Shown: in pieces, positions 1 to 64,000 of the stretch | Layout: each line of letters begins with the position of its first letter | Position numbering within the stretch: the stretch's first letter is position 1 | IMG/VR virus record: IMGVR_UViG_3300020193_000015 | Strand: one strand, 5' to 3' | Origin: a virus | Length of the DNA stretch: 64,000 nt | The notes under the pieces: generated by a model | Seen by the model: only the letters and a program-made list of their open reading frames with translations | Told to the model about the DNA's origin: nothing | Database searches by the model: none | Program-made: the position numbers and the translations under genes

Positions 1-13
1 TCCAAGGGATTAT

Positions 14-388
14 GTGGGCGGGTTATATTGGGAAGTAGAAGGGGACGAATTCCATCTTTATTTGGAAGCTGATCCGTTTAGTTTGCTTGAATTTAGGAGC
101 GGCGACAGATATAATAAGGATTGTCTGTCCAAAGATGATTCGGATTCTGTTTTTGATTGGTTAAAAGAGCAAGCTGATGGTTTAATACGTTTGGCTGGTG
201 TATCTGTGGAATCAAAGGGTACTAAATGCCCTTTTTGTGATTATGTTTCGCCGCCTACTGAACTTTTGAATGATTTAATGGATCATATGGAAGGGCATGA
301 TGGTGTAAAGGTTACAGGTATATTTATGGGTAAGTCAATTGTCATTGAAACCAACCGTGGCGACTTGACATTAGAGGAAAGTTGGTAA
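14..388 (+). CDS. hypothetical protein (CPFC motif); probably 5'-truncated by the window edge
   Basis: ORF track; the frame is open back to position 2; same-strand dense packing. Confidence 0.4.
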   Translation: MGGLYWEVEGDEFHLYLEADPFSLLEFRSGDRYNKDCLSKDDSDSVFDWLKEQADGLIRLAGVSVESKGTKCPFCDYVSPPTELLNDLMDHMEGHDGVKVTGIFMGKSIVIETNRGDLTLEESW

Positions 389-404
389 AATAAGAGGGTT
401 TGAA

Positions 405-740
405 ATGGCAGCACCTAAGGGTAATGTTTATGCACAAAAGGAACAATATGCGTATCCATCTTATCATGGTTCGCATAAGAGCATGGTCATGGAAGAGGAA
501 ACAAAGCAGTTGAAGGATAAAACTTTAACTGTATTGAAGGATGAATTTGGTCTTTATGTCACAAAGGCCAAATATCTTGACAATGGTTTGGCTGATCCTT
601 ATCGTAATGCTTGGCGTGGATATAGAAAGGAGCTTTACAGCAAGCTTATTGCACCTGTCAAGCCTGATGAAAAAGAAAAGTCTTTGGTAGAGATTGAAGA
701 AGAGTTGCAAGCTAACCTGGAACAAATCCTTAAAGATTAG
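405..740 (+). CDS. hypothetical protein
   Basis: ORF track; start 17 nt after the previous stop. Confidence 0.4.
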   Translation: MAAPKGNVYAQKEQYAYPSYHGSHKSMVMEEETKQLKDKTLTVLKDEFGLYVTKAKYLDNGLADPYRNAWRGYRKELYSKLIAPVKPDEKEKSLVEIEEELQANLEQILKD

Positions 741-748
741 AGGCTAAA

Positions 749-1144
749 ATGAATGATATTGTAAGCAAAATTGAGAAATCGCTTAAAGAATGTTGGGCGA
801 CACCTGGAAGCGTATCTTTTAACAGTCGGTGTAGAGATGATATTTTTAATATTAGCATTTCACCGGCAGTTAGGGAAACAGTAGGTGGGGCTGAGGATGG
901 TTCTCAGTCATATCCTCCCTTTGCTATGGAATTGAATAAGTTTATTGTCCAGGTATTTGATAAATGTCCCAAAATTACTTTAACTGGTCAAAATGGGGAT
1001 GACGTTCCTTATCTTCATTTTAGGGGTAAAATTGGTGGGCAACTGTGTAATGTTATTGTGTTAACTAGGCCGCATAATACACAGCAAGTTGCAGAAATTT
1101 TCTATGCATATGGGCCTAAAGCTGGGACAGTTGAGAACAAGTGA
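749..1144 (+). CDS. hypothetical protein
   Basis: ORF track; tight spacing. Confidence 0.4.
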   Translation: MNDIVSKIEKSLKECWATPGSVSFNSRCRDDIFNISISPAVRETVGGAEDGSQSYPPFAMELNKFIVQVFDKCPKITLTGQNGDDVPYLHFRGKIGGQLCNVIVLTRPHNTQQVAEIFYAYGPKAGTVENK

Positions 1145-1152
1145 AGGAATAT

Positions 1153-1209
1153 CCCCCAATCATATGTGAAAAAGGCAAAAATCTAACTGTTTTCACATAT
1201 GATTGGGGA
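1153..1209. promoter_or_regulatory. perfect 19-bp stem hairpin (CCCCAATCATATGTGAAAA / TTTTCACATATGATTGGGG, 17-nt loop) overlapping the RBS of the next gene
   Basis: inverted repeat read directly; the right arm contains the GGGGAGAAGG Shine-Dalgarno-like sequence ahead of the ATG at 1218. Confidence 0.6.
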
Positions 1210-1217
1210 GAAGGTTT

Positions 1218-1847
1218 ATGAAGGAATATCCAAAAATCTTGGGGGTGAGTGAAGCTAATGACAAGCCATGTGTTGCTTTCTACAAATATGACGGGTCTAA
1301 TCTAAGATTTGAATGGCGATTTAAGCGTGGGTGGTATAAATTTGGGACACGGCATAGATTATTTAATGAAACAGACCCAGAATATGGTGAATCTGTATCT
1401 ATATTTATGGCAAAATATGCTGATGGTATAGAAAAAATTTTAAAGGATAAATTCAAAAAAATAGAATCTGCAATCGCATATTGTGAATTTTTCGGGCCGT
1501 ATAGTTTTGCAGGAATCCATGAAGAAGCTTTTCTAGGCGTTAATTCTAACGCTCCTAAAGATTTAATCCTTTTTGACGTAAATGTACATAAAAAAGGATT
1601 TATTCCACCGTGGCAGTTTCTTGATTTTTTTAATCATTTGCATATAGCCAAAGTTGTTTATGAAGGACATTTTACCGAAGATTTTGTACAAGATATAAGA
1701 AATAGTGTCTATAATGTAGAGGAAGGTGTTATAGTAAAAGGAGGCCAATCTGTACATGAAATTTGGATGAGAAAAATTAAAACTTACGCATATCTTAAAA
1801 AACTTAAAGAAAAATTTAAAATTAATTGGAAAAATTATTGGGAATAA
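1218..1847 (+). CDS. RNA ligase-like nucleotidyltransferase (Rnl2/PF09414-like)
   Basis: motif I KYDGSN (KxDGxN), motif IV EEGVIVKG (EGxVxK), motif V KIKT (KxK); the ORF track starts at TTG 1203, but ATG 1218 is more likely. Confidence 0.5.
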   Translation: MKEYPKILGVSEANDKPCVAFYKYDGSNLRFEWRFKRGWYKFGTRHRLFNETDPEYGESVSIFMAKYADGIEKILKDKFKKIESAIAYCEFFGPYSFAGIHEEAFLGVNSNAPKDLILFDVNVHKKGFIPPWQFLDFFNHLHIAKVVYEGHFTEDFVQDIRNSVYNVEEGVIVKGGQSVHEIWMRKIKTYAYLKKLKEKFKINWKNYWE

Positions 1848-1913
1848 TGTATAATGTTAAATTGTGCCAAAATATAATATAGATGAATTGAGAAAATTGT
1901 ATGAGAGCGTGCA

Positions 1914-1959
1914 CTATAATAATTTATTATGCCTGTCCAGAGGCTATAGTATCTGGAAG
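1914..1959 (+). repeat. 46-bp conserved element CTATAATAATTTATTATGCCTGTCCAGAGGCTATAGTATCTGGAAG, copy 1 of 2
   Basis: identical to 8609..8654; contains a TATAAT box and a CCAGA..TCTGG hairpin. Confidence 0.6.
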
Positions 1960-2026
1960 GTGTAACGAATTACAAGAAAGATTTGGTTTAGAGTGGAAAA
2001 AATATGTGTGATTAATCTATTAAGAC

Positions 2027-3079
2027 ATGAGTTATGAATACGATTTAGAGATAATTATTCCGGTAGCTAATAAACAGCCATATCTTCAAAGAATTATTGA
2101 TTTTAAAGAATTTAATTTGCTTAACATTAATAAGTATAAAATTATAATTAAACTTTTAGTCGGTCCAGAAGAGATGCCGGAAGATATTTTTGAAAAATGG
2201 CCCTGTGATGTAGAAAAAATTGCTTTTGCATCAAATATTCATGTATCTAAGATATACAATTATTACCTTTCATTAAAAGACGGAGATTTTAAAAAGACCA
2301 GATGGTTTGCTAAGTTTGATGATGATTCTATCAGTGATATAGATGGGATAATATCAAATCTAGATGCAGATTTTGATTGCGAAAGAGACTATTATTTAGC
2401 CACCAATATATTTTATGATGATCATGAAGTGGAAATTGAACTTTTGGAAGAATTGGGGTTTTCACGTTGGTTTAAACATCATAAAAAAGTTCATCATGAG
2501 TGTGAAGGATCAATTCTATCAAACACTGCATTAAGGCGTATATTAAATAATGAACAAGCTAGAAATTTTTTGGAAAGAAGAAAAGATATAGAAAAAGGGT
2601 TTTGCGATATCGCTTTGGGGTGTGCTGCTAGAATATGTAAAATACATCTAACAAAAGCAGAATTCATGACGCATATGCATTTTTTACATAAATTCACTTT
2701 GTTTGGTGGCCATCTTGCTCATATTCATTTTTTGTCTCATGATCGTCGTGGAGAATTATATAATATTTTTAAGAAAGCCATTAATAATAAAATATGTCCT
2801 GATATAATTGCCGAGGAAATATGTGATAAAAGCTATTTGTTTTCTAGGGATGATGGGACAATAATTTCTACAGTAAAATTATCAAGAAATGGCAAGGTGA
2901 CTGGTAAAAAATTAAATGATAATGAAACTTTTTGGGATGTGGAAGATAGTAAACTAAGATTTTTAAATATAGAAGGGAAACCCAGCACTGTTTTTGATAT
3001 GTATAATTTCAATAAAATGTCTGGACAATTCTTATTTGACAAAAAAATAACTCATATGTTGCAAAGAGTATATGAATAA
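2027..3079 (+). CDS. hypothetical protein
   Basis: ORF track, 350 aa. Confidence 0.45.
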   Translation: MSYEYDLEIIIPVANKQPYLQRIIDFKEFNLLNINKYKIIIKLLVGPEEMPEDIFEKWPCDVEKIAFASNIHVSKIYNYYLSLKDGDFKKTRWFAKFDDDSISDIDGIISNLDADFDCERDYYLATNIFYDDHEVEIELLEELGFSRWFKHHKKVHHECEGSILSNTALRRILNNEQARNFLERRKDIEKGFCDIALGCAARICKIHLTKAEFMTHMHFLHKFTLFGGHLAHIHFLSHDRRGELYNIFKKAINNKICPDIIAEEICDKSYLFSRDDGTIISTVKLSRNGKVTGKKLNDNETFWDVEDSKLRFLNIEGKPSTVFDMYNFNKMSGQFLFDKKITHMLQRVYE

Positions 3080-3845
3080 ACCATTGATGATGTTGTCCCT
3101 GCCGAATACTGGAACTGATTGGTTGGTTAAATGTTTATTAAAGACTAATAAGTATAATTATTCTAGGGAATTTTTCAACCCAATGGTGAACGAAAAGTAT
3201 TGTGATATTTTATCGAAATGTTTTGGGTGTGAATATGCTTCTCTTGCGCATTTGATTGCTAAAGAGCCTATTTTGTCTTTGGCAACAAGTGTTTTAAATG
3301 ATAGTTGGAATAAAGAAACATTTGATTTTACTAAAGAGACATTTTCTGCTTTTAAAATTGATTTCTTTTTTAAAAAATTTACTTGTTTTGTTTTATTCAG
3401 AAAAATAGAACAAAGTATGCCGTCGAATGTCTTTGAAAGGATATATCCATTAAGAAGCTGGTATGATGCTATGTTTTTCTCTTTAATAGCCAATAAAGCA
3501 TCTCTTGAGCCAGATATAAGAAAAATGGTTGAAGTTACTGAAAAATATGGTTTGATAGAGAGACAAATAGCTGCTTTTGTGATATATTACAGCAAGTTAC
3601 TTAAAGAAGCTAAAGATCGTCAACTTATTGTTTTGGAATATGATAAATTGCTTTCCTTTTCAGCGGTAAAATTAGTTGATTATTTGACGATTCCATTTAT
3701 TTGCAATCCTACATTAACTGCATCTGAAGTTTTGGAAACTAGAAAACCACGAATGGATAATTTTTGCTCATTAGGGAAAAAAGCGGTTAAATTTAAAGAA
3801 CTAATCACATCTTTTGCACCAGAAGAATACAAGGCTTTATGTTAA
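3072..3845 (+). CDS. hypothetical protein, possibly sulfotransferase-like
   Basis: N-terminal LPNTGTDWL resembles the PAPS-binding PKSGTTW motif; weak. Confidence 0.3.
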   Translation: MNKPLMMLSLPNTGTDWLVKCLLKTNKYNYSREFFNPMVNEKYCDILSKCFGCEYASLAHLIAKEPILSLATSVLNDSWNKETFDFTKETFSAFKIDFFFKKFTCFVLFRKIEQSMPSNVFERIYPLRSWYDAMFFSLIANKASLEPDIRKMVEVTEKYGLIERQIAAFVIYYSKLLKEAKDRQLIVLEYDKLLSFSAVKLVDYLTIPFICNPTLTASEVLETRKPRMDNFCSLGKKAVKFKELITSFAPEEYKALC

Positions 3846-4363
3846 AGGTTATGCCTAGATATCAAACTGACAGACCTGATATAAGCGGGTGGTTCCTTGA
3901 TTATGAAGGACGTTTTTATCATGATTTAGTCTCTAAAATTGAAAATGGTATTGTTGTCGAAATTGGTAATTGGCATGGGCTTTCATTATCATATGTTGTG
4001 GAAGTTTGTGCCCAGCAAAACAACAAAATTTATGCAGTAGACAAATTTCATTGCACTGAATTTCTTAAAAATTTTAAAAATTGGCCTCAAAATACAGTAG
4101 AATTAATTACAATGTCTTCGGCGGAAGCTTCACTTAAGTTTGATGACGCTTCTATAGACCTAGTTTTCATAGACGCAAATCACGAATATAATTCAGTGCA
4201 TGCTGATATAAATGCTTGGATGCCTAAAATAAAAAAAGAAGGAATTATTTCAGGCCATGATTATTGTTTAGCTTGGCCTGGCGTTATAAAGGTTGTTGAT
4301 TCTTTGCTTCCTAATAGAAAAATTCAAGATAGAATTTGGTATTGTAAGCTGGAGGGAATATGA
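3839..4363 (+). CDS. class I SAM-dependent O-methyltransferase (TylF/Methyltransf_24-like)
   Basis: VVEIGNWHG motif I; VFIDANHEY; GHDY. Confidence 0.6.
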   Translation: MLKVMPRYQTDRPDISGWFLDYEGRFYHDLVSKIENGIVVEIGNWHGLSLSYVVEVCAQQNNKIYAVDKFHCTEFLKNFKNWPQNTVELITMSSAEASLKFDDASIDLVFIDANHEYNSVHADINAWMPKIKKEGIISGHDYCLAWPGVIKVVDSLLPNRKIQDRIWYCKLEGI

Positions 4364-4364
4364 A

Positions 4365-5561
4365 ATGGGCATGTATACAGAATTGGTTTTTGCTTCTGAA
4401 CTTAAAAAAGACATCCCAGATGAAACTGTAAATCTTTTGGATTTAATGGTTCGTGGGGAAGGCAAATTATTTGAAGAAACATTTTCAACTACGCTTCCAG
4501 ATCATGAATTTGTTATCACTGGAAGCATCAAACAAAAGAGTGCTGAAGATGTTAAGGAATTGGTAGATTTGACAGAAAAGTTCCTGCAAGAACAATCCAT
4601 CTATAAAGGCAAAGCTGTTAAAGTTTCTTTTGAATGGCAAAGAATTAACAGACAGTTTGATCCTTCCCAAGACTGTCCGCAATTCATGAATTTGGAGAAC
4701 GTTAAGGAAGATGACCTTATTTTTGGTGAAGATGTACAAAATGCCGTAAACATTGGTCTTTTTGCTCCACTTGAGAATGCTGATGCTTGCCGTCGTTATA
4801 AAGTACCGCTTAAGCGTGGTATTTTGCTGCATGGTCCATACGGCACAGGTAAAACTCTTTGTGCCAATGTTACAGCTTTGAAAGCAAGAAAGCACGGTTT
4901 TACTTTCATTTATCTTGATAGTGTTGAAGACCTCAAGAAAGGTTTACAATTTGCGGCTCAACATGCTCCTGCTGTACTATTTGCAGAAGATATTGATCGT
5001 GTCACAAATGGGTCAAGAACTAAAGACCTTGACGCCATTCTTAACACTTTGGACGGCGTTGATACTAAGAATTGTGAAATCATTACAGTTTTTACCAGCA
5101 ACCACATTGAAGATATTAATCCGGCTGCTTTGAGAATGGGCAGATTGGATACTTTAGTGGAAGTTACTCCTCCTGATGCCGTTGCTGCTGTGCGTTTAGT
5201 TAAACTTTATGGGCGTGGCTTGCTTTCCCATAATATTAATTTTGATAAAGTGGGAGTAGCTTTGTCTGGTAATATTCCTGCATATATTAGGGAAACTGTA
5301 GAAAGGGCTAAGATTGCAGCTATTTCCAGGCTAAAAGGGCAAGACATTAATGGACATGTATTGGAGCAGGATTTGTTAAATGCTGCTTCTTCTATGAAGG
5401 TGCATGCTGAATTGCTTAAAGATAAGAAGAAGATTGTTAATCCCAACGCTGAGGTTTTGGTTAAGATTCCTTCTCAGCACCAATTGGCTCAGACATTGCT
5501 TGGTGAACTTCACAAGAATGGGCAAGAGGTATTAGCAGCCTCCTCTGATGATTATGATTAG
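4365..5561 (+). CDS. AAA+ ATPase
   Basis: Walker A GPYGTGKT; Walker B VLFAEDID; ATG at 4365 directly after the upstream TGA stop; ends in TAG. Confidence 0.7.
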   Translation: MGMYTELVFASELKKDIPDETVNLLDLMVRGEGKLFEETFSTTLPDHEFVITGSIKQKSAEDVKELVDLTEKFLQEQSIYKGKAVKVSFEWQRINRQFDPSQDCPQFMNLENVKEDDLIFGEDVQNAVNIGLFAPLENADACRRYKVPLKRGILLHGPYGTGKTLCANVTALKARKHGFTFIYLDSVEDLKKGLQFAAQHAPAVLFAEDIDRVTNGSRTKDLDAILNTLDGVDTKNCEIITVFTSNHIEDINPAALRMGRLDTLVEVTPPDAVAAVRLVKLYGRGLLSHNINFDKVGVALSGNIPAYIRETVERAKIAAISRLKGQDINGHVLEQDLLNAASSMKVHAELLKDKKKIVNPNAEVLVKIPSQHQLAQTLLGELHKNGQEVLAASSDDYD

Positions 5562-5596
5562 TGCCAATTCCTTCATCAGAAGATGAATTGAAGCAC
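5561..5596. repeat. 36-nt sequence GTGCCAATTCCTTCATCAGAAGATGAATTGAAGCAC, near-identical (1 mismatch) to 36274..36309
   Basis: direct comparison; the intergenic copy here encodes a VPIPSSEDELKH peptide remnant. Confidence 0.5.
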
Positions 5597-5698
5597 ATTA
5601 GTCTGTTCTGTCACCTTCCTTGGTGGGGCTGGATTATGGGAAACTGTAATCCAGCCTTTTTTCTTGACAGCTAAAGGAAAAAGTGTTATAGAATTATT

Positions 5699-5983
5699 AT
5701 GTGGACTTCTGAAAAAAATGGTTGGGTAATTGCTTTTAAAGAACCATATCCAGAGACTTGTAATTATGAAGAAATACAAGCAATTTTTAAGAAATTATTT
5801 TTAAAATTGCGACATATTTGCCCAAAAGGAGTAAAACTTAAGTCAGTGCAGTCATTAGTTGGCACTTTATTTGTCGCTGGTTCAAATGAAGCTTGCCTTG
5901 AACTACAAAAAAGGTTAAAATCCACTAATCTGGCTCATATGGAAGAAAACAGGAGTAAAGTGGAGATTAGTTATGGAAAATGA
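5699..5983 (+). CDS. hypothetical protein
   Basis: ORF track. Confidence 0.35.
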   Translation: MWTSEKNGWVIAFKEPYPETCNYEEIQAIFKKLFLKLRHICPKGVKLKSVQSLVGTLFVAGSNEACLELQKRLKSTNLAHMEENRSKVEISYGK

Positions 5984-6155
5984 AAAATGCAAATTCATTG
6001 TGCCAACTTTCTGTGAATGGCAAATGTGTACTGATCCTTCTGCTTGTCCTTTCATAGATAAGCATGGGAATTGTAATAGACCCAAAGACGTAAAACAATG
6101 TCCAATAGAGGATGAAAATGCCGTACATCAAGCAAAAAGATCGACCGAAGTTTGA
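5973..6155 (+). CDS. hypothetical Cys-rich small protein
   Basis: ORF track. Confidence 0.35.
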   Translation: MENEKCKFIVPTFCEWQMCTDPSACPFIDKHGNCNRPKDVKQCPIEDENAVHQAKRSTEV

Positions 6156-6369
6156 TAGTGCATTAAAAGATTTCCCCGTTCCTGATACAGAAGGCGAACT
6201 TAATTATATTTTAACTAAGTTATGCCATCAGTATATCCAAAAAAAGGGAAAAACATATTCTACTTATAATCAAGTCGTTGGCGTATTAGACTGCGCCAAA
6301 TTAGAGATTTATAGACGACACGTTGGAATTTATGAAGATCAGAAAATTATTGAAAATGGTGACGTGTGA
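6112..6369 (+). CDS. hypothetical protein
   Basis: ORF track. Confidence 0.35.
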   Translation: MKMPYIKQKDRPKFDSALKDFPVPDTEGELNYILTKLCHQYIQKKGKTYSTYNQVVGVLDCAKLEIYRRHVGIYEDQKIIENGDV

Positions 6370-6632
6370 ATGTAATTTATTCAAACGAACCTTTTAAAAA
6401 TCACTCTCCTTCTATCTTCCTTGCGGGGCCAACAGTTAGGCGGCAGGATTTAAAATCGTGGCGTCCTAAAGCTATTGAGTTCCTTATTAAAGAATTAGAA
6501 TTCAAGGGCGCTATTTATGTCCCTGAGTGGAATAAAAACTTACAGCCAGTTGATTATTTAACACAAGTTGAATGGGAACATTTAGGACTTGAAAACGCTA
6601 CTTATATTAGTCGTACATTTTCAGGAGTGTAG
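6366..6632 (+). CDS. hypothetical protein
   Basis: ORF track; 4-nt overlap with the upstream gene. Confidence 0.35.
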   Translation: MNVIYSNEPFKNHSPSIFLAGPTVRRQDLKSWRPKAIEFLIKELEFKGAIYVPEWNKNLQPVDYLTQVEWEHLGLENATYISRTFSGV

Positions 6633-6907
6633 CTTAACCTTGAATTGATTCTATCTATTGAGGGACTGTAAGGATTTGCTTTGCCATTGTTTGTTTCTGT
6701 TGGAATGATTAAAGGCAGGCCAGTTATAGCACAAAGCCCATTTTGTTTATCCCATAAATTGCAAAGAAAATTAGTTGAAATGTTAAATTCTATATTTTTT
6801 CTTTTTGCTCTCCTTTTTGCGATTCGATTTAGTTCCACTAAACGACCTTTTATGCTTAAATAATAGTTGTGCCTGTATTCTTGAGAATAGCTTTTATTGG
6901 CTTTCAT
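6602..6907 (-). CDS. HNH-family endonuclease (endo VII-like QNGLCAITG segment; C-terminal SIDRIN..GYT..NV)
   Basis: motifs; the same frame stays open upstream to about 7027, encoding a CSRCH..CIDC zinc-ribbon-like segment with no canonical start codon and a TAG just upstream. Confidence 0.45.
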   Translation of the reverse strand: MKANKSYSQEYRHNYYLSIKGRLVELNRIAKRRAKRKNIEFNISTNFLCNLWDKQNGLCAITGLPLIIPTETNNGKANPYSPSIDRINSRLSYTPENVRLI

Positions 6908-7053
6908 CCAATTTTGGTTAAGTATTTTAAGATGTTCTTTATGTTTTTGTCTATATTCTTTTAAATATTTGCTCCTACAATCAATACACCAAGATTTATT
7001 TGTTGTGTTTTTGTGGCATCTAGAACATAATTTTATAACCTATAAAGAGTAAC

Positions 7054-7671
7054 TTGATAGGATTTTTTATGGCTAGATTCGTTGTGGCTGATTGGCATTT
7101 AGGGGAAAATAGATTTGAATTAATGAATCGACCATTTAGTTCTCAACAACAAATGGTTGATTATTTGATTAAAAAACATAATCAAATAGTAGCCAAAGAC
7201 GATGAAGTATTTATGCTGGGGGATGTTTGCTATAAAGAAACCCCAGAATATTTAAAATATGTTGCTGACTTCAATGGAAAGAAAATTTTAGTCCGTGGTA
7301 ATCATGACCGTGGTATTACAGATGAGGAATTCAAAAACTACTTTGAAGATATTATCCCTGAAGGAAAAGGGATAGAAATCAAGATCGAAGACATACCCTG
7401 TTATTTCACTCATTATCCTACACAGGGCAGGCAAGGATGTTTTAATGTAGTTGGCCACATTCATGCTGCTTGGAAATATCAATTGAATATGTTGAACTGC
7501 GGTGTGGATGTGCATCATTTCTCGCCAGTTAATCTATCCACTATTCCAATTCACTTCAAAGCAATCCATGAGTATTATGATGAAGATATATGGGCAGCTT
7601 ATTCCCCTCTCAATTCCTGCTATGTTGGCATAAGGGGGAAGAAGGGTACTTACTTTAAGAACCCAAGTTGA
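7054..7671 (+). CDS. calcineurin-like metallophosphoesterase
   Basis: ADWHLG, LGDVCY and RGNHD motifs; alternative start at 7069. Confidence 0.65.
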   Translation: MIGFFMARFVVADWHLGENRFELMNRPFSSQQQMVDYLIKKHNQIVAKDDEVFMLGDVCYKETPEYLKYVADFNGKKILVRGNHDRGITDEEFKNYFEDIIPEGKGIEIKIEDIPCYFTHYPTQGRQGCFNVVGHIHAAWKYQLNMLNCGVDVHHFSPVNLSTIPIHFKAIHEYYDEDIWAAYSPLNSCYVGIRGKKGTYFKNPS

Positions 7672-7736
7672 TTTTTTGAAATTTTGAAATATAATACAGG
7701 AAGCACTCTTTCTAACAACTCAATGGAGTATCCTGT

Positions 7737-8156
7737 ATGCAAATGAAAGTCAAAAAGAAATTCGTCTTGACTGCGCATGTAAGGGAACGATATCTTGAAA
7801 GAATCAAAGAAATTCGCAAATATAAACCCCTCAGTGAATGCTTTGAAGAAGATTGCTATGAATGCAAAAAGCTAAAAAGAACGTTAGAATTAGAAGTTTA
7901 TAACAATAAAAGGCAGCTTGACGAAGAGATTAAGGAAAGACTGAATCGAGCAACTTCTGAAAAGAGTTATTTGAACAATTCCTCTTTTATGTACAGTATT
8001 TATAAAAAGTATGGATACGATAGAAGGTTTGAATTGCTTTTAGACAAAGATGTGGTGTTTATAGTAATTTTAGATGAAGCTAACGTAGTAGTTACTTGTA
8101 TGAATTCTAGCACTACTATATTAGCTAATTATGCTTGTAAAAATAGGGTGATTTAA
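7737..8156 (+). CDS. hypothetical protein
   Basis: ORF track. Confidence 0.4.
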   Translation: MQMKVKKKFVLTAHVRERYLERIKEIRKYKPLSECFEEDCYECKKLKRTLELEVYNNKRQLDEEIKERLNRATSEKSYLNNSSFMYSIYKKYGYDRRFELLLDKDVVFIVILDEANVVVTCMNSSTTILANYACKNRVI

Positions 8157-8401
8157 TGAAGTGCCAATGTCGATCTAAAGACTTTTTCCATGAATTGCAA
8201 TGTCAAGGTGTTCAAAAGCATTCTGGGAAACATTGGGCTTATTGTCCGGCTGGTAATTTAATTTTGTGGCTCAATAAAAGGGAAGTTAAAAAGATAACTC
8301 CAATTACAATTATGCTTGAAGACATACCACCTGGCAGTAAAAGTTATATTTCTCCAGATAAGATGTTTGAAAAGAGATGGACAGTAATAAGGAGAAAGTA
8401 A
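8156..8401 (+). CDS. hypothetical protein
   Basis: ORF track. Confidence 0.35.
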   Translation: MKCQCRSKDFFHELQCQGVQKHSGKHWAYCPAGNLILWLNKREVKKITPITIMLEDIPPGSKSYISPDKMFEKRWTVIRRK

Positions 8402-8614
8402 ATGGGCGTAAGCTATAGTTCCAACCTTTGTGTTGGTGTTAAGATGAGTAAGGTATTTGAGATAAAGAATAAAACTGTACTTAAAACTAAATACAATCCT
8501 GACACTGGTGTTCCATATGAAAGCAAACTTATAGAAAAGGAGCTTTTGTTTTTTGGAAAAGTAATAGAAGAACCTGTTAAGTATTATCCTGGCGAATGGG
8601 CACTGCAACTATAA
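8402..8614 (+). CDS. hypothetical protein
   Basis: ORF track; the stop lies inside the 46-bp element. Confidence 0.35.
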   Translation: MGVSYSSNLCVGVKMSKVFEIKNKTVLKTKYNPDTGVPYESKLIEKELLFFGKVIEEPVKYYPGEWALQL

Positions 8615-8654
8615 TAATTTATTATGCCTGTCCAGAGGCTATAGTATCTGGAAG
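8609..8654 (+). repeat. 46-bp conserved element, copy 2 of 2
   Basis: identical to 1914..1959. Confidence 0.6.
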
Positions 8655-8709
8655 AAGTATGGAATGAACCTAAATATAAGCAACAGAGATTAAATTAAGT
8701 GTAAACTTA

Positions 8710-8746
8710 GTGTCGTTTTATTCTTACGGGAATGGAAGGATGCACA
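8710..8746 (+). promoter_or_regulatory. conserved hairpin motif GTGYCGTTYTATTCTTACGGGAATRGAAGGATGCACA (copy A of 7)
   Basis: shared with 56207, 56569, 56970, 57801, 57882 and 59670; the stem has compensatory changes; ends in AAGGATGCAC. Confidence 0.55.
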
Positions 8747-8764
8747 GCAACAGAGAGCAAACTA

Positions 8765-9850
8765 ATGCGAAGTCACTTTTGGGATGTAGTGGTAAGGGGA
8801 TTTTTACCCATTCGTGATCCTGTATTAAAGGGAGATTTATTTGAAAAAATACCCCTTACAGGATCAAGGAATGAAATATTTAATTATTTAAATCAAAATA
8901 AAGTTGATTTAACAGCATTTGTAAACAATGAAGAAGATTGTGAACGGCTCTTTAGAATGTATTCCTATGCTGCTAGTGCCTTTATTCATTCCCAAAGTGA
9001 ACCGCCTACAAACGTTCTACCAAAAGAAATAGCCGTACCTTTAGTTAAGTTCTCTCAGATACTAGACAGAAAGCCAATTCTATCATATGGTAGCTATTGT
9101 TTAAATAATTGGCAAAGAATAGATGTTACCAAACCTGTAGAACTAGGTAATATTCGTTTATTGACGCATTTTTGCCCTATTCCATATAATCGGGATGAAG
9201 CTTGGTTTATTCTGGTGCATGTGGATATAGAAAATTCAGCAGCTTTGGGTATTTTTGCTTGTCATTCGATGCTTTTGCAAGACCCCTTAACACCTGAATT
9301 TGCTTTCTTTGTGCTTAATCAGATAAAAACCAGTCTGATTAACATGAATAAAGCCTTGAATAGAATGCCAGAAGAATGTAGCCCAGAGCATTATTTTTTA
9401 TTCGTTAGACCTTATATATTCAGCTTTGAAAATGTTGTTTATGAAGATTGTTTTCATGGTAAACCGCAAACTTTTAGGGGTGAAACAGGGGCACAAAGTT
9501 CTATAATACCTGCTTTTCTTGCAGCATTGGAGATAAAGCATAAAGATTCAATGTTGACTCATCATTTGCAGGAAATGCGGGATTATATGCCTAAAGACCA
9601 TCGCATTTTCCTGAATAATTTAGAAAATAGTTCTGTGCATCTAAGGGAAGTGGCTAAGAAAGACAGCAAGTTAAAGCCTTTATATAATGAATGTTTAATG
9701 CAACTTATTGATTTTAGAGAAAAACATTTTGAATATGCTATTAACTATATTGCTAATAAAGTAGAGAATCCTAAAGGTACAGGAGGAACACCTTATGTGC
9801 CTTGGCTTAAGCAGCTGAAAGAAGAGACTAAGCAGCAAATTTTGGAGTAA
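8765..9850 (+). CDS. hypothetical protein
   Basis: the ORF track begins at 8732 inside the hairpin motif; ATG 8765 is more plausible. Confidence 0.45.
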   Translation: MRSHFWDVVVRGFLPIRDPVLKGDLFEKIPLTGSRNEIFNYLNQNKVDLTAFVNNEEDCERLFRMYSYAASAFIHSQSEPPTNVLPKEIAVPLVKFSQILDRKPILSYGSYCLNNWQRIDVTKPVELGNIRLLTHFCPIPYNRDEAWFILVHVDIENSAALGIFACHSMLLQDPLTPEFAFFVLNQIKTSLINMNKALNRMPEECSPEHYFLFVRPYIFSFENVVYEDCFHGKPQTFRGETGAQSSIIPAFLAALEIKHKDSMLTHHLQEMRDYMPKDHRIFLNNLENSSVHLREVAKKDSKLKPLYNECLMQLIDFREKHFEYAINYIANKVENPKGTGGTPYVPWLKQLKEETKQQILE

Positions 9851-9852
9851 AC

Positions 9853-9987
9853 ATGAAAGATTATTTAAGGACAATCAAGCTTGGCATCGGAGAAGGTGAA
9901 CCCGGCAAGCAAGCATGTTGGATGAGTGCCCTTTCTGCGCATTTGGGCGGGGAATGGACAGATAGTTTGGAATGTGTTGATCCTTAA
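9853..9987 (+). CDS. 44-aa N-terminal module MKDYLRTIKLG..CWMSALSAHLGGEWTD..CVDP, paralogous to the N-termini at 38949 and 39938; ends in TAA
   Basis: direct sequence comparison; the gene junction GAGTAAACATGAAAGATTAT is also duplicated at 38945. Confidence 0.45.
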   Translation: MKDYLRTIKLGIGEGEPGKQACWMSALSAHLGGEWTDSLECVDP

Positions 9988-10601
9988 ACTTTGAGGCAAA
10001 TGGTCCTGGGTGGAGAGGAGACAATTATTATTTAACAGAAAAAGAAAATAATTGTTCGGTTTGTGGAGCTACAGAAGAATTAACTCGGCATCATGTTGTT
10101 CCATACAGTTATAGAAGATATTTCCCAGAAGAAGTAAAATCACATAATCATCATGATATTGTGCTTTTATGTGTTCCTTGCCATACCGAATATGAACGTG
10201 AGGCACGTAAATTTAAAAAGCAAATTATAATTAAGTATGGCATTTCGGTTAATGGTACTGGATATCAATATGACCATGAAATAGCAATAGTTAAAAGGTT
10301 TTCTGGTACTTTATTGGAACATGCCGCTTTAATCCCACAAGCTAGAAAAGAGGAAATGTACCAAGTTATAAAGGATTATTGCAAAAAAGATGTGACGACA
10401 GAAGATATGAAAAAGCTGGTTGAGACTTTAAACCCACATACATACTCAGAAGATCATTTAAAACATGCAGATGCAATTGCAAAACTGGTTGATATTCAGG
10501 AATTTGCTAGAGAATGGAGACAGCATTTTATTGATTCTATGCAGCCTAAATTCTTACCGCTTCATTGGGATGTGAATCGTTCTGTTTATAAGGAAAATTA
10601 G
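9981..10601 (+). CDS. HNH endonuclease (CSVCG..RHHVVP..HNHHD..CVPCH); no canonical in-frame start
   Basis: the frame opens at 9981 immediately after a TGA; the first in-frame canonical start is GTG at 10161, downstream of the zinc knuckle; a -1 shift at the stop of the 9853 ORF would fuse the two. Confidence 0.55.
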   Translation, partial: SLNFEANGPGWRGDNYYLTEKENNCSVCGATEELTRHHVVPYSYRRYFPEEVKSHNHHDIVLLCVPCHTEYEREARKFKKQIIIKYGISVNGTGYQYDHEIAIVKRFSGTLLEHAALIPQARKEEMYQVIKDYCKKDVTTEDMKKLVETLNPHTYSEDHLKHADAIAKLVDIQEFAREWRQHFIDSMQPKFLPLHWDVNRSVYKEN

Positions 10602-11023
10602 TGTATTCATTTATATTTGCATGCATTTTAGATTTTGTAGTAATGAAGAAAGTAAGAAAGGTTCTTTTTCCACTCAAGACACCATCTGAAATCTTCCTAG
10701 CTAGAATGAAAAAATATGCTAGTTGTCTTATAAGGCATAGTTATTTTTATGTTAGTTCAGAGGAAACGAGTAATTTTTTCAATATTTGTGCAGATTACCT
10801 TGATGCCATAAATACAGAAAAATGTCCTGATATGGCTAATTTTGTATTAAAAGAAAAATTAGAATTAATAGACGCAAAATGGTATGCATTAACATATAGC
10901 TCATACAATGGTGAAAGTAATTATTTGACTTATACTGCTGAAGTATGGTATTATCGCATAACAGGAGACGAAGACCCACTGGCTTCTAAAATGAGATATG
11001 TGGATATTTTAAAGAAGGTTTAA
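10601..11023 (+). CDS. hypothetical protein
   Basis: ORF track. Confidence 0.4.
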   Translation: MYSFIFACILDFVVMKKVRKVLFPLKTPSEIFLARMKKYASCLIRHSYFYVSSEETSNFFNICADYLDAINTEKCPDMANFVLKEKLELIDAKWYALTYSSYNGESNYLTYTAEVWYYRITGDEDPLASKMRYVDILKKV

Positions 11024-11024
11024 C

Positions 11025-12932
11025 ATGTTATTTTATGGTATTGTTGCTGGAATTTGCTTTGTAGCTTTTCTGATCTTTGTATGGCTTACTACAAGATACA
11101 TACCTAATAACAAAATAGGTATTGTAGAGAAACTATGGTCCAGAAAAGGATCATTAGGCGAAGGTGAAATTGTTGCCTTGAAAGGTGAAGCTGGATTCCA
11201 ACCAGAAGTCCTAAGAGGCGGCATTCACTTTGGTTATTGGAGATGGCAATATGCTGTCCACAAACGCAATTTGATTACTATCAGGCAAGGCAAGATTGGT
11301 TATGTATTCTCTAGAGCCGGACAGCCTTTATCTGCAACTCAAACATTATGTAAATATGTTGAATGTAATAACTTCCAGAACGTAAAAGCTTTTCTTTCTA
11401 ATGGCGGTCAGAAAGGTCGTCAAAGAGCAATTTTGCGTGAAGGTGTATATGTTATCAACACAGCTATTTTATCTGTAATCACTGAACGGATTGTTTATTC
11501 AATGATTACGGATAAAGATGTTAACTTAAATGAATGGCAAAGTCAGCTAGCAGCAGTAAAAGGTTTTGATCCTATTATCATTGGTCATTCTTCCAATGAA
11601 TCAGATGATATTGGCATTGTGACTACTCATGATGGTCCTGCTTTGGAAGATGGAGAAATCATTGCACCGGCAGTAGGCACATCTTCTTCTGATTCAAATT
11701 ACCATAATAATTACCAAGATATTGAAGCGTTCTTAAGAGCGGGTGGCAGAAGAGGTTTGCAATATGCCACACTTTTAGATGGTACTTATTTCATTAATAG
11801 GTGGTTTGCTACTGTTGAACATATTAAAAAGGCAGTTGTTCCTATAGGTTCAGTAGGAGTTGTAGTAAGCTATTATGGGCGTCAAGGGGCTGATACTTCT
11901 GGAACTCAATTTAGGCATGGCGAAAGGGTACATCAAGGCGAAAAGGGTGTTTGGGAATCTACTCTTGGGCCTGGCAAGTATCCCTTTAACAATTATGCAG
12001 GCCAGATCATTTTAGTACCTACTACCAATTTCGTGCTGCATTGGGTGACAGGCAAGAGTGAATCGCACAAATATGATGAAAGTTTAAAGTCTATAGATTT
12101 AATTACTAAAGATGCTTATGAACCACTTTTGCCTTTAAGTGTGGTGGTGCATATTGATTACCAGAAAGCACCTAGCGTTATTCAAAGATTTGGTGATGTT
12201 AAGCAGCTTATTACGCAGACTTTAGACCCATTGTTAAGTGCTTATTTCAGGGACGTGGCACATAAAAAGACTATGCTTGAGTTAATCCATTCTAGAGACG
12301 AAATTCAAGCGCAAGCCAGGAAGGAATTGCAGGCTAAGTTTTCCCAATTTGATATTGAATGTGTTGATGTTTTAATTGGTCGCCCCGAATCCTATTCAGA
12401 TGATGGCAAAATTGAGAATTTACTTGAGCAATTGAGGTTAAGGCAATTAAGTCTTGAACAAATTGAGACTTATAATAAGCAAAAGCAAGCAGCAACTACA
12501 GAACAGACTTTAAATGAAGCTTTGGCCCATGCTGCTATGCAAAAGGAATTAACGGGTTCTAAGATTCATATTGAGATTACTTCTAATAATGCCGAAGCTG
12601 ATCTTGCTAAGGCCAAGAAAGAGGCAGAAAAGACGATTGTTATTGCAAAAGCAGATAGCGAAAAGGCTAAATTGCAAGGTGTTGGTGATAGTTCTAAAAT
12701 TCAATTGGTAGGTAGTAGTGAAGCTGAGGTTTTGCAGAAGAAGATTGCTTCTTTTGGTGATTCTAAACTTTATGCTTTGTCCGTGATTGCTGAAATGCTT
12801 TCTAATAGCAAGCAACCTTTAGTGCCTTCTACTATGTTGGGTGGCAATAATTCTAATACATTATTGACTGCTTTAATGTCCTTAATGGTTAATGAAAAAT
12901 TAAGTGTTTCTCCACAAGAGCCTCAAATTTAA
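11025..12932 (+). CDS. flotillin/SPFH (band 7) family membrane protein (YqiK-like)
   Basis: N-terminal TM helix, SPFH-like core, C-terminal Ala/Glu/Lys-rich coiled coil (AKAKKEAEKTIVIAKADSEKAKLQ). Confidence 0.55.
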   Translation: MLFYGIVAGICFVAFLIFVWLTTRYIPNNKIGIVEKLWSRKGSLGEGEIVALKGEAGFQPEVLRGGIHFGYWRWQYAVHKRNLITIRQGKIGYVFSRAGQPLSATQTLCKYVECNNFQNVKAFLSNGGQKGRQRAILREGVYVINTAILSVITERIVYSMITDKDVNLNEWQSQLAAVKGFDPIIIGHSSNESDDIGIVTTHDGPALEDGEIIAPAVGTSSSDSNYHNNYQDIEAFLRAGGRRGLQYATLLDGTYFINRWFATVEHIKKAVVPIGSVGVVVSYYGRQGADTSGTQFRHGERVHQGEKGVWESTLGPGKYPFNNYAGQIILVPTTNFVLHWVTGKSESHKYDESLKSIDLITKDAYEPLLPLSVVVHIDYQKAPSVIQRFGDVKQLITQTLDPLLSAYFRDVAHKKTMLELIHSRDEIQAQARKELQAKFSQFDIECVDVLIGRPESYSDDGKIENLLEQLRLRQLSLEQIETYNKQKQAATTEQTLNEALAHAAMQKELTGSKIHIEITSNNAEADLAKAKKEAEKTIVIAKADSEKAKLQGVGDSSKIQLVGSSEAEVLQKKIASFGDSKLYALSVIAEMLSNSKQPLVPSTMLGGNNSNTLLTALMSLMVNEKLSVSPQEPQI

Positions 12933-12942
12933 GGATAAAGAA

Positions 12943-13518
12943 ATGACTTATATTGAACTTGTTAAAGCGGTGGCGAACGATATCGAAATAGCTTTTATTA
13001 GCTATGGATTAACTCCTGTTTTCGGGAGTTTTGGGGATGGAATAAACACTGGCTGTGCTGTTACAGCTTTATCAAAGAATAGTAGTCTTAAACGTGATCA
13101 TGGCAACAAGCATTTTGATGTAATAGCTGCCAAGGCGCTTCAGGAAAAATATAGTTTGGGACATTTCAGCACAGAGGTAGTTCACGGTATTGTTTCAGGC
13201 TTTGACTGTTGGCCTGGCGATGAAATTTTTGATGCCTGTTCGGATATTGTTGGGCGCAAGACCTTCACTCTTAAGTTTAGACATGCCAAAGAATTTATAG
13301 GTTTTCAACTTTTGTCTGATCCGAAAGCGTGGATAGACGACACTTTCAAATTAAGCAGGAAACTTAAAGAGACTGGAATATTAATTGGAATGCTTGTTCG
13401 ACTCCGTTTGTCCAGAAAGATCAAGAAAAATGCTTACATGGATAAAAACAAAGAAAGAAAGCTTGAAGATAGTAATAGCAATCGGATTAAAGAAGACAGC
13501 GATTGTTGTTGCGTCTGA
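12943..13518 (+). CDS. hypothetical protein (paralog family with ELVKAVANDIEIAFIS..TPVF N-terminus)
   Basis: shared N-terminal module with 14046 and 14538. Confidence 0.4.
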   Translation: MTYIELVKAVANDIEIAFISYGLTPVFGSFGDGINTGCAVTALSKNSSLKRDHGNKHFDVIAAKALQEKYSLGHFSTEVVHGIVSGFDCWPGDEIFDACSDIVGRKTFTLKFRHAKEFIGFQLLSDPKAWIDDTFKLSRKLKETGILIGMLVRLRLSRKIKKNAYMDKNKERKLEDSNSNRIKEDSDCCCV

Positions 13519-14074
13519 TAATGATTCAATTTTAGACGAAGTATCTGATTATGGGCCTTTTGTAAATGAAATAGGCATATTAAAACACAAGGAATATGAT
13601 AATGTGCCTGGACTTTATTTATGGCAAGGAACGTGGGCGGTGGTGCCTTCATCTGGATTTGCAGAAGAGGGTGCGGATTCATATGTTGAGTACGAAGGGG
13701 AAATGACTTGCCTGCTAAATGCTGAGAATTTTTTGGATAAAGAAATTGGGGAATATGAATCTGAGAAAGAAATTGCAGAAATTACTGAACCAAGCTCCCA
13801 CGCAAAAGTAGTTATAGCAATTGGTTTAAGCCAAAAAGCAATTGTACTTTCTTCTGATAACGAGAGGGTATTGCAGGATATTGAAGATATAAGCTCTGAT
13901 ATAGATGACTTAGGCATTTTTAAACCTAAAGATTACAATAATCCCCCTGGACTTTATTTATGGGAAGGTGAAGTCCATTGTAAATTTGATTGGAATGACG
14001 AAGATGCTTATCTAGAATTTAAAGGTGAATTAACTAGCTTGGCAAATGCAGGAAAAGCTTATGATGATTGTTGA
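13430..14074 (+). CDS. hypothetical protein with an internal tandem duplicated about 90-aa domain
   Basis: KIVIAIGLKKTAIVVASDND..GLYLWQGTW repeated as KVVIAIGLSQKAIVLSSDNE..GLYLWEGEV. Confidence 0.4.
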   Translation: MLTWIKTKKESLKIVIAIGLKKTAIVVASDNDSILDEVSDYGPFVNEIGILKHKEYDNVPGLYLWQGTWAVVPSSGFAEEGADSYVEYEGEMTCLLNAENFLDKEIGEYESEKEIAEITEPSSHAKVVIAIGLSQKAIVLSSDNERVLQDIEDISSDIDDLGIFKPKDYNNPPGLYLWEGEVHCKFDWNDEDAYLEFKGELTSLANAGKAYDDC

Positions 14075-14534
14075 ATTTATCAAAAAGGTAGCTAATGACA
14101 TTGAAATGGCCTTTATTAGCCAAGGCATAACACCTGTTTTCAAATCATGGGGCAATAGCAAGACTACTGGCTGTGCTTTAACTGCATTGAATCTTGCTAA
14201 TGGCGTAATATTAAGATTTACTTCGCCAGAGGCTTTTAGTGAAACATTGAAAACACTTGAAAAATTATATGGTTTATCCTCAAAAGCTGCTTATTGCCTT
14301 AGAAGTGGTATTCTTATGGGATATGATAGCAACATTGGAACTAAATTAATGCTTTTAACATTTGGAGGGAAAGCGGCTTTCATTAGGGATACTTCAAAGA
14401 TGAGGATAGACATAGAATTAATCTCTCCTTATGATTATTATTTCGTAGGCAAACTGATAGGTCAATTAGTTCAGAAAAGAATTCTAAGAAAAGTTAAAGA
14501 AGAAACTGTACCTGCTTGTTTAATTGGAGCATAA
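14046..14534 (+). CDS. hypothetical protein (paralog of 12943)
   Basis: IVEFIKKVANDIEMAFISQGITPVF. Confidence 0.45.
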   Translation: MQEKLMMIVEFIKKVANDIEMAFISQGITPVFKSWGNSKTTGCALTALNLANGVILRFTSPEAFSETLKTLEKLYGLSSKAAYCLRSGILMGYDSNIGTKLMLLTFGGKAAFIRDTSKMRIDIELISPYDYYFVGKLIGQLVQKRILRKVKEETVPACLIGA

Positions 14535-14537
14535 AAT

Positions 14538-14778
14538 GACAGTTATTGAATTTATTAAAAAAGTGGCTAATGATGGCAAAAAGAAAATCTTAACGCTAAT
14601 GCTCTTATTATTGAATTTGCAAAGAAATTTAAACATAATATAAAAGTATTAGGCGAAATGGGAGAATATAGCAAACCAGATTATTTCTTCGCTGGACAAT
14701 TAATAGGCAAACTCATTCAGAAAAGAATTCTAAGAAAAGTTAAAAAAGAAACTGTGCCTGCTTTAGTTGGAGTGTAAA
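14538..14778 (+). pseudogene. degenerate third paralog (N- and C-terminal segments in different frames)
   Basis: MTVIEFIKKVAND.. stops after 35 codons; ..GQLIGKLIQKRILRKVKKETVPALVGV in another frame. Confidence 0.35.
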
Positions 14779-14971
14779 ATGAGTTAGAAAGAAAAAGGAC
14801 TCCAAGATTAAAGAAGATGCTCGTAATAAAGCCCAAGCCATTTTAGATTTCTATATTTCAGCAAAAGTAGATGGCCTAAATGAAATAAAACAAATTTTAC
14901 ATGAAATCCATGATGATATGGGCGGCGATTATGGGTTTTCTGGAGATTGGTGGAAAAACACTAAATAGTTA

Positions 14972-15958
14972 ATGGAATTCAAGACCTTTATAGAAAATCA
15001 ATATAAACTTTTTGGCAAAGATGCTCAAAGAATTACAACAAATGAGCTAAAACTAGTCTTTTATGAACTAAAGACTCTCATTGGTAACTCTTTCCCAGAA
15101 ATGGAACTTACAAGGTGGCTTCCCGCTAAAGAAGATCACGGCGATATTGATATCCTTGCTCATTCTCGGCAAACACCCGTCAAAGACATTCTTGCAGCTA
15201 ATTTAGGCAACCAATTAGTCAAATTCAGCAAGAATGGCAACGTCAATTCTTTTTTATTCAAAAGCAATCTAATCAACAAAGTCGTTCATGTCGATCTTAT
15301 TACTTCTCCACCCGATTTGATGGATGCAAAACGTAATTATTATGCCTTTGGTGATGCCAGCTTTGTAATAGGTGTTATATCTAAAAAACTACATTTTAAA
15401 TATGGGACAGAAGGGTTCTTTAAGAGATTTAAGGATCAAGGAACAATCTGGCACGATATTCCAGTTACTAATAATATGAAAGAAGCCATGTTGATTCTTG
15501 GCTTTTCTAATCCTGACCAATTTAATCAAATTAAGACTAATGATGATACTGTAGCTTTTATCGCTACCAATCCTTTTATTGATTCCAGTTGGTTTATGCA
15601 TGAGAATTTAATTTCTAAAGATAAACAGAGCCAGAATCGCAGAAAAGGCGCTGATTATATTCTTGATAAACTTAAAAGCTTAAATTTAAAAGGTAAAATT
15701 ACAGATGAAGACTATTTCTTTAAAACCCTTTATCCTGAAAAATATAAAGAAGTTGAAGAACAAAAGGTAGCATTAAATCAAAAAGCATATGTTAAAGCTT
15801 CCAATTATAATGGTTATTGGTTAATGAATAAATTTGGCATTAAGCCTGGACCGCAAATAGGAAATATATTAAGATTAATGACTCAGAAGTATGGCGATCA
15901 ATTGGATAATGTGCCAGAACCAGAAGCGATAGAGTTTGTCAAGGGAATTATGAAATGA
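14972..15958 (+). CDS. hypothetical protein (possible minimal nucleotidyltransferase fold)
   Basis: HGDIDILAH resembles a Gx..DxD motif; weak. Confidence 0.4.
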   Translation: MEFKTFIENQYKLFGKDAQRITTNELKLVFYELKTLIGNSFPEMELTRWLPAKEDHGDIDILAHSRQTPVKDILAANLGNQLVKFSKNGNVNSFLFKSNLINKVVHVDLITSPPDLMDAKRNYYAFGDASFVIGVISKKLHFKYGTEGFFKRFKDQGTIWHDIPVTNNMKEAMLILGFSNPDQFNQIKTNDDTVAFIATNPFIDSSWFMHENLISKDKQSQNRRKGADYILDKLKSLNLKGKITDEDYFFKTLYPEKYKEVEEQKVALNQKAYVKASNYNGYWLMNKFGIKPGPQIGNILRLMTQKYGDQLDNVPEPEAIEFVKGIMK

Positions 15959-16374
15959 CCTTTGAGGAAATTAAGAAAGCATGGTTCAAAGCGAAGATAG
16001 GATTTGTTGATGAGTCCGATCTTAGGTTGATTAAATCTGAAGTGTTTGATGATCGAATATGTATGTTTTATAAGTGTCCATGCGGTAGTGATCATTATGC
16101 AATGCGTTTTATGGTACAAGAAGGTTATTCGCAATATCCATCATGTATTCTCAATTGTTTTGTTAATAATCATCAATGGGGTATAAAGGTTGCTGATGTT
16201 GCCGCTATTATAAAAGAAGAGGAAGAAAAGTATCTTCGACTTATAGAACGGGCACCAAAGATTATCAAGAAAGTTATTGCCCAACGTGGAATGTCGGAGG
16301 AAACATTATTTTTCTTGGAAAATACACATGGCATTGATCGTGAAATGGTTTCTATTATAGAATTAAATCTATAA
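15955..16374 (+). CDS. hypothetical protein
   Basis: ORF track. Confidence 0.4.
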   Translation: MTFEEIKKAWFKAKIGFVDESDLRLIKSEVFDDRICMFYKCPCGSDHYAMRFMVQEGYSQYPSCILNCFVNNHQWGIKVADVAAIIKEEEEKYLRLIERAPKIIKKVIAQRGMSEETLFFLENTHGIDREMVSIIELNL

Positions 16375-16415
16375 ATCCTATTGTAAAACAGAGATAAATA
16401 TGTTATATTTAACTA

Positions 16416-17588
16416 ATGCTTGTAGCAGAACGACATTATATACAAGAAACACTTGAAATTGTCCGACTATGTACATTAAGCAAAGAACTTTACAATAAAT
16501 GCAATTTCTTGATGAGGCAAGCATGGTTTATAAATGAAAAATTACCTAATATAAATTTGCTTGTTCGAGAGACAAAGCCATTAGACTGTTACAAAAACCT
16601 TCACAACACCAAAACAGCAGCACAAACAATACGTAAATGTCTTGTAGATTGGGCAAACTTCCTCAAAACCCTGAAAGCATACAAGAAAGACCCAACAAAA
16701 TTCAAAACTAGACCTAAACCGCCTTATTATAAAAATAAACTCACACAAATTATATTCTTTAATGAAACTATCAAGAAAAGACCATTGAAACAAGATGTAA
16801 TTACCCCAACGAACAATCTATTTTCAATTAAAAGTGACATTAAAGAATTTAAGCAAGTAATGATTACTCCTAAAACATTTGGTTTTATAGTAGACATTCA
16901 ATATGAAAAAGAAGTCAAGAAAGTAAAAGTAAGCAAGAATAGGTTTGCCTGTATAGATGTTGGTGTAAATAATTTAGCTACGATAACTTCAAACCAACTG
17001 GAGCATCCCATATTGGTTAATGGTCGCATACTAAAAAGCATCAATAGATTCTATAATAAAAAACCTAATAAGAATAATAGTAGGAAACGTTATTTCCGTA
17101 TTGAGAATTATTTCCATCATGCTTCTAAATTTATAATTGATTTATGTATTAAACATAAAATTGGCAAAATCATTATCGGTAAGAATGATGGTTGGAAGCA
17201 ATTTTCTAAAATACGAAAAGTACAAAACCAAAATTTTCAATATATTCCTTTTTATAAATTTTTAGATAAGATTAAGTATAAAGCAACATTAGCGGGCATT
17301 GAAGTTATATTTACTGAAGAATCATATACAAGTAAAGCAAGTTTCCTTGACCATGATTCAATACCAACTTATAAAAAAGGCAATAAACCTCCTACTTTTT
17401 CTGGTAAAAGAGATAAAGGAATGTATAGAACATTTAGACCTATTCATGCTGACGTGAATGGAAGTTTAAACATAGGATGTAAAGTATTCGGGGATAAAGT
17501 CTACAAGGCTTTCCCTGATAGGAGCATTGCCGCAATGCCAGTACGAATTAATCCATTGAAGATTTTTGCATATAACAGCAAAAATTAG
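16416..17588 (+). CDS. tnpB: TnpB-like (IS200/IS605 OrfB / Cas12-ancestor) RuvC-fold protein, 390 aa
   Basis: RuvC-I FACIDVGVNNLATIT; RuvC-III HADVNGSLNIGCKVFG; TnpB-like C-terminus; no CxxC..CxxC zinc finger; RuvC-II glutamate not evident (IIIGKND). Confidence 0.65.
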   Translation: MLVAERHYIQETLEIVRLCTLSKELYNKCNFLMRQAWFINEKLPNINLLVRETKPLDCYKNLHNTKTAAQTIRKCLVDWANFLKTLKAYKKDPTKFKTRPKPPYYKNKLTQIIFFNETIKKRPLKQDVITPTNNLFSIKSDIKEFKQVMITPKTFGFIVDIQYEKEVKKVKVSKNRFACIDVGVNNLATITSNQLEHPILVNGRILKSINRFYNKKPNKNNSRKRYFRIENYFHHASKFIIDLCIKHKIGKIIIGKNDGWKQFSKIRKVQNQNFQYIPFYKFLDKIKYKATLAGIEVIFTEESYTSKASFLDHDSIPTYKKGNKPPTFSGKRDKGMYRTFRPIHADVNGSLNIGCKVFGDKVYKAFPDRSIAAMPVRINPLKIFAYNSKN

Positions 17589-17814
17589 ATTAATTCTCAA
17601 ACTTAGATTTATTTATTTCTAGGAACGGTGGACTATTCAATGTTCTGAGTGTAAAAGACATACTTGGCCCAATTTAGGTGTCAACTGCCCTGCTGGGTGC
17701 GATGTTGCTCTTAGTGCATGTTACGCTTGGTGGTATGGATATCAAAATGAAAAGTCTTTTGATGCCGTAAAATTGATATACAGTAAAGTTAATTGGTTAA
17801 AATCTATATAATGC

Positions 17815-18567
17815 ATGCTTTCTTTGCATGCTAGGAAAAAAAGTCCTCCAGTACCGCCAATTACATTAAGAGAATATTATTTTTCACAAGATAACCAGGC
17901 ATTTCTATTAAGTGGGCAAGTTGATTTCAATAAGATGATGGCCGGTATCAATCTTCCTATAAATTCTCACATCTTAGAAATAGGTTGTTGTACAGGTAGA
18001 GTGTTACGCAATTTTTGGCCTGTATTGAAAAAATATAGAGTTGATGGTTGTGATATAGAACCGGCATATGTTCAATGGTGTAGAGAACATATGAATCCAA
18101 TGCGATTCTATTTTCCTGAAGAAATTCCTTTAAATACTTATGATTTTGTTTATTGCCAATCTGTATTTACTCATATTCCAAATCCAATTCCAGATTTATT
18201 TAAAATAAGGAAATTTCTCAAGAAAGATGGTTTATTTTATGTAACAATTCATGATGAAGTTGATTTAGAAAGAATAAAGGGATTTCCAGAGAAAGAACAG
18301 TTACGTCGTTTTATCGAAGACTATGTTAATTTAAATGAATTTCATGTGTCCACAATCTATTCAATTGCTCTAGAACAAGGAAGAAATTGTAAAGTTTTCT
18401 ATAACAGAGACTTTTTTGTAAAATTAGCTTCTTATGCTGGATTTAAATTAATAAAAATAGTTGACAAAGCACATAGAAATGGCACTACGCAAACTGGACT
18501 GTTATTCCGTACATATCTTCAACAAAAATCAGAGGTTTGCATTATTTTCAAAAAAAGTGTCATTTGA
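17815..18567 (+). CDS. class I SAM-dependent methyltransferase
   Basis: ILEIGCCTGR motif I. Confidence 0.5.
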   Translation: MLSLHARKKSPPVPPITLREYYFSQDNQAFLLSGQVDFNKMMAGINLPINSHILEIGCCTGRVLRNFWPVLKKYRVDGCDIEPAYVQWCREHMNPMRFYFPEEIPLNTYDFVYCQSVFTHIPNPIPDLFKIRKFLKKDGLFYVTIHDEVDLERIKGFPEKEQLRRFIEDYVNLNEFHVSTIYSIALEQGRNCKVFYNRDFFVKLASYAGFKLIKIVDKAHRNGTTQTGLLFRTYLQQKSEVCIIFKKSVI

Positions 18568-18662
18568 TGTTTATTTTTGGAAAACATCTGCTATAATAAA
18601 AGTGTAAGGCAAAAGGGCCTTGCGATTTTGCAGTAAAAGACTGCGTAGAAAAGGAGAACGAA

Positions 18663-19700
18663 ATGTTAGAGCAAATGTTTGAGTCCGTGCGCACACTTCT
18701 TAATTCCCACAATCAAGTAATCGGTGAAGGAAATCCTGGGTATGTAAACCCTGATGAATTTCTTACTGCCATTAAAGTTGCTGGTGGGACAAGTGAAGAA
18801 AGATTGAAAAGAATGTCCCATGAGGATATTTTGCATTTTCTTCCAAAGACTAATTATCTACCTATTATGTTGGCCAAGGATATTGCAAAGGTATTCCGTG
18901 GCAATGATAGTGTGAACCATATCGAAACAGATACGGTCGAAGCACAAAGCCGTAAGCCTGTCACATCTAAAAAGGCTGATAGGATGAGTTTGCGTGAACT
19001 TATCCAAAATTATGATCCTGAAGAAAATAATGCTGTTTCCAAGCGGCTTAAAGAGGTTTCTAGAAATGAACCTTTTATTGTGTTTTCAACTGATAATGCT
19101 GTTAATGTTGAAGTTACTTTAAAGTTATTGCTAGAAGTTAAAGGTGGTTTTGACGGTAGAACCGATTATAAAGTTGGCAATGACATATTTCCAGTCTACA
19201 AAGTTGGTGAAAGAACCGATTATTATGTAGATGAGAATCCGCTTTATGATAATCGCCCTTTGCGGCCTGATGGTACTTGTGATCAAACAGGAAGGTCATG
19301 GGAAGGTGTTGAACTTAAAATAAGGCAGCTAGTCAGGTTGGCTGTAGCAACTGGAGAACTTCATGTTAGCTTGGAAAATGCAAATAACATCTTGGATATG
19401 GTTTTATCTACAGATGCTTGGAGCAAGTTGACAACAAGGTATCGTAAGGCTACACTTAAGTTTAATGAACTTAGCAAGACTGGCGAATTACCTAAGTTAA
19501 AGATGGCATTGGGGGTTGCCCGCAAACGCCCTTTTGAGGATGGGAAGAAGGTTGTATTTATTAAAGAATCTTCTCCCAAAAACAAGCGTGGCCAACAGAA
19601 CGCTGGAATTTGGCAGTATCCAATTGGCGGTGGGGTTGCTCATCCTGATTGCATATACAAAAATGATGGCGGTAAGTGGACGATGAATGTTGAAAAGTAA
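18663..19700 (+). CDS. hypothetical protein
   Basis: ORF track; AAGGAGAACGAAATG RBS. Confidence 0.45.
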   Translation: MLEQMFESVRTLLNSHNQVIGEGNPGYVNPDEFLTAIKVAGGTSEERLKRMSHEDILHFLPKTNYLPIMLAKDIAKVFRGNDSVNHIETDTVEAQSRKPVTSKKADRMSLRELIQNYDPEENNAVSKRLKEVSRNEPFIVFSTDNAVNVEVTLKLLLEVKGGFDGRTDYKVGNDIFPVYKVGERTDYYVDENPLYDNRPLRPDGTCDQTGRSWEGVELKIRQLVRLAVATGELHVSLENANNILDMVLSTDAWSKLTTRYRKATLKFNELSKTGELPKLKMALGVARKRPFEDGKKVVFIKESSPKNKRGQQNAGIWQYPIGGGVAHPDCIYKNDGGKWTMNVEK

Positions 19701-19707
19701 AACTTTT

Positions 19708-19751
19708 AGCAAGTGCAGGTATTTTAATTGTACCAAGTACCTGCACTTGCT
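19708..19751 (+). terminator. perfect 14-bp inverted repeat AGCAAGTGCAGGTA/TACCTGCACTTGCT with the 15-mer motif in its 16-nt loop, followed by a T-run
   Basis: read directly. Confidence 0.6.
19723..19737 (+). promoter_or_regulatory. conserved 15-mer TTTAATTGTACCAAG (copy 1 of 12)
   Basis: exact 15-mer; next ATG at 19786. Confidence 0.6.
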
Positions 19752-19785
19752 TTTTCTTAAAATTTAAATTACAAAGGAAATTAAT

Positions 19786-20550
19786 ATGAAAAAGCAAAAA
19801 AAAGACAAGCCTACTACGATTATTTCTGTAATTTTAGATAAAAGCGGAAGTATGGGCGGGCGTGAAAAAGAAATAGTAGCTGGATATAATGAACAAATCC
19901 AGCAAGCTAAATTAAGTTCTAAAGATCAAAATATATTGTTTAATTTGATTTCGTTTAATGGCGAGGTCAGCGAGCATCATTGGGGTCAAAAAGTAGAAGA
20001 ATTACAAGAAGCTACAGTTGAAGACTATCAACCTGAAGGATCAACAGCACTTAGGGATGCTGTAGGTTATACGATAGATAAACTGTTAAAGACTACAGAC
20101 CCAACTGATCCTAATGTTGCGTATTTAGTTATTATAATGTCTGATGGTGCCGAAAATGCATCTAGGCATTATTCTCCATATGAATTGCAAAGAGTTAAAT
20201 CGCAGGCAGAAGAACATAAAAACTTTACTTTCACCTATATGGGATGTTCAGAGGCAATTGTAAAACAAGTAGCTGCTGAATATTCTATACCGTTGTCAAA
20301 TTGTGCTGTTTGGAGTAATAACAGTGTAGGCAGTACAGAATTTGCATATAAGGCTAGTAATAAGAGAATGAGTGAAAAGTATCTTAGTGCTAGAAGTGTT
20401 GGCAAGGGTGTATTAAATGACGTATATAGTGATACAGGTGGCATGGCTAATTTTGCTCCTGAAGAGGCAGCAGATTCAGTTGTACCAGATGTATCAGTAG
20501 TAACACCTGATAAGTTTAATATAACCAATACTGTAGATGTTCAGGGTTAA
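19786..20550 (+). CDS. von Willebrand factor type A (vWA) domain protein
   Basis: MIDAS motif ILDKSGSM. Confidence 0.65.
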   Translation: MKKQKKDKPTTIISVILDKSGSMGGREKEIVAGYNEQIQQAKLSSKDQNILFNLISFNGEVSEHHWGQKVEELQEATVEDYQPEGSTALRDAVGYTIDKLLKTTDPTDPNVAYLVIIMSDGAENASRHYSPYELQRVKSQAEEHKNFTFTYMGCSEAIVKQVAAEYSIPLSNCAVWSNNSVGSTEFAYKASNKRMSEKYLSARSVGKGVLNDVYSDTGGMANFAPEEAADSVVPDVSVVTPDKFNITNTVDVQG

Positions 20551-20584
20551 ATAAAAAAGGAACCCCTGTGCAATGGACAAATAA

Positions 20585-21349
20585 ATGAAAAGTGACTTTG
20601 CAAAAATCGTAACGGAGAGGCCAAGAGCAGGGGGCGGCTATAAAAACCCAAAAGGTTGGAATGCCCGTTCTCAACATCGTACTGCCAATCAATGTGAACA
20701 GGAAAACTGGCCCAAAAGGGAAAAAATCCGACAAAAATGGCAGTCCAGTTTCGGTGAGAAACAATTCACCGATGTTCTTGGCCCTCTCTACGGTTATCTT
20801 TTAAAGCAAGTTGGGCGTCATTGGGATGATGTATTTTCCGAAATCTGCGAGAATCTACCAGCCAATAACACCAATACCAGCCATGTCAGGGACCACGTTT
20901 TCGATTTCGTTGAGGTTGACGTGGTTATGGTTGATGGCGTTCCTTGTTATCGCAGAAGCTTTGGAAAATATACTTGGTTAAAGAAACAAGAATGGACTCC
21001 CTTGAGCGTCTATGGAAGTCGCCAATTCCAATTGTATGTTAATCCCGAAAATGGTTTACTCTGCAAACTTGAGAAAAAGAAAGAAGTCAAGAAGGACAAA
21101 AAAGAAGGCAAAGGTGTCATTGTAGACGATACCCATCAATACCATAAGATTGATGGAGTTTGGTATCTGTTGGCACTTAAGATCGTTAACCGTCATCCTG
21201 AATATTACGAACTTTTCTATGATGTTGGTTACAAAAAGAACTTTCGTGACTCTGAAATGTTCCGCCATTATGGAAAACGTTGCTATTGCATTCACAAAAC
21301 TCAATTAAACAAACGACAAATCAAAAAGGCTAAATTAAATGGAGAATAG
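20585..21349 (+). CDS. hypothetical basic protein
   Basis: ORF track. Confidence 0.4.
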   Translation: MKSDFAKIVTERPRAGGGYKNPKGWNARSQHRTANQCEQENWPKREKIRQKWQSSFGEKQFTDVLGPLYGYLLKQVGRHWDDVFSEICENLPANNTNTSHVRDHVFDFVEVDVVMVDGVPCYRRSFGKYTWLKKQEWTPLSVYGSRQFQLYVNPENGLLCKLEKKKEVKKDKKEGKGVIVDDTHQYHKIDGVWYLLALKIVNRHPEYYELFYDVGYKKNFRDSEMFRHYGKRCYCIHKTQLNKRQIKKAKLNGE

Positions 21350-21764
21350 GCCATTAATAGGTGTCGCTACTTGTATTTTCAAAGACGGTCAAGTTTTATT
21401 AGGTTTGCGTAAAGGTAAGCATGCCAATAATACATGGGGATTTCCTGGCGGGCATCTTGAATTCGGAGAAAAAATAGAAGATTGTGCCAGAAGAGAAATA
21501 GCTGAAGAAGTTGATGTGGAAGTAAATTGTTTAAGTTTTATATCAGTTGTTGGCAATGTTTATGAAGAAGAAAATAAACATTATTTGACAATACTTTATA
21601 CAGCCAATTATGTTTCTGGTGATTTAACAGTAAAAGAACCAGATAAACACTTGGAATGGAAATGGTTTCCCATCTGTGATTTGCCAGAAAACTTAATGCC
21701 TCCTGCCAAGAAATTTTTGAAGGAACTTAGTAAAGATACTTTGTGTTCGGTTATAATTGAATGA
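21339..21764 (+). CDS. NUDIX hydrolase
   Basis: Nudix box GGHLEFGEKIEDCARREIAEEVDV. Confidence 0.75.
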   Translation: MENRPLIGVATCIFKDGQVLLGLRKGKHANNTWGFPGGHLEFGEKIEDCARREIAEEVDVEVNCLSFISVVGNVYEEENKHYLTILYTANYVSGDLTVKEPDKHLEWKWFPICDLPENLMPPAKKFLKELSKDTLCSVIIE

Positions 21765-21938
21765 CACAACAACAAAATTTTTTAAATTCTTTGGTTGAAA
21801 TGCTCAAGGCATTAAATGATGATGAGAGAACAGAAGTTTTAAATAATTTCTGTCGATCTTGCGGTACGTATATACAGAGTAGTGATTGGGCCGACTTGAA
21901 TTATTGTTATTCGTGTTCCCCTGACCCTAGAGAATAAC

Positions 21939-22343
21939 ATGAGCATTTTTGCAGATAGATTGAAAACCCTTCTTACGGTGGACAATAGCTGTTTTGCCTA
22001 TACATTAAAAGAATGGGCTTATATATTACACAGACCCGTTGAGCGAATAGAAGATTGGTTTAATGATAAAGATATACCTAGTTTTTATACTTTAAACCTT
22101 ATAACTATAGTTTTTGAGCATTCCAGCGATATGAATGTGGAAGCCTTAGCCCAATTTAAAGAATTGTTTGACATGAATCCTCTTGATATATCGCCGCATG
22201 GGGCTAGAATGTTGCCTTCCCTTGGGGAATACATCAAACGCACTATTTTTTCCGACGAATCCAGTATATTAGCAAAACTAAATAAAGATGAGCAAGCTGA
22301 ATACCTATTAAATAAATATGCAAGCCAGCAAACTACCAATTGA
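21939..22343 (+). CDS. hypothetical protein
   Basis: ORF track. Confidence 0.4.
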   Translation: MSIFADRLKTLLTVDNSCFAYTLKEWAYILHRPVERIEDWFNDKDIPSFYTLNLITIVFEHSSDMNVEALAQFKELFDMNPLDISPHGARMLPSLGEYIKRTIFSDESSILAKLNKDEQAEYLLNKYASQQTTN

Positions 22344-22824
22344 GTCTGCATTACTTATAACCCCAACTCGTCAGATAGATGAAAGAGGGTCGCTTTTAGA
22401 AGTCTTTAATGAAGATGTTTTCAGGAAAAATGGTATAAACAATAAATGGGTAGGTATTGAAGCCCATGTTTCTAACAAAGATGTTATTCGTGGCATTTAT
22501 ATTACAGATTTTGCCAAGATAATAAGCTGTGTTAGTGGTAATGTTTTTTGTGCTATTGTAGACATGCGAATAGGTTCTAAGACTTATTTTCAACATATTG
22601 GTGTTGGTCTTAGTCCTGATATTGGAGTTCAATTATTTGTTCCTCCTGGTTGTGGGTATGGTTTCTTTTGCCATGTGGATAGTTCTGTATTGGTTTTACA
22701 AGAAGGCATACAAAAAGAACGTGTTTTGAAATATAATGATCAAAAAATTAAAATAAATTGGCCTAAACCTTCTGGGGCTGATTATATTTTATCATTAAGG
22801 GATAGATTAGCCCAATGCAATTAA
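22318..22824 (+). CDS. RmlC-like cupin (dTDP-4-dehydrorhamnose 3,5-epimerase-like)
   Basis: VFCAIVDMRIGSKTYFQHIGVGLS..LFVPPGCGYGF resembles the RmlC core. Confidence 0.5.
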   Translation: MQASKLPIESALLITPTRQIDERGSLLEVFNEDVFRKNGINNKWVGIEAHVSNKDVIRGIYITDFAKIISCVSGNVFCAIVDMRIGSKTYFQHIGVGLSPDIGVQLFVPPGCGYGFFCHVDSSVLVLQEGIQKERVLKYNDQKIKINWPKPSGADYILSLRDRLAQCN

Positions 22825-23006
22825 ATAAACTTTTTCCAGATAGAGTAGACGTTATAAGTCGTGAAACTATGATGAATGTAACTGATATTATAGCTTGGAT
22901 TTATGATAAGAATCCAGATATAGTATTGGAAGTATTTAAAGCATTAGGCAAGAAGCATAAAGATTCATTGAACCAGTTAGAAAATTATTTGGACATATAC
23001 CGATGA
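22815..23006 (+). CDS. hypothetical protein
   Basis: ORF track. Confidence 0.3.
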   Translation: MQLNKLFPDRVDVISRETMMNVTDIIAWIYDKNPDIVLEVFKALGKKHKDSLNQLENYLDIYR

Positions 23007-23464
23007 TGTACAGAACAAATCAAGAATGGTTTGATTTGATTGCAAAGGATTATCCTAATGAAGATTGGGATGCTGTTCCTGATGTGGAAACTTTACCAGA
23101 TATTTATAAGGTTTGTGGTAAATTTAAAAGCAAATTCAATTGCAGTGATTCATTTGTTGTTATAACTGAATTTAAAACATTGGAAGAGGCGAAAGCACAA
23201 GTGGAAAGGTGTAAAACTACCTGGGGTGTTGAATTTGATTCCATTGAGATAAAATCACAAAAGCCTAAAGAAGCTCTTTGGAAGTCATGGGCTAAAGAAT
23301 TACGTGAAAAGCTAATGGAAGAAACCGCTCCTGATGTTGTTCTTTCTCCAGAAGGTGCAGAACTTTGGGAAAAGATTGAAAATGATCCAAATTCTCCCGT
23401 AGGCCGTCCAGTCAATCATGTACGAAGAAGATTACCTGAAAAATCTGATAAAATTGATAAATAA
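23003..23464 (+). CDS. hypothetical protein
   Basis: ORF track. Confidence 0.4.
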   Translation: MMYRTNQEWFDLIAKDYPNEDWDAVPDVETLPDIYKVCGKFKSKFNCSDSFVVITEFKTLEEAKAQVERCKTTWGVEFDSIEIKSQKPKEALWKSWAKELREKLMEETAPDVVLSPEGAELWEKIENDPNSPVGRPVNHVRRRLPEKSDKIDK

Positions 23465-23467
23465 GGG

Positions 23468-23725
23468 ATGAAAACATTTAATCAATTTTTCGAAGCAGTT
23501 GATGAGCCGGTAGCTGGTTATGAAGATTTTATGGCAAATAGGCCACCTAAAGAGTTAGACCCTTTTCAAACAGCAGCACAAGAGGCACAAGACCATCTTA
23601 AACAGGCAATGGCGTCTATAAGTAAAATGTTACAAAATCCAATGGGCTGGGAACAACATCTTAATGCTTTTATTGAACAATTGAATGTTATGAGCCAAAA
23701 TTTGAACTATTTGCAACACAAGTAA
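23468..23725 (+). CDS. hypothetical protein
   Basis: ORF track. Confidence 0.35.
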   Translation: MKTFNQFFEAVDEPVAGYEDFMANRPPKELDPFQTAAQEAQDHLKQAMASISKMLQNPMGWEQHLNAFIEQLNVMSQNLNYLQHK

Positions 23726-23731
23726 GGCTTT

Positions 23732-23746
23732 TTTAATTGTACCAAG
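23732..23746 (+). promoter_or_regulatory. conserved 15-mer TTTAATTGTACCAAG (copy 2)
   Basis: 8 nt upstream of ATG 23755. Confidence 0.6.
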
Positions 23747-23754
23747 AGGCAGCA

Positions 23755-24018
23755 ATGAAACTTTTATTTTTTTCTGCCCCTGGTTGCGGTCCTTGCACCC
23801 TATTTTTCCCCATTGTGGAGAAAATTTCAGCAGATTTAAATTTAGAATTAGAGAAAATTGACGTTTCAGAGAACCTGGATTTAGCTGTGAAATATGGCAT
23901 TGGCAGCATTCCACAGCTTTTAGTCTTGGAAAATGATAATGTTAATGGTCGCCTTGTCGGTTTGTGTAATGAAAATGATGTATTTAAACTTCTTCAAGAA
24001 TCAACAACAAAAATGTAA
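23755..24018 (+). CDS. trx: thioredoxin
   Basis: CGPC active site (FSAPGCGPC); the ORF track starts at 23737, but ATG 23755 is likely. Confidence 0.75.
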   Translation: MKLLFFSAPGCGPCTLFFPIVEKISADLNLELEKIDVSENLDLAVKYGIGSIPQLLVLENDNVNGRLVGLCNENDVFKLLQESTTKM

Positions 24019-24028
24019 ATAATTAATA

Positions 24029-24958
24029 ATGTCTACGCCTTTACAGAAGAAATGGGCTGCAAAAAGTATTGATGCAGATGATGTTTATAACTATGATGAT
24101 GACTCAATAACATTTGTCTATGCACCAAAAAATGACAAATTGTACACAAGTAAATATCCCGATACACATATTGAAGTTGGTTATCAATTAAGTCCAGAAG
24201 AACAAGCTGCCCTTAAAGATATTAGCCGAAAAGCAATGCTTAATAAAGGTTATATTTTAGGCAGGATGGGGCATTTGCCTTGGAGCAAAGTAGAAGGCAG
24301 AGCATCAAATCAAGAAGATGCATTTGTTATTCCAGTTATAGCCTTCTGGAATCAAATTAACTTTACAGAAGCACAAATTAAGAGAACTTTACAGAAATTG
24401 ATGGAAGCGTATCCAGGCTATTTCATTGTTCCTGCAAACGAAGTAGTTGTAACAGGCGAAAGAGGAAATGGTGTTAAAACTTCCTTTTTATCAGATTGGG
24501 GAATGGAAATATCAGGAGAACCCCAATCAAAAAAAAGAGATGCCCCTGATTGCAAAGCACTTGAAAAAATAGACATTTTAGGCAAACCTTATGGACTGCA
24601 AGGCATTCTGGGGGCTATTCATTCTACCAAAGGCGAAGAACTAGGCTACCTAAGAGGCTCTTTCTGTAGTGCTTATCCTATAAAAAGACAACAAGCACAG
24701 GAAAAAGACTGCCCATTGCAAGCTAAAATGCTAGATGCCCTTTCAAGCAAATTTAAATGTGGTGAAAATGACTGGAATAAATACGTAAATGCTGGTAAAT
24801 TTGCCAGAAGGCAGCAACTTAAAAATATTTTCTCTAAACCAGAAGAAATTGATAAAAATTTTAGAACACAAAAAGAAATCGATGCCGCTTGGGATGAACT
24901 AATGAACAAAAAGGAATGTGTTTTAAATTTCAAATCCTGGCTAACTTCCAAAAATTGA
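24029..24958 (+). CDS. hypothetical protein
   Basis: ORF track. Confidence 0.45.
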   Translation: MSTPLQKKWAAKSIDADDVYNYDDDSITFVYAPKNDKLYTSKYPDTHIEVGYQLSPEEQAALKDISRKAMLNKGYILGRMGHLPWSKVEGRASNQEDAFVIPVIAFWNQINFTEAQIKRTLQKLMEAYPGYFIVPANEVVVTGERGNGVKTSFLSDWGMEISGEPQSKKRDAPDCKALEKIDILGKPYGLQGILGAIHSTKGEELGYLRGSFCSAYPIKRQQAQEKDCPLQAKMLDALSSKFKCGENDWNKYVNAGKFARRQQLKNIFSKPEEIDKNFRTQKEIDAAWDELMNKKECVLNFKSWLTSKN

Positions 24959-24993
24959 AATTTACTTTTCAAAAAAAAGCTATACAATGAAGT

Positions 24994-25167
24994 ATGGTGC
25001 GAGCTTATTGGTCCCAAAATAAACTAATTGTTGAACAAGTTTCACCCGAAAAAGAGGCAGAATTGGCCGATTTTGTACAGGAAACCCTAGATTTGGTTGG
25101 CATAGCTGTATTTGAAGGTATGGCCTATTCAACCGAAGCAACTGCCAGAGAAAAGTTGGAATTTTAA
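24994..25167 (+). CDS. hypothetical 57-aa protein (below the ORF-track cutoff)
   Basis: manual translation MVRAYWSQNKLIVEQVSPEKEAELADFVQETLDLVGIAVFEGMAYSTEATAREKLEF; its TAA stop lies inside the 15-mer motif. Confidence 0.3.
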   Translation: MVRAYWSQNKLIVEQVSPEKEAELADFVQETLDLVGIAVFEGMAYSTEATAREKLEF

Positions 25168-25177
25168 TTGTACCAAG
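25163..25177 (+). promoter_or_regulatory. conserved 15-mer TTTAATTGTACCAAG (copy 3)
   Basis: next ATG at 25219, which has an AGGAG RBS. Confidence 0.6.
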
Positions 25178-25218
25178 AACCGGAATCAGAGTTAAAAATA
25201 ACAAAAAAGGAGCTAATC

Positions 25219-26133
25219 ATGCGTCAAATTAGTTTTATTGTCACAAATGATGGGTCTATCTGTGCCTTTGCTAATAACAAGGCTTTCCCTCCCATCGCCA
25301 AAGATCATCCCAAGTATAACCAAGTAAAACAAGCCATCAAAGATGACAATGTTGATGAACTTAGTAAGCTTGTGGATATTGTGCAGCAGATTATCAATTT
25401 CTCTGATGGCAAGGTTGAAATCAAGGATGGGGTAGTTTATTACAACGGTCAGGCAATGCATAACGTGTTGACTAATAGGATTATTGGTCTTATGCGTGAA
25501 GATTTCCCATTTGCCCCTGTAGTTAAGTTTTTTGATAACTTGATGCAGAACCCATCTAGTTCCTCTGTAAATGAGCTATACACGTTCCTAGAGCATCGTG
25601 CGCTACCTATTACGGAAGATGGTCATTTCCTTGCCTATAAGCACGTTAGGGACGATTGGACTGATATTTGGACTGGCAAGATTGATAATAGTGTTGGCAA
25701 GGTTGTTGAAATTATCAGGAACCAAGTTGACGATGACCGCAACAAGGGCTGTTCTTATGGTTTGCATTGTGGAACCATTGAATATGTTAAAAACTATTCT
25801 GGTTCTGGTTGCAATGATGGTGGTCATTACATCATTGTTAAGGTTAATCCCAAGGATGTAGTTTCTGTGCCGTTGGAATCAAATTGCACTAAGCTACGTA
25901 CTTGCCGCTATGAAGTCCTTGGCATTTATAGTGGTGATTTGGTTGCTCCGCTTTATAATAATATGGGTGGGCCTCCTACTACCTTTGATGACCCAGAGGA
26001 TGAAGAGGAAGAGTACGAAGATTTTGATTTGGATAACGAAGAAGAGGAAGAGGAAGAGGAAGACGTTTTGGAAGCTGAGTTAGTAGACCCAACGGATTCC
26101 GATCATAGGTCTTTTAACCCAAATAACAATTAA
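25219..26133 (+). CDS. hypothetical protein with a poly-acidic C-terminal tail (DEEEEYEDFDLDNEEEEEEEED)
   Basis: ORF track (25168 alternative start); GAA/GAG triplet-repeat tract around 25990..26080. Confidence 0.45.
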   Translation: MRQISFIVTNDGSICAFANNKAFPPIAKDHPKYNQVKQAIKDDNVDELSKLVDIVQQIINFSDGKVEIKDGVVYYNGQAMHNVLTNRIIGLMREDFPFAPVVKFFDNLMQNPSSSSVNELYTFLEHRALPITEDGHFLAYKHVRDDWTDIWTGKIDNSVGKVVEIIRNQVDDDRNKGCSYGLHCGTIEYVKNYSGSGCNDGGHYIIVKVNPKDVVSVPLESNCTKLRTCRYEVLGIYSGDLVAPLYNNMGGPPTTFDDPEDEEEEYEDFDLDNEEEEEEEEDVLEAELVDPTDSDHRSFNPNNN

Positions 26134-26351
26134 TGTCTAATAAACTTAATTTGACATTTGAACAATTGTGGGATACTTTTGTTTTGGCCAATCCTATAAT
26201 TGGTGAAGGTCAGGAAATAACTATACCCACATTATTGATAAAGCAATTATGTGAAGTATCTTACGAAATAGGCCAAACCTACGAAGAAATTGAAGATTTC
26301 CAGGCAGCAATTGATGAAATAGAACGTTTAAAAAAGAAATTAGAGGAATAG
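26133..26351 (+). CDS. hypothetical protein
   Basis: ORF track. Confidence 0.35.
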   Translation: MSNKLNLTFEQLWDTFVLANPIIGEGQEITIPTLLIKQLCEVSYEIGQTYEEIEDFQAAIDEIERLKKKLEE

Positions 26352-26353
26352 TT

Positions 26354-26569
26354 GTGCGTTGGATATTTATTTTAGTTTGTTTTTTAATTTGTTCTTGCAG
26401 TAATAATAGCGACAAGGATTCAGGCCGTTGCCGTTGCGAGAAACCGACACCGGGCCATCATTGCACTTGTTATGCAGATTGTACATGTAAAGAAAACGAT
26501 AAGTGCAAGAATTGGTATTGCACATGTAGTAAAAGCCCAACAGAAGGTAAACCTTGGCCTAAAAGGTAG
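26354..26569 (+). CDS. Cys-rich putative lipoprotein
   Basis: signal peptide plus lipobox ICSCSNN; 12 Cys in the mature part. Confidence 0.4.
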   Translation: MRWIFILVCFLICSCSNNSDKDSGRCRCEKPTPGHHCTCYADCTCKENDKCKNWYCTCSKSPTEGKPWPKR

Positions 26570-26777
26570 TTAAAATAATGTAAAAATGTTTCGCCCACAT
26601 TTTTTACACCATCTTTTACCTTTATAGGAACTTTTAAATAAAGGAAACCAAGTGCCACACCAAGGGCAACGAAGGGCAATTAAACCACCTAGAAAACTAA
26701 GTATAGCCATCAAAACTGTGAATCCCATAATTTATATATGAGCCGTTATAAAGTAAGTTAAAATAAGAGGAAACACA

Positions 26778-27470
26778 ATGTTGAATGAAAACAAGATGGA
26801 CCTTAATTTATTTTGCAATAATCCAATATCAGCGATAAGGGCTATTTTAGCATGGCATTGGGGCAATCCTTTAATTGGCGAAGGTAATCTTTCTAAAGAC
26901 TTAGTAAGGGGATTACGTCTTACTAATAAATTTTGCAATGGTGATACCGATAATTTTACTCAATGGGATTTTTGGATTTTTCTTGATGAAAATGGAAAGA
27001 AAAGATGTAGCAAATGTCAAATAACAAAAGATACAGAAGATTTTAAAACTTCCAATAATTCCAAAGATGGTTACAAATCTGCTTGTATGAGATGTGAAAA
27101 AAATAGTGATTTGCTGAGCCAATATGGTATAACTTTGAAGCAATATGAGGCAATAGAAAAGAATCAAAATCATTGTTGTGCTATATGTGAATCAAAAGAC
27201 TCAAAAATTCCTAGAAAACATAGAAAAACTAAAATAGATGTATTTTGTGTAGACCATGACCACGATACAGGCGAAATAAGAGGTTTACTTTGTTTTAATT
27301 GTAATACTGGATTAGGGCAGTTTAAAGATTCTGCCGATGTTCTGGGAAACGCTTTGTGTTATTTGAGGAAGTTTAATTGTACCAAGAACGAGAAAAGTTC
27401 AACGAACAATCAAATAGGAAATACAAATGATTTTGGTACAGAACCCATTGAATTTGGAAAAGTCTGCTGA
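26778..27470 (+). CDS. endonuclease VII-family HNH nuclease
   Basis: CAICE..VDHDHDTGEIRGLLCFNCNTGLG. Confidence 0.75.
   Translation: MLNENKMDLNLFCNNPISAIRAILAWHWGNPLIGEGNLSKDLVRGLRLTNKFCNGDTDNFTQWDFWIFLDENGKKRCSKCQITKDTEDFKTSNNSKDGYKSACMRCEKNSDLLSQYGITLKQYEAIEKNQNHCCAICESKDSKIPRKHRKTKIDVFCVDHDHDTGEIRGLLCFNCNTGLGQFKDSADVLGNALCYLRKFNCTKNEKSSTNNQIGNTNDFGTEPIEFGKVC
27372..27386 (+). promoter_or_regulatory. conserved 15-mer TTTAATTGTACCAAG (copy 4)
   Basis: lies within the 3' end of the 26778 CDS (FNCTK); next ATG at 27427. Confidence 0.6.
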
Positions 27471-29466
27471 TGTTAAGCCATCTACTTTTAGGATTAAAGC
27501 GTCTCAAAAAGCTTTTGCGATCTTGTCGTCTGGTTTATATTCAGATAAGGTGTCATCGACCATCCGTGAATTGTCTACCAATGCCGCTGATGCCCATATC
27601 GCTGCTGGCAACAAGGAATCTTTTACCGTTCATCTGCCCAATACCCTTGAACCATTTTTCTCCGTAAAGGACAATGGCACTGGACTTTCCGAACATCACC
27701 TTAATACCCTTTATACAACCTATTTTGAATCAGATAAAACTCATTCAAATGACTTTACTGGTTGCTTGGGATTGGGCAGTAAGAGTCCATTTAGCTATAC
27801 CGATCAATTCACCGTTGAAAGCCGATTCAATGGCAACAAGTATACCTATAGTTGCTTCATTGATCAGGATGGATTGCCTTCTATCGCCAAGATGGGTGAA
27901 GAAGTTACTGAAGAATCCAACGGTCTAGAAGTTAAGTTTGCTGTTAAAAGTTCTGATTTCTGGGAATTTCAGAATAAGGCATCAAATATTCTATCTTGGT
28001 TTAATCCTCAGCCTAATGTTGTTGGCGTTGCTGGGTTTGAACTTACGCAACGAGAATACATTAGGAAAACTGATAAGTATGCTCTCCGCAAGGAAAAGCA
28101 TTATGGTGATGCGAGCCGATTGATCATGGGTAATGTTGCTTATAAGCTGTCTACCTACAGTCTTGGCAACAAGGTTAGTTTGGATGAACTTGACCGGCAG
28201 ATTCTAGATTGGGGCTGTGAAATCTTTGTCCCAATTGGCACTGTTGAAGTAACTGCAAACCGTGAAGATATTACTTATACTGAAAATAGTGCTAAGGTCA
28301 TTAAGGAATGTCTTGCTGAAGCTGTCAAGGATGTTAGGGGAGAAATTGATAACATGATAGCTTCCGCTCCTACAATTTGGGAAGCTAGGCGTGTTCTCCA
28401 TGATTCTCACCATTCCATCATTGGCAAGATTAAGAATTTAACTTCTGCTACTTGGAATGGTCAGGAAATTCATAGTTATGTAAGTTCTGCCAAGTGGAAT
28501 GAAAAGAACCCTGACAAGGAAATTAATATTCAGTTTTTGCGACGTAAGAAGGAACGTTTCGCAAAGAGCAATGGGCATAGCCACATTCACGCTGATAACA
28601 AGCCCATTTATGTGAATGACTTGGGGCATGGTGGTTACACAAGGGTTTTGCATGATTTAAATAAGAAACGCACAGATGAAGCTTACTTGCTGCAAAACAA
28701 TAACGTAAGTTTCTTGGAAGAAGCTGGACTAAAAGAAATTGTAATTCGTGCTAGTTCTTTACCTAAGCCTGAAAGCAAGCGTTCTTATGTTCCACGTCGC
28801 AAGGGAGTAAGGGCACAGCTTAATCGTTGGGTTGAATCTCATTCCTATAAAAAAGAAGCTTGTTCATATTGGCAACCAGCTGACGTTGATTTGGAACAAG
28901 GTGGCATTTATGTAGAAATGTCTTACTATAAATATACGTTGTTTGGTAATGAAGGTAATAGCCCAGACGGTTTGGAGTCTACCATCAGCGCTTTGTCGGC
29001 TTTCCATGAATCTGAGGATGGAAAATTGGAAGTTTTTGGAATTCGTTCGGCTGATAAGAAGATTCTGGAAAAGATGGATAACTGGATTAGCCTTGACGAT
29101 TATATCAAGGAAGTTGTTGAAGCTAATGAATATCTTGATGCCACTATCAAGATGAATAATGAATGGACTCATTATCGTGACAATCTTGCCGAAGCTTTCT
29201 TTAATGATGATTTGAGTGAAAAAACCTTATTTGGCCGTTATGTGGAATATTGCAAAAAGGCTTACAAGGCTCATTCCAGTGAAAGTCGGGCATATATTAG
29301 ACTGTGCGGTTTGGTTAATAAGAACATTGGAACTGGAACTAAGTTAAAGGAAATGCGGGATGAATTGCAGGCCAAGTATCCTTTGATTAGTTTTCTTAGT
29401 TCTTACGATACTCCTTACAACAGTAAAACTTTTAAGGCAGCACTTTTGAAATATGTGAAGGAGTAA
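27427..29466 (+). CDS. GHKL-family ATPase domain protein (Hsp90/MutL/MORC-like ATP-binding fold)
   Basis: IRELSTNAADAH (N box-like), VKDNGTGL (G1-like), GCLGLGSKSPFSY (G2-like). Confidence 0.5.
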   Translation: MILVQNPLNLEKSADVKPSTFRIKASQKAFAILSSGLYSDKVSSTIRELSTNAADAHIAAGNKESFTVHLPNTLEPFFSVKDNGTGLSEHHLNTLYTTYFESDKTHSNDFTGCLGLGSKSPFSYTDQFTVESRFNGNKYTYSCFIDQDGLPSIAKMGEEVTEESNGLEVKFAVKSSDFWEFQNKASNILSWFNPQPNVVGVAGFELTQREYIRKTDKYALRKEKHYGDASRLIMGNVAYKLSTYSLGNKVSLDELDRQILDWGCEIFVPIGTVEVTANREDITYTENSAKVIKECLAEAVKDVRGEIDNMIASAPTIWEARRVLHDSHHSIIGKIKNLTSATWNGQEIHSYVSSAKWNEKNPDKEINIQFLRRKKERFAKSNGHSHIHADNKPIYVNDLGHGGYTRVLHDLNKKRTDEAYLLQNNNVSFLEEAGLKEIVIRASSLPKPESKRSYVPRRKGVRAQLNRWVESHSYKKEACSYWQPADVDLEQGGIYVEMSYYKYTLFGNEGNSPDGLESTISALSAFHESEDGKLEVFGIRSADKKILEKMDNWISLDDYIKEVVEANEYLDATIKMNNEWTHYRDNLAEAFFNDDLSEKTLFGRYVEYCKKAYKAHSSESRAYIRLCGLVNKNIGTGTKLKEMRDELQAKYPLISFLSSYDTPYNSKTFKAALLKYVKE

Positions 29467-29468
29467 AC

Positions 29469-29708
29469 ATGGAGTTATATTTACTTTGGATTAGCTGGGG
29501 TGATTATGATGATAAGGAAGATCATTTATTGGGAGTGTATAGTTCCCTAGATGAACGTCAAGCTGCTATTAAGCGATATGAAAGTAATGGTAATTGTTGG
29601 ATATTCAAGGATGGAAAGCCTTTTGCCTCTGATGCACAATATACTTTTCAGAAAACAGAAATAAACAAGGACATTTATCTTGAAAAACCTCTTGAAAAAC
29701 CTAATTAA
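29469..29708 (+). CDS. hypothetical protein
   Basis: ORF track. Confidence 0.35.
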   Translation: MELYLLWISWGDYDDKEDHLLGVYSSLDERQAAIKRYESNGNCWIFKDGKPFASDAQYTFQKTEINKDIYLEKPLEKPN

Positions 29709-29994
29709 AGCTATAAAATGTTTGAAGAAGTATCGTGACCAACTTGGCAAAAAGGATTTAACTTATGCTGATCAAGTGATGAAAGAACTTCAAAATCACA
29801 TCGTCAGTTTGTCCAGGCATTTAACCTTCATGTTGGAGTTTGATCAACATGCTACAGACCTTAATCTTTATGAAAAGTCTGAGGTTGCAGCTAAGAATAT
29901 TGTAAAGGCTACCAAGCTTTACCGTGAAAGGACTGGTGTTGGACTTACCGAGGCACATAAAGCTGTTCAACAATATGTAAAAGATCGAGACTAA
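29680..29994 (+). CDS. hypothetical protein
   Basis: ORF track. Confidence 0.35.
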   Translation: MKNLLKNLIKAIKCLKKYRDQLGKKDLTYADQVMKELQNHIVSLSRHLTFMLEFDQHATDLNLYEKSEVAAKNIVKATKLYRERTGVGLTEAHKAVQQYVKDRD

Positions 29995-30206
29995 TGATGA
30001 AACCACAATGGTTATACTCTGAGTGTTCTCTATTTATCAGGAAAATACTTAAAGCTAAAACTGATGTTGAACGAACGGCAACGGCTCGAAAATGGGCTGA
30101 TTGGCTTGAAGCAAGAGGAGATAGAGAATATGTTGAGTGGCTTCGTCATCCAAAACTTTCCTGGGAGACAAAAAACGGCTATGTAGTATGGCAAGTGCAT
30201 CCTTGA
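29994..30206 (+). CDS. hypothetical protein
   Basis: ORF track. Confidence 0.35.
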   Translation: MMKPQWLYSECSLFIRKILKAKTDVERTATARKWADWLEARGDREYVEWLRHPKLSWETKNGYVVWQVHP

Positions 30207-30236
30207 TCTAACAGTGGTCATGGGTGCAGTAGTAGG

Positions 30237-30518
30237 GTGGATAATGACTGGTGGACGATTTATTATCCAACTGAAGAATGGACCAATAGTTCCCACGCTG
30301 AAAGTTTATTGAAAGCTTGGATTAAAAATGGTGTTGGTTTAGAGAAATATCCTTGGACTAAGATTGTTTCAGAAAGAATTGGTTTAATTAATAAGTGGAA
30401 TCAATTAGTTGAAGAGTGCAAAGACGAAAAGAACTTGCAGCATATAATGAAGAACAAGATATTAAAGAATTTGAAAGGCTTAAAAAAAAGTTTGGTGATG
30501 GTGGCGTTTGGATTTTAG
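30237..30518 (+). CDS. hypothetical protein
   Basis: ORF track. Confidence 0.35.
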   Translation: MDNDWWTIYYPTEEWTNSSHAESLLKAWIKNGVGLEKYPWTKIVSERIGLINKWNQLVEECKDEKNLQHIMKNKILKNLKGLKKSLVMVAFGF

Positions 30519-30537
30519 TTAAGCCAAAGGGGTAATA

Positions 30538-30846
30538 ATGAAATTCTATACTGCCGAAAAGATTATGGAATTGTTTTGTTCTCCCACAAGAGAATTTGTT
30601 ATTACTACAATCTCCGACAATGGGGCAATTAGAGTTTGGAATGGTATTGATTTTGAGTTTCCTAATGATGATCCTTGGGGATACAAGAATTTAAAAGCTG
30701 CTCAAAGGGTTGCCAATAAGATTGAAAAAGACAAAGGTATAAAGACTAAAGTTTGTTTTTGGGTTCATTCTGAAGATGATTATAAGCCAATTGAAAAATA
30801 CGCTAAAATGACCGGTAAACGCTGGGAAGGGTGTCCGACGCAATAG
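30538..30846 (+). CDS. hypothetical protein directly upstream of the Cas12-like gene (stop and start separated by 1 nt)
   Basis: ORF track. Confidence 0.4.
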   Translation: MKFYTAEKIMELFCSPTREFVITTISDNGAIRVWNGIDFEFPNDDPWGYKNLKAAQRVANKIEKDKGIKTKVCFWVHSEDDYKPIEKYAKMTGKRWEGCPTQ

Positions 30847-30847
30847 C

Positions 30848-33800
30848 ATGTCGCAATTTAAGACAGTTGAGAATTTTAAGGATATTTTAATGTTAAAAGA
30901 AAAAACTACTTTGCGATCCTATCAGCTGCTTCTATTAGATAATCATGATTTAGTAGAAAAGACGATAGATGTTTATACAAAAGGAGCTTCTGCTTGGTTG
31001 GACTTTTGGCTTACTGTTTTGGGCGGTATAGAATTTGAGATGATTCCATTATCTCCTCTTAGCAGTTATTGTATTACTAAAAAATTAAAGAGGAAATCCC
31101 AAGAAGATAAAGAAATATTTATTCCTATTAGCGAAGAAGCTTTATTGTTTGGCTGTTGGTTTTCTTTAGAAACGAATAGCAATTCGCCATTCATTATTTC
31201 TGTTCAAGATGTTTGGAACAAGTTCAAATCTTATCTGCCGAATAATGTGAAAATAAGCTACAATTGGGAAAGAACTATCAAAGCACAAATTAATTCCTTT
31301 GTGTCTGAGAATACTTGTTGGGTAGATAGAAGAAAAGCATTTCAAGACCTATCATTTAAAATTAATGTTGCTGATCTTGTTTGTAAAAAAGATTTTTGGC
31401 TTAATAAAGATGTGGATAGCAAATTGTATATGAGAAGTGCCTTGGGGCAATGGTGGAATGATGGAACAAAATCAGATTGGGTTAATCTTAAAATTAAATG
31501 TGAACAGTCTATAAAATTTATCGAACAAGAATCAGATATCAGAAATGCAAAAACAAAAATTCTACAATCTCTTGGATTGCCAGATATAGCAGAAGCTAAA
31601 GAAATTGGCAAAGCTTATGGCAAAAAAGGAAAGCCTTCCAGAGTGTTTATTAAATTGGAAAAATTAACAGAAGATACTACCAAAGACCAATTGGTTAAGG
31701 AATTTCAAGAAGAAATTGTAAACGCAGAAGAACATGTTGCTTTTAAGCGTTGTCCCTGGCATGCGAAAATTAGAGAAAACATTGAAAAAGCAATAGGTGT
31801 AAGTTATTTTAATGAAAAAGGTAATAGTAGTCAAAATAATTTTGGAGAAATGGGCAATCTTGCTCTTGAAAAAATTAAAAGTTGGAAATCTAATTTTTTT
31901 AATGTCTTAGGAGAAAGATATCATAACTGTAAATCTGATTTCCATGATTCAGAGGTAAAAGAATGGTTTGAAGAATACAAAAAAACAAACAAACAACTTA
32001 GAAATAGCAGCCTTTCAGGACTTGAAAAAGTATTTGATTTACTAGATAACAAGTCTTTTGAAGATGCTATTAAAGAAGCCCAAAAATCCTACAACATTCT
32101 TGGAAGAAGATTTGGAGACGCTAACTTTTTCAACTTTTTAGGCAATAAAATTCAGTCCAGAAAGGACAAAGATTGGTTGAAATTAATACGAGAATATGAT
32201 AATTGGGATAATGTAAATTACAAATTTATAAATCATAAAAGTCCAAGACTTAAGCATTTTGGGGATGATCACTTAGCCACTCCTAGATTTGGGGAGTCAA
32301 GACCAACAGGCAATATCAAAAGCACAACTGGAAATAGTCACTCAATTACATTGAATGTTTTCGATGGCAAATCATTCAAACTGACTAAAATTAATTCTGC
32401 TTGCAAAAGATTGTCTAATGAAATTAAAGATAATCAATCAATTAGACAGACTAAGTTATCTGGAAAAATCTTTGAAAACTATCGAATTCTTCCTAAGAGT
32501 TTAGTTAAAAAGGGTGGACTTAAACTTTGTAAACAAAATGATAAATGGTATGCCCATCTAACAGTCAATTTGCCAGTATTTGAAAAAGCTTCATGGCAAA
32601 AATTGATGAAAACCGGCACCATAATAATGAGTATAGACCCTGGTATTAGAAGTTCTATATCATATACTATATTTGAAATATTTGAATGTGATCGAGATAC
32701 AGATTATTTTATTGAAAATGGCATTACTCATGTGAAAATACATTCATGGGAAGATCATAGTGGTACTAAGTTTAAAGTGCCTCATAATAATTTGTGGGTT
32801 AAATTGTTGGAATGGGGACATATTCGTGATCTACAACCTATTGGCGAAAATGGTTATCGTCAGTGCAGATTAGATGGTGGAACAAACACCAATTTAGACT
32901 CAGAAGAAATAGAATTTTGGAAATATCTTTTAATAACTGGTGTTGAGCAAAAAGACATGCCTGATCCTTTGCCAAAAAGGTCTGAATATTCTAGAATTAT
33001 TGCAAATTTAATTAACAAGTGGTATACAAACAAATCAAAAGAAATTACAGATAAGGTTAAACAACTAAATATTAATGATCCTGTAGAGTTTTCAAAAACT
33101 TTACAACATGTAAGAAAAGAAAGCGATTTATCATCAGAATTATTGATAAAGGCGTCCCAAATATTATTTGTAAATAATTCAGATAAAATTGGGAGAGGCG
33201 GGTTATCCTATGCTAGAATTAAGATGCTCCAAACACTTTCTTCTGCTTGTAATAAATTCTTAAAAGTTAAAGAAAATAATGCAGAAATTATTGAATTTCA
33301 GAATTTTCTTAGAAAGAAAATTAATGCCATAAGAACGGAACGAGTAAGAATTACTGTAAACAAAGTTTTGCATGAAGCTGTCAATAACAAAGTAAATCTA
33401 ATTCTATATGAAAATACCCAACTAAAATCTTCTTCCAGTTCCCCCAGAGGTCTTAATAGAAGTATAACATCCTGGTGCCCGTCAAAAGTAATCGAAGAAT
33501 TGAAAAAACAAATAGATTTGTTGCCAATTTCTATAATGGGAGTAAACTCTGCTTATACGTCTCATAACTGTTTTGTAACTTGCAAGAAAAAATGTCGTTA
33601 TGATAAAGTTCATTTAGATGATCTTAATATTGAGCCTTGGAAAGAAAGAATAACCGATATTTTTACAAAAAAACAATTAAGCTTAACTGATTGTTTGTTG
33701 AAAAAAGGTTGGGAAAATTTCCTGAAAGAAAATGACTTGATGAGCTACAAACAAATACCTGAATTTGTTAAAAACAAAAAAGCTTTTTGTTTAGTTCCCT

Positions 33801-33910
33801 CCAGGACAGGAAAATTGTTTGTTACAGAAATTGGAGAATTGAATGCTGATATCGCCGCTGCTGCTACAATAGGAATGAAAGGTCTTGCAATAATCCTATC
33901 CAAAGCTTAA
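30848..33910 (+). CDS. cas12: type V CRISPR effector, Cas12-like (1020 aa; size and repeat suggest the Cas12i-like compact class)
   Basis: split RuvC motifs in TnpB/Cas12 order: RuvC-I MSIDPGIRSS (D about 32636), RuvC-II LILYENTQL (E about 33410), Cys-containing stretch SHNCFVTCKKKC, RuvC-III ELNADIAAAATIGMKGL (D about 33849); a 26-repeat array follows directly. Confidence 0.75.
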   Translation: MSQFKTVENFKDILMLKEKTTLRSYQLLLLDNHDLVEKTIDVYTKGASAWLDFWLTVLGGIEFEMIPLSPLSSYCITKKLKRKSQEDKEIFIPISEEALLFGCWFSLETNSNSPFIISVQDVWNKFKSYLPNNVKISYNWERTIKAQINSFVSENTCWVDRRKAFQDLSFKINVADLVCKKDFWLNKDVDSKLYMRSALGQWWNDGTKSDWVNLKIKCEQSIKFIEQESDIRNAKTKILQSLGLPDIAEAKEIGKAYGKKGKPSRVFIKLEKLTEDTTKDQLVKEFQEEIVNAEEHVAFKRCPWHAKIRENIEKAIGVSYFNEKGNSSQNNFGEMGNLALEKIKSWKSNFFNVLGERYHNCKSDFHDSEVKEWFEEYKKTNKQLRNSSLSGLEKVFDLLDNKSFEDAIKEAQKSYNILGRRFGDANFFNFLGNKIQSRKDKDWLKLIREYDNWDNVNYKFINHKSPRLKHFGDDHLATPRFGESRPTGNIKSTTGNSHSITLNVFDGKSFKLTKINSACKRLSNEIKDNQSIRQTKLSGKIFENYRILPKSLVKKGGLKLCKQNDKWYAHLTVNLPVFEKASWQKLMKTGTIIMSIDPGIRSSISYTIFEIFECDRDTDYFIENGITHVKIHSWEDHSGTKFKVPHNNLWVKLLEWGHIRDLQPIGENGYRQCRLDGGTNTNLDSEEIEFWKYLLITGVEQKDMPDPLPKRSEYSRIIANLINKWYTNKSKEITDKVKQLNINDPVEFSKTLQHVRKESDLSSELLIKASQILFVNNSDKIGRGGLSYARIKMLQTLSSACNKFLKVKENNAEIIEFQNFLRKKINAIRTERVRITVNKVLHEAVNNKVNLILYENTQLKSSSSSPRGLNRSITSWCPSKVIEELKKQIDLLPISIMGVNSAYTSHNCFVTCKKKCRYDKVHLDDLNIEPWKERITDIFTKKQLSLTDCLLKKGWENFLKENDLMSYKQIPEFVKNKKAFCLVPSRTGKLFVTEIGELNADIAAAATIGMKGLAIILSKA

Positions 33911-33959
33911 AATGGCTCTGTTCGTTGATCTTTGACATCTTATTTTTAAGTTTATTTTA

Positions 33960-33996
33960 AACAGAAAGCAAACTGTTATCAGTTTTTCTTTCTGTT
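33960..33996 (+). terminator. hairpin AACAGAAAGCAAACTG..CAGTTTTTCTTTCTGTT downstream of cas12
   Basis: about 16-bp imperfect stem, T-rich. Confidence 0.55.
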
Positions 33997-33997
33997 C

Positions 33998-34035
33998 AGT
34001 CTCTCGCCCTTATTTAAAAATAAGGGCGAGAGACT
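33998..34035 (+). terminator. perfect 15-bp stem AGTCTCTCGCCCTTA/TAAGGGCGAGAGACT with loop TTTAAAAA
   Basis: read directly. Confidence 0.6.
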
Positions 34036-34259
34036 ATGTGGTGAAAAACGTTGGAAAAGAAAATTTTTCTTAAGTCCTGATGAATTAAGCTTTTGCGATA
34101 AAGTTATCCTGTGCTGCCTATCGCTCGTTTTAAGTCTTTATTTGAAAAAGGTTTATGGCATCAAACCAATAAAATTCGGATATGCAGTTGTTCTAAAGTA
34201 ATTGCCTCTCGCATACTTGTTTGTAAGTTGTTTTATTAAAAGGCTTTATGCAAATGAGC

Positions 34260-36080
34260 GTTGCAATAGATTAAAACAATGTGCTGTTATTGGCACTTCG
34301 GCGTCATCGTCGGCATGGCCGCCCTGGTCCTGGTTGCAATAGATTAAAACAATGTGCTGTTATTGGCACACCAATGGCCAGTTTCAGAAAAGCACTTTTT
34401 CAATGTTGCAATAGATTAAAACAATGTGCTGTTATTGGCACAAATAAAACCAGCCAGTAACCGCTATATCCGCAAAAGTTGCAATAGATTAAAACAATGT
34501 GCTGTTATTGGCACTATTTGATTGTACATTGCATTACAATCGCCGTTTTTGTTGCAATAGATTAAAACAATGTGCTGTTATTGGCACCCAAAGGCCAGTC
34601 TCCGCCTTTGGCGCTCAAGAGCGTTGCAATAGATTAAAACAATGTGCTGTTATTGGCACCGATACAATGAAAGTAATCACGTGCACGATGGCAAGGTTGC
34701 AATAGATTAAAACAATGTGCTGTTATTGGCACGTCAAATATGGAGTAGGATGAAGGGCGAATTTTGGAGTTGCAATAGATTAAAACAATGTGCTGTTATT
34801 GGCACTGGAGGCTAAGGACTAACAAGAAGAAACTAGGAATGGTTGCAATAGATTAAAACAATGTGCTGTTATTGGCACGGAGTCCAGATACCATAGTTAA
34901 TTCGTTGCAATAGATTAAAACAATGTGCTGTTATTGGCACACTAATCAGCCAATCTTCTTAGGTGTTGATCTTTCGTTGCAATAGATTAAAACAATGTGC
35001 TGTTATTGGCACCGAACCGCCCTTGCCGCCGCCGTACACCTTAATGGTGTTGCAATAGATTAAAACAATGTGCTGTTATTGGCACTATCCGCAAAAAAAG
35101 AATGTGTCAATGCAAGGGTATTGTTGCAATAGATTAAAACAATGTGCTGTTATTGGCACCCAGCTTGGCAATCTGTCCTTCAATGTGCGTTCTTTGTTGC
35201 AATAGATTAAAACAATGTGCTGTTATTGGCACTATAGTGTATGCACCGACTAATATATAATAGTAGCGTTGCAATAGATTAAAACAATGTGCTGTTATTG
35301 GCACTTTTTGGTCCTCGTCGTGGCCGTACACGTGATCGAGGTTGCAATAGATTAAAACAATGTGCTGTTATTGGCACTCCAGTTATTGCTTGTTACTGAG
35401 AGAAGGGCTGGGCAGCGTTGCAATAGATTAAAACAATGTGCTGTTATTGGCACTATAGCAATCGATTATCTCCGCATCGTCCAGTAGATGTTGCAATAGA
35501 TTAAAACAATGTGCTGTTATTGGCACCTGCGCAGCGTAGAAGGTTGTTTCGTCGATGACCTGGTTGCAATAGATTAAAACAATGTGCTGTTATTGGCACA
35601 AACGTGACAAAGAGGTTGCAATAGATTAAAACAATGTGCTGTTATTGGCACATGAATTCGCCAGTGGCGACATGTCGGTCCGTGTCTGGTTGCAATAGAT
35701 TAAAACAATGTGCTGTTATTGGCACTTGATGCTCTGCCCCAGACTTTCGTGGAAATCCGTGTTGCAATAGATTAAAACAATGTGCTGTTATTGGCACGGC
35801 ATTTGCTTAGCCACCTCCGCACTCTTACACTTCTGTTGCAATAGATTAAAACAATGTGCTGTTATTGGCACAATGTTCCAGACTTGCTACTACCTAATAT
35901 GTTTCCGTTGCAATAGATTAAAACAATGTGCTGTTATTGGCACGTGCGAAGGTTGCCGGACTGCTTATGTTGCAATAGATTAAAACAATGTGCTGTTATT
36001 GGCACTGGAACGCACTTTTTCTTTTTTGCGATGCAGCAAGGAAGTTGCAATAGATTAAAACAATGTGCTGTTATTAGCAC
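34260..36080 (+). CRISPR. CRISPR array of 26 repeats and 25 spacers; repeat GTTGCAATAGATTAAAACAATGTGCTGTTATTGGCAC (37 bp); terminal repeat is degenerate (..TTATTAGCAC)
   Basis: repeats enumerated at 34260, 34333, 34405 and so on to 36044; spacer lengths are mostly 35-37 nt, with outliers of 15, 25, 25, 38 and 39 nt; the repeat 3' end forms GTGC-TGTTATTG-GCAC; the degenerate repeat at the 3' end implies a leader at the 5' (cas12-proximal) side. Confidence 0.95.
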
Positions 36081-36216
36081 TCCAAGCAGCAACATTCCTG
36101 ATCGTTTAGCTGAAATTTATAGTAAAGATGATCCTGTGCCGCCTCAAGTATGGGAAGCAGTTAAAGAAGTCCGAAAAGGAATGGGCATGATGTGGCATTA
36201 CGCAGGAGATTAATTT

Positions 36217-36732
36217 ATGTCATTGATTTTAGCTAAGTCTGCTCCTAAACTGGAGGTTAAAACTTTTGGTATTGTGCCAATTCCTTCATTAGAAGATGAA
36301 TTGAAGCACCCCAACATATGGATTCGTACCAGAGATTCTAAAGAAGTAGATTTTGAAATAGATTTTATTGATTTTAATCAAATATTGGATTGTTATTTTG
36401 GATTTAAACCATCGGCAGACATATTTTCCATTGACGAAGAGGAGATGGAATTTTGGTTCGGTAGTAATAATTGGGCAGAAAATTGCATTCTATTCAAATT
36501 CAAAACCAATGACGCTAATGTATTTGCCATTGATGAAACAGATTTCAAAGTAATGGCACAATATGTTTATACCAATACAGATTTAATAGCAAATGACGTA
36601 AGATTAAATTATTTGGGAAGGCATAAAAAGAAGTCAGAAAAACTAAAAAGAGGGCAAGATTTATTTGATTGGTTGCTTTCTTTGAAATTGGTCGATGGTT
36701 TTAATACAAAAAACAAAAGGCTTGCAAAATAA
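36217..36732 (+). CDS. hypothetical protein
   Basis: ORF track; contains the second copy of the 36-nt repeat (36274..36309). Confidence 0.4.
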   Translation: MSLILAKSAPKLEVKTFGIVPIPSLEDELKHPNIWIRTRDSKEVDFEIDFIDFNQILDCYFGFKPSADIFSIDEEEMEFWFGSNNWAENCILFKFKTNDANVFAIDETDFKVMAQYVYTNTDLIANDVRLNYLGRHKKKSEKLKRGQDLFDWLLSLKLVDGFNTKNKRLAK

Positions 36733-36733
36733 C

Positions 36734-37450
36734 ATGACATTTTGGCAAGAAGCAAAGGGGTTGGCCAAGTCTTTATGGTTCGACCCTTTTTGGTATTTGA
36801 TGTTATTTTTGATAACATTTGGGCCGGTTCTTAGTCATGGAGAATTTCCTTGGTGGACTTGGCTATGGATTCCAGGGTCTATTCTGGTTATGTTCTTTAT
36901 TATATTGTGCAAGCAAAGATATGGCTACCGTTGGAATAAGGAAGAGGAAGATGCCAAAGACCCTATGCGGTATAGCGTGAAAAAAGTAAAGTTTAGCATG
37001 GAAAAAGGTGGAAATTCTGTGAATACTGAAATTATTGTTAGATATGCCAGAAAAGAAGACGCACATACTTTATATCAACTTTATAATGGCGATTGGTCTA
37101 ACTTTATAATGTTGGGGCATAGTTTTTATGAATATGAAGAAATGATATTGGCTTCTCATGTTAAAGTAATTGGGGCTTTTAGAGAAGATGCGTTTCTTGA
37201 AATTAAAACTTCGACAGCAGTTGGAATTTTAATTGCAGTTGATGTAGTTTGCTGGGGGTATTTGGATATAATTTATGTTGATGAAGAATATAGAAAATTA
37301 GGTGTTGGCAAGAGAATGATAGATTTACTTATAGCATCTAATCCCAAATGGAAAAAACTGGAAGCTGGGGATATAAATGAGAATGAGAAGATAAAAGAAA
37401 TGGGTTTTCAGTACGTTGAACCTTTAAATTGGTGCGTGAAAAGCTTATGA
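36734..37450 (+). CDS. membrane-anchored GNAT-family N-acetyltransferase
   Basis: two N-terminal TM segments; motif A VDEEYRKLGVGKRMI; the ORF track starts at 36695. Confidence 0.45.
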   Translation: MTFWQEAKGLAKSLWFDPFWYLMLFLITFGPVLSHGEFPWWTWLWIPGSILVMFFIILCKQRYGYRWNKEEEDAKDPMRYSVKKVKFSMEKGGNSVNTEIIVRYARKEDAHTLYQLYNGDWSNFIMLGHSFYEYEEMILASHVKVIGAFREDAFLEIKTSTAVGILIAVDVVCWGYLDIIYVDEEYRKLGVGKRMIDLLIASNPKWKKLEAGDINENEKIKEMGFQYVEPLNWCVKSL

Positions 37451-37638
37451 TAACAAGTGATGATCCTCTTACTGCAAAATTGATAAAGCTTTTGAACCGG
37501 GCACATGATATAATATGGCTCAATGCTTTAGAACCTATTTATAAAGAAGAGGTTTTGTCACAAGCAGAAATTGAAGCTTTTCTGATGGAAGTTGAGGAAG
37601 TAATATATAAGCCAAACCCAAAAGCCCCTGTAGTTTAA
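37429..37638 (+). CDS. hypothetical protein
   Basis: ORF track. Confidence 0.3.
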   Translation: MVREKLMITSDDPLTAKLIKLLNRAHDIIWLNALEPIYKEEVLSQAEIEAFLMEVEEVIYKPNPKAPVV

Positions 37639-37697
37639 TTGTGCAAAACGTGCTACTTTAGATAGCTAAGATGTGGGTTCGAATCCTGCCAGGGGCG
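37624..37697 (+). tRNA. tRNA with anticodon UUA (candidate ochre/amber suppressor tRNA)
   Basis: manual cloverleaf: acceptor GCCCCTG/CAGGGGC, D-stem GTTT/AAAC, anticodon stem TGCTA/TAGCT with loop CTTTAGA, variable loop AAGAT, T-arm GTGGG-TTCGAAT-CCTGC, discriminator G; unusual G at position 37. Confidence 0.55.
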
Positions 37698-37726
37698 TTA
37701 GTTTCATTGCATATTTACTATGATAT

Positions 37727-38300
37727 GTGATGAAGAAAACAAAACCAACACAACTTAATGAACAAATATTACAAAAAATAATTCCAAATTGTATTTCTTA
37801 CAGCGAAGTGTTTAGGCAATTAGGTATGGTTCCTGCTGGTGCCAATTATAGAACCTTGCATAAGTATGTTAAATTATGGAATATTGATGTATCTCACATT
37901 GAGGCACGTACTTGGCATAAACATATAAGTAATGGGAGGGGCAGACCTTTAGAAGAAATTTTGGTTAAAGGCAGATTCGAGACGGGACACATTCTAAAAA
38001 AAAGACTTATAGCAGCAGGAATCAAAAAACATGCTTGCGAAGGATGTGGTTTAACTGAATGGCGTGGCAAGTCAATTCCTTTAGAAGTTCACCATAAAGA
38101 CGGGGATAGGAATAACAACTTGCTTGTAAGTCTTGTGATGAAAAAAACCGAAAAACAAAAATTTCTTGGCCATCCTGTGAAGAACTTCAATCAATGATAA
38201 AATCTTCTTCATTTTTAGCTGTTGGAAGGCAATTAGGAGTTTCAGATAGGGCAGTTCATAAGCGGTTAAAGAATCATTGTGGAATCAAAAATGAGTAAAA
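37727..38300 (+). CDS. HNH homing-type endonuclease with an apparent -1 frameshift near 38125 (1-nt indel)
   Basis: CEGCG..LEVHHKDGDRNNNLL in frame 1 (stop at 38197), then CKSCDEKNRK..SSFLAVGRQLGVSDRAVHKRLKNHCGIKNE in the -1 frame to 38300; together these rebuild a complete HNH plus C-terminal HTH tail. Confidence 0.6.
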
Positions 38301-38947
38301 TTAAAGTTTTAACTATAGAAGAAGCTATGTGGAATATAGGCCAATATAAACCTAGCAAAGTCAGACTTCCAAAGAAACTAGTTGAAATTGGAAAACTGAA
38401 AATCCATGCAGACACACAATATTACGATGCCTTTGCTAATTATTATAGCAGGCTAAAAACTCAATTGCCACATGATAAGTTCTGGCAAATAATTGAATTT
38501 CTAAGAAAGCTAATCGCAAATCGTGGTTTCACCTATGACAAATTAAAAACTTCCATAGATGAATTGTTCCGGCTAACTGCAACTGGAGAAAGCGAACACC
38601 CTGAAGGTGGTTTTGATGGTCCACATGTTGCATATAATTTCAAGGACTTATTGCAGTTCTGCTTTACATATGAAGGAATTTCCGATAAAATAGACCAGAA
38701 GCTTGATGACTTTTCTCTTGGCAGTGATGATTCTAGAGGCGATTTGATGGATTCACTGCCCTTGGCTGGTGTAAAAGTGTACGAAAATATACTAAATGGC
38801 ACAGTCAAGAATGAGCAAGATTTAGAAAAAGAATTGAAGTCATTGGCTAAAAAATGGTATGAGTTTATCCGAAATGGCGAAAACTATGTGTGGATGACAT
38901 TAAAGGAAGAAGCGGCAAGTAGAGCCTTAAATCTAATGATGGAGTAA
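38291..38947 (+). CDS. hypothetical protein
   Basis: ORF track (38279). Confidence 0.4.
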   Translation: MSKIKVLTIEEAMWNIGQYKPSKVRLPKKLVEIGKLKIHADTQYYDAFANYYSRLKTQLPHDKFWQIIEFLRKLIANRGFTYDKLKTSIDELFRLTATGESEHPEGGFDGPHVAYNFKDLLQFCFTYEGISDKIDQKLDDFSLGSDDSRGDLMDSLPLAGVKVYENILNGTVKNEQDLEKELKSLAKKWYEFIRNGENYVWMTLKEEAASRALNLMME

Positions 38948-38948
38948 C

Positions 38949-39641
38949 ATGAAAGATTATCTAAGAACAATTAACTTGGGGTAGGGAGTCGGTGAATCTG
39001 GCAAGCAAGCATGTTGGATGAGCGCTCTTTCTGCTCATTTGGGTGGGGAATGGACCGATACATTAGATTGCGTTGATCCTATCATTAATAGCCTTTGCAT
39101 AATTATTAATGATCTTTATTATATGGACAATAAGGGCAGAACCAATGACATTATGAAATTTGGTTTGTTTGCTCCATTGGGAACTAAAGGCACTTGGAAA
39201 GATACTGAGAAAAGACTATTTAAACTTGCGGATATTGCTATAAGAAAATGGGCAGCAACCGTGAGTTTTCATACAGGATTTATACAAGATGAAAAATTCC
39301 TAAGAAATTTGGATGAAATTGTAGATTTGCCTAGTCTTCGTAAAGCTAGAAATGATATTGAAATTGCAGCTTGTTATTTAATGAGTGAATTGGACATAAT
39401 AATTTATCATATAAAAGGCATTTTGATAATCCACGAAACTTGCAAGAGAGAAATGATAGCTAATTTATATAAGTTTACTGGAATTTTGATAGATCATATG
39501 GGTAGAAACGTTCTCGTAAAAGATCATTTATATTCTGCACTAAGAGAACTAATTGAAATGGGTCCACATGCACCAGAAGAACCTGAATATCCTGCTTGTG
39601 GTATTCCAAAGTTTCAAGAACTAGTAGGTATTAAAACATAA
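38949..39641 (+). CDS. paralog B1 (N-terminal MKDYLRTINLG.. module); in-frame TAG at codon 12 (38982..38984)
   Basis: ATG 1 nt after the upstream stop; the frame is continuous with ORF 39018..39641 except for the single TAG; the aligned position is Ile or Phe in the paralogs. Confidence 0.5.
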
Positions 39642-39653
39642 ACTAAAAGAATT

Positions 39654-39682
39654 AGTGGATTAAAACAATGTGCTGCTGGCAC
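39654..39682 (+). repeat. orphan degenerate CRISPR repeat GATTAAAACAATGTGCTG-CTGGCAC (3-nt deletion in the hairpin loop)
   Basis: 18 of 18 nt plus TGGCAC match the array repeat; lies between the 38949 gene stop and the 39694 gene start. Confidence 0.55.
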
Positions 39683-39693
39683 ATAGGTATTAA

Positions 39694-39936
39694 ATGTCAA
39701 AGTTAACTGTTAGGACTATCTTTAATGGTGCAATGAATGCCAAGTATGAAGTTAGTATTCCTCTTAACAAGAAAGAAACAGAGGAACTTAAAAGTGCTTT
39801 GGAAGTGGTAAGAAAGTATGAGAAACAAGCTTTAGACGCCACAAAGGTATCTAGAAAGACAGAAGCAGTTGTAATTGATTATCTGGTTAAATCAAATAGT
39901 GTGCTTATCTCTGTTGAAGCTGGAGGTTTTGGTTAA
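39694..39936 (+). CDS. hypothetical protein
   Basis: ORF track. Confidence 0.35.
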   Translation: MSKLTVRTIFNGAMNAKYEVSIPLNKKETEELKSALEVVRKYEKQALDATKVSRKTEAVVIDYLVKSNSVLISVEAGGFG

Positions 39937-39937
39937 A

Positions 39938-40489
39938 ATGAATGATTATCTTAAAACAATCAAGCTAGGATTTGGCAAAGGCAAAAGGGGAGAACAAGGA
40001 TGTTGGATGAGGGTGTTCCACATTGCAGATACTGTTATTAGAGAGTGGACGCCAACTGTGTTAAGAAATTATTGGCACGGTTTACGGATCGGTTGTCCAA
40101 TGCACCTTTTATATCAAAAAATTGCTGATAAATTAGAAGAAATGCCTAAAATTTCAAAAGAAACATCTAAACTTTATCGTGTTTTAGATACTTTAAATGA
40201 AATGGAAATTAAAGAATTAAAATCTGCAAAAACTATTATTATGGCTGCATGTTTTCTTTCCATTAAACATAGTCGTATAATGTGTGATGGCATTGCCGAT
40301 TCCGTTGTTGGCACATTTCCTTGGCCTTGGTTAGAATTGAATGCCGACCGTGATCATAGAAAATACCTAAAGACCAAAGTTTACCCATTGTTAAGAGAAC
40401 TAATCGAAATGGGACCACATGCACCAAAAGAATCAGAATATCCTGCTTGTGGTGTACAAAAGTTCAAGGAAGCGGTGGGAATAGTTTAA
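39938..40489 (+). CDS. paralog B2 (MNDYLKTIKLGFGKG..CWM.. module; C-terminal LRELIEMGPHAP..YPACG shared with B1)
   Basis: sequence comparison; the ORF track starts at 39875. Confidence 0.5.
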   Translation: MNDYLKTIKLGFGKGKRGEQGCWMRVFHIADTVIREWTPTVLRNYWHGLRIGCPMHLLYQKIADKLEEMPKISKETSKLYRVLDTLNEMEIKELKSAKTIIMAACFLSIKHSRIMCDGIADSVVGTFPWPWLELNADRDHRKYLKTKVYPLLRELIEMGPHAPKESEYPACGVQKFKEAVGIV

Positions 40490-40499
40490 TTGTACCAAG
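40485..40499 (+). promoter_or_regulatory. conserved 15-mer TTTAATTGTACCAAG (copy 5)
   Basis: contains the TAA stop of the 39938 gene; ATG at 40503 and 40508. Confidence 0.6.
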
Positions 40500-40507
40500 C
40501 AAATGCC

Positions 40508-41578
40508 ATGCAACCATATTTTCAATTTTTCAGGGAAGGGGAAAATCCACCCTCTCCTAACTGTCGTAATTGGTATCTTGACCCATCTAACCCAGAGTCC
40601 CCATATTACGGGTTCGTGGGTAATGAGAATGCTATTAAGAGGCTTGTCCGTATTGACTTTAATGCTTTGGGTAAGTTCAATCATGCCACAGAGGGATTAA
40701 ATGTGGCGGTTATTGGTCCTGCTGGTACTGGCAAGACTAGCCTCGTAAAGCGTCACAATAGGGCTAGAATGCTTCCGTTTGTGGAAATTAGCCCAAAGTC
40801 CGTCAAGAACACTCAGGATTTATTTAAAGAAATCTCAGGTGTTGCATTTAGGTCTGGCGTGACCCTTGAGAAGCAGAATAATGGGTTTTACCTTCCGCCA
40901 ATGGACATTTTCATTGACGAAGTTCATGCCCTTCATAACAACATGGTCCAAGGATTGCTTAAAGCTACTGAACCCAGCGATAGCATCCTTGTTACCTCTG
41001 AGGGCATGACGGTTAATTGTAAAAATATCCACTGGATTATTGCTACAACTGACCGTGGTAAGCTGTTTGATGCCTTTGATACCCGTTTCATAAAGATTCA
41101 ACTGCATCTTTATGACAAGGAAACGATGGCTCAGATTGTAAATGCCCATTATCCTAACTGGTCTATGGACGTTTGTAGGCTGGTTGCCCATTATAGCTCC
41201 AGGGTTCCTAGAGAAGCTATTGCATTCGCTAAGGAAATGACTTTGGAATATAACATGAATCCTGGCAATTGGGAATCAGTAGCAAAGCAAATAGCCTGTG
41301 ATAATGAAATTGACCCTTGGGGAATGACTTATCAGCGGCTTAAAATCCTTAAAGCATTAGGCCAACACCCGGTTTCTGCTGCTAGACTTCCTGGCGTGGC
41401 TGAATGTAAAATCGAAGAATTGGATAAGTTTGTTCTGCCCTGGTTGCTTGAATCGACTCCAGATCAGGCGGCAATGGTTTCTGTTAGCAGCAAAGGTTAT
41501 TGTATAACTGAGGCTGGAGTTGAGCAATTGGAAGTCAGGGGTATTGAGTATAACAAAGACGTACTTGAGGCTGCATAA
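40508..41578 (+). CDS. AAA+ ATPase, RuvB/RFC-like
   Basis: Walker A GPAGTGKTS; Walker B DIFIDEVHAL; sensor ATTDRG; the ORF track starts at TTG 40490. Confidence 0.55.
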   Translation: MQPYFQFFREGENPPSPNCRNWYLDPSNPESPYYGFVGNENAIKRLVRIDFNALGKFNHATEGLNVAVIGPAGTGKTSLVKRHNRARMLPFVEISPKSVKNTQDLFKEISGVAFRSGVTLEKQNNGFYLPPMDIFIDEVHALHNNMVQGLLKATEPSDSILVTSEGMTVNCKNIHWIIATTDRGKLFDAFDTRFIKIQLHLYDKETMAQIVNAHYPNWSMDVCRLVAHYSSRVPREAIAFAKEMTLEYNMNPGNWESVAKQIACDNEIDPWGMTYQRLKILKALGQHPVSAARLPGVAECKIEELDKFVLPWLLESTPDQAAMVSVSSKGYCITEAGVEQLEVRGIEYNKDVLEAA

Positions 41579-41836
41579 AATGGGAGCTAAGTCAACGGTA
41601 GACATTACTAGGGCTGAAGCTCTCTGTTTTATTTTTGGCCATCTGGAGAATGCAGATAATAAAACGATAGCAGCTGTATTGGATAAATGATGCACTGTAT
41701 GAAAATGAGAAAGAAAGTTTAGGACTCCATAACTTTTGGGTGTATGATGAGTAAGCAATACAATAATTTTGATACATTTTGTAAAACAAGATTGGTACGA
41801 AAATAATGTGCCAAGTGATTTGTGGAAGCTTAAACA

Positions 41837-42109
41837 ATGAATAATTATCAGCCAGAAATAGGGCAGATGTGTTTTGGGCAACAGTGGAAGAAATATGAAG
41901 GCAGCAATCTTCTTATTGCCGCATTACAGGCTATTGATAGTGAGCTTAGGCGTATAATGTGGAATGCCAATCAAGAGGAATACAATTCACCATTTGATAA
42001 TACCGGCAACAGATATAAAAATGATGTATTTGAAGTCCAGGCTTATTCTTGGGATGATTCCTATGAACAACCTTTTAACTTTAAATGGGACAATGTAGAG
42101 GTTAGCTGA
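41837..42109 (+). CDS. hypothetical protein
   Basis: ORF track. Confidence 0.35.
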   Translation: MNNYQPEIGQMCFGQQWKKYEGSNLLIAALQAIDSELRRIMWNANQEEYNSPFDNTGNRYKNDVFEVQAYSWDDSYEQPFNFKWDNVEVS

Positions 42110-42192
42110 TATAAGTATTTAGGGCGTGGAGTTTCCGTTAATCAAGAACTATGCCCAGATAGAATCAATAAGATGTTGGATGCTTGTCTTGA

Positions 42193-42609
42193 ATGTTTAG
42201 AGAAGTTGGAACAATTAAGGGATTAATTTTGATAGCTGAATACTACCTTCAAAGCAGTCATTATCTTCATCGGGCATATGCTGCTGGAGTACGTGCTGCA
42301 CAAAGCGATAATGATTATTGTCGCATTCATGTTATGTATCAGAAATTTAATCCTGGTTATAAATTAGTGCTGCATAAGGATGGGGATTATTGTTATAAAA
42401 GAGTAGTTATATTAAATTTATCTGGATATGCCAATTTGCTGTTCTCTAAATATGAATATATTCCTCTTGATGGCGTACCTGTCTATCATTATGTACATGC
42501 TGGTGATATCGTTTATATGGAAGGTGACTCATTGGATAGATACTATCATGGTATTCCTCACATGCCGGTAGAAAGATTGTTATCAGGTATTACAAATAAT
42601 GGCCGTTGA
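42193..42609 (+). CDS. hypothetical protein
   Basis: ORF track. Confidence 0.4.
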   Translation: MFREVGTIKGLILIAEYYLQSSHYLHRAYAAGVRAAQSDNDYCRIHVMYQKFNPGYKLVLHKDGDYCYKRVVILNLSGYANLLFSKYEYIPLDGVPVYHYVHAGDIVYMEGDSLDRYYHGIPHMPVERLLSGITNNGR

Positions 42610-42799
42610 ATGGTGTCAATATGAGCATATATGTCTTGGAATCATAAGCCAATTTGAAAGAGTTAGGCAAAGATGTGGCTATGGAAAAGTCAAAGTTCCT
42701 CCAAGAGTACGTTGTAAGAAATGCAAGAAAAGATTTAAGCCTTATTTTAAAACAGATCATGATGGTGATTTAAGGTGGTATTTGCCCAAGCATAAATGA
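42599..42799 (+). CDS. hypothetical zinc-ribbon protein
   Basis: CKKCKKRF. Confidence 0.35.
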   Translation: MAVEWCQYEHICLGIISQFERVRQRCGYGKVKVPPRVRCKKCKKRFKPYFKTDHDGDLRWYLPKHK

Positions 42800-42805
42800 G
42801 ACAAC

Positions 42806-43168
42806 ATGGAACATCCTATGATTAATGATGGAATTTTAAAACTCGCATACGGGCAAGAAGCTTATACTCCAGATGCAGGCAAAATTCCCGTTGGCACAAT
42901 AGTTTTATGTGGTTTGTGCGGAGATAAATGTAATGAAACCAGAAATGAATATGGGCCTAGAAGTTATGCGATGTCAATGTTGGGGTCAAAATCACATTAT
43001 GATTGTTGGCTTTGCTCCAATAGAGAGGCAAGATGGCATATTCAAGCACAAAGACTTAGAAGAGAGGCCAGAAATTCTCCAAGTGCTACGATAGAAAGAA
43101 TATTGTTGGAAGAAATGGAACAGGTTATAAAGACCAGAAAACAAACAAAAGAAAATGTATATCCATGA
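42806..43168 (+). CDS. hypothetical Cys-rich protein
   Basis: ORF track. Confidence 0.4.
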   Translation: MEHPMINDGILKLAYGQEAYTPDAGKIPVGTIVLCGLCGDKCNETRNEYGPRSYAMSMLGSKSHYDCWLCSNREARWHIQAQRLRREARNSPSATIERILLEEMEQVIKTRKQTKENVYP

Positions 43169-43533
43169 ACGAACCACTTTCATATCAACGATTACTTGAA
43201 ATAACTGATGGGCATCCTGAACAAGAATATATCTTTAAATTCATTTTAAATAATGAAAGAAAGACTATTAGTAGGCTTTCTGAATTGAGAAAATCTGAAA
43301 ATGAGTTAAACAAGCTGAAACGGAAAGCTGAGGATAAGTTTAAAAAGCTAGAAGAACGGACTAAAAAATTAGACAAAAGAATTAAAAAGGCTGGAAATAT
43401 TAAAACTTACAAAGGTCTAAAAGAATTAAATGTGCATTTGGAATATATTATCAAACAACCAGAGAAATATAAAGAATTGGAAAGCAAAATAAGTGAACTA
43501 GCCAAGTTAATAACTGACTATATTAGTGCATGA
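43165..43533 (+). CDS. hypothetical coiled-coil protein
   Basis: ORF track; K/E-rich heptads. Confidence 0.4.
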   Translation: MNEPLSYQRLLEITDGHPEQEYIFKFILNNERKTISRLSELRKSENELNKLKRKAEDKFKKLEERTKKLDKRIKKAGNIKTYKGLKELNVHLEYIIKQPEKYKELESKISELAKLITDYISA

Positions 43534-43817
43534 AAAAATTAAGTGTTGTTTTCTTTGGAAGTCTATTGGGGTTAACCATTCTCGGCAGCGGTTCCCTTTT
43601 ACTAATTAAATTCCGTAACTTTTTTATTGGTAATCCTTACGTTTATCAAAAAGATACGAAAACGGAAGGAATCGTAGCTTGCCTTTTAACTGGCTTGGCT
43701 ATGATTTTTATGTTTACAGGCTTGTATTTTACGATAGAATTAACTTGGTTCCTTTTAGCTTTAGTGGGCTATTTGGGTGTTTCCTTTATAATGTGGCAAA
43801 AGATGTTTTTAAACTAA
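43530..43817 (+). CDS. hypothetical membrane protein
   Basis: three hydrophobic segments. Confidence 0.4.
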   Translation: MKKLSVVFFGSLLGLTILGSGSLLLIKFRNFFIGNPYVYQKDTKTEGIVACLLTGLAMIFMFTGLYFTIELTWFLLALVGYLGVSFIMWQKMFLN

Positions 43818-43855
43818 TCCTTGTCATCTGGTAGCGGAACATAAAGGAAAAATAA

Positions 43856-44779
43856 ATGAATGATAAGGTAAAAGGAGCATTGTGGGGAGGAGTTGTGGGA
43901 GATTCAGCTGGGATGTGCGCCGAATTCCTTCCGAGAGGGAGTTTTCCACCAATTACTGGATATAGAAGCGGTGGGCCATTCAATTTAGAAAAAGGGGCAT
44001 TCACCGATGACACTTCTATGGCCTTGTGTTTGGCTGATAGCATTGCCACTGTTGGTTGGGACTTGAAAGATCAATTGAAACGGTATGTAGATTGGTATGA
44101 AAATGGAAAATATTCAGTAAATGGTAAATGTTTTGATATTGGCTGTACAACTAGGCATGCTTTAAATGAATTTATTCGTACTGGAGAAGTTAATGCAGAC
44201 CTAGACGAAAATGCTTCTGGCAATGGTTGCATAATGAGACTTTCTGCCGTTCCAGCCTATTATAGATATCTTTTCCCTCACTATTTGCCTGAATTAATGG
44301 TAAAGGCCGAAGAGTCTAGTGCAACAACTCACGGAAGCGAACAATGCAAATCTAGTTGTCGTTATATGACTGCAATTATTTGTGCTTTTATTCATGGAGA
44401 TTATACAAAAGATGAAGTTTTATCAACAAATTGGAGAATACTAAAAGAAATTGAAAACTTAAAGCCTTTGCATCCTTTAGTTAAAACTATTGCAAATGGC
44501 AGTTTTAAAACAAAAACTTTAGAAGAAATTGATTCATCAGGATGGGTGATTGCTACGCTTGAAGCGGCAATTTATTCATTTTATCATTCGAATAGTTTTG
44601 AAGAAGCAGTATTTCGTTCTTGCAACATGGGATTAGATGCAGATACGGTAGGTTGCGTTACAGGCCAAATTGCTGGTGCGTATTATGGTTTTGATGCTAT
44701 CCCCAAGGAACTAATTGAAGGTTTGAGTAGAAAAGACATGCTGGAAGAATATTTCGGCAAGTTATATAAAGGAAACTAA
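43856..44779 (+). CDS. ADP-ribosylglycohydrolase (DraG/ARH family)
   Basis: GALWGGVVGDSAGMCAEF; DDTSMALCLADSI. Confidence 0.75.
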   Translation: MNDKVKGALWGGVVGDSAGMCAEFLPRGSFPPITGYRSGGPFNLEKGAFTDDTSMALCLADSIATVGWDLKDQLKRYVDWYENGKYSVNGKCFDIGCTTRHALNEFIRTGEVNADLDENASGNGCIMRLSAVPAYYRYLFPHYLPELMVKAEESSATTHGSEQCKSSCRYMTAIICAFIHGDYTKDEVLSTNWRILKEIENLKPLHPLVKTIANGSFKTKTLEEIDSSGWVIATLEAAIYSFYHSNSFEEAVFRSCNMGLDADTVGCVTGQIAGAYYGFDAIPKELIEGLSRKDMLEEYFGKLYKGN

Positions 44780-44829
44780 AATGTTAATTGGTGCTATAGG
44801 ATACGATTCTAAGGCTATTATTGTAAGTT

Positions 44830-45300
44830 ATGAAAACCGTCACTCTCACAAGCAAATTGATCTGTCCTTATTGTAAAACAAGGCAAGAATACAAGGCTAT
44901 AGATTATTTTGTTTATAACCGTGCTGGTCCTAAACATGCTAAAAACACCTTGGCCAGAAAAACTATGACCGGATTACTAATTACTGAAGAATTGCTGGAA
45001 TCCCTTGGGGCAACAAAAATAGGCAATGCTTGGGAACTAAATTCTAGGGGATATTTGTTTTCTTTCGAGAAACCTAAACCTCGGAAGGGAGTAACTTATC
45101 CTCCTAATCAGTGGGAGCTTAGTTGCCCTGGATCAGCATATAGCCATTCCGTAGATAATTTAAGTGAATGCTTTGGCTTTATAGCAAATGCATCCTTTGC
45201 TTCTGGTAAGGAATATAAATTGCATGAAATTAGGGATGCTCTTGGTATTGGCGGTGCAATTGGTAGCTCAGCTAATATTATAACCCCACAAATGGATTAA
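44830..45300 (+). CDS. hypothetical protein
   Basis: ORF track. Confidence 0.4.
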   Translation: MKTVTLTSKLICPYCKTRQEYKAIDYFVYNRAGPKHAKNTLARKTMTGLLITEELLESLGATKIGNAWELNSRGYLFSFEKPKPRKGVTYPPNQWELSCPGSAYSHSVDNLSECFGFIANASFASGKEYKLHEIRDALGIGGAIGSSANIITPQMD

Positions 45301-45302
45301 AT

Positions 45303-45488
45303 ATGAAATTCTCTCTTGACCCTCAAAAAGAAGTTGAAAAATTAAGTAAAGCTACTTGGTGTGATAAATTTGTGGCTGATTTCATTCGAGAACGTGGAAT
45401 TGATGCCCTTAGCCGTTTATCAGCCAGGGGAGCTATTGGTGAATTTTATCATTGGTTAGACGAACAAGGCAAAATTAAACATGATTAA
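45303..45488 (+). CDS. hypothetical protein
   Basis: ORF track. Confidence 0.3.
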   Translation: MKFSLDPQKEVEKLSKATWCDKFVADFIRERGIDALSRLSARGAIGEFYHWLDEQGKIKHD

Positions 45489-46170
45489 TGAACTAGGTCC
45501 GACTGGAGATTTTCGCTGTCCAAAATGCAAAAACAGCCTCCAAAATAGCGTTGTTGGGGACAAATATCGTTGCGCAAATTGTAAGCACGATTGGAAACCT
45601 ACCATTGTCGATTGGGCATTAAAGATTGCAACCGAAGCGCATATTTATCAAAAGAGGAAATGGGCTACTGGAACGGCAGAAGTTCCTTATATTGTCCATC
45701 CAATCCGTGTTGCTAAAAAGATTGCTACGTTAAAAGGCACTACTGAAGTTGACGTTGCAGCAGCTTTAGTCCATGATTTAGCGGAAGATGTTGCTATTCC
45801 CCAAAAGAAAGTTGCAGAATATAATCAGCTTGTTGAAGAAAAGTGTGGTAAGTTAGTTCTTGAATTGATGTGGGAACTTACTAATCCAACGGAAGGACCG
45901 GAATGGGCAGATGTTCCAAGGACTGAGAAGAGAAAGCATGATTGGCAGCATTTAGCTCAAGTTTCTGATCGTGCCAAACGTATTAAAATGGTTGATCGCT
46001 GGGATAATGTCAGTGACTTTGGCAATGCTCCGTCCAGGCTTGTTTTCAAATACATCCCAGAAAGTTATCATCTTTTAAGTATGACTCGTTATGTTGATGA
46101 AGAAATGGGTCAAGAATTAGAAGATGCAATTAAGGCATTAGAAAAACGTTATAAACACAAAAATGGCTAA
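45481..46170 (+). CDS. HD-domain phosphohydrolase (RelA/SpoT-type (p)ppGpp hydrolase-like) with an N-terminal zinc ribbon
   Basis: HPIRVAKKIA..AAALVHDLAEDV; CPKCKN..CANCKH. Confidence 0.6.
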   Translation: MINELGPTGDFRCPKCKNSLQNSVVGDKYRCANCKHDWKPTIVDWALKIATEAHIYQKRKWATGTAEVPYIVHPIRVAKKIATLKGTTEVDVAAALVHDLAEDVAIPQKKVAEYNQLVEEKCGKLVLELMWELTNPTEGPEWADVPRTEKRKHDWQHLAQVSDRAKRIKMVDRWDNVSDFGNAPSRLVFKYIPESYHLLSMTRYVDEEMGQELEDAIKALEKRYKHKNG

Positions 46171-46441
46171 CCAAATTAAAGTGACTGGTCCGACACAATT
46201 TGCACAGAAATGTTTGAAAGACATTGAAGTTGGAGAATGTTTTTCTACGGAACATGAAGAAGTATACATAAAAAGTAATGTTTTAGATAATATTGATGAA
46301 AATGAAATTGGTTGTTATTGCCTTTTGTTAAATGAAACAACAATTGAGAATCCTGGCTATATTCATACTTTAAAACAAACCATGTTAGTGTACCCGTTAA
46401 CTTGTACGATCCAAATAGAAAGAATTTCAAAGGAGAATTAA
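46163..46441 (+). CDS. hypothetical protein
   Basis: ORF track. Confidence 0.35.
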   Translation: MANQIKVTGPTQFAQKCLKDIEVGECFSTEHEEVYIKSNVLDNIDENEIGCYCLLLNETTIENPGYIHTLKQTMLVYPLTCTIQIERISKEN

Positions 46442-46442
46442 A

Positions 46443-46898
46443 ATGATTTCGATTGCTGGATTGAGTAAAGGTGCTGTTTTAGCTGCATTGTATAACCGTA
46501 GCCGACCACAAGGCATGGGTTTCCTTCATTATGATCCCACGCCTATGACCGAAGAAATTGCCAATGAACTTCTAGCCCAAACTCAATATTTTGATTATGT
46601 TAAAGGTCGGGTAATGAAAGTTGACCTGAAGAAAAATGAATTTGATGAACGTCTTTATGACAGGGATAATGGACATGGAGCGGCCCAAAGTGCTATCAAT
46701 GAAGTCTTGAAAGGTCAAGTTAATTCAGAAAAGCTACAGGAAGATCATAATGCTTCCAAGTCTGCTGCTGCTTTGGAAGCGTATGTTGGAATGCAAACGC
46801 CTACCAAATATGAAAAGGATTGCGTTACAATGGGTCTGGATGACGTTGCTGATATTTTAGGACCGGCTGTGAAAAAAGCTTTAAACCCGGAGAGTTAA
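46443..46898 (+). CDS. hypothetical protein
   Basis: ORF track. Confidence 0.4.
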   Translation: MISIAGLSKGAVLAALYNRSRPQGMGFLHYDPTPMTEEIANELLAQTQYFDYVKGRVMKVDLKKNEFDERLYDRDNGHGAAQSAINEVLKGQVNSEKLQEDHNASKSAAALEAYVGMQTPTKYEKDCVTMGLDDVADILGPAVKKALNPES

Positions 46899-47022
46899 AT
46901 GCCAATTTTAGCCAAAACAGCTAAAAAGCTTGGAAAATCTGCAACACCACGTTCTGATCGTAAAGAACTAGTAATGCTACGTGTTTCTATAGCTAAACTT
47001 GCTAGAAAATTAAAAGTAGATT

Positions 47023-47235
47023 ATGGAGATTTATGTTTTACTGATGCAATATTTATGTTTTACTGATGCAATTTATGAAGAAATTTGCGCAAAAGCTAGA
47101 AGAAAAGAGCGGGGCTGGAACAGACTTGTAAGTGAATGTTATAAGAAAATTACAAAGATTCATAGGCAAATTTGTCAAATGCTGGCTATAACAAAGGAGC
47201 TTAAAATTGAAGGTTATGAAGTACAAGAATTATGA
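47023..47235 (+). CDS. hypothetical protein
   Basis: ORF track. Confidence 0.3.
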   Translation: MEIYVLLMQYLCFTDAIYEEICAKARRKERGWNRLVSECYKKITKIHRQICQMLAITKELKIEGYEVQEL

Positions 47236-47494
47236 TGTTTATTTGCAATACAAAAAGTATTATAATGGCAGAGTGTGCATTCAACTGACGCATGCACATG
47301 ACCATGATCCAGTTGCAATTGCTACAGTAAATTTACCTGATGATGAATTGGGCGAAGGGGAAGTTTTCATCAAGAACTATTCAGAGAATGAAGGAATGCT
47401 TGAATGGCTTGAGAAAAATGGCATTGTGGAACGAACCGGGAGGGTAGTACCAAGTGGATATGTAACAATTCCAGTTTGCAGGTTGCTTAAGTAA
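47207..47494 (+). CDS. hypothetical protein
   Basis: ORF track. Confidence 0.35.
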   Translation: MKVMKYKNYDVYLQYKKYYNGRVCIQLTHAHDHDPVAIATVNLPDDELGEGEVFIKNYSENEGMLEWLEKNGIVERTGRVVPSGYVTIPVCRLLK

Positions 47495-47742
47495 TGGCTT
47501 TAATATCTTATATTACATGCTCTGTTTGTCAGCAAGAGAAAACAGTTAGCCACAGTGCATCTGATTGGCCTCCTGAAGTTTGTGATGAATGTGTAGAGAA
47601 GAAAAAAGAACAGGATAAAGAAGTGTATCTGGCGTGGTGCGCTAGTTTGCCGATTGAGGAAAGATTGGTAAAGATTGAGACGGCTTTATATGATTTGGAA
47701 AGAAAACCGCCGCCTTTTGATAGTAATACGCTTATAGGATGA
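47494..47742 (+). CDS. hypothetical zinc-ribbon protein
   Basis: CSVCQ..CDEC. Confidence 0.35.
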   Translation: MALISYITCSVCQQEKTVSHSASDWPPEVCDECVEKKKEQDKEVYLAWCASLPIEERLVKIETALYDLERKPPPFDSNTLIG

Positions 47743-48218
47743 AATATATGTATACGTTTGAGGAACATTTAGACAACTTAATTAGACATATAGAATTAGT
47801 AAGAGAAGCCTGTATTTTAATGGGCAAGAGGCTTATAGCACAAGGTAGAAAAGATCATGGACGATTATTGATAATGCGGGGGCATATGCATGATGTAAGC
47901 AAATTCACTGGCATAGAATTTGACTACCTTCACGTTGGTCCAGATGTAAATCAAGTAGAATTAGAGGATATGCAAGAATTAGTTGGAGGCTATATTGAAC
48001 CTCTTACTTTTGAAGGTTTTACAGGCTATGTCAACGAAGAAGGCAAAATGATGGGGTTGATTTATAATGAATTAGCTACAACTTTTTGCTTCAAAAATAA
48101 CCTTGGCTTGAGAGATGATGATTATATAGTTGGCAATTTGCTTTTACTAGGCCCAATTGATGAAAACGGCGATGATACAGATGTGCCTCATTTTGTTCAA
48201 AAGAATCTAGGTTTTTAG
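47739..48218 (+). CDS. hypothetical protein
   Basis: ORF track. Confidence 0.4.
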   Translation: MKYMYTFEEHLDNLIRHIELVREACILMGKRLIAQGRKDHGRLLIMRGHMHDVSKFTGIEFDYLHVGPDVNQVELEDMQELVGGYIEPLTFEGFTGYVNEEGKMMGLIYNELATTFCFKNNLGLRDDDYIVGNLLLLGPIDENGDDTDVPHFVQKNLGF

Positions 48219-48231
48219 ACTATATTAAATT

Positions 48232-48447
48232 ATGGCAGCAAGAGAACTAGACGCAAAAAGAGAACTTAAAAGACTGCAAATAGTCAGCAGAAGCCAAACT
48301 GCGCAATTTAACAATATGGTCAGATTGGCAAATGCTGTAGCCCAAGAAAACGCTAATTTAAAAAAAGCTATTGGAGAATTGATTAAAGTCAAATCAGATC
48401 ATCCAAATTACGAAAAAGTAGTAGCTGCTGCAAAAGCACTACTTTAA
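48232..48447 (+). CDS. hypothetical protein
   Basis: ORF track; its TAA stop lies inside the 15-mer motif. Confidence 0.35.
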   Translation: MAARELDAKRELKRLQIVSRSQTAQFNNMVRLANAVAQENANLKKAIGELIKVKSDHPNYEKVVAAAKALL

Positions 48448-48457
48448 TTGTACCAAG
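48443..48457 (+). promoter_or_regulatory. conserved 15-mer TTTAATTGTACCAAG (copy 6)
   Basis: 6 nt upstream of ATG 48464. Confidence 0.6.
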
Positions 48458-48463
48458 ACAGTC

Positions 48464-48745
48464 ATGCGAAAACTCATTCTAAGTCTGATTATTGTTTTAG
48501 CAATTCTTAATCCTGCTTATGCCAGGAATCTACGTAATTTCAGGCCAATTACACCTGGATTGCCGATTCAAACTCAATGGCAAATGCGTCAAGCACAATG
48601 GATGCAGCAACAATATATCATGCAGCAACGGTATATTCAAAATTACCAGCTATTAATGCAACAGAGAATGCAATGGTGGCTTATTACTAGGCAGCAACAA
48701 ATCAACATGTGGCTTTATTGGCGAGCTATGATGTATGGATATTAG
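48464..48745 (+). CDS. secreted Gln/Met/Trp/Tyr-rich low-complexity protein
   Basis: signal peptide MRKLILSLIIVLAILNPAYA, then QWQMRQAQWMQQQYIMQQRYIQNYQLLMQQRMQWW. Confidence 0.4.
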   Translation: MRKLILSLIIVLAILNPAYARNLRNFRPITPGLPIQTQWQMRQAQWMQQQYIMQQRYIQNYQLLMQQRMQWWLITRQQQINMWLYWRAMMYGY

Positions 48746-49072
48746 TTTAGAAGAATATCAAAAAGCATGCTCATGACTGACGAACAAGAATTTGAATCTG
48801 AATCTTCCTTTAAGTATTACAAACGATATGCCAATGGGCAACTTGTAATTGTTACCCAAAGACCATTTAATACCCAATTGACGATTGGAAGAGACTGGTC
48901 AAGTTGGGACAAGGGTTATTGATACAAAGATACAGCTTCGGCGGTCGCTGCGGCACAAACCTTTGATCCAGAACGAGATATTGAACCTGATGGCTGGTTT
49001 CGCTGTCCTGTAGATGGCAGACGAAGGCCAGATGGGGATAAAACTAAGGAATATTATAATATGTAAAGGAGG

Positions 49073-49288
49073 ATGCAAGTGATCTGTAACTATGGCGACA
49101 GCGTTCAGTTCAACAATGATGGTCAAGGAGATTGGAGAACTGGAACAATAATAGGGCGAAGCATGGAAAATGGAGTAGGGCCTTTTGTTTGGATAGAAAT
49201 GTTTGACGGAATGCGAGTGATGGTGCTTGAATCTAACGTGATTACTTGGAGCGTTCCCTTTCCTAAATACTCACAATTTCCTAACTAA
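49073..49288 (+). CDS. hypothetical protein
   Basis: ORF track. Confidence 0.3.
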   Translation: MQVICNYGDSVQFNNDGQGDWRTGTIIGRSMENGVGPFVWIEMFDGMRVMVLESNVITWSVPFPKYSQFPN

Positions 49289-49344
49289 ACTAAGGGTCAT
49301 TATGAATACTTTACGTGAAGGTCTTGAAACCTTAGCTGGACAAT

Positions 49345-49530
49345 TTGATAGATTTCATAAAGAACTTGCTTCTCTTAAACAAAGTGCCATTATTTCACAG
49401 CAAGAAAAAAGCAATTAAGTTTTTGGATGAACCTGGCTTGTACGATTTAGGTGATAAAGATGATAAATATGATGATTATCAGGTTGTGTTTTTTAATAGA
49501 GACGAAAGCATTTGGCAACTTCTAAAATGA
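49345..49530 (+). CDS. hypothetical protein
   Basis: ORF track. Confidence 0.3.
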   Translation: MIDFIKNLLLLNKVPLFHSKKKAIKFLDEPGLYDLGDKDDKYDDYQVVFFNRDESIWQLLK

Positions 49531-49569
49531 GGTTGATTTATCTTGAAATTTAGTATATAATTATTTCAT

Positions 49570-49640
49570 GGCCCCATAGCTTAAGAGGAAAGCAGGGTGC
49601 TTATAACGCCAAGACGGTAGTGCGACTCTACCTGGGGCTA
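49570..49640 (+). tRNA. tRNA-like gene, anticodon UAU by manual fold (atypical T-loop TGCGACT, G1-U72)
   Basis: acceptor GGCCCCA/TGGGGCT, D-stem GCTT/AAGC, anticodon stem GGTG/CGCC with loop CTTATAA, T-stem GGTAG/CTACC; a TATATAAT promoter-like box lies just upstream. Confidence 0.4.
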
Positions 49641-49656
49641 CTTTAAAGGCTAACAA

Positions 49657-49833
49657 ATGAATTTTGAAGCTGATAGACCTGTTTTTGAAAATATGACCAA
49701 AGAAGAACTAATTGCTATATTAGACAGTTTTCGCAGTTCTTTGGTTAACTGTGAAGATGCTGGTGGATTCTGTTTATATGTTGGCAAACGTTTAAAGGTT
49801 AGTTGCGAATCAGGTGCTTATGATGATGAGTAA
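49657..49833 (+). CDS. hypothetical 58-aa protein (below the ORF-track cutoff)
   Basis: manual translation MNFEADRPVFENMTKEELIAILDSF..; its stop overlaps the next start (ATGAGTAA). Confidence 0.3.
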   Translation: MNFEADRPVFENMTKEELIAILDSFRSSLVNCEDAGGFCLYVGKRLKVSCESGAYDDE

Positions 49834-50170
49834 AACTTTTGAAGTTAAACCAGAACATATTAAGTTATTGCAAAGAGCATACATCGATTGGCAAGATTGT
49901 GAAACTGGCGCTCCTGCAATTGACCCTAAAAGGCCATATGGCAATAGCTATGTTGTAGGTGATATTTTTGAAATTTTGGAATGGAAACATCCAGAAGAAG
50001 ATGATGATTTAGATGAGGAATTTGAAGATTTAGAAGATAAGGCAATGACTTTACATCAAGAAACTCAAACTGTCTTGCAAATTCTAGTTAGTAATATAAG
50101 TGTTGGTATCAGTCCTGGGAAGTATAGACAAGTTGAAGAATATAGCAATGAATGGGTTAGAGTGAAATGA
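49826..50170 (+). CDS. hypothetical acidic protein
   Basis: the ORF track starts at 49814; ATG 49826 (MSKTFEV) is more likely. Confidence 0.4.
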   Translation: MSKTFEVKPEHIKLLQRAYIDWQDCETGAPAIDPKRPYGNSYVVGDIFEILEWKHPEEDDDLDEEFEDLEDKAMTLHQETQTVLQILVSNISVGISPGKYRQVEEYSNEWVRVK

Positions 50171-50213
50171 AAGTTAAATGGGCAAAGGAAGTTGAGAAGG
50201 AATGCAAAAAGTT

Positions 50214-50228
50214 TTTAATTGTACCAAG
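50214..50228 (+). promoter_or_regulatory. conserved 15-mer TTTAATTGTACCAAG (copy 7; no plus-strand gene follows; abuts the 3' end of a minus-strand HNH gene)
   Basis: read directly. Confidence 0.5.
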
Positions 50229-50232
50229 GTAG

Positions 50233-50943
50233 TTAGGCAACAATTGAAATTAAAGCAGTGGAATTTATTTCCCATAAGTTGTGGTCTAACTCCCAATGAC
50301 AATTTCTACATAAAGATATAAGATTGCTGAGTTGATTTATGTCATTAACAATTGTTTCCTTGGGAAAACTCCGTATTGGCTTAATGTGGCAGACTTCGTA
50401 GTGTTTATCATAACCACATTTGACGCAATATTTTGGTAGACTTGATTCTCTGTATTTTGTCCTAGCGTGTTCTCTTATTCTCGCATAGATTTGGTATTTG
50501 TATTTATAATGAAATTCTTTTATAGCTATTTTACCAAGACTCTCTAATGAAATTTTATTTGTTTCTGGTTTATTCGTTATGCATTTTTCGCAATATTTTT
50601 TCCTCGAAGCAATAGGGTCATTACAGACACGGCAATAACCTTTAGGCTTTCGTTTTGGGCAATGAACATTAGTATGTATTGCGCAGCATCTAGAGGAACA
50701 GAATTTGGGGTTTAAAGTTGGTTTTTCACAAAGATGGCATGGATGAAGTTTTCTATAATGTCTTGAAACATCAGTATTGAATATTTCTTTTATTGCATTA
50801 GCCCATGAACCGAATCTATTTTTAATTGTTGTTCTGGCATATTGGCCTAATTTGTCATAATGTTTTGAAGTAGGTATTTTATTTATTTGTTCAAAAACTA
50901 ATTTTATATCTTCGGCTATTTGTTCTTTGGTTAATCTATACAT
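50233..50943 (-). CDS. HNH homing-type endonuclease
   Basis: C-terminal CVKCGYDKHYEVCHIKP..NLISLCRNCHWELDHN; additional upstream Cys clusters. Confidence 0.65.
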   Translation of the reverse strand: MYRLTKEQIAEDIKLVFEQINKIPTSKHYDKLGQYARTTIKNRFGSWANAIKEIFNTDVSRHYRKLHPCHLCEKPTLNPKFCSSRCCAIHTNVHCPKRKPKGYCRVCNDPIASRKKYCEKCITNKPETNKISLESLGKIAIKEFHYKYKYQIYARIREHARTKYRESSLPKYCVKCGYDKHYEVCHIKPIRSFPKETIVNDINQLSNLISLCRNCHWELDHNLWEINSTALISIVA

Positions 50944-51038
50944 ATTATATTAGAGTGCCATTTCGATTTTTATAAGGAGTATTTTATAAAAATTTTGTTT
51001 GAAAAAAGTAAAGTATGTGATATAATATATTATTAAAT

Positions 51039-51114
51039 GCCCCTGTACCGGCTCCGGTTTCTACCCGGATGTACCGTAATTGGAATAGATGCAGGTTCGA
51101 GTCCTGCCAGGGGT
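51039..51114 (+). other. atypical tRNA-like element (same acceptor ends as tRNA 37624; canonical T-arm GCAGG-TTCGAGT-CCTGC; perfect anticodon-like arm TCCGG-TTTCTAC-CCGGA with UCU; no conventional D-arm)
   Basis: manual folding; cannot be fitted to a standard cloverleaf. Confidence 0.3.
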
Positions 51115-51180
51115 GCTTTTATCACTTTTAATAGCTTAAAAAGTCAGGCTGGCATAACAATGACATTCAACTTCATCTAA

Positions 51181-51411
51181 TTGCATATGTATCGTGCTGA
51201 AATGTCTAAACAAAAGCAAAGAGTAATTGAAGCAAAACGTCTTGCTAATATATGGCATTTAACTCTTGCTTGCAGAGCAAAAATAACTCGTCCCGTTATT
51301 CCTTACTATCCTTATTATGGATCAGGGATTTATGGTGTTCCAGTTGCCGTAAAAATTCAATATGTTTGGTGTGAATGTTACAAGTGCAAAGGTTTAAATA
51401 ATGAAAATTAA
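51181..51411 (+). CDS. hypothetical protein
   Basis: ORF track. Confidence 0.35.
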   Translation: MHMYRAEMSKQKQRVIEAKRLANIWHLTLACRAKITRPVIPYYPYYGSGIYGVPVAVKIQYVWCECYKCKGLNNEN

Positions 51412-51727
51412 ATTCTGCATTGCCCTATTGCTTTTAGTAGGATGTAAGCAACAAAGTGAGAAAAAGGATTTGGATTGGCACATAGCGGATCGATCCAGGT
51501 TTATGAGTGAAAATCGGCAGGCTGTTCGCATTCTAAGCATTGATGACGAAGGAGCATTCCGTAAAGTCGAAGTAGAAGGCATTGTAACAAAAGAAAGAAC
51601 GTGGGCATATTTTCGGAAAAGTACAAAACCAAAAGTAGGCGAAATCTGGCGTGTTAATCCTGTGGCTGACGGGAAAATAGCTTGGTTTGAACTTTCTTGG
51701 ACACCTGCTTCTCTGGAGGATAAATAA
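51401..51727 (+). CDS. putative lipoprotein
   Basis: MKIKFCIALLLLVGC lipobox. Confidence 0.45.
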   Translation: MKIKFCIALLLLVGCKQQSEKKDLDWHIADRSRFMSENRQAVRILSIDDEGAFRKVEVEGIVTKERTWAYFRKSTKPKVGEIWRVNPVADGKIAWFELSWTPASLEDK

Positions 51728-51912
51728 TGTCATCAGAATTTCTAGAAGGATACAGAGCGGTTCTTCAGGCGGAAATAAAAAAATATAATACCGCAACAAG
51801 AATCAAATTACGTTTAATAGATGATGATGACAAAATTGCTTATGGCGAATTTGAGGTTGAAGAGTTAACAAAATTTTTAGAAGAAGTGAAAAATGGCTGT
51901 GACAAAAGGTGA
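51727..51912 (+). CDS. hypothetical protein
   Basis: ORF track. Confidence 0.3.
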   Translation: MSSEFLEGYRAVLQAEIKKYNTATRIKLRLIDDDDKIAYGEFEVEELTKFLEEVKNGCDKR

Positions 51913-52066
51913 AATCAGAACATGGTTGCTTGAAGCTAAAAAAGAAGGTGCAACACACGTTATTGTAGTTTGCGACACATTTGACTACGATGATTATCCA
52001 GTTAAAGTAATGCCTGGAGAAGATGCGAAAAAAAGGGCATTTCAGATTAATGGAAACGACATATGA
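51893..52066 (+). CDS. hypothetical 57-aa protein (below the cutoff)
   Basis: manual translation MAVTKGEIRTWLLEAKKEGATHVIVVCDTFDYDDYPVKV.. Confidence 0.3.
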   Translation: MAVTKGEIRTWLLEAKKEGATHVIVVCDTFDYDDYPVKVMPGEDAKKRAFQINGNDI

Positions 52067-52182
52067 TAAAAAATGTGCGTGACCAACATCATGTTTTCTT
52101 GGAAGGATTGAAAAGCACCACACCTAAATTACTTAACCCCAAAGAAGGCGTAACTTACCATGAATTTATAATGGGAAGCTAA

Positions 52183-52374
52183 ATGAGAAATATCAAAACC
52201 TATACTGTTGTTCTTAATCGTCCACACACTAATTCATTTCTTATGTTGGAAATCGAAGCTAAGGACTTTGATAATGCATGCTGTCAGGCTTTACACAACA
52301 TGGATGAATGGGTGATTGCTGATATGCCTATTGATGAGGGATATGAACAGAAGCGTGATAATGGTGAATCATGA
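52183..52374 (+). CDS. hypothetical protein
   Basis: ORF track. Confidence 0.3.
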   Translation: MRNIKTYTVVLNRPHTNSFLMLEIEAKDFDNACCQALHNMDEWVIADMPIDEGYEQKRDNGES

Positions 52375-52511
52375 ATAAAGTAATTGTGGATGATAAGTTT
52401 AACTTAATCCCAGCATATAGTTTGATTAAAGGTCAACTTGGTATAATACATGCTCCAGAAGGCGAAGAAACTAAGTATGATGGTTGGGTTTTACTATAAA
52501 TGGAATAAACC

Positions 52512-52904
52512 ATGAACGAACGAATTAACTTATCTGATACTCCTATTAGTGCCATTACCAAGCTATGTGAAGGTAATCCAGGGGCATTAACTGTACTTGC
52601 CAATATCTTAAAAGAGGGTGGCAAGATTGATCCTGATGCTGGATTCGGTGAACCATTCTTTATAATCCTTAATTTCGATAGTTATAATATCTATGGGCCT
52701 AGAATTTGGATGTTGTATAAGGATGTATGCGAACAGAAGCTTGATAAAACGATTGCGATGGTAAGAGCTACCCAAATGGGGTTTATTAGTGCAAGTAAAT
52801 TAAATTTTGCAATCGACAATGGTGGGGCTGGATTAGACGTTGAGGCTGTTTGTAAGCAAGTAAAAGAACGTTTGCCTAATTTTCAATTCAAAGAAGAAGT
52901 TTAA
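52512..52904 (+). CDS. hypothetical protein
   Basis: ORF track; its TAA stop lies inside the 15-mer motif. Confidence 0.4.
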   Translation: MNERINLSDTPISAITKLCEGNPGALTVLANILKEGGKIDPDAGFGEPFFIILNFDSYNIYGPRIWMLYKDVCEQKLDKTIAMVRATQMGFISASKLNFAIDNGGAGLDVEAVCKQVKERLPNFQFKEEV

Positions 52905-52913
52905 TTGTACCAA
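52899..52913 (+). promoter_or_regulatory. conserved 15-mer TTTAATTGTACCAAG (copy 8)
   Basis: next ATG at 53033; an 11-bp wobble-containing inverted repeat (ATGCGTCCAGA .. TCTGGATGCGT) lies in between. Confidence 0.55.
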
Positions 52914-53032
52914 GAAGGTTAAAACCCCTCCTAATGCGTCCAGATTAGCTTATAATAAGTTTTGTAAGTTAAAATGAGATTCGGATCGTTAAATGGGTCT
53001 GGATGCGTTATAATTGAATTTAAAGGGATAAA

Positions 53033-53524
53033 ATGGGATATGAGACTAAGATGTATGTGGTTAAGCCTTATGGGTTTGCAGATGATGTACCACATGGTCA
53101 GGTTATTTGCAGTATTGATCTTTGCAAATGTGATGAGGATGGGGCTGTAGGAAGGTTGGTAAGTGATTCACACAGTTTTAAAGATAAAAATCCTACATTT
53201 GCTTTGTATAATGATTTTCATCCAGATGGGCAACTTGGCGCAATTGAAAAATTACAAAAATTGCATGATGAATTAAAGGATAATGGGCATAAAGAACTAA
53301 TACAGGAAGTTATTGATTATGTAGAAGACCCAGGACATTGCACCAAAGATAATTATGATGACTTTTTTGGTGTTATTTCGATTGATGATATGATTGAGGC
53401 ATTGGAGAAGGATATTGCCAGCGAAAAAGTGCCGTATCGCAGGTTTGTAATTGCTTTGGATATGCTGCAATCTGTTAAAAAGAACTTCCAAGAGAAAGTG
53501 AAGATTCTTACATACGGGCACTAA
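53033..53524 (+). CDS. hypothetical protein
   Basis: ORF track. Confidence 0.4.
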   Translation: MGYETKMYVVKPYGFADDVPHGQVICSIDLCKCDEDGAVGRLVSDSHSFKDKNPTFALYNDFHPDGQLGAIEKLQKLHDELKDNGHKELIQEVIDYVEDPGHCTKDNYDDFFGVISIDDMIEALEKDIASEKVPYRRFVIALDMLQSVKKNFQEKVKILTYGH

Positions 53525-53531
53525 ATTATGT

Positions 53532-54050
53532 ATGTTGAGTTTTATGGACTGGCTTGAGAGTGTTTATCGTATAGACCAAAACCCAATTAGTGATTTTTCA
53601 TCGGATTTAAAAACTTATTACAGAAGTCCAGATTGGAGCAGTAGCGGTTCATTCTCTAATCAAGAAAATATACCTAAAGATTGGCTAAAGGAAGTAGGTT
53701 TGTTTGGCGGAAAACTAAAAAATATAATTCCTTATGCCACACCTAGAAATGTAAGATGGATTGTCACAAAGGATTTAAGCCGCCCTACAGTCATATTTGC
53801 TGAAAAAGATAAACAGGCGATTACTTCTTATCGGCCTTATTTATCTAAATTTTCTCAATCGTCATTTACTCAGCAATCAAATGGAGAATTTTTCAGTCAT
53901 GACCCTAAACAAGCGATGAAACAGGAAATGATTAGGAATCCGTTGCGTTTTATGCAAAAATGGTATAATGTTAAATTTGTGCCTAATTTAGATGATTATG
54001 CCAAGCAGTTGAAGTCACAAGATATCAATTTTGACTCAGAAGGGTTATAA
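53532..54050 (+). CDS. hypothetical protein
   Basis: ORF track. Confidence 0.4.
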   Translation: MLSFMDWLESVYRIDQNPISDFSSDLKTYYRSPDWSSSGSFSNQENIPKDWLKEVGLFGGKLKNIIPYATPRNVRWIVTKDLSRPTVIFAEKDKQAITSYRPYLSKFSQSSFTQQSNGEFFSHDPKQAMKQEMIRNPLRFMQKWYNVKFVPNLDDYAKQLKSQDINFDSEGL

Positions 54051-54054
54051 GATT

Positions 54055-54069
54055 TTTAATTGTACCAAG
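54055..54069 (+). promoter_or_regulatory. conserved 15-mer TTTAATTGTACCAAG (copy 9)
   Basis: 7 nt upstream of ATG 54077. Confidence 0.6.
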
Positions 54070-54076
54070 AGAAAAC

Positions 54077-54379
54077 ATGAAAGTGAAATTAGAATTATAC
54101 AAGTATGGTGGAATTAGTTGTTTGGATGAAGGTTGCATATTTAAGCGTGAATGTGCAAATCATATGACTGCTGGAGACTTTAGATCAGAAGATGGATTTA
54201 CTCCTCAGTTGGAAGAAAAAAATGGCGAATATTTCTGTGCTACTAAAGATGCAGAAATTGATGAGTGGTATAGCTGTGAATATGGCACAACTTATCCCGA
54301 AGGAAGGGAAAAATTGGGCGATGGAGCTATGACACAGAAGGATTTAAAGTTGGTATCCGTTATCAACTATGTAATCTAG
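54077..54379 (+). CDS. hypothetical protein
   Basis: ORF track. Confidence 0.4.
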   Translation: MKVKLELYKYGGISCLDEGCIFKRECANHMTAGDFRSEDGFTPQLEEKNGEYFCATKDAEIDEWYSCEYGTTYPEGREKLGDGAMTQKDLKLVSVINYVI

Positions 54380-54565
54380 GTTTGGCGTCCATCTGAATCT
54401 AGCACAAGTGCAGTTTTTTTTGCAGCAGCTTCCGGCACAATTGATTCTGTAAATTTTTCCATCCCTTCTAAGCACCAGACTTCCATGATCTTTTTTGCTG
54501 CACCCGCATTTGCAAATTTCTACTTTTTTTGCTTTTTTTGTTGCCAGCATGACTTCTTCCCCCAA
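54344..54565 (-). CDS. hypothetical Cys-rich small protein (minus strand)
   Basis: the only ORF in an otherwise ORF-free 400-bp gap; 9 Cys. Confidence 0.3.
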   Translation of the reverse strand: MGEEVMLATKKAKKVEICKCGCSKKDHGSLVLRRDGKIYRINCAGSCCKKNCTCARFRWTPNLDYIVDNGYQL

Positions 54566-54775
54566 TCTTGAACATTGTTGTTAAAACCTAGATGCCAATA
54601 CAAAAATATTGAAAACGTTGAAATTTGCAGGAAAAACGATAGAATGCTGTGTGTAGATGGGCATTCACTGTGCGATTTCGGGCAATTGATTTCCTATGAC
54701 TGAGCAAAATTTTACATTACCTGATTGTAGACTTCCTGATGCGAATGGCAAGAGAAATCTCCAGATGATTTCGAT

Positions 54776-54982
54776 TTGTTAACTGCTTCCAAAAAGGCGC
54801 TAAAGGATTGCCCATTTTGTGGCCGAAGTCCTATTACTATTTGCACAGTGAACGATAAAACGGGAATATACGGATGTCAAGTAACTTGCGATGTATTTTG
54901 TGGTATTAGTTTATTTTTTAGTGCTTATGATAGAGAAACAGCAAGAAAAGGTGCAATTGAAAGGTGGACTAAGAGAATATGA
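54776..54982 (+). CDS. hypothetical Cys-rich protein
   Basis: ORF track. Confidence 0.35.
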   Translation: MLTASKKALKDCPFCGRSPITICTVNDKTGIYGCQVTCDVFCGISLFFSAYDRETARKGAIERWTKRI

Positions 54983-55821
54983 ACGTTGATGATTTAGGTT
55001 CACGCATGAAACTTTTTGAAGGACAGACTGAAGGAAATTTAATTCCTATGCTTCCTGCAATGTGCCGAATTGATGGAAGATCGTTTTCTAGTTTCACAAT
55101 GGGACTTCGCAGACCATATGATGAACGTCTTTCTAAGTTAATGGTTGATACTACTAAATTTTTGGTCAAAGAGACTTGTGCAACTTGTGGTTATACTCAG
55201 TCGGATGAAATTACTTTATCGTGGTATCACCCTACAATGCAAACCCAGATGTTTTTTGATGGTAGAATCCAAAAAATCAATTCTGTGGTCGCCAGCATGA
55301 CCTCTGTTTACTTTATTTCGCAGATTTTAACTAATGATGCATTGCCAATTGAATATGCTGCTAAATTGCCTCATTTTGATTGTAGGGTTTGGAATGTACC
55401 CAAATTAGAAGAAGCAGTTAATTGTTTCATGTGGAGAGAGTGGGATTGTACCAAAAACTCAGTTTCAATGGCTGCGCAAAATTACTACAAGCACAAAGAA
55501 TTAATGGGCAAGCACAGCGGAGAACTCCAAGAATTGCTTTTTCAAAAAGGGATCAATTGGAATGATTATAACAGGCATTTCAAGAGGGGGACTTTTGTTC
55601 AAAGACGAAAAGTAATTAAAAAGTTTTCGGCTATGGATATTGAAGCTTTGCCCCCAATGCATGAAGCTAGACTTAATCCAAATTTAATGGTAGAAAGAAG
55701 TGAAATTCAAGAACTTGATATGCCGCCTTTTATTAAAGTGACCAACAAGGCAGATGTAATTTTTAACGGTGCTGAACCTTTGACAGAATTTAATTGTACC
55801 AAGGAAAGCCATGAAAACTAA
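54979..55821 (+). CDS. Thg1-like protein (tRNA-His guanylyltransferase / 3'-5' polymerase family)
   Basis: [34 protein letters not shown] and [20 protein letters not shown] match conserved Thg1/TLP blocks. Confidence 0.7.
55789..55803 (+). promoter_or_regulatory. conserved 15-mer TTTAATTGTACCAAG (copy 10)
   Basis: inside the Thg1-like C-terminus (FNCTK); 7 nt upstream of ATG 55811. Confidence 0.6.
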
Positions 55822-56140
55822 AAAAGCAAAAAAAGCTTTCCTTGATGGCTATAAAACCTATTCCCCAGAGAAGGAAGGCTATGGTTCTCCCTCTGATTGG
55901 GTAGAGAATTTCCGTTCTAGGATGGGTTTAAATGAAGCCAAAGAGGTTCTAGGAGACAATGATCCCTTTAACATCCTTGGACTGCCTAAAGGGGCAAGCT
56001 GGGGCGAAATTAAGTCAGCCTACCGTAAACTGGCCATGCAAACTCATCCTGACCGCAACCCAGGTGATGAGGAAGCTGCTATTAAATTTAAGAAAGTCCA
56101 AGCTGCGTATGAAATTCTAGAGGCAAGATATAAGGAGTAA
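55811..56140 (+). CDS. J-domain (DnaJ-like) protein
   Basis: [49 protein letters not shown] with HPD. Confidence 0.8.
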
Positions 56141-56206
56141 ATTAAAGATAAAATTTTCCAGAAAGTTTTCTTTGACAAAAAGTAGCAAATTTGTTATTGA
56201 AGTTAT

Positions 56207-56243
56207 GTGCCGTTCTATTCTTACGGGGATAGAAGGATGCACA
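56207..56243 (+). promoter_or_regulatory. conserved hairpin motif (copy B)
   Basis: GTGCCGTTCTATTCTTACGGGGATAGAAGGATGCACA; a partial second copy (ATTCTTACGG..AAAAATGCAT) lies immediately before ATG 56272. Confidence 0.55.
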
Positions 56244-56271
56244 CCCATTTAGCATTCTTACGGAGATAAAA

Positions 56272-56508
56272 ATGCATGATGAAGGGCATTGGCGTTTAAA
56301 AGTAGATGAAGAGGGGTATTGTCCTTGGCATTTAACAGAAAAAATCGCTGTTAAATGTCATGAAGAAGGTATATCAGCAAAGGATGGATTTGGTCTAATC
56401 TATAAAATTGAAGGTGATGATCGTCCCAAATATGTTCGCTGGATAATATCTGACATACAATATAAAATAAATAGGTTAATCAATGCATTCTCAAAAACTA
56501 AAAATTGA
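56272..56508 (+). CDS. hypothetical protein
   Basis: ORF track. Confidence 0.4.
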   Translation: MHDEGHWRLKVDEEGYCPWHLTEKIAVKCHEEGISAKDGFGLIYKIEGDDRPKYVRWIISDIQYKINRLINAFSKTKN

Positions 56509-56568
56509 AAGTTTACCGATTGAATTGCAAAATATTTATGATAAATTGCATTGGTCAAAAGTATTGGA

Positions 56569-56605
56569 GTGCCGTTCTATTCTTACGGGGATAGAAGGAT
56601 GCACA
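56569..56605 (+). promoter_or_regulatory. conserved hairpin motif (copy C; no plus-strand gene follows)
   Basis: exact match to copy B. Confidence 0.5.
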
Positions 56606-56664
56606 GTGTATTCCTTTAGACTCCGAACCAATACATATTTGTGGCATGAATTGATTGTAATTTA

Positions 56665-56952
56665 TCATATAGGTCGATATTGTCTCGTAACAACTTCAAT
56701 ATTCTCTAATTCTTGTGGTAATGGCGGACTGTAAGCTGTATCATTAGGGTTTTCTTTTTGTATACTTCTGGCATTGTCAATAATTTGTCTTGCTTGAATA
56801 GGATTAATGATTTCTTCAGACGGTGCATATGGGTTTTTAGTTGGTCTGCCTAATTGTAATGCTTGATATGCAGCCAGAAAGCGGCCTCTACGGTATTGAT
56901 GCCTTGGATTAGGGATAAATTCGTCACCCATGAATTCTCTGAAAGTAACCAT
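56665..56952 (-). CDS. hypothetical protein (minus strand)
   Basis: fills a region with no plus-strand gene between hairpin copies C and D. Confidence 0.3.
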   Translation of the reverse strand: MVTFREFMGDEFIPNPRHQYRRGRFLAAYQALQLGRPTKNPYAPSEEIINPIQARQIIDNARSIQKENPNDTAYSPPLPQELENIEVVTRQYRPI

Positions 56953-56969
56953 GATAATTATCTATTCAA

Positions 56970-57008
56970 GTATCGTTCTATTCTTACGGGAATACGAAGG
57001 ATGTACTC
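56970..57008 (+). promoter_or_regulatory. conserved hairpin motif (copy D; 1-nt insertion; ends in GGATGTACT)
   Basis: read directly. Confidence 0.5.
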
Positions 57009-57026
57009 TAATCAACTTCAAGCAAT

Positions 57027-57041
57027 TTTAATTGTACCAAG
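57027..57041 (+). promoter_or_regulatory. conserved 15-mer TTTAATTGTACCAAG (copy 11)
   Basis: 21 nt upstream of ATG 57063. Confidence 0.6.
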
Positions 57042-57062
57042 GAGAAATAAAAAAGGAAAAAA

Positions 57063-57314
57063 ATGGCTAACCAATTACAAGTCCTGCGAATCCCTGTAAA
57101 AGATGCTCTGCCCGATAACGATCAATGGACGAATCGCTTCGAAATTCGTAGTCAAACCAGTAATCGTGTGTATATTGTGGCTCAGAATAAGGCTAAACGG
57201 CACTTCGGGTGCAGTTGCCCGGCGTACCGTGTTCACCGTCATTGCAAGCATCTGAAGGCTTTGGCCCTTCCTTGCTATGAAAAGCCTCATGAAGTTCAAG
57301 TTACTAAGGGGTAA
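57063..57314 (+). CDS. SWIM zinc-finger-like small protein
   Basis: CSCPAYRVHRHCKH (CxC..CxH). Confidence 0.4.
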   Translation: MANQLQVLRIPVKDALPDNDQWTNRFEIRSQTSNRVYIVAQNKAKRHFGCSCPAYRVHRHCKHLKALALPCYEKPHEVQVTKG

Positions 57315-57522
57315 ATTATGAAAAACCCTTTTGACCAATTAAGTTGGATAGGATTGTTGTTTTTGCTAGAACGCACAGACTTTAATGAACCTTAGATGGG
57401 TTTGGATTTGCTTCAACTATGAGACAAGAGTTGTTAGAGGCAGCGAATCGCAAAGTTCAAGCAAATAATAATGATCCAATTATGATGGGAGTTCTTCAAC
57501 AAATTCGCAAAAGATTAAATTA

Positions 57523-57792
57523 ATGGAAAAATATAACGGTCAAACACTTGGATGGGGACCGTGGCGTAAGGATTGGTATAGTATCTGTTCCGCACACAGA
57601 AACTACGATTCTGAATGCCATTTGTGTGCCGCTGGCCATTATTGCAATAAATGGAAGTTGTTTTTGTGGCATATCGTTTTTAAAATTTCCCCTAAGTTGT
57701 GGCAATGGTGGGCAAATCAGCCAAACAGAAAGTCTAGAAAATTCATTGAAGAGGTTTTCCCTAATCTAAGGCACGAAGATAACATCCAGTAA
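57523..57792 (+). CDS. hypothetical Cys/His-rich protein
   Basis: ORF track. Confidence 0.35.
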   Translation: MEKYNGQTLGWGPWRKDWYSICSAHRNYDSECHLCAAGHYCNKWKLFLWHIVFKISPKLWQWWANQPNRKSRKFIEEVFPNLRHEDNIQ

Positions 57793-57800
57793 AAACCAAA

Positions 57801-57838
57801 AGTACCGTTCTGTTCTTACGGGAATAGAAGGATGTACT
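57801..57838 (+). promoter_or_regulatory. conserved hairpin motif (copy E)
   Basis: stem TTCTGTTC/GAATAGAA with one G-U pair. Confidence 0.5.
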
Positions 57839-57881
57839 ACGCATAGACAGAAACTAAAATTTTGGATATAATATTGATACC

Positions 57882-57918
57882 GTGCCGTTTTATCCTCAAG
57901 GGGACAAAAGGATGCACA
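57882..57918 (+). promoter_or_regulatory. conserved hairpin motif (copy F); its embedded ATG (57912) is the likely start of the next gene
   Basis: stem TTTTATCC/GGACAAAA. Confidence 0.55.
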
Positions 57919-58196
57919 CATTACCAGATTTTGAATATAAAGGCTGGGAACTCAATGATGCCTTGAATGCCATTTATGCATATGATAAAGGTTTTACAGA
58001 TTCAGGCGTCAGTGATCCAATCATGATGCAGGCTGTAAGTGATTATTTTGGTAAACTGGATAGAAATCAAACTGAATTAGTTGTATCAAATTATCTGTTT
58101 AAATATTGTTTATCACCAGAGGCTATTATGGCTGGTTATGGTGTCGCTGATGCACAAGAATTCATTAAATGGTGGGAAGAAAATTTTTATTTATAG
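57912..58196 (+). CDS. hypothetical protein (MHTLPDFEYKGW..)
   Basis: the ORF track starts at GTG 57882 inside the motif. Confidence 0.4.
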   Translation: MHTLPDFEYKGWELNDALNAIYAYDKGFTDSGVSDPIMMQAVSDYFGKLDRNQTELVVSNYLFKYCLSPEAIMAGYGVADAQEFIKWWEENFYL

Positions 58197-58210
58197 AAGG
58201 GAGTAACTAA

Positions 58211-58597
58211 TTGAAACCAACTACTCGCAATATTATCGTTGACATTATTATCAGCGATCATCAAACTAAAGGCAATGCTTATCTGCCTCATCAAGATAAA
58301 GTTGAATTAACGAATTACTTAGTTCACGTTTTAGTTAATCCAGCGACATTAAAAAGGCATTTGCAATTCTTAGCTGATATGAATGTTAAACCTAATTGCG
58401 CAGTAGATAGCGAAACGGCCAATTTGATGCTTCATGAAGGTTTAGATAATATTAATAAGTCGGCAATTGCTAAACTGGCTATTGATAAAATTGCTTTGAT
58501 TTTTCTTCATAGGCAAATCGACAAATTAACTCCTGAAAAGTGGATAAAGGCGATTGAAGCTGAAGGTGTTAAGAAGCTAGTACCTCAAGAGAAATGA
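58211..58597 (+). CDS. hypothetical protein
   Basis: ORF track. Confidence 0.4.
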   Translation: MKPTTRNIIVDIIISDHQTKGNAYLPHQDKVELTNYLVHVLVNPATLKRHLQFLADMNVKPNCAVDSETANLMLHEGLDNINKSAIAKLAIDKIALIFLHRQIDKLTPEKWIKAIEAEGVKKLVPQEK

Positions 58598-58598
58598 A

Positions 58599-58871
58599 AT
58601 GAAATATTTTCTTATTGTTTTATGTTTGTTCATTTGTGGATGCAGAAAACAAAATAATAAAGCTGTAGAAGCTGTGTCTGTCCGACCCGTTTTTGCAAGC
58701 CAAGAAGATTTTTTATCTCAATTTCCAACAGATTCAAAAAACATCAAAGATATTGGCAATGGCTGGTTTACATTTGATTGTGTAGTTTCGGGAAAAAACA
58801 GAACCTTTTTGCTGGGGCGATATAGAACCTACGGCAGCTATATCTCAGGGACAATTACGGAGTTAAAGTGA
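58599..58871 (+). CDS. putative lipoprotein
   Basis: MKYFLIVLCLFICGC lipobox. Confidence 0.4.
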   Translation: MKYFLIVLCLFICGCRKQNNKAVEAVSVRPVFASQEDFLSQFPTDSKNIKDIGNGWFTFDCVVSGKNRTFLLGRYRTYGSYISGTITELK

Positions 58872-59025
58872 TAAAGTGATGACTATGACCAAAGAAGATT
58901 TAAAGGATTGCGATGAAACACCCACTTTAATTCTAAGTTTACCTGAACATGGTTTAATTGTAAATGTAGTTGATCTTGTAGCAAATAGAGAAGATAATTC
59001 AGTTAGAGTAATAGTAAGAATTTAA

Positions 59026-59391
59026 ATGGAAGGGAAAGTGATGGACCAAAAAACATGGCAGGAATTCTATTGCAATAAATGTCCAGGCGGCAACTACATC
59101 ATGGTCAAACTCAATATAGGGCTTGACTATACTGTAGCTGTTGTTTGCCCTATGTGTGGCGCTAAACATGAACGCACAATTGAAAAGGGGCAAATCTTTG
59201 ATAGAGGCAAAAAAAATAATTATATAGAAGAAATCTGCCCACCTAAATCTGCTTGTAGTAAAGAAGCAAGACATTCTAAAATTAAACCTGGAGCAAGAGA
59301 TGGTGCTATAGTTAAAACAGATAAAGATTTAGTCAGAGATAGCATCATGCGTGAACTTTGGTTAAGCTATCATGGTGGCGAGCAAGATTAA
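59026..59391 (+). CDS. hypothetical zinc-ribbon protein
   Basis: CNKCPGG..CPMCG. Confidence 0.4.
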   Translation: MEGKVMDQKTWQEFYCNKCPGGNYIMVKLNIGLDYTVAVVCPMCGAKHERTIEKGQIFDRGKKNNYIEEICPPKSACSKEARHSKIKPGARDGAIVKTDKDLVRDSIMRELWLSYHGGEQD

Positions 59392-59668
59392 TGGTATTGA
59401 ACTTTTAAATAAAAAGCATCTCGGTTGGAAAGAAAAGATTGATAAAGATAAGATCAAGATGGAATGGGGAAATCCTGAACCCTTTACCGGCTGCGGTTGT
59501 ATTTTGACACAGATTTATGGGCTATATGCTAAAGGTTTGTTAGAAGTGTGCCCAGATTATAAAGAAAAAGGCGGCTATCGTGGTTCTGCTGTTTACTATG
59601 GTTTTACGATAGCTGAATCAGATACCTATTTCAATGAATTAACAGAAGAATGGAAAAAACAATTATAA
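59372..59668 (+). CDS. hypothetical protein
   Basis: ORF track. Confidence 0.35.
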   Translation: MVASKINGIELLNKKHLGWKEKIDKDKIKMEWGNPEPFTGCGCILTQIYGLYAKGLLEVCPDYKEKGGYRGSAVYYGFTIAESDTYFNELTEEWKKQL

Positions 59669-59669
59669 T

Positions 59670-59705
59670 GTGCCGTTTTATTCTCAAGGGAATAAAAGGA
59701 TGCAC
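59670..59705 (+). promoter_or_regulatory. conserved hairpin motif (copy G), perfect stem TTTTATTC/GAATAAAA
   Basis: read directly; an MHEKTTRD uORF, then the gene at 59729. Confidence 0.55.
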
Positions 59706-59728
59706 GAAAAAACAACTAGAGACTGAAA

Positions 59729-60571
59729 ATGCGTAGAGGCAATAATAATTCCTGGTTAATGCTGTCCAATTTAGTCCCCGAAACCAAAAATGATGTTCTA
59801 CTTGGCATCAATTTAGGCGCTGACTACACTGCGGAGCATGAATGGGGAATTGATGGTCTTAAACAATCATTCAAGATCAAGGATGAAGGTTTAGGTATTG
59901 AAAAGAGACGTATAGAAGATTGCTCAAAAGTTGAATACAGCGAAAAAGTTAAAACTGTAAAGAAAACAAAGACAAAAGAAGCAGTCTTATTTGTTAATCG
60001 CTATGGTTTGCCAAATTTCGCTGATAGGATTTGTGAAGATGGCGAACTAAATTGGCCTTGTTATTTTAATCCTACTATTCCAAAGGATTTAGTAACAGCT
60101 TGGAGCGAAGATGATTTTGGCATTCGTGTAAGAAACGAAGAAGTTGCCAAACTTAATGAACTTTATCAAGAATTTAAGAAAAAGAATGTCGCTGTTTGGG
60201 TAGGTGGTGGCCATGTTTTCCAAAACGGTGGTCTTATTTTTGGAATTATTGATAGGATTCCAGAACAATATAAACAACAAATGTATGATAGCGACCTGGA
60301 CAGGCAGAACTTAAATGAAGCTGCTGAAAAGACAGGTATTAAAAAGAAATTGGAAGATGCAGATAAAGGTAAAAGATGGGAACTTAAGGAGTTTGGCTTT
60401 TATGCATTAAGTCCACGATGGGCCAAAGAACGAAAAGAAATTGAAACACAATACCCTGTAATTTTCTGGCTTAACCCTAACCATCAAGATAGGTTTAAAG
60501 CTGGGTATTTTAGTGTGGAAAATTTGAAAGATTGGATGCTGAATAAGGGTCCGATTATCAAAAAGTCATGA
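59729..60571 (+). CDS. hypothetical protein
   Basis: ORF track. Confidence 0.45.
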   Translation: MRRGNNNSWLMLSNLVPETKNDVLLGINLGADYTAEHEWGIDGLKQSFKIKDEGLGIEKRRIEDCSKVEYSEKVKTVKKTKTKEAVLFVNRYGLPNFADRICEDGELNWPCYFNPTIPKDLVTAWSEDDFGIRVRNEEVAKLNELYQEFKKKNVAVWVGGGHVFQNGGLIFGIIDRIPEQYKQQMYDSDLDRQNLNEAAEKTGIKKKLEDADKGKRWELKEFGFYALSPRWAKERKEIETQYPVIFWLNPNHQDRFKAGYFSVENLKDWMLNKGPIIKKS

Positions 60572-61071
60572 GTTACAAAGATCACGCCAAGATTAGTCAA
60601 TTACGCTATACCGATCCGAAACTTTCAAAAACCGGCTTTGAATTTAAAGTTGACCGCTGGTTTACGCCAGTAATCGACCCTGATAACTTGGCTTATTATT
60701 CTTTATTTAAGCCATTTAATCTGTCATATTATCTAAGCCCACGTCTGCCTATTGACATGGGTTTGACTGACTTTGAGACAATATTTGGGAAAGTGCCTAA
60801 TGTATTGAGAATGCCCATTAAGTTTCCCAATACTGAATACAGAATCCCAAAGGAATTTGCTAGACTTCAACCATTCTTTCAAAGATTAGCTGGATATGAG
60901 GCTTGGATTAATGAACAGCATGATAGTTCTTTCGCTCATATGGCATTACCCAACAGTTTATTTGAGAAGCGGGTGTCGGTCAACGGGACTTTGAATATCA
61001 TATTCTTTAATTTTTCCGAGTTATCTGTGAAGGATTCATTGATCCAGAGTTTGAAGTTTCGCATGAAATAG
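60568..61071 (+). CDS. hypothetical protein
   Basis: ORF track. Confidence 0.4.
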   Translation: MSYKDHAKISQLRYTDPKLSKTGFEFKVDRWFTPVIDPDNLAYYSLFKPFNLSYYLSPRLPIDMGLTDFETIFGKVPNVLRMPIKFPNTEYRIPKEFARLQPFFQRLAGYEAWINEQHDSSFAHMALPNSLFEKRVSVNGTLNIIFFNFSELSVKDSLIQSLKFRMK

Positions 61072-61079
61072 TTATAGAT

Positions 61080-61568
61080 ATGGTTATGAAATTTAAAGAG
61101 TGGTTTAGATTAGATGAAGGATTGCAGATCATACACATTGATCCAGAAGAGGATTGGGAGTATGGGGAGCAGGCTTATCAGATAGCTAAGATGGTAAATA
61201 TTCGTCCATCACGGAACAAGAATCCTACGATAATTGCCTTAAACGACAAATCGGAGGTAATTGGTGCGGCATTTACGTCATGGGAGGACGATCATGATGC
61301 TACGCAAGAGGCAGGGGAGCCGATAGCTCATTATGATTTTGATGTTGTGGTACATCCATCGTGGCAGGGATATGAGATGGTGGGGATGAAGTTGATACGT
61401 CAGGCGGAATTAGAGCGTAAGAATTTAGAATCACAATATGGTCAGAAGGCATATACACGAACTTGGGTAGTGAATCCGAAGTTAGCTAGGGTATTACAGA
61501 CGCCACGCTATGGATACGAGGCAGATTCCGAGTATTCTGATGGTTCTGCTCATTTGAGGAAGTGGTAA
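61080..61568 (+). CDS. hypothetical protein
   Basis: ORF track. Confidence 0.4.
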   Translation: MVMKFKEWFRLDEGLQIIHIDPEEDWEYGEQAYQIAKMVNIRPSRNKNPTIIALNDKSEVIGAAFTSWEDDHDATQEAGEPIAHYDFDVVVHPSWQGYEMVGMKLIRQAELERKNLESQYGQKAYTRTWVVNPKLARVLQTPRYGYEADSEYSDGSAHLRKW

Positions 61569-61759
61569 TGTTTAAAAAATGGTTAGAGAATGAGGAATTA
61601 GTGCAATAAAAACGAAATGCACGAAATGTCACTCATTCAATTGTCTTTATTTGAAGATGGTCGTCTATTTGCATGACGGTCATCATCGTGTTGTATCGAC
61701 GTTTCTGGCGGGGCGGAAAGAACTCGATCCATCCGAATATCATGTCACCAATTGGACCT

Positions 61760-62470
61760 ATTCGGTAGGCATTAAGGCTCCTTATAGGCCACGGACGATT
61801 TGGCGGAAGTGGTCCACGTCTTCACGGCTGTCCTGGATTTGTCCTTCAAGGAAAATCTCAAGCCACTGCCCATCAACGCCTCCTAACTCGTCAGAGTCAC
61901 GCATACGCTTGACGTAGTTGGTGACTACCTCTTCTTCCATCGTCAAGGCATACCGAAGTATATCCTTCGGGTCCGTCATGAGGGGGAAACTATTGCTTTC
62001 TTCCGTGGCTTTTCCACCCAGGCCCACGATCACGTCCGAGAAGGCCGTAACGTGAAGCATCTCGCCAGCGGCTTCTTTGAGGAATAATTCCTTGTATTCC
62101 TCGCAGTGGAGGCCCTGGACGGCGCTGGCGTGATACAGGTAGAAGCGAAGATGCTTCCACTCGTTCTTGAGATCGTCGTTCAGCAAGTCAATCATCTGTT
62201 GCTTGTTCATTCTTTTCTTTACTTTCCAAAGGGCGTCGTGCCGTGGTCGTGGGAGTATTCCATTTCCTTGAAACCGCCGTAGTTGAACGACGGCCTTTCG
62301 TTGGATTGGGCGACTTGCCAAGCCAACTCAAAAGCGTAGCACGCCACGCTTTGAATGCCCGCCATGTTGATCCGGTCAACCGTGTCGCTAGGCGTATGGT
62401 AGGCACTGATGCATCTGAAATTGAACCAGATCATTACCATCGTTTCCCCGGATTTCATGGCGATGGCATT
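61760..62470. other. GC-rich segment of foreign (bacterial-like) composition inserted in AT-rich phage sequence
   Basis: abrupt composition change visible by eye; carries minus-strand ferritin-like and peptidase-fragment ORFs; flanking plus-strand phage ORF pieces (61651.. and ..62896) lie in different frames. Confidence 0.5.
61782..62210 (-). CDS. ferritin-like (bacterioferritin/Dps-type) protein
   Basis: IDLLNDDLKNEWKHLRFYLYHASAVQGLHCEEYKELFLKEAAGEMLHVTAFSDVIVGLGG follows the ferritin-like diiron helix pattern; start taken at MNKQQ (the ORF track extends to 62321). Confidence 0.5.
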   Translation of the reverse strand: MNKQQMIDLLNDDLKNEWKHLRFYLYHASAVQGLHCEEYKELFLKEAAGEMLHVTAFSDVIVGLGGKATEESNSFPLMTDPKDILRYALTMEEEVVTNYVKRMRDSDELGGVDGQWLEIFLEGQIQDSREDVDHFRQIVRGL

Positions 62471-62473
62471 CAA
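62219..62473 (-). pseudogene. 3' fragment of an M28-family peptidase gene
   Basis: YHTPSDTVDRIN motif; the 5' part is missing at the segment boundary. Confidence 0.4.
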
Positions 62474-62896
62474 GGGACTAAATTAACTCCAAAGGTAAAT
62501 GTTGAGCATTCTTATATTGTAACGACTGCTCCAGCTACAGAGTTTTGCTTGCAACCATTCTTCCTTAAACATTTGGATGAAGCAAAGCATAATTTCTTTT
62601 TGGAATTTGACAAGCAAGCCAAAAAAGATAACATTTATACATCTTTACCGGGGCATTTGTATCTGATTGATCCTTATATGGTTCATAGGACACCTAAGAT
62701 TACTAAAAAGTGCAGAAGGGTATTCGTCAGGATTACATATGCATTTACTGAATTGCAACATCCTAAAAATACTGTGAACCCTATGTTTGAAGGGCAGCAA
62801 TATGAAAAAAGGGTGGATATCAGAGAAAATCTAACACCTTTTGAATTTGCTGTGCCTTATCATCTGTATGGAATTAATTGTACCAAGAAAGCGTAG
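62470..62896 (+). CDS. C-terminal portion of a phage gene apparently split by the GC-rich insertion
   Basis: AT-rich coding continuation of ORF 62243..62896 after the patch; the putative N-terminal piece is 61651..about 61765. Confidence 0.3.
62873..62887 (+). promoter_or_regulatory. 15-mer variant ATTAATTGTACCAAG (copy 12)
   Basis: followed by a perfect 10-bp hairpin AGAGAATCAC..GTGATTCTCT, then ATG 62976. Confidence 0.5.
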
Positions 62897-62975
62897 ATAA
62901 GGCTTGACTTTAGAGAATCACATTTGTAGGATAAGTGATTCTCTGGTTTTTACAATTTCAAAAAGGACAAGGAAA

Positions 62976-63197
62976 ATGTCGAAAACGGAGTATTTGCTAA
63001 GAAGTGTGTTGCGGAATGTGAATCAGATTCAAGCAGATGATGAATTCACAAAAAATAGGCTATCCGATATATCCTATTTTACCAAAGCAGCTATAATTGC
63101 CCAAGAATTCCATGAACAATATACTGCTGATGACCAAAGGGGCCGGGATAAACTACGTGATAGGAGCAATTATTTTTTGAAGACCATTGACCATTAG
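62976..63197 (+). CDS. hypothetical protein
   Basis: ATG preceded by AAGGACAAGGAAA; the ORF track starts at 62904. Confidence 0.35.
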   Translation: MSKTEYLLRSVLRNVNQIQADDEFTKNRLSDISYFTKAAIIAQEFHEQYTADDQRGRDKLRDRSNYFLKTIDH

Positions 63198-63579
63198 TTG
63201 CCAACCACCTGTGCCGGTTTTTGTTTGTGCATATTGGTCAATTAGTTGTTTTATTTGTAATTGGATTGGTCCGGTTGAACTCGGCGTGTTGTCAAGTTGT
63301 TGGGCGGCTGTTTTATTGGTATTGATAGACTTGTGGAGCATTTTTATGAAGCAAAAATTCAGTGTAGCGGAAGACACGACAGGCGACAAAGTGCATAAAA
63401 TCATGGTGGAAAACTGCCCTACTTCTGGGCTTCAACGAACAGAACAAATAGGTATGTATTTTTGGAATAGAATTTGGCTAATGCGTCCATGTACTTTAAG
63501 TGAGATAGAACATATAGTTAAAGTTGTCAAAGACTTAGAAGACCAACTTTGGGGTGTGGGAGAAACGTGCTGCAAGTAG
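63187..63579 (+). CDS. hypothetical membrane protein
   Basis: ORF track. Confidence 0.3.
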   Translation: MTISCQPPVPVFVCAYWSISCFICNWIGPVELGVLSSCWAAVLLVLIDLWSIFMKQKFSVAEDTTGDKVHKIMVENCPTSGLQRTEQIGMYFWNRIWLMRPCTLSEIEHIVKVVKDLEDQLWGVGETCCK

Positions 63580-63833
63580 AGCGTCACCATCACAAAGGCA
63601 ACGATCAGATCGTCGCCCTCTGCAAGACCAGCAAGGAGTTGTACAAGCAAGTAGTTATCACGCCCAAGACCTTCGGGTTCGTGATTGACGTGCAGTACGA
63701 AGTACCCGATCAGCCAAAAGGTGAGAAACATAAAGGTGTTTGTGCCATAGGCAGGAAAGTAATCAGGGACGAGGATGTTTCAAGGAACGGTTTGTTTCCG
63801 TCATCGTCCAATAGGAGAATTGCCAGTAATTAA
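63570..63833 (+). pseudogene. degraded TnpB-like fragment
   Basis: KQVVITPKTFGFVIDVQYE matches KQVMITPKTFGFIVDIQYE of the 16416 TnpB-like gene; the RuvC-I Asp is lost (GVCAIG); composition is more GC-rich than the surroundings. Confidence 0.45.
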
Positions 63834-63987
63834 TGAATGTGTAATATGTAGAGAACCATTTTACATGTGGCTTTGTTCAGATATCGTATGGCATGGACTC
63901 CCAAAAAAACTATGGAAAAAAACAATCTGTGAAAACTGTTTTGTGAGTAAAATCAATGGCTGTAAAACTAAAAAAGCGTGTCGTTAG
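63775..63987 (+). CDS. hypothetical Cys-rich protein
   Basis: ORF track. Confidence 0.3.
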   Translation: MFQGTVCFRHRPIGELPVINECVICREPFYMWLCSDIVWHGLPKKLWKKTICENCFVSKINGCKTKKACR

Positions 63988-64000
63988 AGAAACAAATGAA

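Follow-up and report, generated by a model that had tools for sequence, protein, structure and literature searches.

The window, a 64-kb stretch of DNA from a large, uncultured, CRISPR-carrying phage that encodes rIIA and rIIB, contains seven full copies of a 36-nt hairpin, all intergenic and on the plus strand, at 8710, 56207, 56569, 56970, 57802, 57882 and 59670. A sequence-only reading had placed seven copies here, and every site holds with a single shift, from 57801 to 57802. Six of the seven fall within 56207-59705, about 3.5 kb of ORFans, confirming the clustering it had described; the ORFans around these copies gave no Pfam hits. A consensus search allowing up to three mismatches matched 8710, 56207, 56569, 57802 and 59670, with no match expected by chance, and repeat finding added 56970, which has a 1-nt insertion, and 57882. 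The sequence-only reading had also proposed a covariance-model search of this and related genomes. Run with filters off on both strands of the 64 kb, the covariance model (R1) recovers exactly the seven window copies at 57-63 bits, with the runner-up at 14.8 bits. Beyond the window the model picks up an eighth copy, on the plus strand and 3.1 kb upstream (L102 6146-6181). Its sequence is AAGGAAGCAC, and it therefore lacks the ATG and has AAG there. The total is at least eight full copies plus a truncated ninth, every one of them intergenic and on the plus strand.

Copy 1 (8710..8745, +; 58.4 bits; -13.9 kcal/mol) ends 19 nt before the ATG (8765) of an indoleamine-2,3-dioxygenase-like gene (Pfam IDO), the start of which is fixed by homologue alignment. 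Copy 2 (56207..56242, +; 63.1 bits) is 66 nt past the stop of a DnaJ-domain gene, and a candidate sigma-70-like promoter read from the sequence (56172..56200, +; TTGACA-17-TATTGA, 9/12) ends 6 nt before it. The truncated copy (56253..56277, +), CATTCTTACGGAGATAAAAATGCAT, represents the 3' half only, with three mismatches in a 19-nt core, and forms no hairpin because it lacks the 5' strand. The gene at 56272-56508 (MHDEG...), which has codon-usage evidence, takes its SD (GGAGA) and its ATG-CAT start from this truncated copy. Copy 3 (56569..56604, +; 63.1 bits) is identical to copy 2; the next gene is on the reverse strand, and no plus-strand gene follows. That gene, flanked by copies 3 and 4, is a 95-aa ORFan (56665..56952, -) with a codon-usage score of 0.23 bits per codon, while none of the five alternative frames exceeds 0.006, and homologue searches returned no real homologues for it.

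Copy 4 (56970..57006, +; 57.3 bits) is 37 nt long with a 1-nt bulge and lies upstream of a TTTAATTGTACCAAG motif and a gene at 57063. Copy 5 (57802..57837, +; 60.7 bits), with an outer stem of GUAC/GUAC, starts 9 nt past the stop of the gene at 57523-57792 and is upstream of the promoter-like site that serves copy 6. This site is of sigma-70 type and near consensus (57844..57872, +; TAGACA-17-TATAAT, 11/12) and ends 9 nt before copy 6 (57882..57917, +; 58.0 bits). The AUG of copy 6, at 57912, is the annotated start of a 94-aa gene (MHTLPDF...) called at that length in ten independent contigs, as expected from the earlier proposal that the hairpin ATG opens this gene. Copy 7 (59670..59705, +; 61.2 bits) begins 1 nt past the stop of the gene at 59372-59668 and abuts another promoter-like site (59639..59669, +; TTAACA-19-TATAAT, 11/12) that overlaps the end of that gene. 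The next start, an ATG at 59729 (MRRG...) 23 nt past the hairpin, is confirmed by orthologues. The AAGGA of copy 8 precedes the GTG start (L102 6184) of an ArdC-like gene by 7 nt.

A covarying hairpin in sense-strand RNA

The copies share the structure (((((.(((((((((....)))))).))).)..)))), with 98.8% of cells paired. This is a 14-bp hairpin composed of a 9-bp inner stem and a 5-bp outer stem, GUGCC/G..GCAC, which engulfs the AUG and holds its G together with the entire second codon. The pyrimidine-rich 5' strand (GUGCCGUUCUAUUCU) pairs with the purine-rich ribosome-binding strand (GGGGAUAGAAGGAUGCAC). Among the seven distinct sequences, both sides change at three pairs, 3:35 (GC/AU), 9:27 (CG/UA) and 13:22 (UA/CG); slid controls gave zero two-sided changes. 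A separate compensatory change affects the outer stem, which is GUAC/GUAC in the copy at 57802, and the copy at 57882 carries one A.C mismatch in the inner stem. The 8-bp covarying stem with G-U pairs described earlier thus proved real in its compensatory changes, but the inner stem spans 9 bp, and the outer stem had been overlooked. Compensatory changes of this kind point to purifying selection that kept the strands paired once the copies had diverged. None of the eight copies departs from C5 G6 U7 U8, paired with A27 A28 G29 G30, or from a 2-nt bulge, while the distal stem, loop and outer stem vary. Sequence conservation ends at the 36-nt hairpin, and the 5' flank is not conserved.

Folded as RNA, the plus strand gives -9.5 to -14 kcal/mol and the complementary strand -0.8 to -11 at most. 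The DNA form reaches just -3 to -5 kcal/mol, weakened by G-T pairs; with G-U pairs, only the sense-strand RNA is stable. The hairpin also stays the minimum-energy fold inside native contexts of 90-150 nt. Selection had been suggested on either RNA or DNA structure. Fold energies and covariation support selection on secondary structure specifically in the sense-strand RNA, and the DNA form is weak.

Promoters, start codons and short ORFs

Copies 6 and 7 are each immediately preceded by a promoter-like site scoring 11/12, a score reached or exceeded at 0.1% of random positions. Overall, a convincing promoter-like site accompanies two to three of the eight copies, at a varying distance of 0-9 nt from the hairpin, and no promoter signal was found for copies 3, 4 and 5. 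At copy 7, the predicted transcription start would land inside the 5' strand of the hairpin. Because a canonical intrinsic terminator lies 34 nt before copy 8, any transcript of the gene that follows must begin near the hairpin. From these positions we infer that several copies lie a few nucleotides from a transcription start.

AAGGA, noted earlier for the seven window copies, is present in all eight, and the ATG that was described alongside it in seven. AAGGA directly adjoins the AUG with zero spacing, whereas genes of this phage with a clear SD have it some 5-8 nt ahead of their start, and the AUG is itself base-paired within the hairpin. For five copies the real start codon is found 19-56 nt farther downstream, in most cases accompanied by an SD-like purine stretch of its own, and therefore the masked SD/AUG is not that of the gene. 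Elsewhere genes do use the module: copy 8 gives an SD and copy 6 an AUG.

The hairpin AUG had also been read as opening uORFs of 6-9 codons beginning MH. Instead, the short ORFs run to 4, 6, 8, 10, 25 and 32 codons, two begin MY, and the peptides, 4-32 aa, are unrelated and not conserved. The common part is just M followed by H or Y, because the GCAC/GUAC strand of the outer stem dictates the second codon. Of the downstream genes, several of which had been said to start with MH, two do (57912 and 56272). The suggestion of transcription attenuation is not supported either: there is no terminator-like site downstream of any copy, and the copies themselves neither score as terminator-like nor carry a T tract.

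Distribution

The motif is confined to one phage lineage. It was not found in three public collections, GenBank phages or 1.4 Mb of related viral loci, and no Rfam family scored at or near threshold. At the orthologous positions of distant relatives the element is missing, so it spread recently. The copies are identical across all contigs of the population. The recovered contigs, all of one population, are collinear, and direct evidence of cassette shuffling is therefore absent. Metagenome contigs frequently end within hairpin copies.

Target-site duplications, which had been proposed as the mark of a MITE, were not found: around each of the eight copies, abutting duplications reach 0-1 nt at most. 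Among the proteins scanned (about 30 of about 100, from 73 kb of sequence; the genome measures at least 112 kb), the only transposon-type genes seen are TnpB-type, one in the window (16416-17588) and a Cas12f1-like_TNB gene in L102, and there is no Y1/RAYT transposase. The R1 model has no motif-like match at or near the window TnpB gene.

Interpretation and alternatives

Our best reading, which we put forward tentatively, is that the element is a lineage-specific, portable leader hairpin cassette acting as sense-strand RNA and masking a ribosome-binding site. It occupies the intergenic leaders of small accessory genes, probably early genes, and it probably caps the 5' ends of their mRNAs. The hairpin would keep the SD/AUG module closed, and translation could be throttled or conditional where the module is the gene's own, as in copies 6 and 8. 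As a 5'-proximal stem-loop, it may protect the mRNA end from 5'-end-dependent decay and insulate the downstream start region. We also infer a role in recombination, in which the dispersed 36-nt homology might mark gene-cassette junctions, as PeSL (promoter-early stem-loop) elements do in T4-like phages.

It is conceivable, though doubtful, that the hairpin is instead an operator for a dedicated trans-acting factor, with eight or more leaders forming one post-transcriptional regulon. Such a factor could be a repressor of the RegA or coat-protein kind, an N/boxB-type antiterminator on each early transcript, or an activating sRNA. The irregular SD region (C5 to U8 with A27 to G30 and the bulge) is the most conserved part, the position is sense-strand and leader-proximal, and an element common to many accessory genes suggests co-regulation. 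By our own count, however, unpaired positions vary (3/8) about as often as paired ones (11/28), so there is no excess conservation of candidate contact bases; the Pfam scan of neighbouring genes gave no hits and hence no RNA-binding protein, and an antisense copy of the 5' half is nowhere in the window. We think it unlikely that the copies are a selfish or neutral repeat, MITE- or REP-like, spread as a single-stranded hairpin or by recombination, for which use of the SD/AUG would be incidental. Restriction to one lineage, absence from the collections, GenBank phages, related loci and orthologous sites searched, the truncated copy, the TnpB genes and the contigs ending in copies would all fit such a repeat. 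Against it stand the lack of target-site duplications, the single orientation and intergenic placement of every copy, a weak DNA hairpin with a weaker opposite strand, compensatory changes that imply selection on pairing, and the negative results for a Y1/RAYT transposase among the scanned proteins and for R1 matches near the window TnpB gene. Also unlikely, and given slightly less weight, is an intercistronic processing site or 3'-end stabiliser in long transcripts, similar to REP stabilisers or T7 RNase III sites. Copies 5 and 7 do begin close to upstream stops (9 nt and 1 nt), copy 5 comes before rather than after a promoter-like site, and copy 3 is at the meeting point of convergent genes. 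Yet a bulged stem of 14 bp is short for RNase III, there is no U tract in the hairpin, copy 8 comes after a proper terminator and right beside a start codon, and the invariant SD-like tract is left unexplained.

Two further models fare worse. We rejected a leader-peptide or uORF attenuator on the AAG in copy 8, the paired, unspaced AUG, the non-conserved peptides and the missing terminator. We accordingly regard as very improbable the model of the sequence-only reading, in which the AUG opens MH-leader peptides that control downstream genes through attenuation or coupling. It draws on the AUG in seven of eight copies, the MH start of two genes, and copies 2 and 7, in which the short ORF ends 1-2 nt before the gene's AUG; by a rough estimate, two such stop-start juxtapositions in seven would arise by chance about 15% of the time, and the second codon is set by the outer stem. 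Least credible of all is that the hairpin imitates the crRNA handle used by the divergent Cas12i-like effector of the phage, whose repeat ends GUGCUGUUAUUGGCAC, and that the effector binds or processes the leaders, reading the hairpins as operators of a phage-wide post-transcriptional regulon. A closing stem, GUGC(Y)...GCAC, is common to the motif and the CRISPR repeat hairpin, and a solitary genuine repeat unit at 39655-39683, 10 nt upstream of a start codon, shows that leaders in this genome do contain repeat-like hairpins. The best match is nevertheless 9/10, equalled by 40 of 400 repeat shuffles (about 10%); the 5' flank of the motif is variable and bears no resemblance to the repeat's processing region; two copies have the other stem, GUAC; and the sequences downstream of the hairpins give chance-level seed matches only. 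If true, a CRISPR effector would have a second role, either as a regulator that binds RNA or as a processor of accessory-gene leaders.

If the portable leader cassette is the right reading, the phage has copied a compact 36-nt module before many accessory genes, a natural "insulated, masked RBS" part, and the hairpin would flag where cassettes meet in a plastic part of the genome. As a practical warning, the repeat fragments metagenome assemblies of the phage. The wider impact is modest, the element being restricted to one lineage and its function predicted.

Comparison with known systems

Like REP and MITE elements, the motif is an imperfect palindrome of about 36 nt, intergenic, multi-copy and prone to break assemblies. 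It differs in its one orientation, its lack of target-site duplications, its strand-asymmetric pairing and the absence of a cognate transposase among the scanned proteins. Cis-regulatory hairpins that sequester the SD include translational operators, RNA thermometers and cis-repressed leaders. Here too the SD and start codon are base-paired to a pyrimidine strand within a stable, covarying hairpin of the sense RNA, but the masked SD/AUG is mostly not used by the gene, copies 6 and 8 aside, and the motif matches no Rfam family. Stem-loops at the 5' terminus stabilise mRNA in the ompA and papA leaders, as do the polypurine or STAB-SD stabilisers of Bacillus and phage SP82. The hairpin resembles these in lying at or near a predicted 5' end and in carrying an SD-like polypurine tract from which no gene has to start; the 5' ends here are predicted only.

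The closest known parallel is the PeSL cassettes of T4-like phages, in which promoter, stem-loop, SD and ATG form intergenic units clustering among ORFans (PMC2839356, PMC4122927). In PeSLs the promoter is integral, whereas here the 36-nt hairpin alone is conserved and the promoter lies outside the repeat at variable spacing. The stem here is rich in A and U, where PeSLs have GGGG...CCCC, and shows no sign of transcription termination, the SD and AUG are inside it, and no recombinant arrangements or mini-circles were seen among the collinear contigs of the same population. Shared with PeSLs are a repeated intergenic element that clusters where a large phage carries small ORFans, a stem-loop containing G-T/G-U pairs, with an SD and start codon at its 3' end, sigma-70-type hexamers beside some copies, and single-gene cassettes flanked by copies. 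If our reading is right, the PeSL idea would extend past cultured T4-like phages to a lineage in which the conserved part is an RNA hairpin and not a promoter.

Genome context

The window has a G+C content of ~35%, its GC skew is positive over the whole length, and almost all of its genes lie on the + strand. It encodes rIIB (25168-26133) and rIIA (27427-29466), together with TnpB, an IDO-like enzyme, a Thg1-like enzyme and a DnaJ-domain protein. In GenBank, rIIA is best matched by an uncultured 595-kb phage (37% identity). From this gene content and the rIIA match, we conclude that the window belongs to a large uncultured phage; the source contig measures at least 112 kb. Several JGI, ENA and SRA assemblies contain near-identical contigs, and JGI datasets of the same samples are 3300020197, 3300020214, 3300020220, 3300020221 and 3300020603.

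The tRNA-type genes number at least three: a suppressor tRNA whose UUA anticodon reads UAA (37624-37697), a tRNA detected by Rfam only (49570-49640), and a tRNA-like gene without a D arm and with a long variable arm (51039-51115; 36.1 bits, apparent anticodon UCU, missed by ARAGORN). The last lies 12 nt downstream of a sigma-70-type promoter scoring 11/12. The DnaJ-domain gene comes after a gene for a Thg1-like tRNA-His guanylyltransferase (54979-56140), and Thg1 relatives are frequent in large viral contigs, with identity up to 53%. The IDO-like gene (8765-9850; Pfam IDO, E = 5e-58) has its closest homologues, 50-59% identical, mostly in metagenome contigs, the named ones being Gemmataceae. 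Two TnpB/Cas12f-like genes with OrfB_IS605 and TNB domains lie at window 16416-17588 and at 1299-2525 of L102, a contig reaching upstream of the window; no Y1 transposase was detected adjoining either.

A structured RNA repeat

The hairpin repeat had been reported from sequence in seven copies. All are present, all on the + strand, at 8710, 56207, 56569, 56970, 57802, 57882 and 59670 (copies 1-7), the only correction being 57802 instead of 57801. R1, a covariance model built from these copies and run without filters, returned exactly the same seven at 57-63 bits. Its next-best match in the 64 kb (14.8 bits, at 51045) is weak, falls within the tRNA-like gene and was dismissed as coincidental. 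An upstream walk through the 12-kb contig L102 gave an eighth copy at 6146-6181, 3.1 kb before the window start, and a truncated ninth (56253-56277) starts 10 nt after copy 2 and has lost the pyrimidine strand. All copies are intergenic.

As RNA, each copy adopts one common hairpin fold. The outer stem pairs positions 1-4 with 33-36 and C5 with G30, with G6 opposite G29 and A31 and U32 bulged; the inner stem (positions 7-15 with 20-28) is closed by a tetraloop. The compensatory changes proposed for an 8-bp stem hold up, with three pairs changed on both sides, but the inner stem has 9 bp and the outer stem had been missed. The outer stem contributes a compensatory change of G3:C34 to A:U. Pairing is kept in 98.8% of cells across the six distinct in-window sequences, and slid controls gave zero double-changed pairs. 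Owing to G-U pairs the fold is strand-specific: predicted energies are -9.5 to -14.1 kcal/mol for the sense RNA, -0.8 to -11 for the antisense and only -3 to -5 for the hairpin as DNA. The hairpin stays the predicted fold inside 90-150 nt of native context. These results support selection on sense-strand RNA structure, for a small sample from one genome; the sample was enlarged by one extra copy only, the nearest relatives carrying no motif. We regard the motif as a genuine structured repeat for which covariation gives modest support.

Genes and promoter-like sites at the copies

Several copies lie close to predicted promoters. TAGACA-17-TATAAT ends 9 nt before copy 6, TTAACA-19-TATAAT directly abuts copy 7, and only 0.1% of random positions carry sites as good as these two. 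Copy 2 starts 6 nt after TTGACA-17-TATTGA, and copy 5 lies upstream of the promoter of copy 6. Copy 8 is 34 nt downstream of the canonical terminator closing the gene for a phage sigma factor, and an ArdC-like gene starts at a GTG 7 nt after its AAGGA.

A 94-aa gene, called identically in ten contigs, starts at the AUG of copy 6, and the truncated copy gives the gene at 56272 its GGAGA and ATG-CAT. At copies 1, 2, 4 and 7 the real gene start is 19-56 nt downstream; those of IDO (8765) and of MRRG (59729) are fixed by homologues. Copies 3 and 4 flank a reverse-strand ORFan with phage-like codon usage, for which homology searches returned matches to repetitive proteins only. A structured noncoding RNA between these two copies was considered and rejected (folding z = 0.15). 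A 58-nt repeat (ACTATAATAATTTATTATGCCTGTCCAGAGGCTATAGTATCTGGAAG; 93% identity) occurs at 1913-1970 and 8608-8665; it contains TATAAT and a small hairpin, and one of the two occurrences precedes hairpin copy 1 by 45 nt.

Distribution

The pattern CGTTNTNTNCTNANGGGNANNNAAGGATG, verified locally, had no match in public viral, metagenome and genome contig collections; small contigs with this phage were evidently not part of those scanned. A BLAST search of GenBank phages with the motif yielded chance matches only, inside Gordonia phage genes. Relatives were searched for with Thg1, a 280-aa protein, IDO and the Cas12-like protein as queries. For the flanking genes, the nearest relatives (32-54% identical) lack the motif, their orthologous sites being plain SD-start junctions, and it was not found in 1.4 Mb of viral loci encoding Thg1 relatives. 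Given its absence from collections, phages and orthologous sites, we judge the hairpin family to be young and lineage-specific. Contigs of independent assemblies (L001, L003, L007, L014, L016 and L017) end within, or a few tens of nt from, copies 2, 3, 6 and 7, so the repeat breaks up assemblies of this phage. No rearrangements were seen, all contigs being collinear with the window.

The window also contains 12 copies of a second repeat family, TTTAATTGTACCAAG, on the + strand only (19726, 23735, 25166, 27375, 40488, 48446, 50217, 52903, 54058, 55792, 57030 and 62876), and further copies lie at L102 4533 and 4916 and, in locus L099, at 8900, 15058 and 20345. The window copies mostly end 9-12 nt before start codons, among them those of rIIA, an AAA ATPase gene and DnaJ. 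Unlike the hairpin motif, its core AATTGTACC is enriched in one distant relative, a 527-kb phage contig, and the family is therefore probably a clade-wide promoter-type signal. The phage sigma-factor gene is located just upstream of the window.

A Cas12i-like system and a solitary repeat

In a 1020-aa type V effector (30848-33910), only the C-terminal third is matched by PADLOC Cas12i (E = 4e-24) and Cas12b models. Neither Pfam nor PHROG gave a match to the effector, and its own sequence was the sole match when 5.8 billion proteins were scanned by a word-indexed search. After the effector gene comes a CRISPR array (34260-36080) of 26 repeats (GTTGCAATAGATTAAAACAATGTGCTGTTATTGGCAC), with spacers of 35-39 nt plus three short ones (15, 25 and 25 nt); none matches the window itself. 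Between the effector gene and the CRISPR leader lies a perfect 16-bp inverted repeat, AGTCTCTCGCCCTTAT...ATAAGGGCGAGAGACT (33998-34035).

One repeat unit, GATTAAAACAATGTGCTGCTGGCAC, with a loop 3 nt shorter, stands alone at 39655-39683, and an 80-aa gene starts 10 nt downstream of it (ATG 39694). No other such unit occurs outside the array; this one may act as a crRNA-like regulator or be a Racr-like RNA. Members of a paralogous gene family (MKDYL.TIKLG...QACWM), whose gene starts are 73-82% identical in nucleotides, occur after the IDO gene (9847-9984) and to either side of the solitary repeat (38943-39080 and 39932-40011; 39541-39631 and 40392-40482). The highly divergent phage-borne Cas12i-like system, the solitary repeat in a gene leader and the suppressor tRNA are arguably more unusual than the hairpin.

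Possible roles of the hairpin repeat

The sequence-only reading took the 3' end of the motif for an SD-like AAGGA plus a start codon opening either the downstream gene or MH-peptide uORFs. AAGGA is there in all eight full copies and AUG in seven, but copy 8 reads AAGGAAGCAC, without AUG, and AAGGA abuts AUG, whereas clear SDs of this phage lie ~5-8 nt upstream of the start. The peptides, of 4-32 residues, are unrelated to each other. Because the outer stem takes in the G of AUG and the entire following codon, the MH/MY starts of these short ORFs are a by-product of the stem. We give the uORF model little credence. Transcription attenuation and an intrinsic terminator were also set aside: no terminator-like site lies downstream of any copy.

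A repeat spreading without function seems improbable, and in its classical MITE form, offered earlier as an alternative, it is contradicted by the absence of target-site duplications and the single orientation of all copies. IS200/IS605 ends were also rejected as the source, R1 giving no motif-like match at or near the window TnpB gene. Slightly less probable again is an intercistronic stabiliser or processing site. A mimic of the Cas12 handle is very improbable: the letters GUGC...GCAC occur both in the motif and in the 3' hairpin of the CRISPR repeat, but 10% of shuffled repeats match equally well, and the flanks upstream of the copies are not conserved. Sequences downstream of the hairpins, taken as guides, match elsewhere at chance level only. 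The 14 nt after copy 8 (CTGTGACAAACAAT) match 13/14 at 33814 (- strand), at the 3' end of the Cas12-like gene with TTT preceding; we treat this as coincidence, with a chance probability of ~0.05 by rough estimate. An operator for a dedicated RNA-binding factor is unlikely, if a more serious candidate than these. No known RNA family was identified in Rfam.

Our tentative preference is for a portable leader cassette, for which we infer the following mechanism. In the sense-strand hairpin, a pyrimidine strand would pair with a complementary polypurine SD/AUG module and so lock it. The cassette would have been copied before accessory genes, probably early ones, often a few nt from a predicted host-type transcription start, so that hairpin copies would mark cassette junctions. 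Where the SD/AUG module is the gene's own, the hairpin most plausibly throttles or gates translation; it probably also shields or insulates the message at its 5' end. Among described elements, the PeSL (promoter-early stem-loop) cassettes of T4-like phages come closest (PMC2839356, PMC4122927). In two defining features the motif departs from PeSLs, its conserved part including no promoter and its stem showing no terminator character by prediction, and we therefore call the element PeSL-like, not PeSL.

What the first reader, a model, noticed from the sequence alone, without database searches (positions are those of the whole stretch)
16416..17810. TnpB-like RuvC protein lacking the zinc finger and possibly the RuvC-II glutamate, with a 220-bp non-coding tail; a second decayed copy near 63570
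The 390-aa ORF has clear TnpB-type RuvC-I (ACIDVGVNN) and RuvC-III (HADVNGSLNIG) segments. The usual CxxC..CxxC zinc finger between II and III is absent: YTSKASFLDHD has no Cys. The expected RuvC-II glutamate position reads IIIGKND. No TnpA is nearby. The 17589..17814 region downstream is non-coding and could encode an omega-RNA-like guide. This could be an active RNA-guided nuclease variant or a nuclease-dead derivative repurposed as an RNA-guided regulator. It is also a relative of the Cas12-like effector in the same genome. A diverged fragment at 63570..63830, with different base composition, shows a second, older acquisition.
Basis: partly seen in the sequence, partly recalled or inferred. 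Interest (0 to 1): 0.7.

Follow-up and report, generated by a model that had tools for sequence, protein, structure and literature searches.

The report
Phage TnpB nuclease with guide RNA
This is an ordinary member of a large, already-described branch of transposon-derived RNA-guided nucleases (TnpB) that naturally lacks the zinc finger and uses a relocated catalytic glutamate; it sits with its guide RNA in a lake phage, so it is most likely an active enzyme and not a broken or repurposed one.

Summary
The 390-aa ORF (16416-17588) is real and is a TnpB (NCBIfam guided_TnpB, 125 bits, cutoff 100). Neither is decay. In the query plus 139 cluster representatives (33-61% identity), D181, G255 and D346 are invariant, none has a C4 finger, and 139/140 have Glu at 302. 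That Glu lies 47 residues downstream, at the end of beta-5. This is the published 'rearranged catalytic site', which is active in TvTnpB and Fanzor2. The nuclease-dead reading is therefore not supported.

The '220-bp non-coding tail' is wrong. The guide-RNA scaffold overlaps the ORF 3' end (about 17488-17629) and ends at a family-wide terminus, GGAACGGT (17629), 41 nt past the stop. It shows strong covariation. The rest (17630-17811) is a start-less, Cys-rich 62-codon frame whose first ~20 nt would be the guide.

The junction motifs (GGG|...CGG|T) and relatives with an overlapping serine recombinase mark an IS607-type lineage, found mostly in viral contigs. The window copy has no left end and no TnpA. 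It is present in all 12 sampled contigs, AT-ameliorated and under purifying selection.

The '63570' copy (63562-63792) is a four-block deletion remnant, 91-100% identical to an autonomous IS607 element elsewhere. It is probably the more recent arrival, not the older one.

The parts
16416..17588 (+). tnpB gene, 390 aa. RuvC-I D181 (16956-16958); Gly255 at the canonical RuvC-II Glu position (17178-17180); relocated Glu E302 (17319-17321; E301 at 17316-17318 is variable in the clade); RuvC-III D346 (17451-17453); TNB domain without Cys ligands (aa ~279-353).
16378..16415 (+). Short 5' leader that weakly resembles the ATG-proximal part of the family left end (TGAAAAACAGG..ATATAAGG). The distal ~75 nt of the LE, with the AAATCT repeats and the GGG|TT junction, is absent.
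   Evidence: LE profile: no hit in the window; present in 16 of 22 related loci
17488..17629 (+). Predicted omega/reRNA scaffold. Stem-loops at 17488-17518, 17524-17538, 17545-17596 (inner hairpin 17561-17586, spanning the stop codon) and 17602-17623, followed by the tail AACGGU. The 5' end is not determined; the covariance-model hit spans 17442-17629.
   Evidence: 144.8 bits; z = -2.9; 82.5% paired vs 34-52%; 27 compensatory pairs; 0/500 shuffles; 187 bits; held-out loci 31-190 bits
17622..17629 (+). Right-end terminus GGAACGGT. All 22 loci end in AACGGT, 40-82 nt after the stop, and diverge completely afterwards. The CGG|T junction is the IS607-type counterpart of the GGG|T left junction.
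17630..17649 (+). Predicted guide segment (GGACTATTCAATGTTCTGAG; length of about 16-20 nt assumed by analogy). It has no other match in the window.
   Evidence: guide length by analogy with ISXfa1 and ISFba1
17630..17811 (+). Start-less open frame that begins at the RE boundary (frame opens at 17623): WTIQCSECKRHTWPNLGVNCPAGCDV...KSI*. It is flanking host DNA and not part of the element. It is probably a 5'-truncated or displaced small Zn-ribbon-like gene, with no known homolog.
63562..63792 (+). Deletion remnant of an autonomous IS607-type TnpA-TnpB element. It keeps the last 5 TnpA codons plus stop (63562-63579, ETCCK*) overlapping the tnpB GTG (63568). The four blocks 63562-63646, 63641-63710, 63746-63775 and 63777-63792 (RE terminus GTTTCAAGGAACGGT) are 91-100% identical to L020.

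Best explanation
The locus is a non-autonomous IS607-lineage TnpB element: the tnpB gene plus its overlapping omega/reRNA. Its TnpB belongs to a large clade, found here mostly in viral contigs, that never has the C4 zinc finger. In this clade the RuvC-II glutamate has moved from beta-4 (Gly255 here) to the end of beta-5 (Glu302), giving the triad D181-E302-D346.

Shown:
- Family membership.
- Clade-wide conservation of the relocated Glu and of the finger-less TNB domain.
- A conserved, covarying RNA structure that runs from inside the ORF 3' end to a sharp, family-wide terminus at 17629.
- IS607-type junction motifs, and relatives with an overlapping serine-recombinase TnpA.
- Absence of the LE and of TnpA in the window copy.
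- Presence of the insertion in every sampled contig of this phage.
- Purifying selection on the protein.

Inferred:
- The mRNA 3' end is processed into a scaffold of about 140 nt plus a guide of about 16-20 nt copied from the right flank (17630 onward).
- The TnpB-RNA complex cuts DNA that carries this target next to a GGG-type TAM (left flanks read (A)AGGG). This would be an allele of the phage genome lacking the insertion.
- The occupied locus is protected because the RE ends in CGG.
- The break is repaired from the occupied copy, so the element is retained or spread by homing without needing a transposase. Having lost its LE, this copy can no longer transpose.
- By analogy with TvTnpB and the Fanzors, cleavage would be on-target without collateral activity.
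For: Family membership: NF040570 125 bits against a cutoff of 100, Pfam and PHROG hits, and Foldseek of the AF2 model against AsCas12f, ISFba1 TnpB, ISDra2 TnpB and ApmFanzor2 at E = 1e-15 to 1e-10.

Catalytic site: Gly255 aligns to the Cas12f catalytic Glu. All 140 sequences have D181/G255/D346, 139/140 have E302, and 0/140 have a C4 finger. The same holds at 35-38% identity for Helicobacter IS607 TnpB, a Nodularia phage TnpB and Bacillus phage G gp662. In the model, beta 249-255 ends at G255 and beta 296-300 is followed by E301/E302. This matches the description in PMC10691335. The Glu is about 45-50 residues downstream and about 6 residues before the ZnF position, as in PMC10530073, PMC11832414 and Yoon et al..

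Selection: 93/97 and 36/38 conserved positions are kept.

RNA: sharp terminus; profile hit of 144.8 bits ending at 17629; covariation; covariance model recovers held-out and distant loci.

IS607 character: GGG|TT and CGG|T junctions compared with ISXfa1; TnpA(Ser) overlapping tnpB in L020 and L045.

Mobility and context: three copies in one 70-kb viral contig. Virus bias of 27 viral loci against 1 prokaryotic locus. All 12 contigs of this phage carry the insertion.
Against: - No experiment here shows RNA expression or cleavage.
- No member of this exact finger-less clade is shown to be active in the papers I read. TvTnpB and ApmFz2 share the relocated Glu; ApmFz2 retains a zinc finger, and I did not establish this for TvTnpB.
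Model confidence around 300-340 is only 58-71 pLDDT.
- The window protein has R355C at a position invariant in 29 close relatives.
- The LE is missing and the second AGATTT repeat of the RE is degenerate. The copy could therefore be an immobilised relic.
- No empty allele was found to confirm the TAM-target arrangement.
- The promoter scan is at chance level.
Confidence: 0.78

Rival explanations
1. Nuclease-dead, RNA-guided DNA binder repurposed as a regulator (TldR-like). On this view, loss of the canonical RuvC-II Glu and of the zinc finger inactivates cleavage, and the protein and its RNA repress a target.
For: Gly at the canonical Glu position and no Cys finger. No LE and no TnpA, so the copy is immobilised, which is often a prelude to exaptation (PMC10691335). 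Present in every sampled contig.
Against: The substitutions are clade-wide and come with an invariant relocated Glu (139/140) and an intact RuvC-III Asp. The same arrangement is catalytically active in TvTnpB and ApmFz2. By my recollection TldRs lose RuvC-III and C-terminal residues; here nothing is truncated. The guide is just the adjacent flank, and it matches nothing else in the window. Multi-copy, mobile relatives carry the same protein type.
Confidence: 0.05
2. Inert relic. On this view, an immobilised IS607 fragment happens to keep an open ORF but no longer does anything, and it persists only because deletion has not yet occurred.
For: The LE is absent and the RE repeat is degenerate. 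There is no TnpA in the window. R355C sits at an otherwise invariant position. A sister element in the same window has clearly decayed by deletion.
Against: A 390-codon ORF stays open in a 30%-GC, stop-rich sequence after extensive amelioration, with 93/97 invariant residues kept. The RNA helices are maintained by compensatory changes, including the window-specific AU-rich versions of each stem. The copy is identical in 12 contigs from several samples. In this same genome, unselected copies are rapidly deleted, as the remnant at 63562 shows.
Confidence: 0.13
3. Intron-like or in-frame insertion. On this view, the element interrupts a host gene (15955-16374 plus 17630-17811, same frame) and is removed at the RNA or protein level (IStron-like). 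Alternatively, the downstream Cys-rich frame supplies the missing zinc finger in trans or by recoding.
For: The upstream ORF, the start-less frame and the next ORF are all in the same frame. The start-less frame has CxxC...CxxxC and begins exactly at the RE. The phage encodes a tRNA with anticodon TTA.
Against: No group I intron or any other Rfam family is found in 15500-18500, even at E <= 10. No uninterrupted homolog exists. In 15 of 16 related loci the in-silico excised site does not restore a long ORF. Downstream sequences are unrelated between loci, so no conserved partner exists. The whole clade lacks the finger regardless of context. Standard-code ORFs already tile the window.
Confidence: 0.03

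Closest known systems
TnpB clades with a rearranged RuvC-II site ('TnpB2'; RIIr/Ser branches of Altae-Tran et al. 2023, PMC10691335; TvTnpB in PMC10530073)
   Same: The canonical RuvC-II Glu is replaced by Gly. A conserved alternative Glu about 45 residues downstream, at beta-5, completes the triad. The RuvC-III motif is NADxN-like. The omega-RNA is at the 3' end. Some such branches are reported as virus-specific, and ZF loss is reported for 'some large branches'.
   Different: I could not assign the exact named branch. The paper states ZF loss explicitly only for RIIIr-4, which has a different rearrangement (RuvC-III Asp to His). TvTnpB is IS605/Y1-associated and archaeal. No member of this finger-less IS607 clade has published activity data that I found.
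Fanzor2 / pro-Fanzor IS607 TnpBs (ApmFz2, PDB 9b0l; Yoon et al. 2023)
   Same: IS607 association, C-terminally shifted Glu (ApmFz2 D324/E467/D501), a G-rich TAM (TGGG) and a guide RNA overlapping the right end. Foldseek match E = 7e-11.
   Different: RuvC-I here is D-V/I-G and not the defining DPG. ApmFz2 keeps a ZnF and has an N-terminal extension and an NLS. It comes from eukaryotic viruses, not phages.
IS607 / ISXfa1 (Helicobacter pylori, Xylella fastidiosa)
   Same: Serine-recombinase TnpA overlapping tnpB in relatives (L020, L045). Insertion next to GGG while the RE ends in CGG, which avoids self-targeting. The first base of the right flank is fixed (T here). There are repeats inside the last stem-loop of the reRNA. 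The Helicobacter IS607-type TnpB (L045) shares the G/TEE/no-ZnF state, and the covariance model hits its 3' end.
   Different: ISXfa1 TnpB has the typical active-site arrangement (Yoon et al.). The window copy has no TnpA and no LE.
ISFba1-type IS607 TnpBs guided by RAGATH-18-derived RNAs (PMC11061315; PDB 8iaz)
   Same: About 390 aa, IS607 family, TAMs AGGAG/GAGGG, similar fold (Foldseek E = 4e-12).
   Different: ISFba1 has the canonical triad spacing (D194/E290/D371). Its reRNA lies wholly downstream of the ORF and contains RAGATH-18. Here the RNA overlaps the ORF, and Rfam finds no RAGATH-18.
TldR (TnpB-like nuclease-dead repressors)
   Same: TnpB-derived and immobilised, with a guide RNA retained.
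   Different: By my recollection, TldRs have lost catalytic residues or the C-terminal RuvC segment and target conserved promoters. Here the triad, including RuvC-III, is intact and the guide is the local flank.

Membership tests
TnpB (RNA-guided endonuclease, NCBIfam NF040570 / Pfam OrfB_IS605 + TNB) | Profile match above the curated cutoff over the full length | tested here: met
   NF040570 125.4 bits (cutoff 100), aa 13-353. PF01385 33.7 (cutoff 30.5) and PF07282 35 (cutoff 26.3).
TnpB (RNA-guided endonuclease, NCBIfam NF040570 / Pfam OrfB_IS605 + TNB) | RuvC-I and RuvC-III aspartates | tested here: met
   D181 and D346 are present in all 140 sequences.
TnpB (RNA-guided endonuclease, NCBIfam NF040570 / Pfam OrfB_IS605 + TNB) | RuvC-II glutamate at the canonical beta-4 position | tested here: not met
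   Gly255 aligns to the Cas12f catalytic Glu. Gly is present in 140/140.
TnpB (RNA-guided endonuclease, NCBIfam NF040570 / Pfam OrfB_IS605 + TNB) | C4 zinc finger between RuvC-II and RuvC-III | tested here: not met
   No CxxC..CxxC in the query or in any of the 139 representatives; 0-2 Cys in the segment. The TNB profile still matches aa 279-353.
TnpB (RNA-guided endonuclease, NCBIfam NF040570 / Pfam OrfB_IS605 + TNB) | Structured omega/reRNA at the gene's 3' end, terminating at the element boundary and followed by a locus-specific guide | tested here: met
TnpB (RNA-guided endonuclease, NCBIfam NF040570 / Pfam OrfB_IS605 + TNB) | RNA-guided, TAM-dependent DNA cleavage | not testable with these tools
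   Requires biochemistry or an interference assay.
Rearranged-RuvC-II TnpB ('TnpB2'/RIIr-type) | Inert residue (Gly/Pro) at the canonical Glu, plus a conserved alternative Glu about 45-50 aa downstream, just before the ZnF position at beta-5 | tested here: met
   G255 and E302 (+47). E302 is present in 139/140. It follows beta 296-300 in the model and lies 6-7 residues before the position of the first Cys. Definitions.
Rearranged-RuvC-II TnpB ('TnpB2'/RIIr-type) | The alternative Glu is spatially adjacent to the two Asp residues | tested here: inconclusive
Only the secondary-structure placement is available.
IS607-family element | Serine-recombinase TnpA upstream of or overlapping tnpB | tested here: not met
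   None in the window. Present in relatives L020 and L045, with remnants in L044 and L046. The window copy is non-autonomous.
IS607-family element | Both ends with subterminal repeats, and junctions sharing a GG core (GGG target against CGG at the RE) | tested here: inconclusive
   The RE junction AACGG|T is met. The LE is absent from the window copy. The family consensus, (A)AGGG|TT plus AAATCT repeats, is seen in 16 of 22 loci.
pro-Fanzor / Fanzor2 | DPG motif in RuvC-I combined with the shifted Glu | tested here: not met
   RuvC-I is CID[VI]G. Definition.
TldR (nuclease-dead TnpB-derived repressor) | Loss of catalytic residues or the C-terminal RuvC segment | tested here: not met
   The triad D181/E302/D346 is present, the protein is full length, and 93/97 invariant residues are kept.
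RAGATH-18-guided IS607 TnpB (ISFba1 type) | RAGATH-18 RNA motif downstream of and separate from the ORF | tested here: not met
   No Rfam hit in 15500-18500 at E <= 10. The RNA overlaps the ORF.
IStron (group I intron + TnpB) | Group I intron ribozyme flanking the element | tested here: not met
   No Rfam match at the gathering threshold or at E <= 10.

The most novel reading that the evidence does not exclude
Having lost its left end and its transposase, this TnpB-omegaRNA pair is kept by selection in a lake phage as a transposase-independent, RNA-programmed homing or exclusion nuclease. During co-infection it would cut relatives that carry the uninterrupted target (GGG-TAM plus GGACTATTCAATG...). 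It would then either copy itself into them or eliminate them, as a free-standing homing endonuclease gene does, but with a guide RNA. LE-less yet intact copies in several other viral contigs (L012, L024) would be further cases.
Probability: 0.3. Interest if true: 0.55.

Novelty: new member of a known kind. Interest (0 to 1): 0.27.

Why it matters
It matters little as a discovery. The missing zinc finger and the 'missing' glutamate are the normal state of a large TnpB clade already catalogued in 2023, and the relocated-Glu active site has been validated biochemically and structurally in relatives.

Three points have modest value:
1. It gives a clean, compact natural example (390 aa, scaffold of about 140 nt overlapping the ORF, no Zn ligands) of a clade for which I found no published activity data. 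That could interest genome-editing screens.
2. It shows protein and RNA co-constraint: the RS[I/L/V]AA[M/R/T] codons covary to keep a hairpin.
3. An LE-less, TnpA-less copy is present in every sampled contig of a phage and is under purifying selection. This makes testable the idea that TnpB can persist in phages purely by RNA-guided homing.

Tried and rejected
1. Stop-codon recoding as an explanation for the start-less frame. Standard-code ORFs tile the window and there is no clear gain pattern. The tRNA(TTA) remains unexplained.
2. IStron, group I intron or any known RNA family in the flanks: none found.
3. Global alignment of the full and mini copies was uninformative. Block-wise BLAST to L020 replaced it.
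4. A divergent LE in the window: the LE profile gives no hit.
5. An uninterrupted host gene or empty allele. I tried a fused-protein search, all contigs carrying the upstream ORF, three degenerate DNA patterns in the viral and metagenome collections, and an empty-site or flank search for the related element L022. All were negative.
6. In-frame insertion into genes as a family habit: rejected, since 15 of 16 excised sites give only short spanning ORFs.
7. A second TnpB fragment after the mini copy (63793 onward): not significant on its own.
8. Measuring catalytic-residue distances: the model coordinates are not exposed to scripts.
9. The profile search of PDB sequences did not bring up ApmFz2 for a residue-level alignment.
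10. The promoter/terminator scan was at chance level.
11. Bacterial hosts or partners through the genome collection: only one MAG contig was found.
Full report
OBSERVATION. It contains ACIDVGVNN, IIIGKND, FTEESYTSKASFLDHD and HADVNGSLNIG. It scores above the curated cutoff for NCBIfam 'guided_TnpB' (125.4 bits against 100). It also hits Pfam OrfB_IS605 and Cas12f1-like_TNB and the PHROG 506 'transposase' family. An AlphaFold2 model (pLDDT 75.9, pTM 0.63) matches AsCas12f, ISFba1 TnpB, ISDra2 TnpB and mimivirus Fanzor2 at Foldseek E = 1e-15 to 1e-10. In phmmer and hmmsearch alignments to Cas12f structures, the catalytic RuvC-II Glu column is occupied by Gly255, and the Cys ligands of the zinc ribbon are replaced by non-Cys residues.

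ARE THESE DEFECTS? No. The protein has more than 7,500 relatives at E < 1e-5, and the best 120 are 57-75% identical and of the same length. In an alignment of 30 of them, D181, G255, N257, E301, E302 and D346 are invariant and none has a Cys finger. An exhaustive HMMER search of 1.84 billion cluster representatives found 3,775 clusters at E <= 1e-3 and 633 at E <= 1e-30. Among the query plus the 139 full-length sequences in the top 150 (33-61% identity), all 140 have D181, G255 and D346. 139 have Glu at position 302, position 301 varies (E, N, D, Q and others), and none has a C4 finger. The same state holds at 35-38% identity in three further proteins:
- Bacillus phage G gp662.
- A Nodularia phage TnpB.
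- A Helicobacter TnpB whose gene overlaps an upstream resolvase-type TnpA, which is the IS607 arrangement.

In the model, beta-strand 249-255 ends at G255, and strand 296-300 is immediately followed by E301/E302. [quoted passage not shown] The offset of +47 residues matches three published descriptions:
- 'Approximately 45 residues away' (PMC10530073).
- The 50-residue shift seen in the ApmFz2 cryo-EM structure, D324/E467/D501 (PMC11832414).

That arrangement is experimentally active. TvTnpB cuts dsDNA in a TAM-specific way, and ApmFNuc E467A is dead. Loss of the ZF 'in some large TnpB branches' is also already reported. The window protein keeps 93 of 97 positions invariant in its 29 close relatives and 36 of 38 positions that are >= 90% conserved in distant ones. 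The best-supported triad is D181-E302-D346. I could not measure inter-residue distances because the coordinates are not exposed.

THE 'TAIL' AND THE GUIDE RNA. I fetched 27 related viral loci plus metagenome contigs. One 70.5-kb viral contig holds three copies, and copy-to-copy homology is confined to the gene plus short flanks. Aligning the 3' ends shows conservation running through the ORF end to a sharp shared terminus...AGATTTCnnGGAACGGT, 40-82 nt past the stop. After that every locus is unrelated. A profile of this region hits window 17437-17629 at 144.8 bits (E = 8e-44), ending exactly at 17629.

The window RNA 17470-17629 folds into stems at 17488-17518, 17524-17538, 17545-17596 (with an inner hairpin 17561-17586) and 17602-17623 (-38 kcal/mol, z = -2.9). 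I projected this structure onto 22 sequences. 82.5% of cells pair, against 34-52% when partners are slid. 27 of 43 pairs show double-sided changes, and 0 of 500 shuffles reach the observed values. RNAalifold independently finds three of the helices. One hairpin lies in the codons for RS[I/L/V]AA[M/R/T], and the amino acids covary (AU:9, GC:7, CG:6, never unpaired) to keep it.

A covariance model built from these sequences recovers the same RNA at the 3' end of tnpB in loci not used to build it (131-190 bits). It also recovers it in the Nodularia phage (74 bits), the Helicobacter IS607 element (44 bits, E = 8e-11) and phage G (31 bits). So the omega/reRNA exists, but it overlaps the ORF and extends only 41 nt beyond the stop. 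Its first ~20 nt (GGACTATTCAATGTTCTGAG) would be the guide, and this sequence occurs nowhere else in the window.

WHAT KIND OF ELEMENT. In 16 of 22 full-length loci a left end of about 110 nt precedes the ATG. It starts at an invariant GGG|TT and carries AAATCT repeats that mirror the AGATTT repeats of the RE. The left junction (A)AGGG|T and the right junction AACGG|T reproduce the published IS607 logic. ISXfa1 TnpB uses a GGG TAM, its RE ends in CGG so the occupied site is not cut, the first base of the right flank is fixed, and the TnpA repeats lie in the last reRNA stem-loop. L020 and the Helicobacter locus carry a serine-recombinase TnpA overlapping tnpB, and L044 and L046 keep TnpA remnants.

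The close subfamily looks virus-biased: 27 viral loci against one MAG contig among 185,579 species genomes. This scan depends on two peptide motifs. The protein is not a pro-Fanzor, because RuvC-I is D-V/I-G and not DPG. It is also not the ISFba1/RAGATH-18 type, which has canonical spacing D194/E290/D371 and an RNA separate from the ORF, and Rfam finds no RAGATH-18 here.

STATE OF THE WINDOW COPY. The LE profile finds nothing in the window, and only about 37 nt before the ATG resemble the family leader. No serine-recombinase homolog occurs in the 64 kb. The second AGATTT repeat of the RE is degenerate, yet the stem it sits in is preserved. The ORF is 30.3% GC, against 45-51% for relatives and 36% for the window. 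All 12 contigs that carry the upstream ORF (P0121) also carry the TnpB 42 nt downstream. Together with the retained invariant residues, this points to a long-resident, immobilised copy that is still under selection. I infer that it persists by RNA-guided cleavage of insertion-free alleles followed by recombinational repair. This is the homing role established for TnpB (abstracts of PMC10690162 and PMC10705468), and it needs neither an LE nor TnpA. I could not find an empty allele to confirm the TAM-target arrangement.

THE SECOND COPY. 63562-63792 consists of four collinear blocks that are 91-100% identical in DNA to L020, a full element on an unrelated 134-kb viral contig. The blocks correspond to the ORF start, the mid-ORF, the RuvC-III region and the RE terminus GTTTCAAGGAACGGT. 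L020 is an autonomous IS607-type element whose TnpA ends ...SEETCCK*, overlapping the tnpB GTG. The window ORF 63187-63579 ends ...GVGETCCK*, so only the last five TnpA codons survive there. The remnant is 49% GC, like L020 (51%). It is therefore a separate acquisition from a different lineage, about 60% protein identity to the full copy (P0102). It is probably more recent than the full copy and was quickly destroyed by deletions. An apparent further fragment after 63792 is not significant.

ALTERNATIVES.
- A TldR-like dead regulator is disfavoured by the intact, clade-wide triad and the flank-derived guide.
- An inert relic is possible (no LE, and R355C at an otherwise invariant position) but is disfavoured by ORF and RNA conservation after heavy compositional drift.
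- An intron-like or in-frame arrangement, or a trans-supplied zinc finger from the downstream Cys-rich frame, is disfavoured. There is no ribozyme. In 15 of 16 related loci the in-silico excised site gives only short junction-spanning ORFs (2-43 codons against control medians of 37-104). Downstream sequences are unrelated between loci.

VERDICT. The 'possibly dead or exotic' interpretation is not supported. This is a new member of a known kind: a finger-less, relocated-Glu, IS607-lineage TnpB with its overlapping guide RNA, stranded but conserved in a freshwater phage, next to the deletion remnant of a second, autonomous relative.

Noticed in passing
window 30848-33910 (+): A 1020-aa ORF with no Pfam hit but a weak Cas12b/TnpB-like C-terminal RuvC match (NCBIfam Cas12b E = 1.7e-11 at 43 bits, far below the cutoff of 150; motifs GVNSAYTSHNCF and ELNADIAAAATIG). 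It shows no significant BLASTP similarity to the 390-aa TnpB. I did not check for a CRISPR array or guide.
   Followed up: partly
window 37624-37697 (+) and 49570-49640 (+): ARAGORN calls a suppressor-type tRNA with anticodon TTA (it would read UAA). A second tRNA is found only by Rfam. TAA is the commonest stop codon in the window, so what this tRNA does is unclear.
   Followed up: partly
window 17623-17811 (+): A start-less 62-codon frame with CxxC...CxxxC begins exactly at the TnpB right end. It is in the same frame as the upstream ORF (15955-16374) and the next ORF (methyltransferase, 17815-18567), and it is separated from the latter only by TAA plus one codon. It has no homolog in the protein or DNA collections.
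   Followed up: partly
window 17520-17540; alignments A2 and A3: The codons for RS[I/L/V]AA[M/R/T] form an omega-RNA hairpin (GCAUUGCCGCAAUGC and its variants). The first and last variable amino acids covary (I-M, L-R, V-T), so the base pair is never broken in 22 sequences. This is a clear case of RNA structure constraining protein sequence.
   Followed up: yes
L008, L009, L016 (IMGVR_UViG_3300049617_000144): One 70.5-kb viral contig carries three full copies of the element (74-86% DNA identity to each other). It also has a serine recombinase gene 2 kb from one of them, on the opposite strand.
   Followed up: partly
L035, L037, L039 (assemblies of the same phage): Three independent assemblies break at the same point, 585 nt into the TnpB ORF. 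This suggests strain heterogeneity or a repeat at that position in the population.
   Followed up: no
L012, L024 (L023 marginal); viral contigs from the same lake sample series: Other full-length TnpB copies with an intact RE/omega region but no detectable left end. These may be further immobilised-but-intact copies like the window's.
   Followed up: no
window 63793-63990 (+): A second start-less, Cys-rich frame (…NECVICREPFYMWLCSDIVWHGLPKKLWKKTICENCF…) lies immediately downstream of the decayed copy's right end. This was read by eye. It parallels the start-less frame after the full copy.
   Followed up: no

What the first reader, a model, noticed from the sequence alone, without database searches (positions are those of the whole stretch)
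19723..62887. Exactly conserved 15-mer TTTAATTGTACCAAG at 12 intergenic or gene-end positions, often overlapping a stop and 5-8 nt before the next ATG
Copies lie at 19723, 23732, 25163, 27372, 40485, 48443, 50214, 52899, 54055, 55789, 57027 and 62873 (the last with a 1-nt variant). The flanks are not conserved except for a purine-rich 3' side. In at least four cases the TAA inside the motif serves as the stop of the upstream gene. In six cases the next ATG is within 3-8 nt. In one case it forms the loop of a perfect 14-bp terminator hairpin (19708..19751). In another it is followed by a 10-bp hairpin. One copy (50214) has no downstream plus-strand gene. Such exact conservation of a 15-mer implies sequence-specific recognition. 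Candidates are a phage-specific promoter for a phage sigma factor or RNA polymerase, an RNA processing site, or a recombination site bounding gene cassettes. It does not match the sigma-70 -10/-35 consensus or the Bacteroidetes -7 consensus as I recall them.
Basis: seen in the sequence. Interest (0 to 1): 0.8.

Follow-up and report, generated by a model that had tools for sequence, protein, structure and literature searches.

The report
Clade-specific phage promoter-like 15-mer
An exactly repeated 15-base signal in a large uncultivated freshwater phage sits where related phages carry ordinary bacterial promoters, so it is most likely a phage-specific promoter, though no transcription data exist to prove it.

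Summary
TTTAATTGTACCAAG occurs 11 times exactly and once with one mismatch, always on the coding strand (0.46 expected). There are no 2-mismatch copies and the edges are sharp. Every copy is intergenic or within the last 100 nt of a gene.

The window is part of a large T4-like freshwater phage carrying rIIA/rIIB, endonuclease VII, a Cas12i-like gene and a 26-repeat CRISPR array.

The comparative evidence points to a promoter. In 126 of 161 rIIA loci outside the clade, a TTGACA-N16-18-TATAAT promoter lies upstream of rIIA, with a predicted start about 39 nt before the ATG. In the window's own rIIA clade that promoter is missing. A lineage-specific block sharing the core GTAC(C/T) sits in that slot instead, and also precedes rIIB.

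The distance from motif to ATG has a floor of 6 nt and a long tail. No RNA structure, CRISPR spacer or guide matches the motif. One relative encodes a sigma-70-family protein whose gene follows its own motif variant.

Best reading (about 0.55): the core promoter of a phage-directed transcription class. The recognising factor is unidentified and no sigma or RNA polymerase gene lies in the window. Rivals are an RNA-level site and a stoperator-like protein-binding site.

The parts
19723..19737 (+). Motif copy 1. It lies in the loop of a terminator-like hairpin, 48 nt before the ATG of a VWA-domain gene (19786).
19708..19751 (+). 14-bp inverted repeat followed by a T-run, enclosing copy 1. This is a composite terminator/promoter-like arrangement. 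Only about 35 nt remain between it and the next ATG, too little for a separate promoter.
   Evidence: (MFE structure)
23732..23746 (+). Motif copy 2. It fills a 29-nt intergenic gap, 8 nt before the ATG of a thioredoxin-like gene (23755).
25163..25177 (+). Motif copy 3. Its TAA is the stop of a 57-aa ORF, and it lies 41 nt before the rIIB ATG (25219).
27372..27386 (+). Motif copy 4. It lies inside the last 98 nt of the endonuclease VII gene, 40 nt before the rIIA ATG (27427).
40485..40499 (+). Motif copy 5. Its TAA is the stop of the upstream gene, and it lies 8 nt before the ATG of an AAA/clamp-loader-like gene (40508).
48443..48457 (+). Motif copy 6. Its TAA is the stop of the upstream gene, and it lies 6 nt before the ATG at 48464.
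50214..50228 (+). Motif copy 7. It is followed by a reverse-oriented HNH endonuclease gene (50233-50943), read here as a mobile insertion. The + strand genes resume near 51037.
52900..52914 (+). Motif copy 8. Its TAA is the stop of the upstream gene, and it lies 118 nt before the ATG at 53033.
54055..54069 (+). Motif copy 9, in a 26-nt intergenic gap, 7 nt before the ATG at 54077.
55789..55803 (+). Motif copy 10. It lies inside the last 32 nt of the Thg1-like gene, 7 nt before the ATG at 55811.
57027..57041 (+). Motif copy 11, 21 nt before the ATG at 57063. It sits 20 nt downstream of a copy of the separate hairpin repeat family.
62873..62887 (+). Motif copy 12, the 1-mismatch variant ATTAATTGTACCAAG. 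It lies in the last 23 nt of an ORF and is followed by a 10-12-bp hairpin.

Best explanation
The 15-mer is the core recognition element of a phage-specific class of promoters. It would be read on duplex DNA in one orientation by a transcription machinery other than the unmodified host sigma-70 holoenzyme. Candidates are a phage-encoded sigma-family factor or other specificity factor acting on host RNA polymerase, or a phage RNA polymerase.

Transcription would start at or a few nucleotides downstream of the 3' end, somewhere between the AAG and about 7 nt past it. Genes whose ATG lies 6-8 nt after the motif would then have very short or no leaders. Genes 21-118 nt away would use their own Shine-Dalgarno sequence.

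What is shown: exact conservation, strand and position bias, conservation across relatives with lineage-specific variants, and positional replacement of sigma-70 promoters. What is inferred: that the motif initiates transcription, the position of the start site, and the identity of the factor.
For: 1. Positional replacement. In 126 of 161 rIIA loci outside the clade, a >=9/12 TTGACA-N16-18-TATAAT match lies upstream of rIIA. Its -35 starts at a median of -73, and the predicted start site has a median of -39 with an interquartile range of -41 to -37. In the window and its seven closest loci (L130, L131, L132, L134, L136, L220, L221), six of the seven have no match of 9/12 or better at all and none has one in the -100 to -50 slot (L136 has a 10/12 match starting at -100, scored 10.5 with a spacer bonus). 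A GTAC(C/T)-core block lies 31-55 nt before the ATG instead. In L131 the full-length repeated motif copies lie about 200-270 nt upstream, and only a bare GTACT falls at -37.

2. These loci, apart from L220 and L221, which were fetched after the tree was built, form one clade in an rIIA neighbour-joining tree, with a sigma-70-type locus as sister.

3. The motif is uniform within a genome and different between genomes, at orthologous sites upstream of both rIIB and rIIA. The variants are:
- window: TTTAATTGTACCAAG, 12 copies
- L130: YTTAAYTGTACCAAGAGGGT, 2 copies
- L131: AAACCnnTCGTACCATGAAA, 6 copies
- L136: TTAGGnTTTAGTACCAGAG, 5 copies
- L220: CTTAGCTGTACC(G/T)AG, 3 copies
- L221: CTTAGTTGTACCAGT, 3 copies
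- L300: GAATGAAACYYTGTACCA, 5 copies
- L301: GCGTAAGCCGTACTRGAA, 6 copies
. A conserved core with a variable specificity region is the pattern expected when a cis element co-evolves with a trans-acting polymerase or sigma factor.

4. The distance to the ATG has a hard floor and a tail: 6, 7, 7, 8, 8, 21, 40, 41, 48 and 118 nt in the window, and 6 and 11 nt in L074. The motif also occurs in tandem upstream of rIIA/rIIB in relatives.

5. Three copies lie inside the 3' end of upstream genes. One sits in the loop of a terminator hairpin that leaves no room for another promoter before the next gene.

6. The motif has no consistent RNA structure context. Its mean unpaired probability is 0.43, against 0.44 for random sites.

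7. Sigma-70-like sites are not enriched over shuffles in the window. Separate TATAAT-plus-hairpin cassettes do exist, so the 15-mer marks a second, distinct class.

8. L301, a relative with its own variant, encodes a 326-aa Sigma70_r2 protein (27.8 bits against a cutoff of 24, E = 2.3e-6). That gene is itself preceded by the motif 56 nt upstream.

9. The conserved 15-bp length, identical in 11 of the 12 copies, matches known single-block phage promoters. The Syn5 RNA polymerase promoter, for example, is 15 bp (PMC3950665).
Against: There are no transcript 5' ends or any other expression data.

No sigma, RNA polymerase, MotA, AsiA or gp55-like protein was detected by Pfam or PHROGs among the window's roughly 113 ORFs. 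For ORFs in the first 25 kb only the 25 strongest of 43 matched families were shown. The L301 sigma has no detectable homologue in the window or in any other fetched locus.

If the phage is T4-like, as its gp46/47, T4-type terminase and rII genes suggest, host RNA polymerase would be expected. Known T4 promoter classes do not look like this.

Fifteen invariant positions is stricter than most sigma-dependent promoters.

In L133, a member of the same clade, the equivalent element is a hairpin. That could equally be an RNA processing or stability element.

The gene calls are my own heuristic, and the relatives are metagenomic fragments.
Confidence: 0.55

Rival explanations
1. The motif acts at the RNA level. 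It would be a linear recognition site in polycistronic early mRNA for a sequence-specific endoribonuclease or RNA-binding protein. That protein would process or destabilise transcripts, or control translation of the downstream cistron. The analogy is to T4 RegB/RegA or the start-associated sequences of Cluster K mycobacteriophages.
For: All copies are on the coding strand, between cistrons. Five of the 12 lie 6-8 nt before an ATG, where AAG plus purines could serve as or overlap the ribosome-binding site. L301 and L074 show the same short spacing. The equivalent element in L133 is a hairpin about 30 nt before ribosome-binding sites, which resembles RNase III-type sites. Sigma-70-like promoters are scarce, which is compatible with long processed transcripts.
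Against: Half of the copies are 21-118 nt from the ATG, so there is no fixed relation to the start codon. Three copies lie inside upstream coding regions, so cleavage there would destroy those mRNAs. One copy lies in the loop of a terminator, beyond which little RNA should exist. There is no accessibility bias. Tandem copies are hard to rationalise for a cleavage site. This reading also does not explain why the sigma-70 promoter is missing from exactly this slot in the clade. Known protein RNases recognise far shorter motifs (my own knowledge).
Confidence: 0.17
2. The motif is a DNA site for a phage-encoded regulator that is not itself the promoter. It could be an orientation-dependent roadblock, like the stoperators of Cluster A mycobacteriophages, or an activator box.
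For: The site is asymmetric and present in many copies in one orientation relative to transcription. It lies in short intergenic spaces and overlaps stop codons. These are the published hallmarks of L5-type stoperators (PMC9283540; PMC3203893). Lineage-specific variants would fit co-evolution with a DNA-binding protein.
Against: No repressor, integrase or other lysogeny gene was seen, and the phage looks T4-like and lytic. A roadblock model still needs promoters. None is found in the slot where relatives have one, nor between the terminator at 19751 and the next ATG. An activator-box model needs a core promoter at fixed spacing downstream. None is conserved there, and five ATGs are too close.
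Confidence: 0.13
3. The motif is a DNA-level site unrelated to gene expression. It could be a recombination hot spot bounding gene cassettes, as proposed for PeSLs. It could also be a strand-specific nicking site or a homing-endonuclease recognition site.
For: The motif bounds small-ORF cassettes. One copy abuts an HNH endonuclease gene. Repeated regulatory cassettes are reported to mediate shuffling in T4-type phages (PMC2839356, PMC4122927). Strand-specific nick sites are known in some phages (my own knowledge).
Against: Fifteen bp is too short for efficient homologous recombination, and the flanks share nothing. Conservation across 48%-identity relatives, with lineage-specific variants at orthologous sites, argues for a trans-recognised functional element tied to gene starts. 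Only 1 of the 12 copies is next to an endonuclease gene.
Confidence: 0.05
4. The motif is the target of an RNA-guided protein encoded by the phage, either the Cas12i-like effector or a TnpB-like protein. A T-rich PAM/TAM (TTTA/TTN) plus about 11-12 nt of partial complementarity would allow binding without cleavage and so regulate transcription.
For: A Cas12i-like gene with a 26-repeat array, an orphan repeat and a TnpB-like gene are all in the window. The motif begins with TTTA/TTA. Exact conservation with sharp edges is what base pairing would produce.
Against: No spacer, orphan-repeat 'spacer' or sequence downstream of tnpB shares more than 7 nt with the motif. The reverse complement is absent from the window. 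Relatives that carry motif variants were not seen to carry arrays in the DNA held for them. The variable part of the motif is its 5' side, where a PAM should be constant.
Confidence: 0.03

Closest known systems
Single-block promoters of phage RNA polymerases or phage sigma factors (T7/SP6 class; the 15-bp Syn5 promoter, PMC3950665; T4 late TATAAATA/gp55, from my own knowledge)
   Same: A short block, conserved nearly exactly in many copies on the coding strand upstream of genes, with no -35/-10 bipartite structure. Relatives share a conserved core plus a lineage-specific specificity region. The sequence just downstream is purine-rich.
   Different: No cognate polymerase or sigma gene was found in the window. 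The sequence is unrelated to any promoter I know. The phage looks T4-like, and no such promoter class has been described for that group. The start site is not mapped.
Start-associated sequences (SAS) of Cluster K mycobacteriophages (PMC3203893)
   Same: A 13-bp asymmetric repeat in 11-19 copies, in one orientation and restricted to the non-structural half of the genome. It often contains the upstream gene's stop codon and lies a few nucleotides before an ATG. Its function is unknown.
   Different: Virtually all SAS copies are 3-7 bp from the start codon, and SAS contains the AGGAG Shine-Dalgarno core. Here only 5 of 12 copies are close to an ATG, and the others lie as far as 118 nt away. The relatives show the same spread.
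Stoperators of Cluster A mycobacteriophages such as L5 (PMC9283540)
   Same: More than twenty asymmetric 13-mers in short intergenic spaces, with orientation correlated with the direction of transcription.
   Different: Stoperators are bound by the immunity repressor of temperate phages and coexist with ordinary promoters. No repressor or lysogeny module is seen here. The motif also replaces, rather than accompanies, the promoter found in relatives.
PeSL regulatory cassettes of T4-type phages (PMC2839356, PMC4122927)
   Same: Repeated regulatory elements in front of small ORFs in the plastic regions of T4-like genomes. They are composite terminator/promoter arrangements, and copy 1 here sits inside a terminator hairpin.
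   Different: PeSLs are sigma-70 early promoters combined with a stem-loop and span tens of bp. The 15-mer has neither sigma-70 hexamers nor a conserved stem. The window carries separate PeSL-like cassettes (the hairpin family and the 47-nt repeat), which are distinct from the 15-mer.

Membership tests
Host sigma-70-type promoter | TTGACA-like -35 and TATAAT-like -10 hexamers separated by 16-18 bp | tested here: not met
   The flanks carry <0.7 bits per position. The tool scans list no + strand sigma-70-like site overlapping any of the 12 copies (the listed hits that overlap copies at 25167-25195 and 54059-87 are on the - strand; 68 weaker hits were not shown, and copy 62873 lies outside the scanned 1-59000). 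Reading the motif as a -35 element would place the start site inside five genes whose ATG is 6-8 nt away.
T4 middle promoter (MotA/AsiA-dependent) | MotA box at -30 plus a TAnnnT -10 element 11-13 bp downstream, with motA and asiA genes | tested here: not met
   There is no conserved -10 element downstream, and the ATG is too close in five copies. No MotA or AsiA Pfam hit was found in the window. The rest of the genome was not seen.
T4 late promoter (gp55) | TATAAATA at -10, with gp55 and gp33 genes | tested here: not met
   TATAAATA occurs once on the + strand, inside a gene. The motif sequence is unrelated. No gp55-like hit was found in the window.
Phage single-subunit RNA polymerase promoter (T7/SP6/Syn5 type) | A strictly conserved 15-23-bp block on the coding strand upstream of genes | tested here: met
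Phage single-subunit RNA polymerase promoter (T7/SP6/Syn5 type) | A cognate T7-like RNA polymerase gene in the same genome | tested here: inconclusive
   There is no RNA_pol hit among the window ORFs or in the 19 kb of the probable same phage. Only about 85 kb of a genome that is probably >200 kb was seen.
Phage single-subunit RNA polymerase promoter (T7/SP6/Syn5 type) | Transcription starts at a fixed base of the block | not testable with these tools
   This needs 5'-end mapping.
Phage sigma-factor-dependent promoter | A sigma-70-family gene in the phage, often autoregulated from its own promoter class | tested here: inconclusive
   L301, a relative with its own motif variant, encodes a Sigma70_r2 protein (27.8 bits, cutoff 24) preceded by the motif. 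No homologue was found in the window or in other loci.
Start-associated sequences (Cluster K) | Virtually all copies lie 3-7 bp upstream of a start codon and contain the Shine-Dalgarno core | tested here: not met
   Five of the 12 copies lie at 6-8 nt and the others at 21-118 nt. The motif contains no AGGAG. The definition is taken from PMC3203893.
Stoperators (Cluster A) | Asymmetric sites in one orientation in short intergenic spaces | tested here: met
   definition from PMC9283540
Stoperators (Cluster A) | Bound by the immunity repressor of a temperate phage, which halts elongation | tested here: inconclusive
   No repressor or integrase was detected in the window. Binding itself is not testable here.
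PeSL cassettes | A sigma-70 early promoter joined to a conserved stem-loop | tested here: not met
   The 15-mer has no sigma-70 hexamers and no conserved stem. Other repeats in the window do fit this definition.
CRISPR/TnpB target site | A guide RNA (spacer) complementary to the site, next to a PAM/TAM | tested here: not met
   The longest common substring between any spacer or the orphan 'spacer' and the motif is <=7 nt. There is no match downstream of tnpB.

The most novel reading that the evidence does not exclude
A whole clade of large to huge (up to 390 kb) T4-like freshwater and environmental phages has abandoned host sigma-70 early promoters. It would use instead a previously undescribed transcription-initiation system that reads a GTAC(C/T)-core single-block promoter. 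The system could be a new phage sigma or appropriator family, or a new phage RNA polymerase, whose specificity co-evolves lineage by lineage. Genes placed 6-8 nt after the block would be made as leaderless mRNAs. A still more exotic variant would have the block read by an RNA-guided Cas12/TnpB-derived regulator. That variant is not excluded, because the rest of the genome is unseen.
Probability: 0.3. Interest if true: 0.8.

Novelty: new variant of a known kind. Interest (0 to 1): 0.55.

Why it matters
If the reading is right, the motif gives a ready-made map of one temporal or regulatory class of genes in an uncultivated clade of large phages. It also gives a set of natural specificity variants: at least eight motif versions sharing a GTAC core. 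These could be paired with candidate factors, such as the L301 sigma, to discover a new promoter/factor system. Compact, stringent 15-bp promoters with orthogonal variants are useful parts for synthetic biology. The work also shows that a T4-like lineage can replace host-type early promoters wholesale. That bears on how large phages become independent of host transcription. If the motif turns out to be an RNA-level or roadblock element instead, it would be the first such system outside actinobacteriophages.

Tried and rejected
Searches that found nothing:
- Nucleotide and tblastn searches of the window against INPHARED phages gave no match.
- An rIIA single-protein scan of IMG/VR found no close relative.
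- A full-text search for the sequence returned only unrelated PCR primers.
- The exact 15-mer scan of IMG/VR returned mostly single chance hits. Only L074 was real.

Alternative readings of the motif that were rejected:
- Motif as a -35 element. Rejected because the ATG lies 6-8 nt downstream. The thioredoxin-like N-terminus (MKLLFFSAPGCGPC) fixes that start.
- Bacteroidetes -7 box (TAnnTTTG) or an archaeal TATA box. The sequence and geometry do not fit (inspection).
- MotA-type box. There is no -10 element downstream.
- tRNA D-arm mimicry. The suppressor tRNA matches 12 of 15 positions, but that is no more than chance (9 hits at 3 mismatches against 5.4 expected).
- Restriction-site logic. 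GTAC is not depleted (observed/expected 0.94).
- RNA structure around the motif. None is consistent across copies.
- CRISPR spacer, orphan repeat or TnpB guide complementarity. None was found.

Searches for a trans factor:
- Pfam and PHROGs on window ORFs, on L212 and on L221 ORFs gave no sigma or RNA polymerase hit.
- The clade-specific 254-aa protein (20585-21349; about 50 homologues, no Pfam family) was considered as a candidate factor. It was not followed to a structure.
- The 345-aa ORF 18663-19700 was compared with the L301 sigma and shows no similarity.

Other:
- L135 has a weak GTACC upstream of rIIB, judged uninformative.
- I tried to reach the rest of the genome through exact-protein look-ups. 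Only fragments identical to the window were returned.

Full report
**Observation**

TTTAATTGTACCAAG is present 11 times exactly and once with one mismatch (62873). All copies are on the + strand. About 0.46 matches are expected at <=2 mismatches. The coordinates are as given, except 52900 rather than 52899.

Relaxing to 3 mismatches adds only 9 hits, against 5.4 expected, and there are none at exactly 2 mismatches. Recognition is therefore all-or-none. Information content falls from 1.3-2.7 bits inside the block to <0.7 bits immediately outside it. The 3' flank is purine-rich whether or not an ATG is near.

All copies are intergenic or in the last 100 nt of a gene (p about 1e-6). Four upstream ORFs stop at the motif's TAA. 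Five ATGs, not six, follow at 6-8 nt. The other distances are 21, 40, 41, 48 and 118 nt. The terminator-like hairpin around copy 1 and the hairpin after copy 12 are real.

**Context**

The window is a fragment of a large uncultivated phage at 35% G+C. Nearly all genes are on the + strand. Identified genes include rIIA, rIIB, endonuclease VII, a thioredoxin-like protein, an AAA/clamp-loader-like protein, a Thg1-like protein, an ADP-ribosylglycohydrolase, IDO and TnpB.

Identical fragments occur in Lake Tanganyika assemblies. There is no match in INPHARED.

An 85-kb IMG/VR contig from the same lake series is probably another part of the same phage. It has the same G+C content and no CGCG. It carries two further exact motif copies, with ATGs 6 and 11 nt downstream. 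Those copies lie in a + strand small-ORF cluster. They are absent from the adjacent cluster containing gp46/47, ribonucleotide reductase, CTP synthase and T4-type terminase. The identification as the same phage is an inference.

The copy at 50214 'without a gene' is followed by a reverse-oriented HNH endonuclease gene, which I read as a mobile insertion.

**Comparative evidence**

Eighty-seven rIIA loci from JGI metagenomes and GTDB genomes, 80 from IMG/VR, and several contigs fetched by exact-protein look-up were compared.

Outside the window's own clade, 126 of 161 loci have a >=9/12 sigma-70-type promoter upstream of rIIA. Its -35 starts at a median of -73, and the predicted start site is at -39 (interquartile range -41 to -37). 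In many of these phages the promoter is itself part of a highly repeated cassette. L200, for example, has 15 copies of AGTACTTGACA.

In the window and its closest relatives that promoter is absent. A block with the core GTAC(C/T) lies 31-55 nt before the rIIA ATG, and likewise before rIIB. L131 is a partial exception, since its full-length copies lie about 200-270 nt upstream of rIIA.

Each lineage has its own version, uniform within the genome:
- L130: YTTAAYTGTACCAAGAGGGT. Its rIIA is only 48% identical, yet the 15-mer is kept.
- L131: AAACCnnTCGTACCATGAAA, 6 copies.
- L136: TTAGGnTTTAGTACCAGAG, 5 copies.
- L220: CTTAGCTGTACC(G/T)AG. L221: CTTAGTTGTACCAGT. These come from 373- and 390-kb contigs.
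- L300: GAATGAAACYYTGTACCA.
- L301: GCGTAAGCCGTACTRGAA, 6 copies, three of them 5-7 nt before an ATG.

In a rough neighbour-joining tree of the rIIA N-terminus these loci form one clade, with a sigma-70-type locus as sister (L220 and L221 were fetched later and are not in the tree). L133 also belongs to the clade. It uses a different, hairpin-shaped element, present in 11 copies.

**Interpretation**

The block sits where relatives have the -10/start region of their promoter. It is conserved over deep divergence and changes its specificity half lineage by lineage, across all copies in a genome at once. It tolerates any distance of 6 nt or more to the start codon. It occurs in tandem, inside upstream genes, and in a terminator loop that leaves no room for another promoter. 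Together these fit a promoter read by a co-evolving trans factor.

The window has separate TATAAT-plus-hairpin cassettes. Host-type promoters therefore seem to exist, and the 15-mer would mark a second class.

One relative, L301, encodes a sigma-70-family protein that scores above Pfam's threshold. That gene lies behind its own motif copy. This shows that a phage sigma is available in this group.

The 6-8-nt spacing has two possible explanations. The start could lie in the AAG, giving a 9-11-nt leader with AAGRR as the Shine-Dalgarno sequence. Alternatively the start could lie about 7 nt downstream, giving leaderless mRNA. The data cannot choose between them.

**Weaknesses**

There are no expression data. 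No sigma or RNA polymerase gene was found in the window. The L301 sigma has no homologue in any other locus held. Fifteen invariant positions is unusually strict for a sigma-dependent promoter, although an exactly defined 15-bp promoter is known for a single-subunit polymerase such as Syn5. The L133 hairpin element keeps an RNA-level role alive.

**Rivals**

An RNA processing or translation site is weakened in four ways. The distances to the ATG vary. Some copies lie inside coding regions and one in a terminator loop. There is no accessibility bias. This reading also fails to explain the missing promoter.

A stoperator-like roadblock shares the asymmetry, orientation and intergenic placement. 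It needs a repressor and separate promoters, and neither is seen.

SAS elements are the closest published look-alike, but they are defined by constant adjacency to start codons.

The RNA-guided idea was prompted by the neighbouring Cas12i-like system. It finds no guide: the longest match between any spacer and the motif is <=7 nt.

**Verdict**

The feature is real and strongly selected. It is most probably a clade-specific promoter core. This is a new variant of a known kind of element, and its recognising factor is still to be found.

Noticed in passing
window 30848-33910 and 34260-36081: A phage-encoded type V CRISPR-Cas locus. The 1020-aa ORF has no Pfam or PHROG hit but matches PADLOC Cas12i (E = 4e-24) and Cas12b models. 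It is followed by 26 repeats of GTTGCAATAGATTAAAACAATGTGCTGTTATTGGCAC (the last with one mismatch). Spacers are 35-39 nt, plus three truncated ones of 25, 15 and 25 nt. Several spacers are >60% G+C, unlike the 35% G+C phage. No adaptation genes were seen nearby. Assemblies of the same phage break at this array.
   Followed up: partly
window 39658-39684: A solitary partial CRISPR repeat, GATTAAAACAATGTGCTG-CTGGCAC. Eighteen nt are identical to the array repeat, and the 3' hairpin is kept with a different loop. It lies 3.6 kb beyond the array, between two ORFs. It may be an orphan crRNA-like or cas-regulating RNA. Its 'spacer' side has no match elsewhere in the window.
   Followed up: partly
window 37624-37697: A tRNA with anticodon UUA, an ochre (UAA) suppressor, scoring 57 bits in Rfam. 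TAA is nevertheless the commonest stop codon in the window (61 of 113 ORFs). An HNH endonuclease gene follows it at 37730-38197.
   Followed up: partly
window 49570-49640: A second tRNA, found by Rfam (53.6 bits) but not by ARAGORN. It is preceded by a good sigma-70-like promoter (TTGATT-17-TATAAT at 49533-49561).
   Followed up: no
window 8702, 56200, 56562, 56964, 57795, 57875, 59663 (each about 44 nt, + strand): A second repeat family, GTGCCGTTCTATTCTTACGGGGATAGAAGGATGCAC. It folds into a hairpin with compensatory changes between copies. Several copies lie directly after TATAAT boxes, so it resembles the promoter-plus-stem-loop (PeSL) cassettes of T4-type phages.
   Followed up: partly
window 1913-1959 and 8608-8654: A 47-nt exact repeat, ACTATAATAATTTATTATGCCTGTCCAGAGGCTATAGTATCTGGAAG. 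It comprises a TATAAT box plus a hairpin and lies upstream of two different genes (a Fringe-like glycosyltransferase and IDO).
   Followed up: no
whole window; also L212 (19 kb): The tetranucleotide CGCG is completely absent (0 observed against 25.6 expected), and GCGC is halved. This suggests avoidance of a CGCG-specific restriction system.
   Followed up: no
window 16416-17588; L131 5772-6923; L212 9323-10636 and 17182-17910: TnpB/Cas12f-like (OrfB_IS605) genes recur in this phage group. The window and L131 copies are 57% identical. In L212 one copy appears to interrupt a T4-type terminase large-subunit gene.
   Followed up: no
window 8732-9850: An indoleamine 2,3-dioxygenase homologue (Pfam IDO, E = 5e-58), an unusual gene for a phage. 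Also present: Thg1-like (54979-55821), Macro (in L126, just upstream of the window), NUDIX, ADP-ribosylglycohydrolase and RNA-ligase-like genes.
   Followed up: no
window 25219-29466 and loci L131, L133, L135, L136, L220, L221: In this clade rIIB lies upstream of rIIA. In most other relatives rIIB follows rIIA, as in T4.
   Followed up: partly
window 20585-21349: A 254-aa protein of a family with about 50 members and no Pfam domain. Among the loci held, it is found only in this clade, directly after rIIA in L220 and L221. Invariant E, R, H, H, Y, P and W residues suggest an enzyme or binding protein. Its function is unknown.
   Followed up: partly
L133 (11 copies in 13.7 kb): A related higher-G+C phage carries a different repeated element, TAACCCCCAC-N4-CCCTAGTGGGGTGT. 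It is an imperfect hairpin with a conserved loop, lying 37-62 nt before nearly every ATG, and is followed by a conserved CTGACGAAAGGAG ribosome-binding region.
   Followed up: partly
L212 10707-13346: A class II (B12-dependent) ribonucleotide reductase gene containing an intein-splicing domain, in the probable same phage.
   Followed up: no
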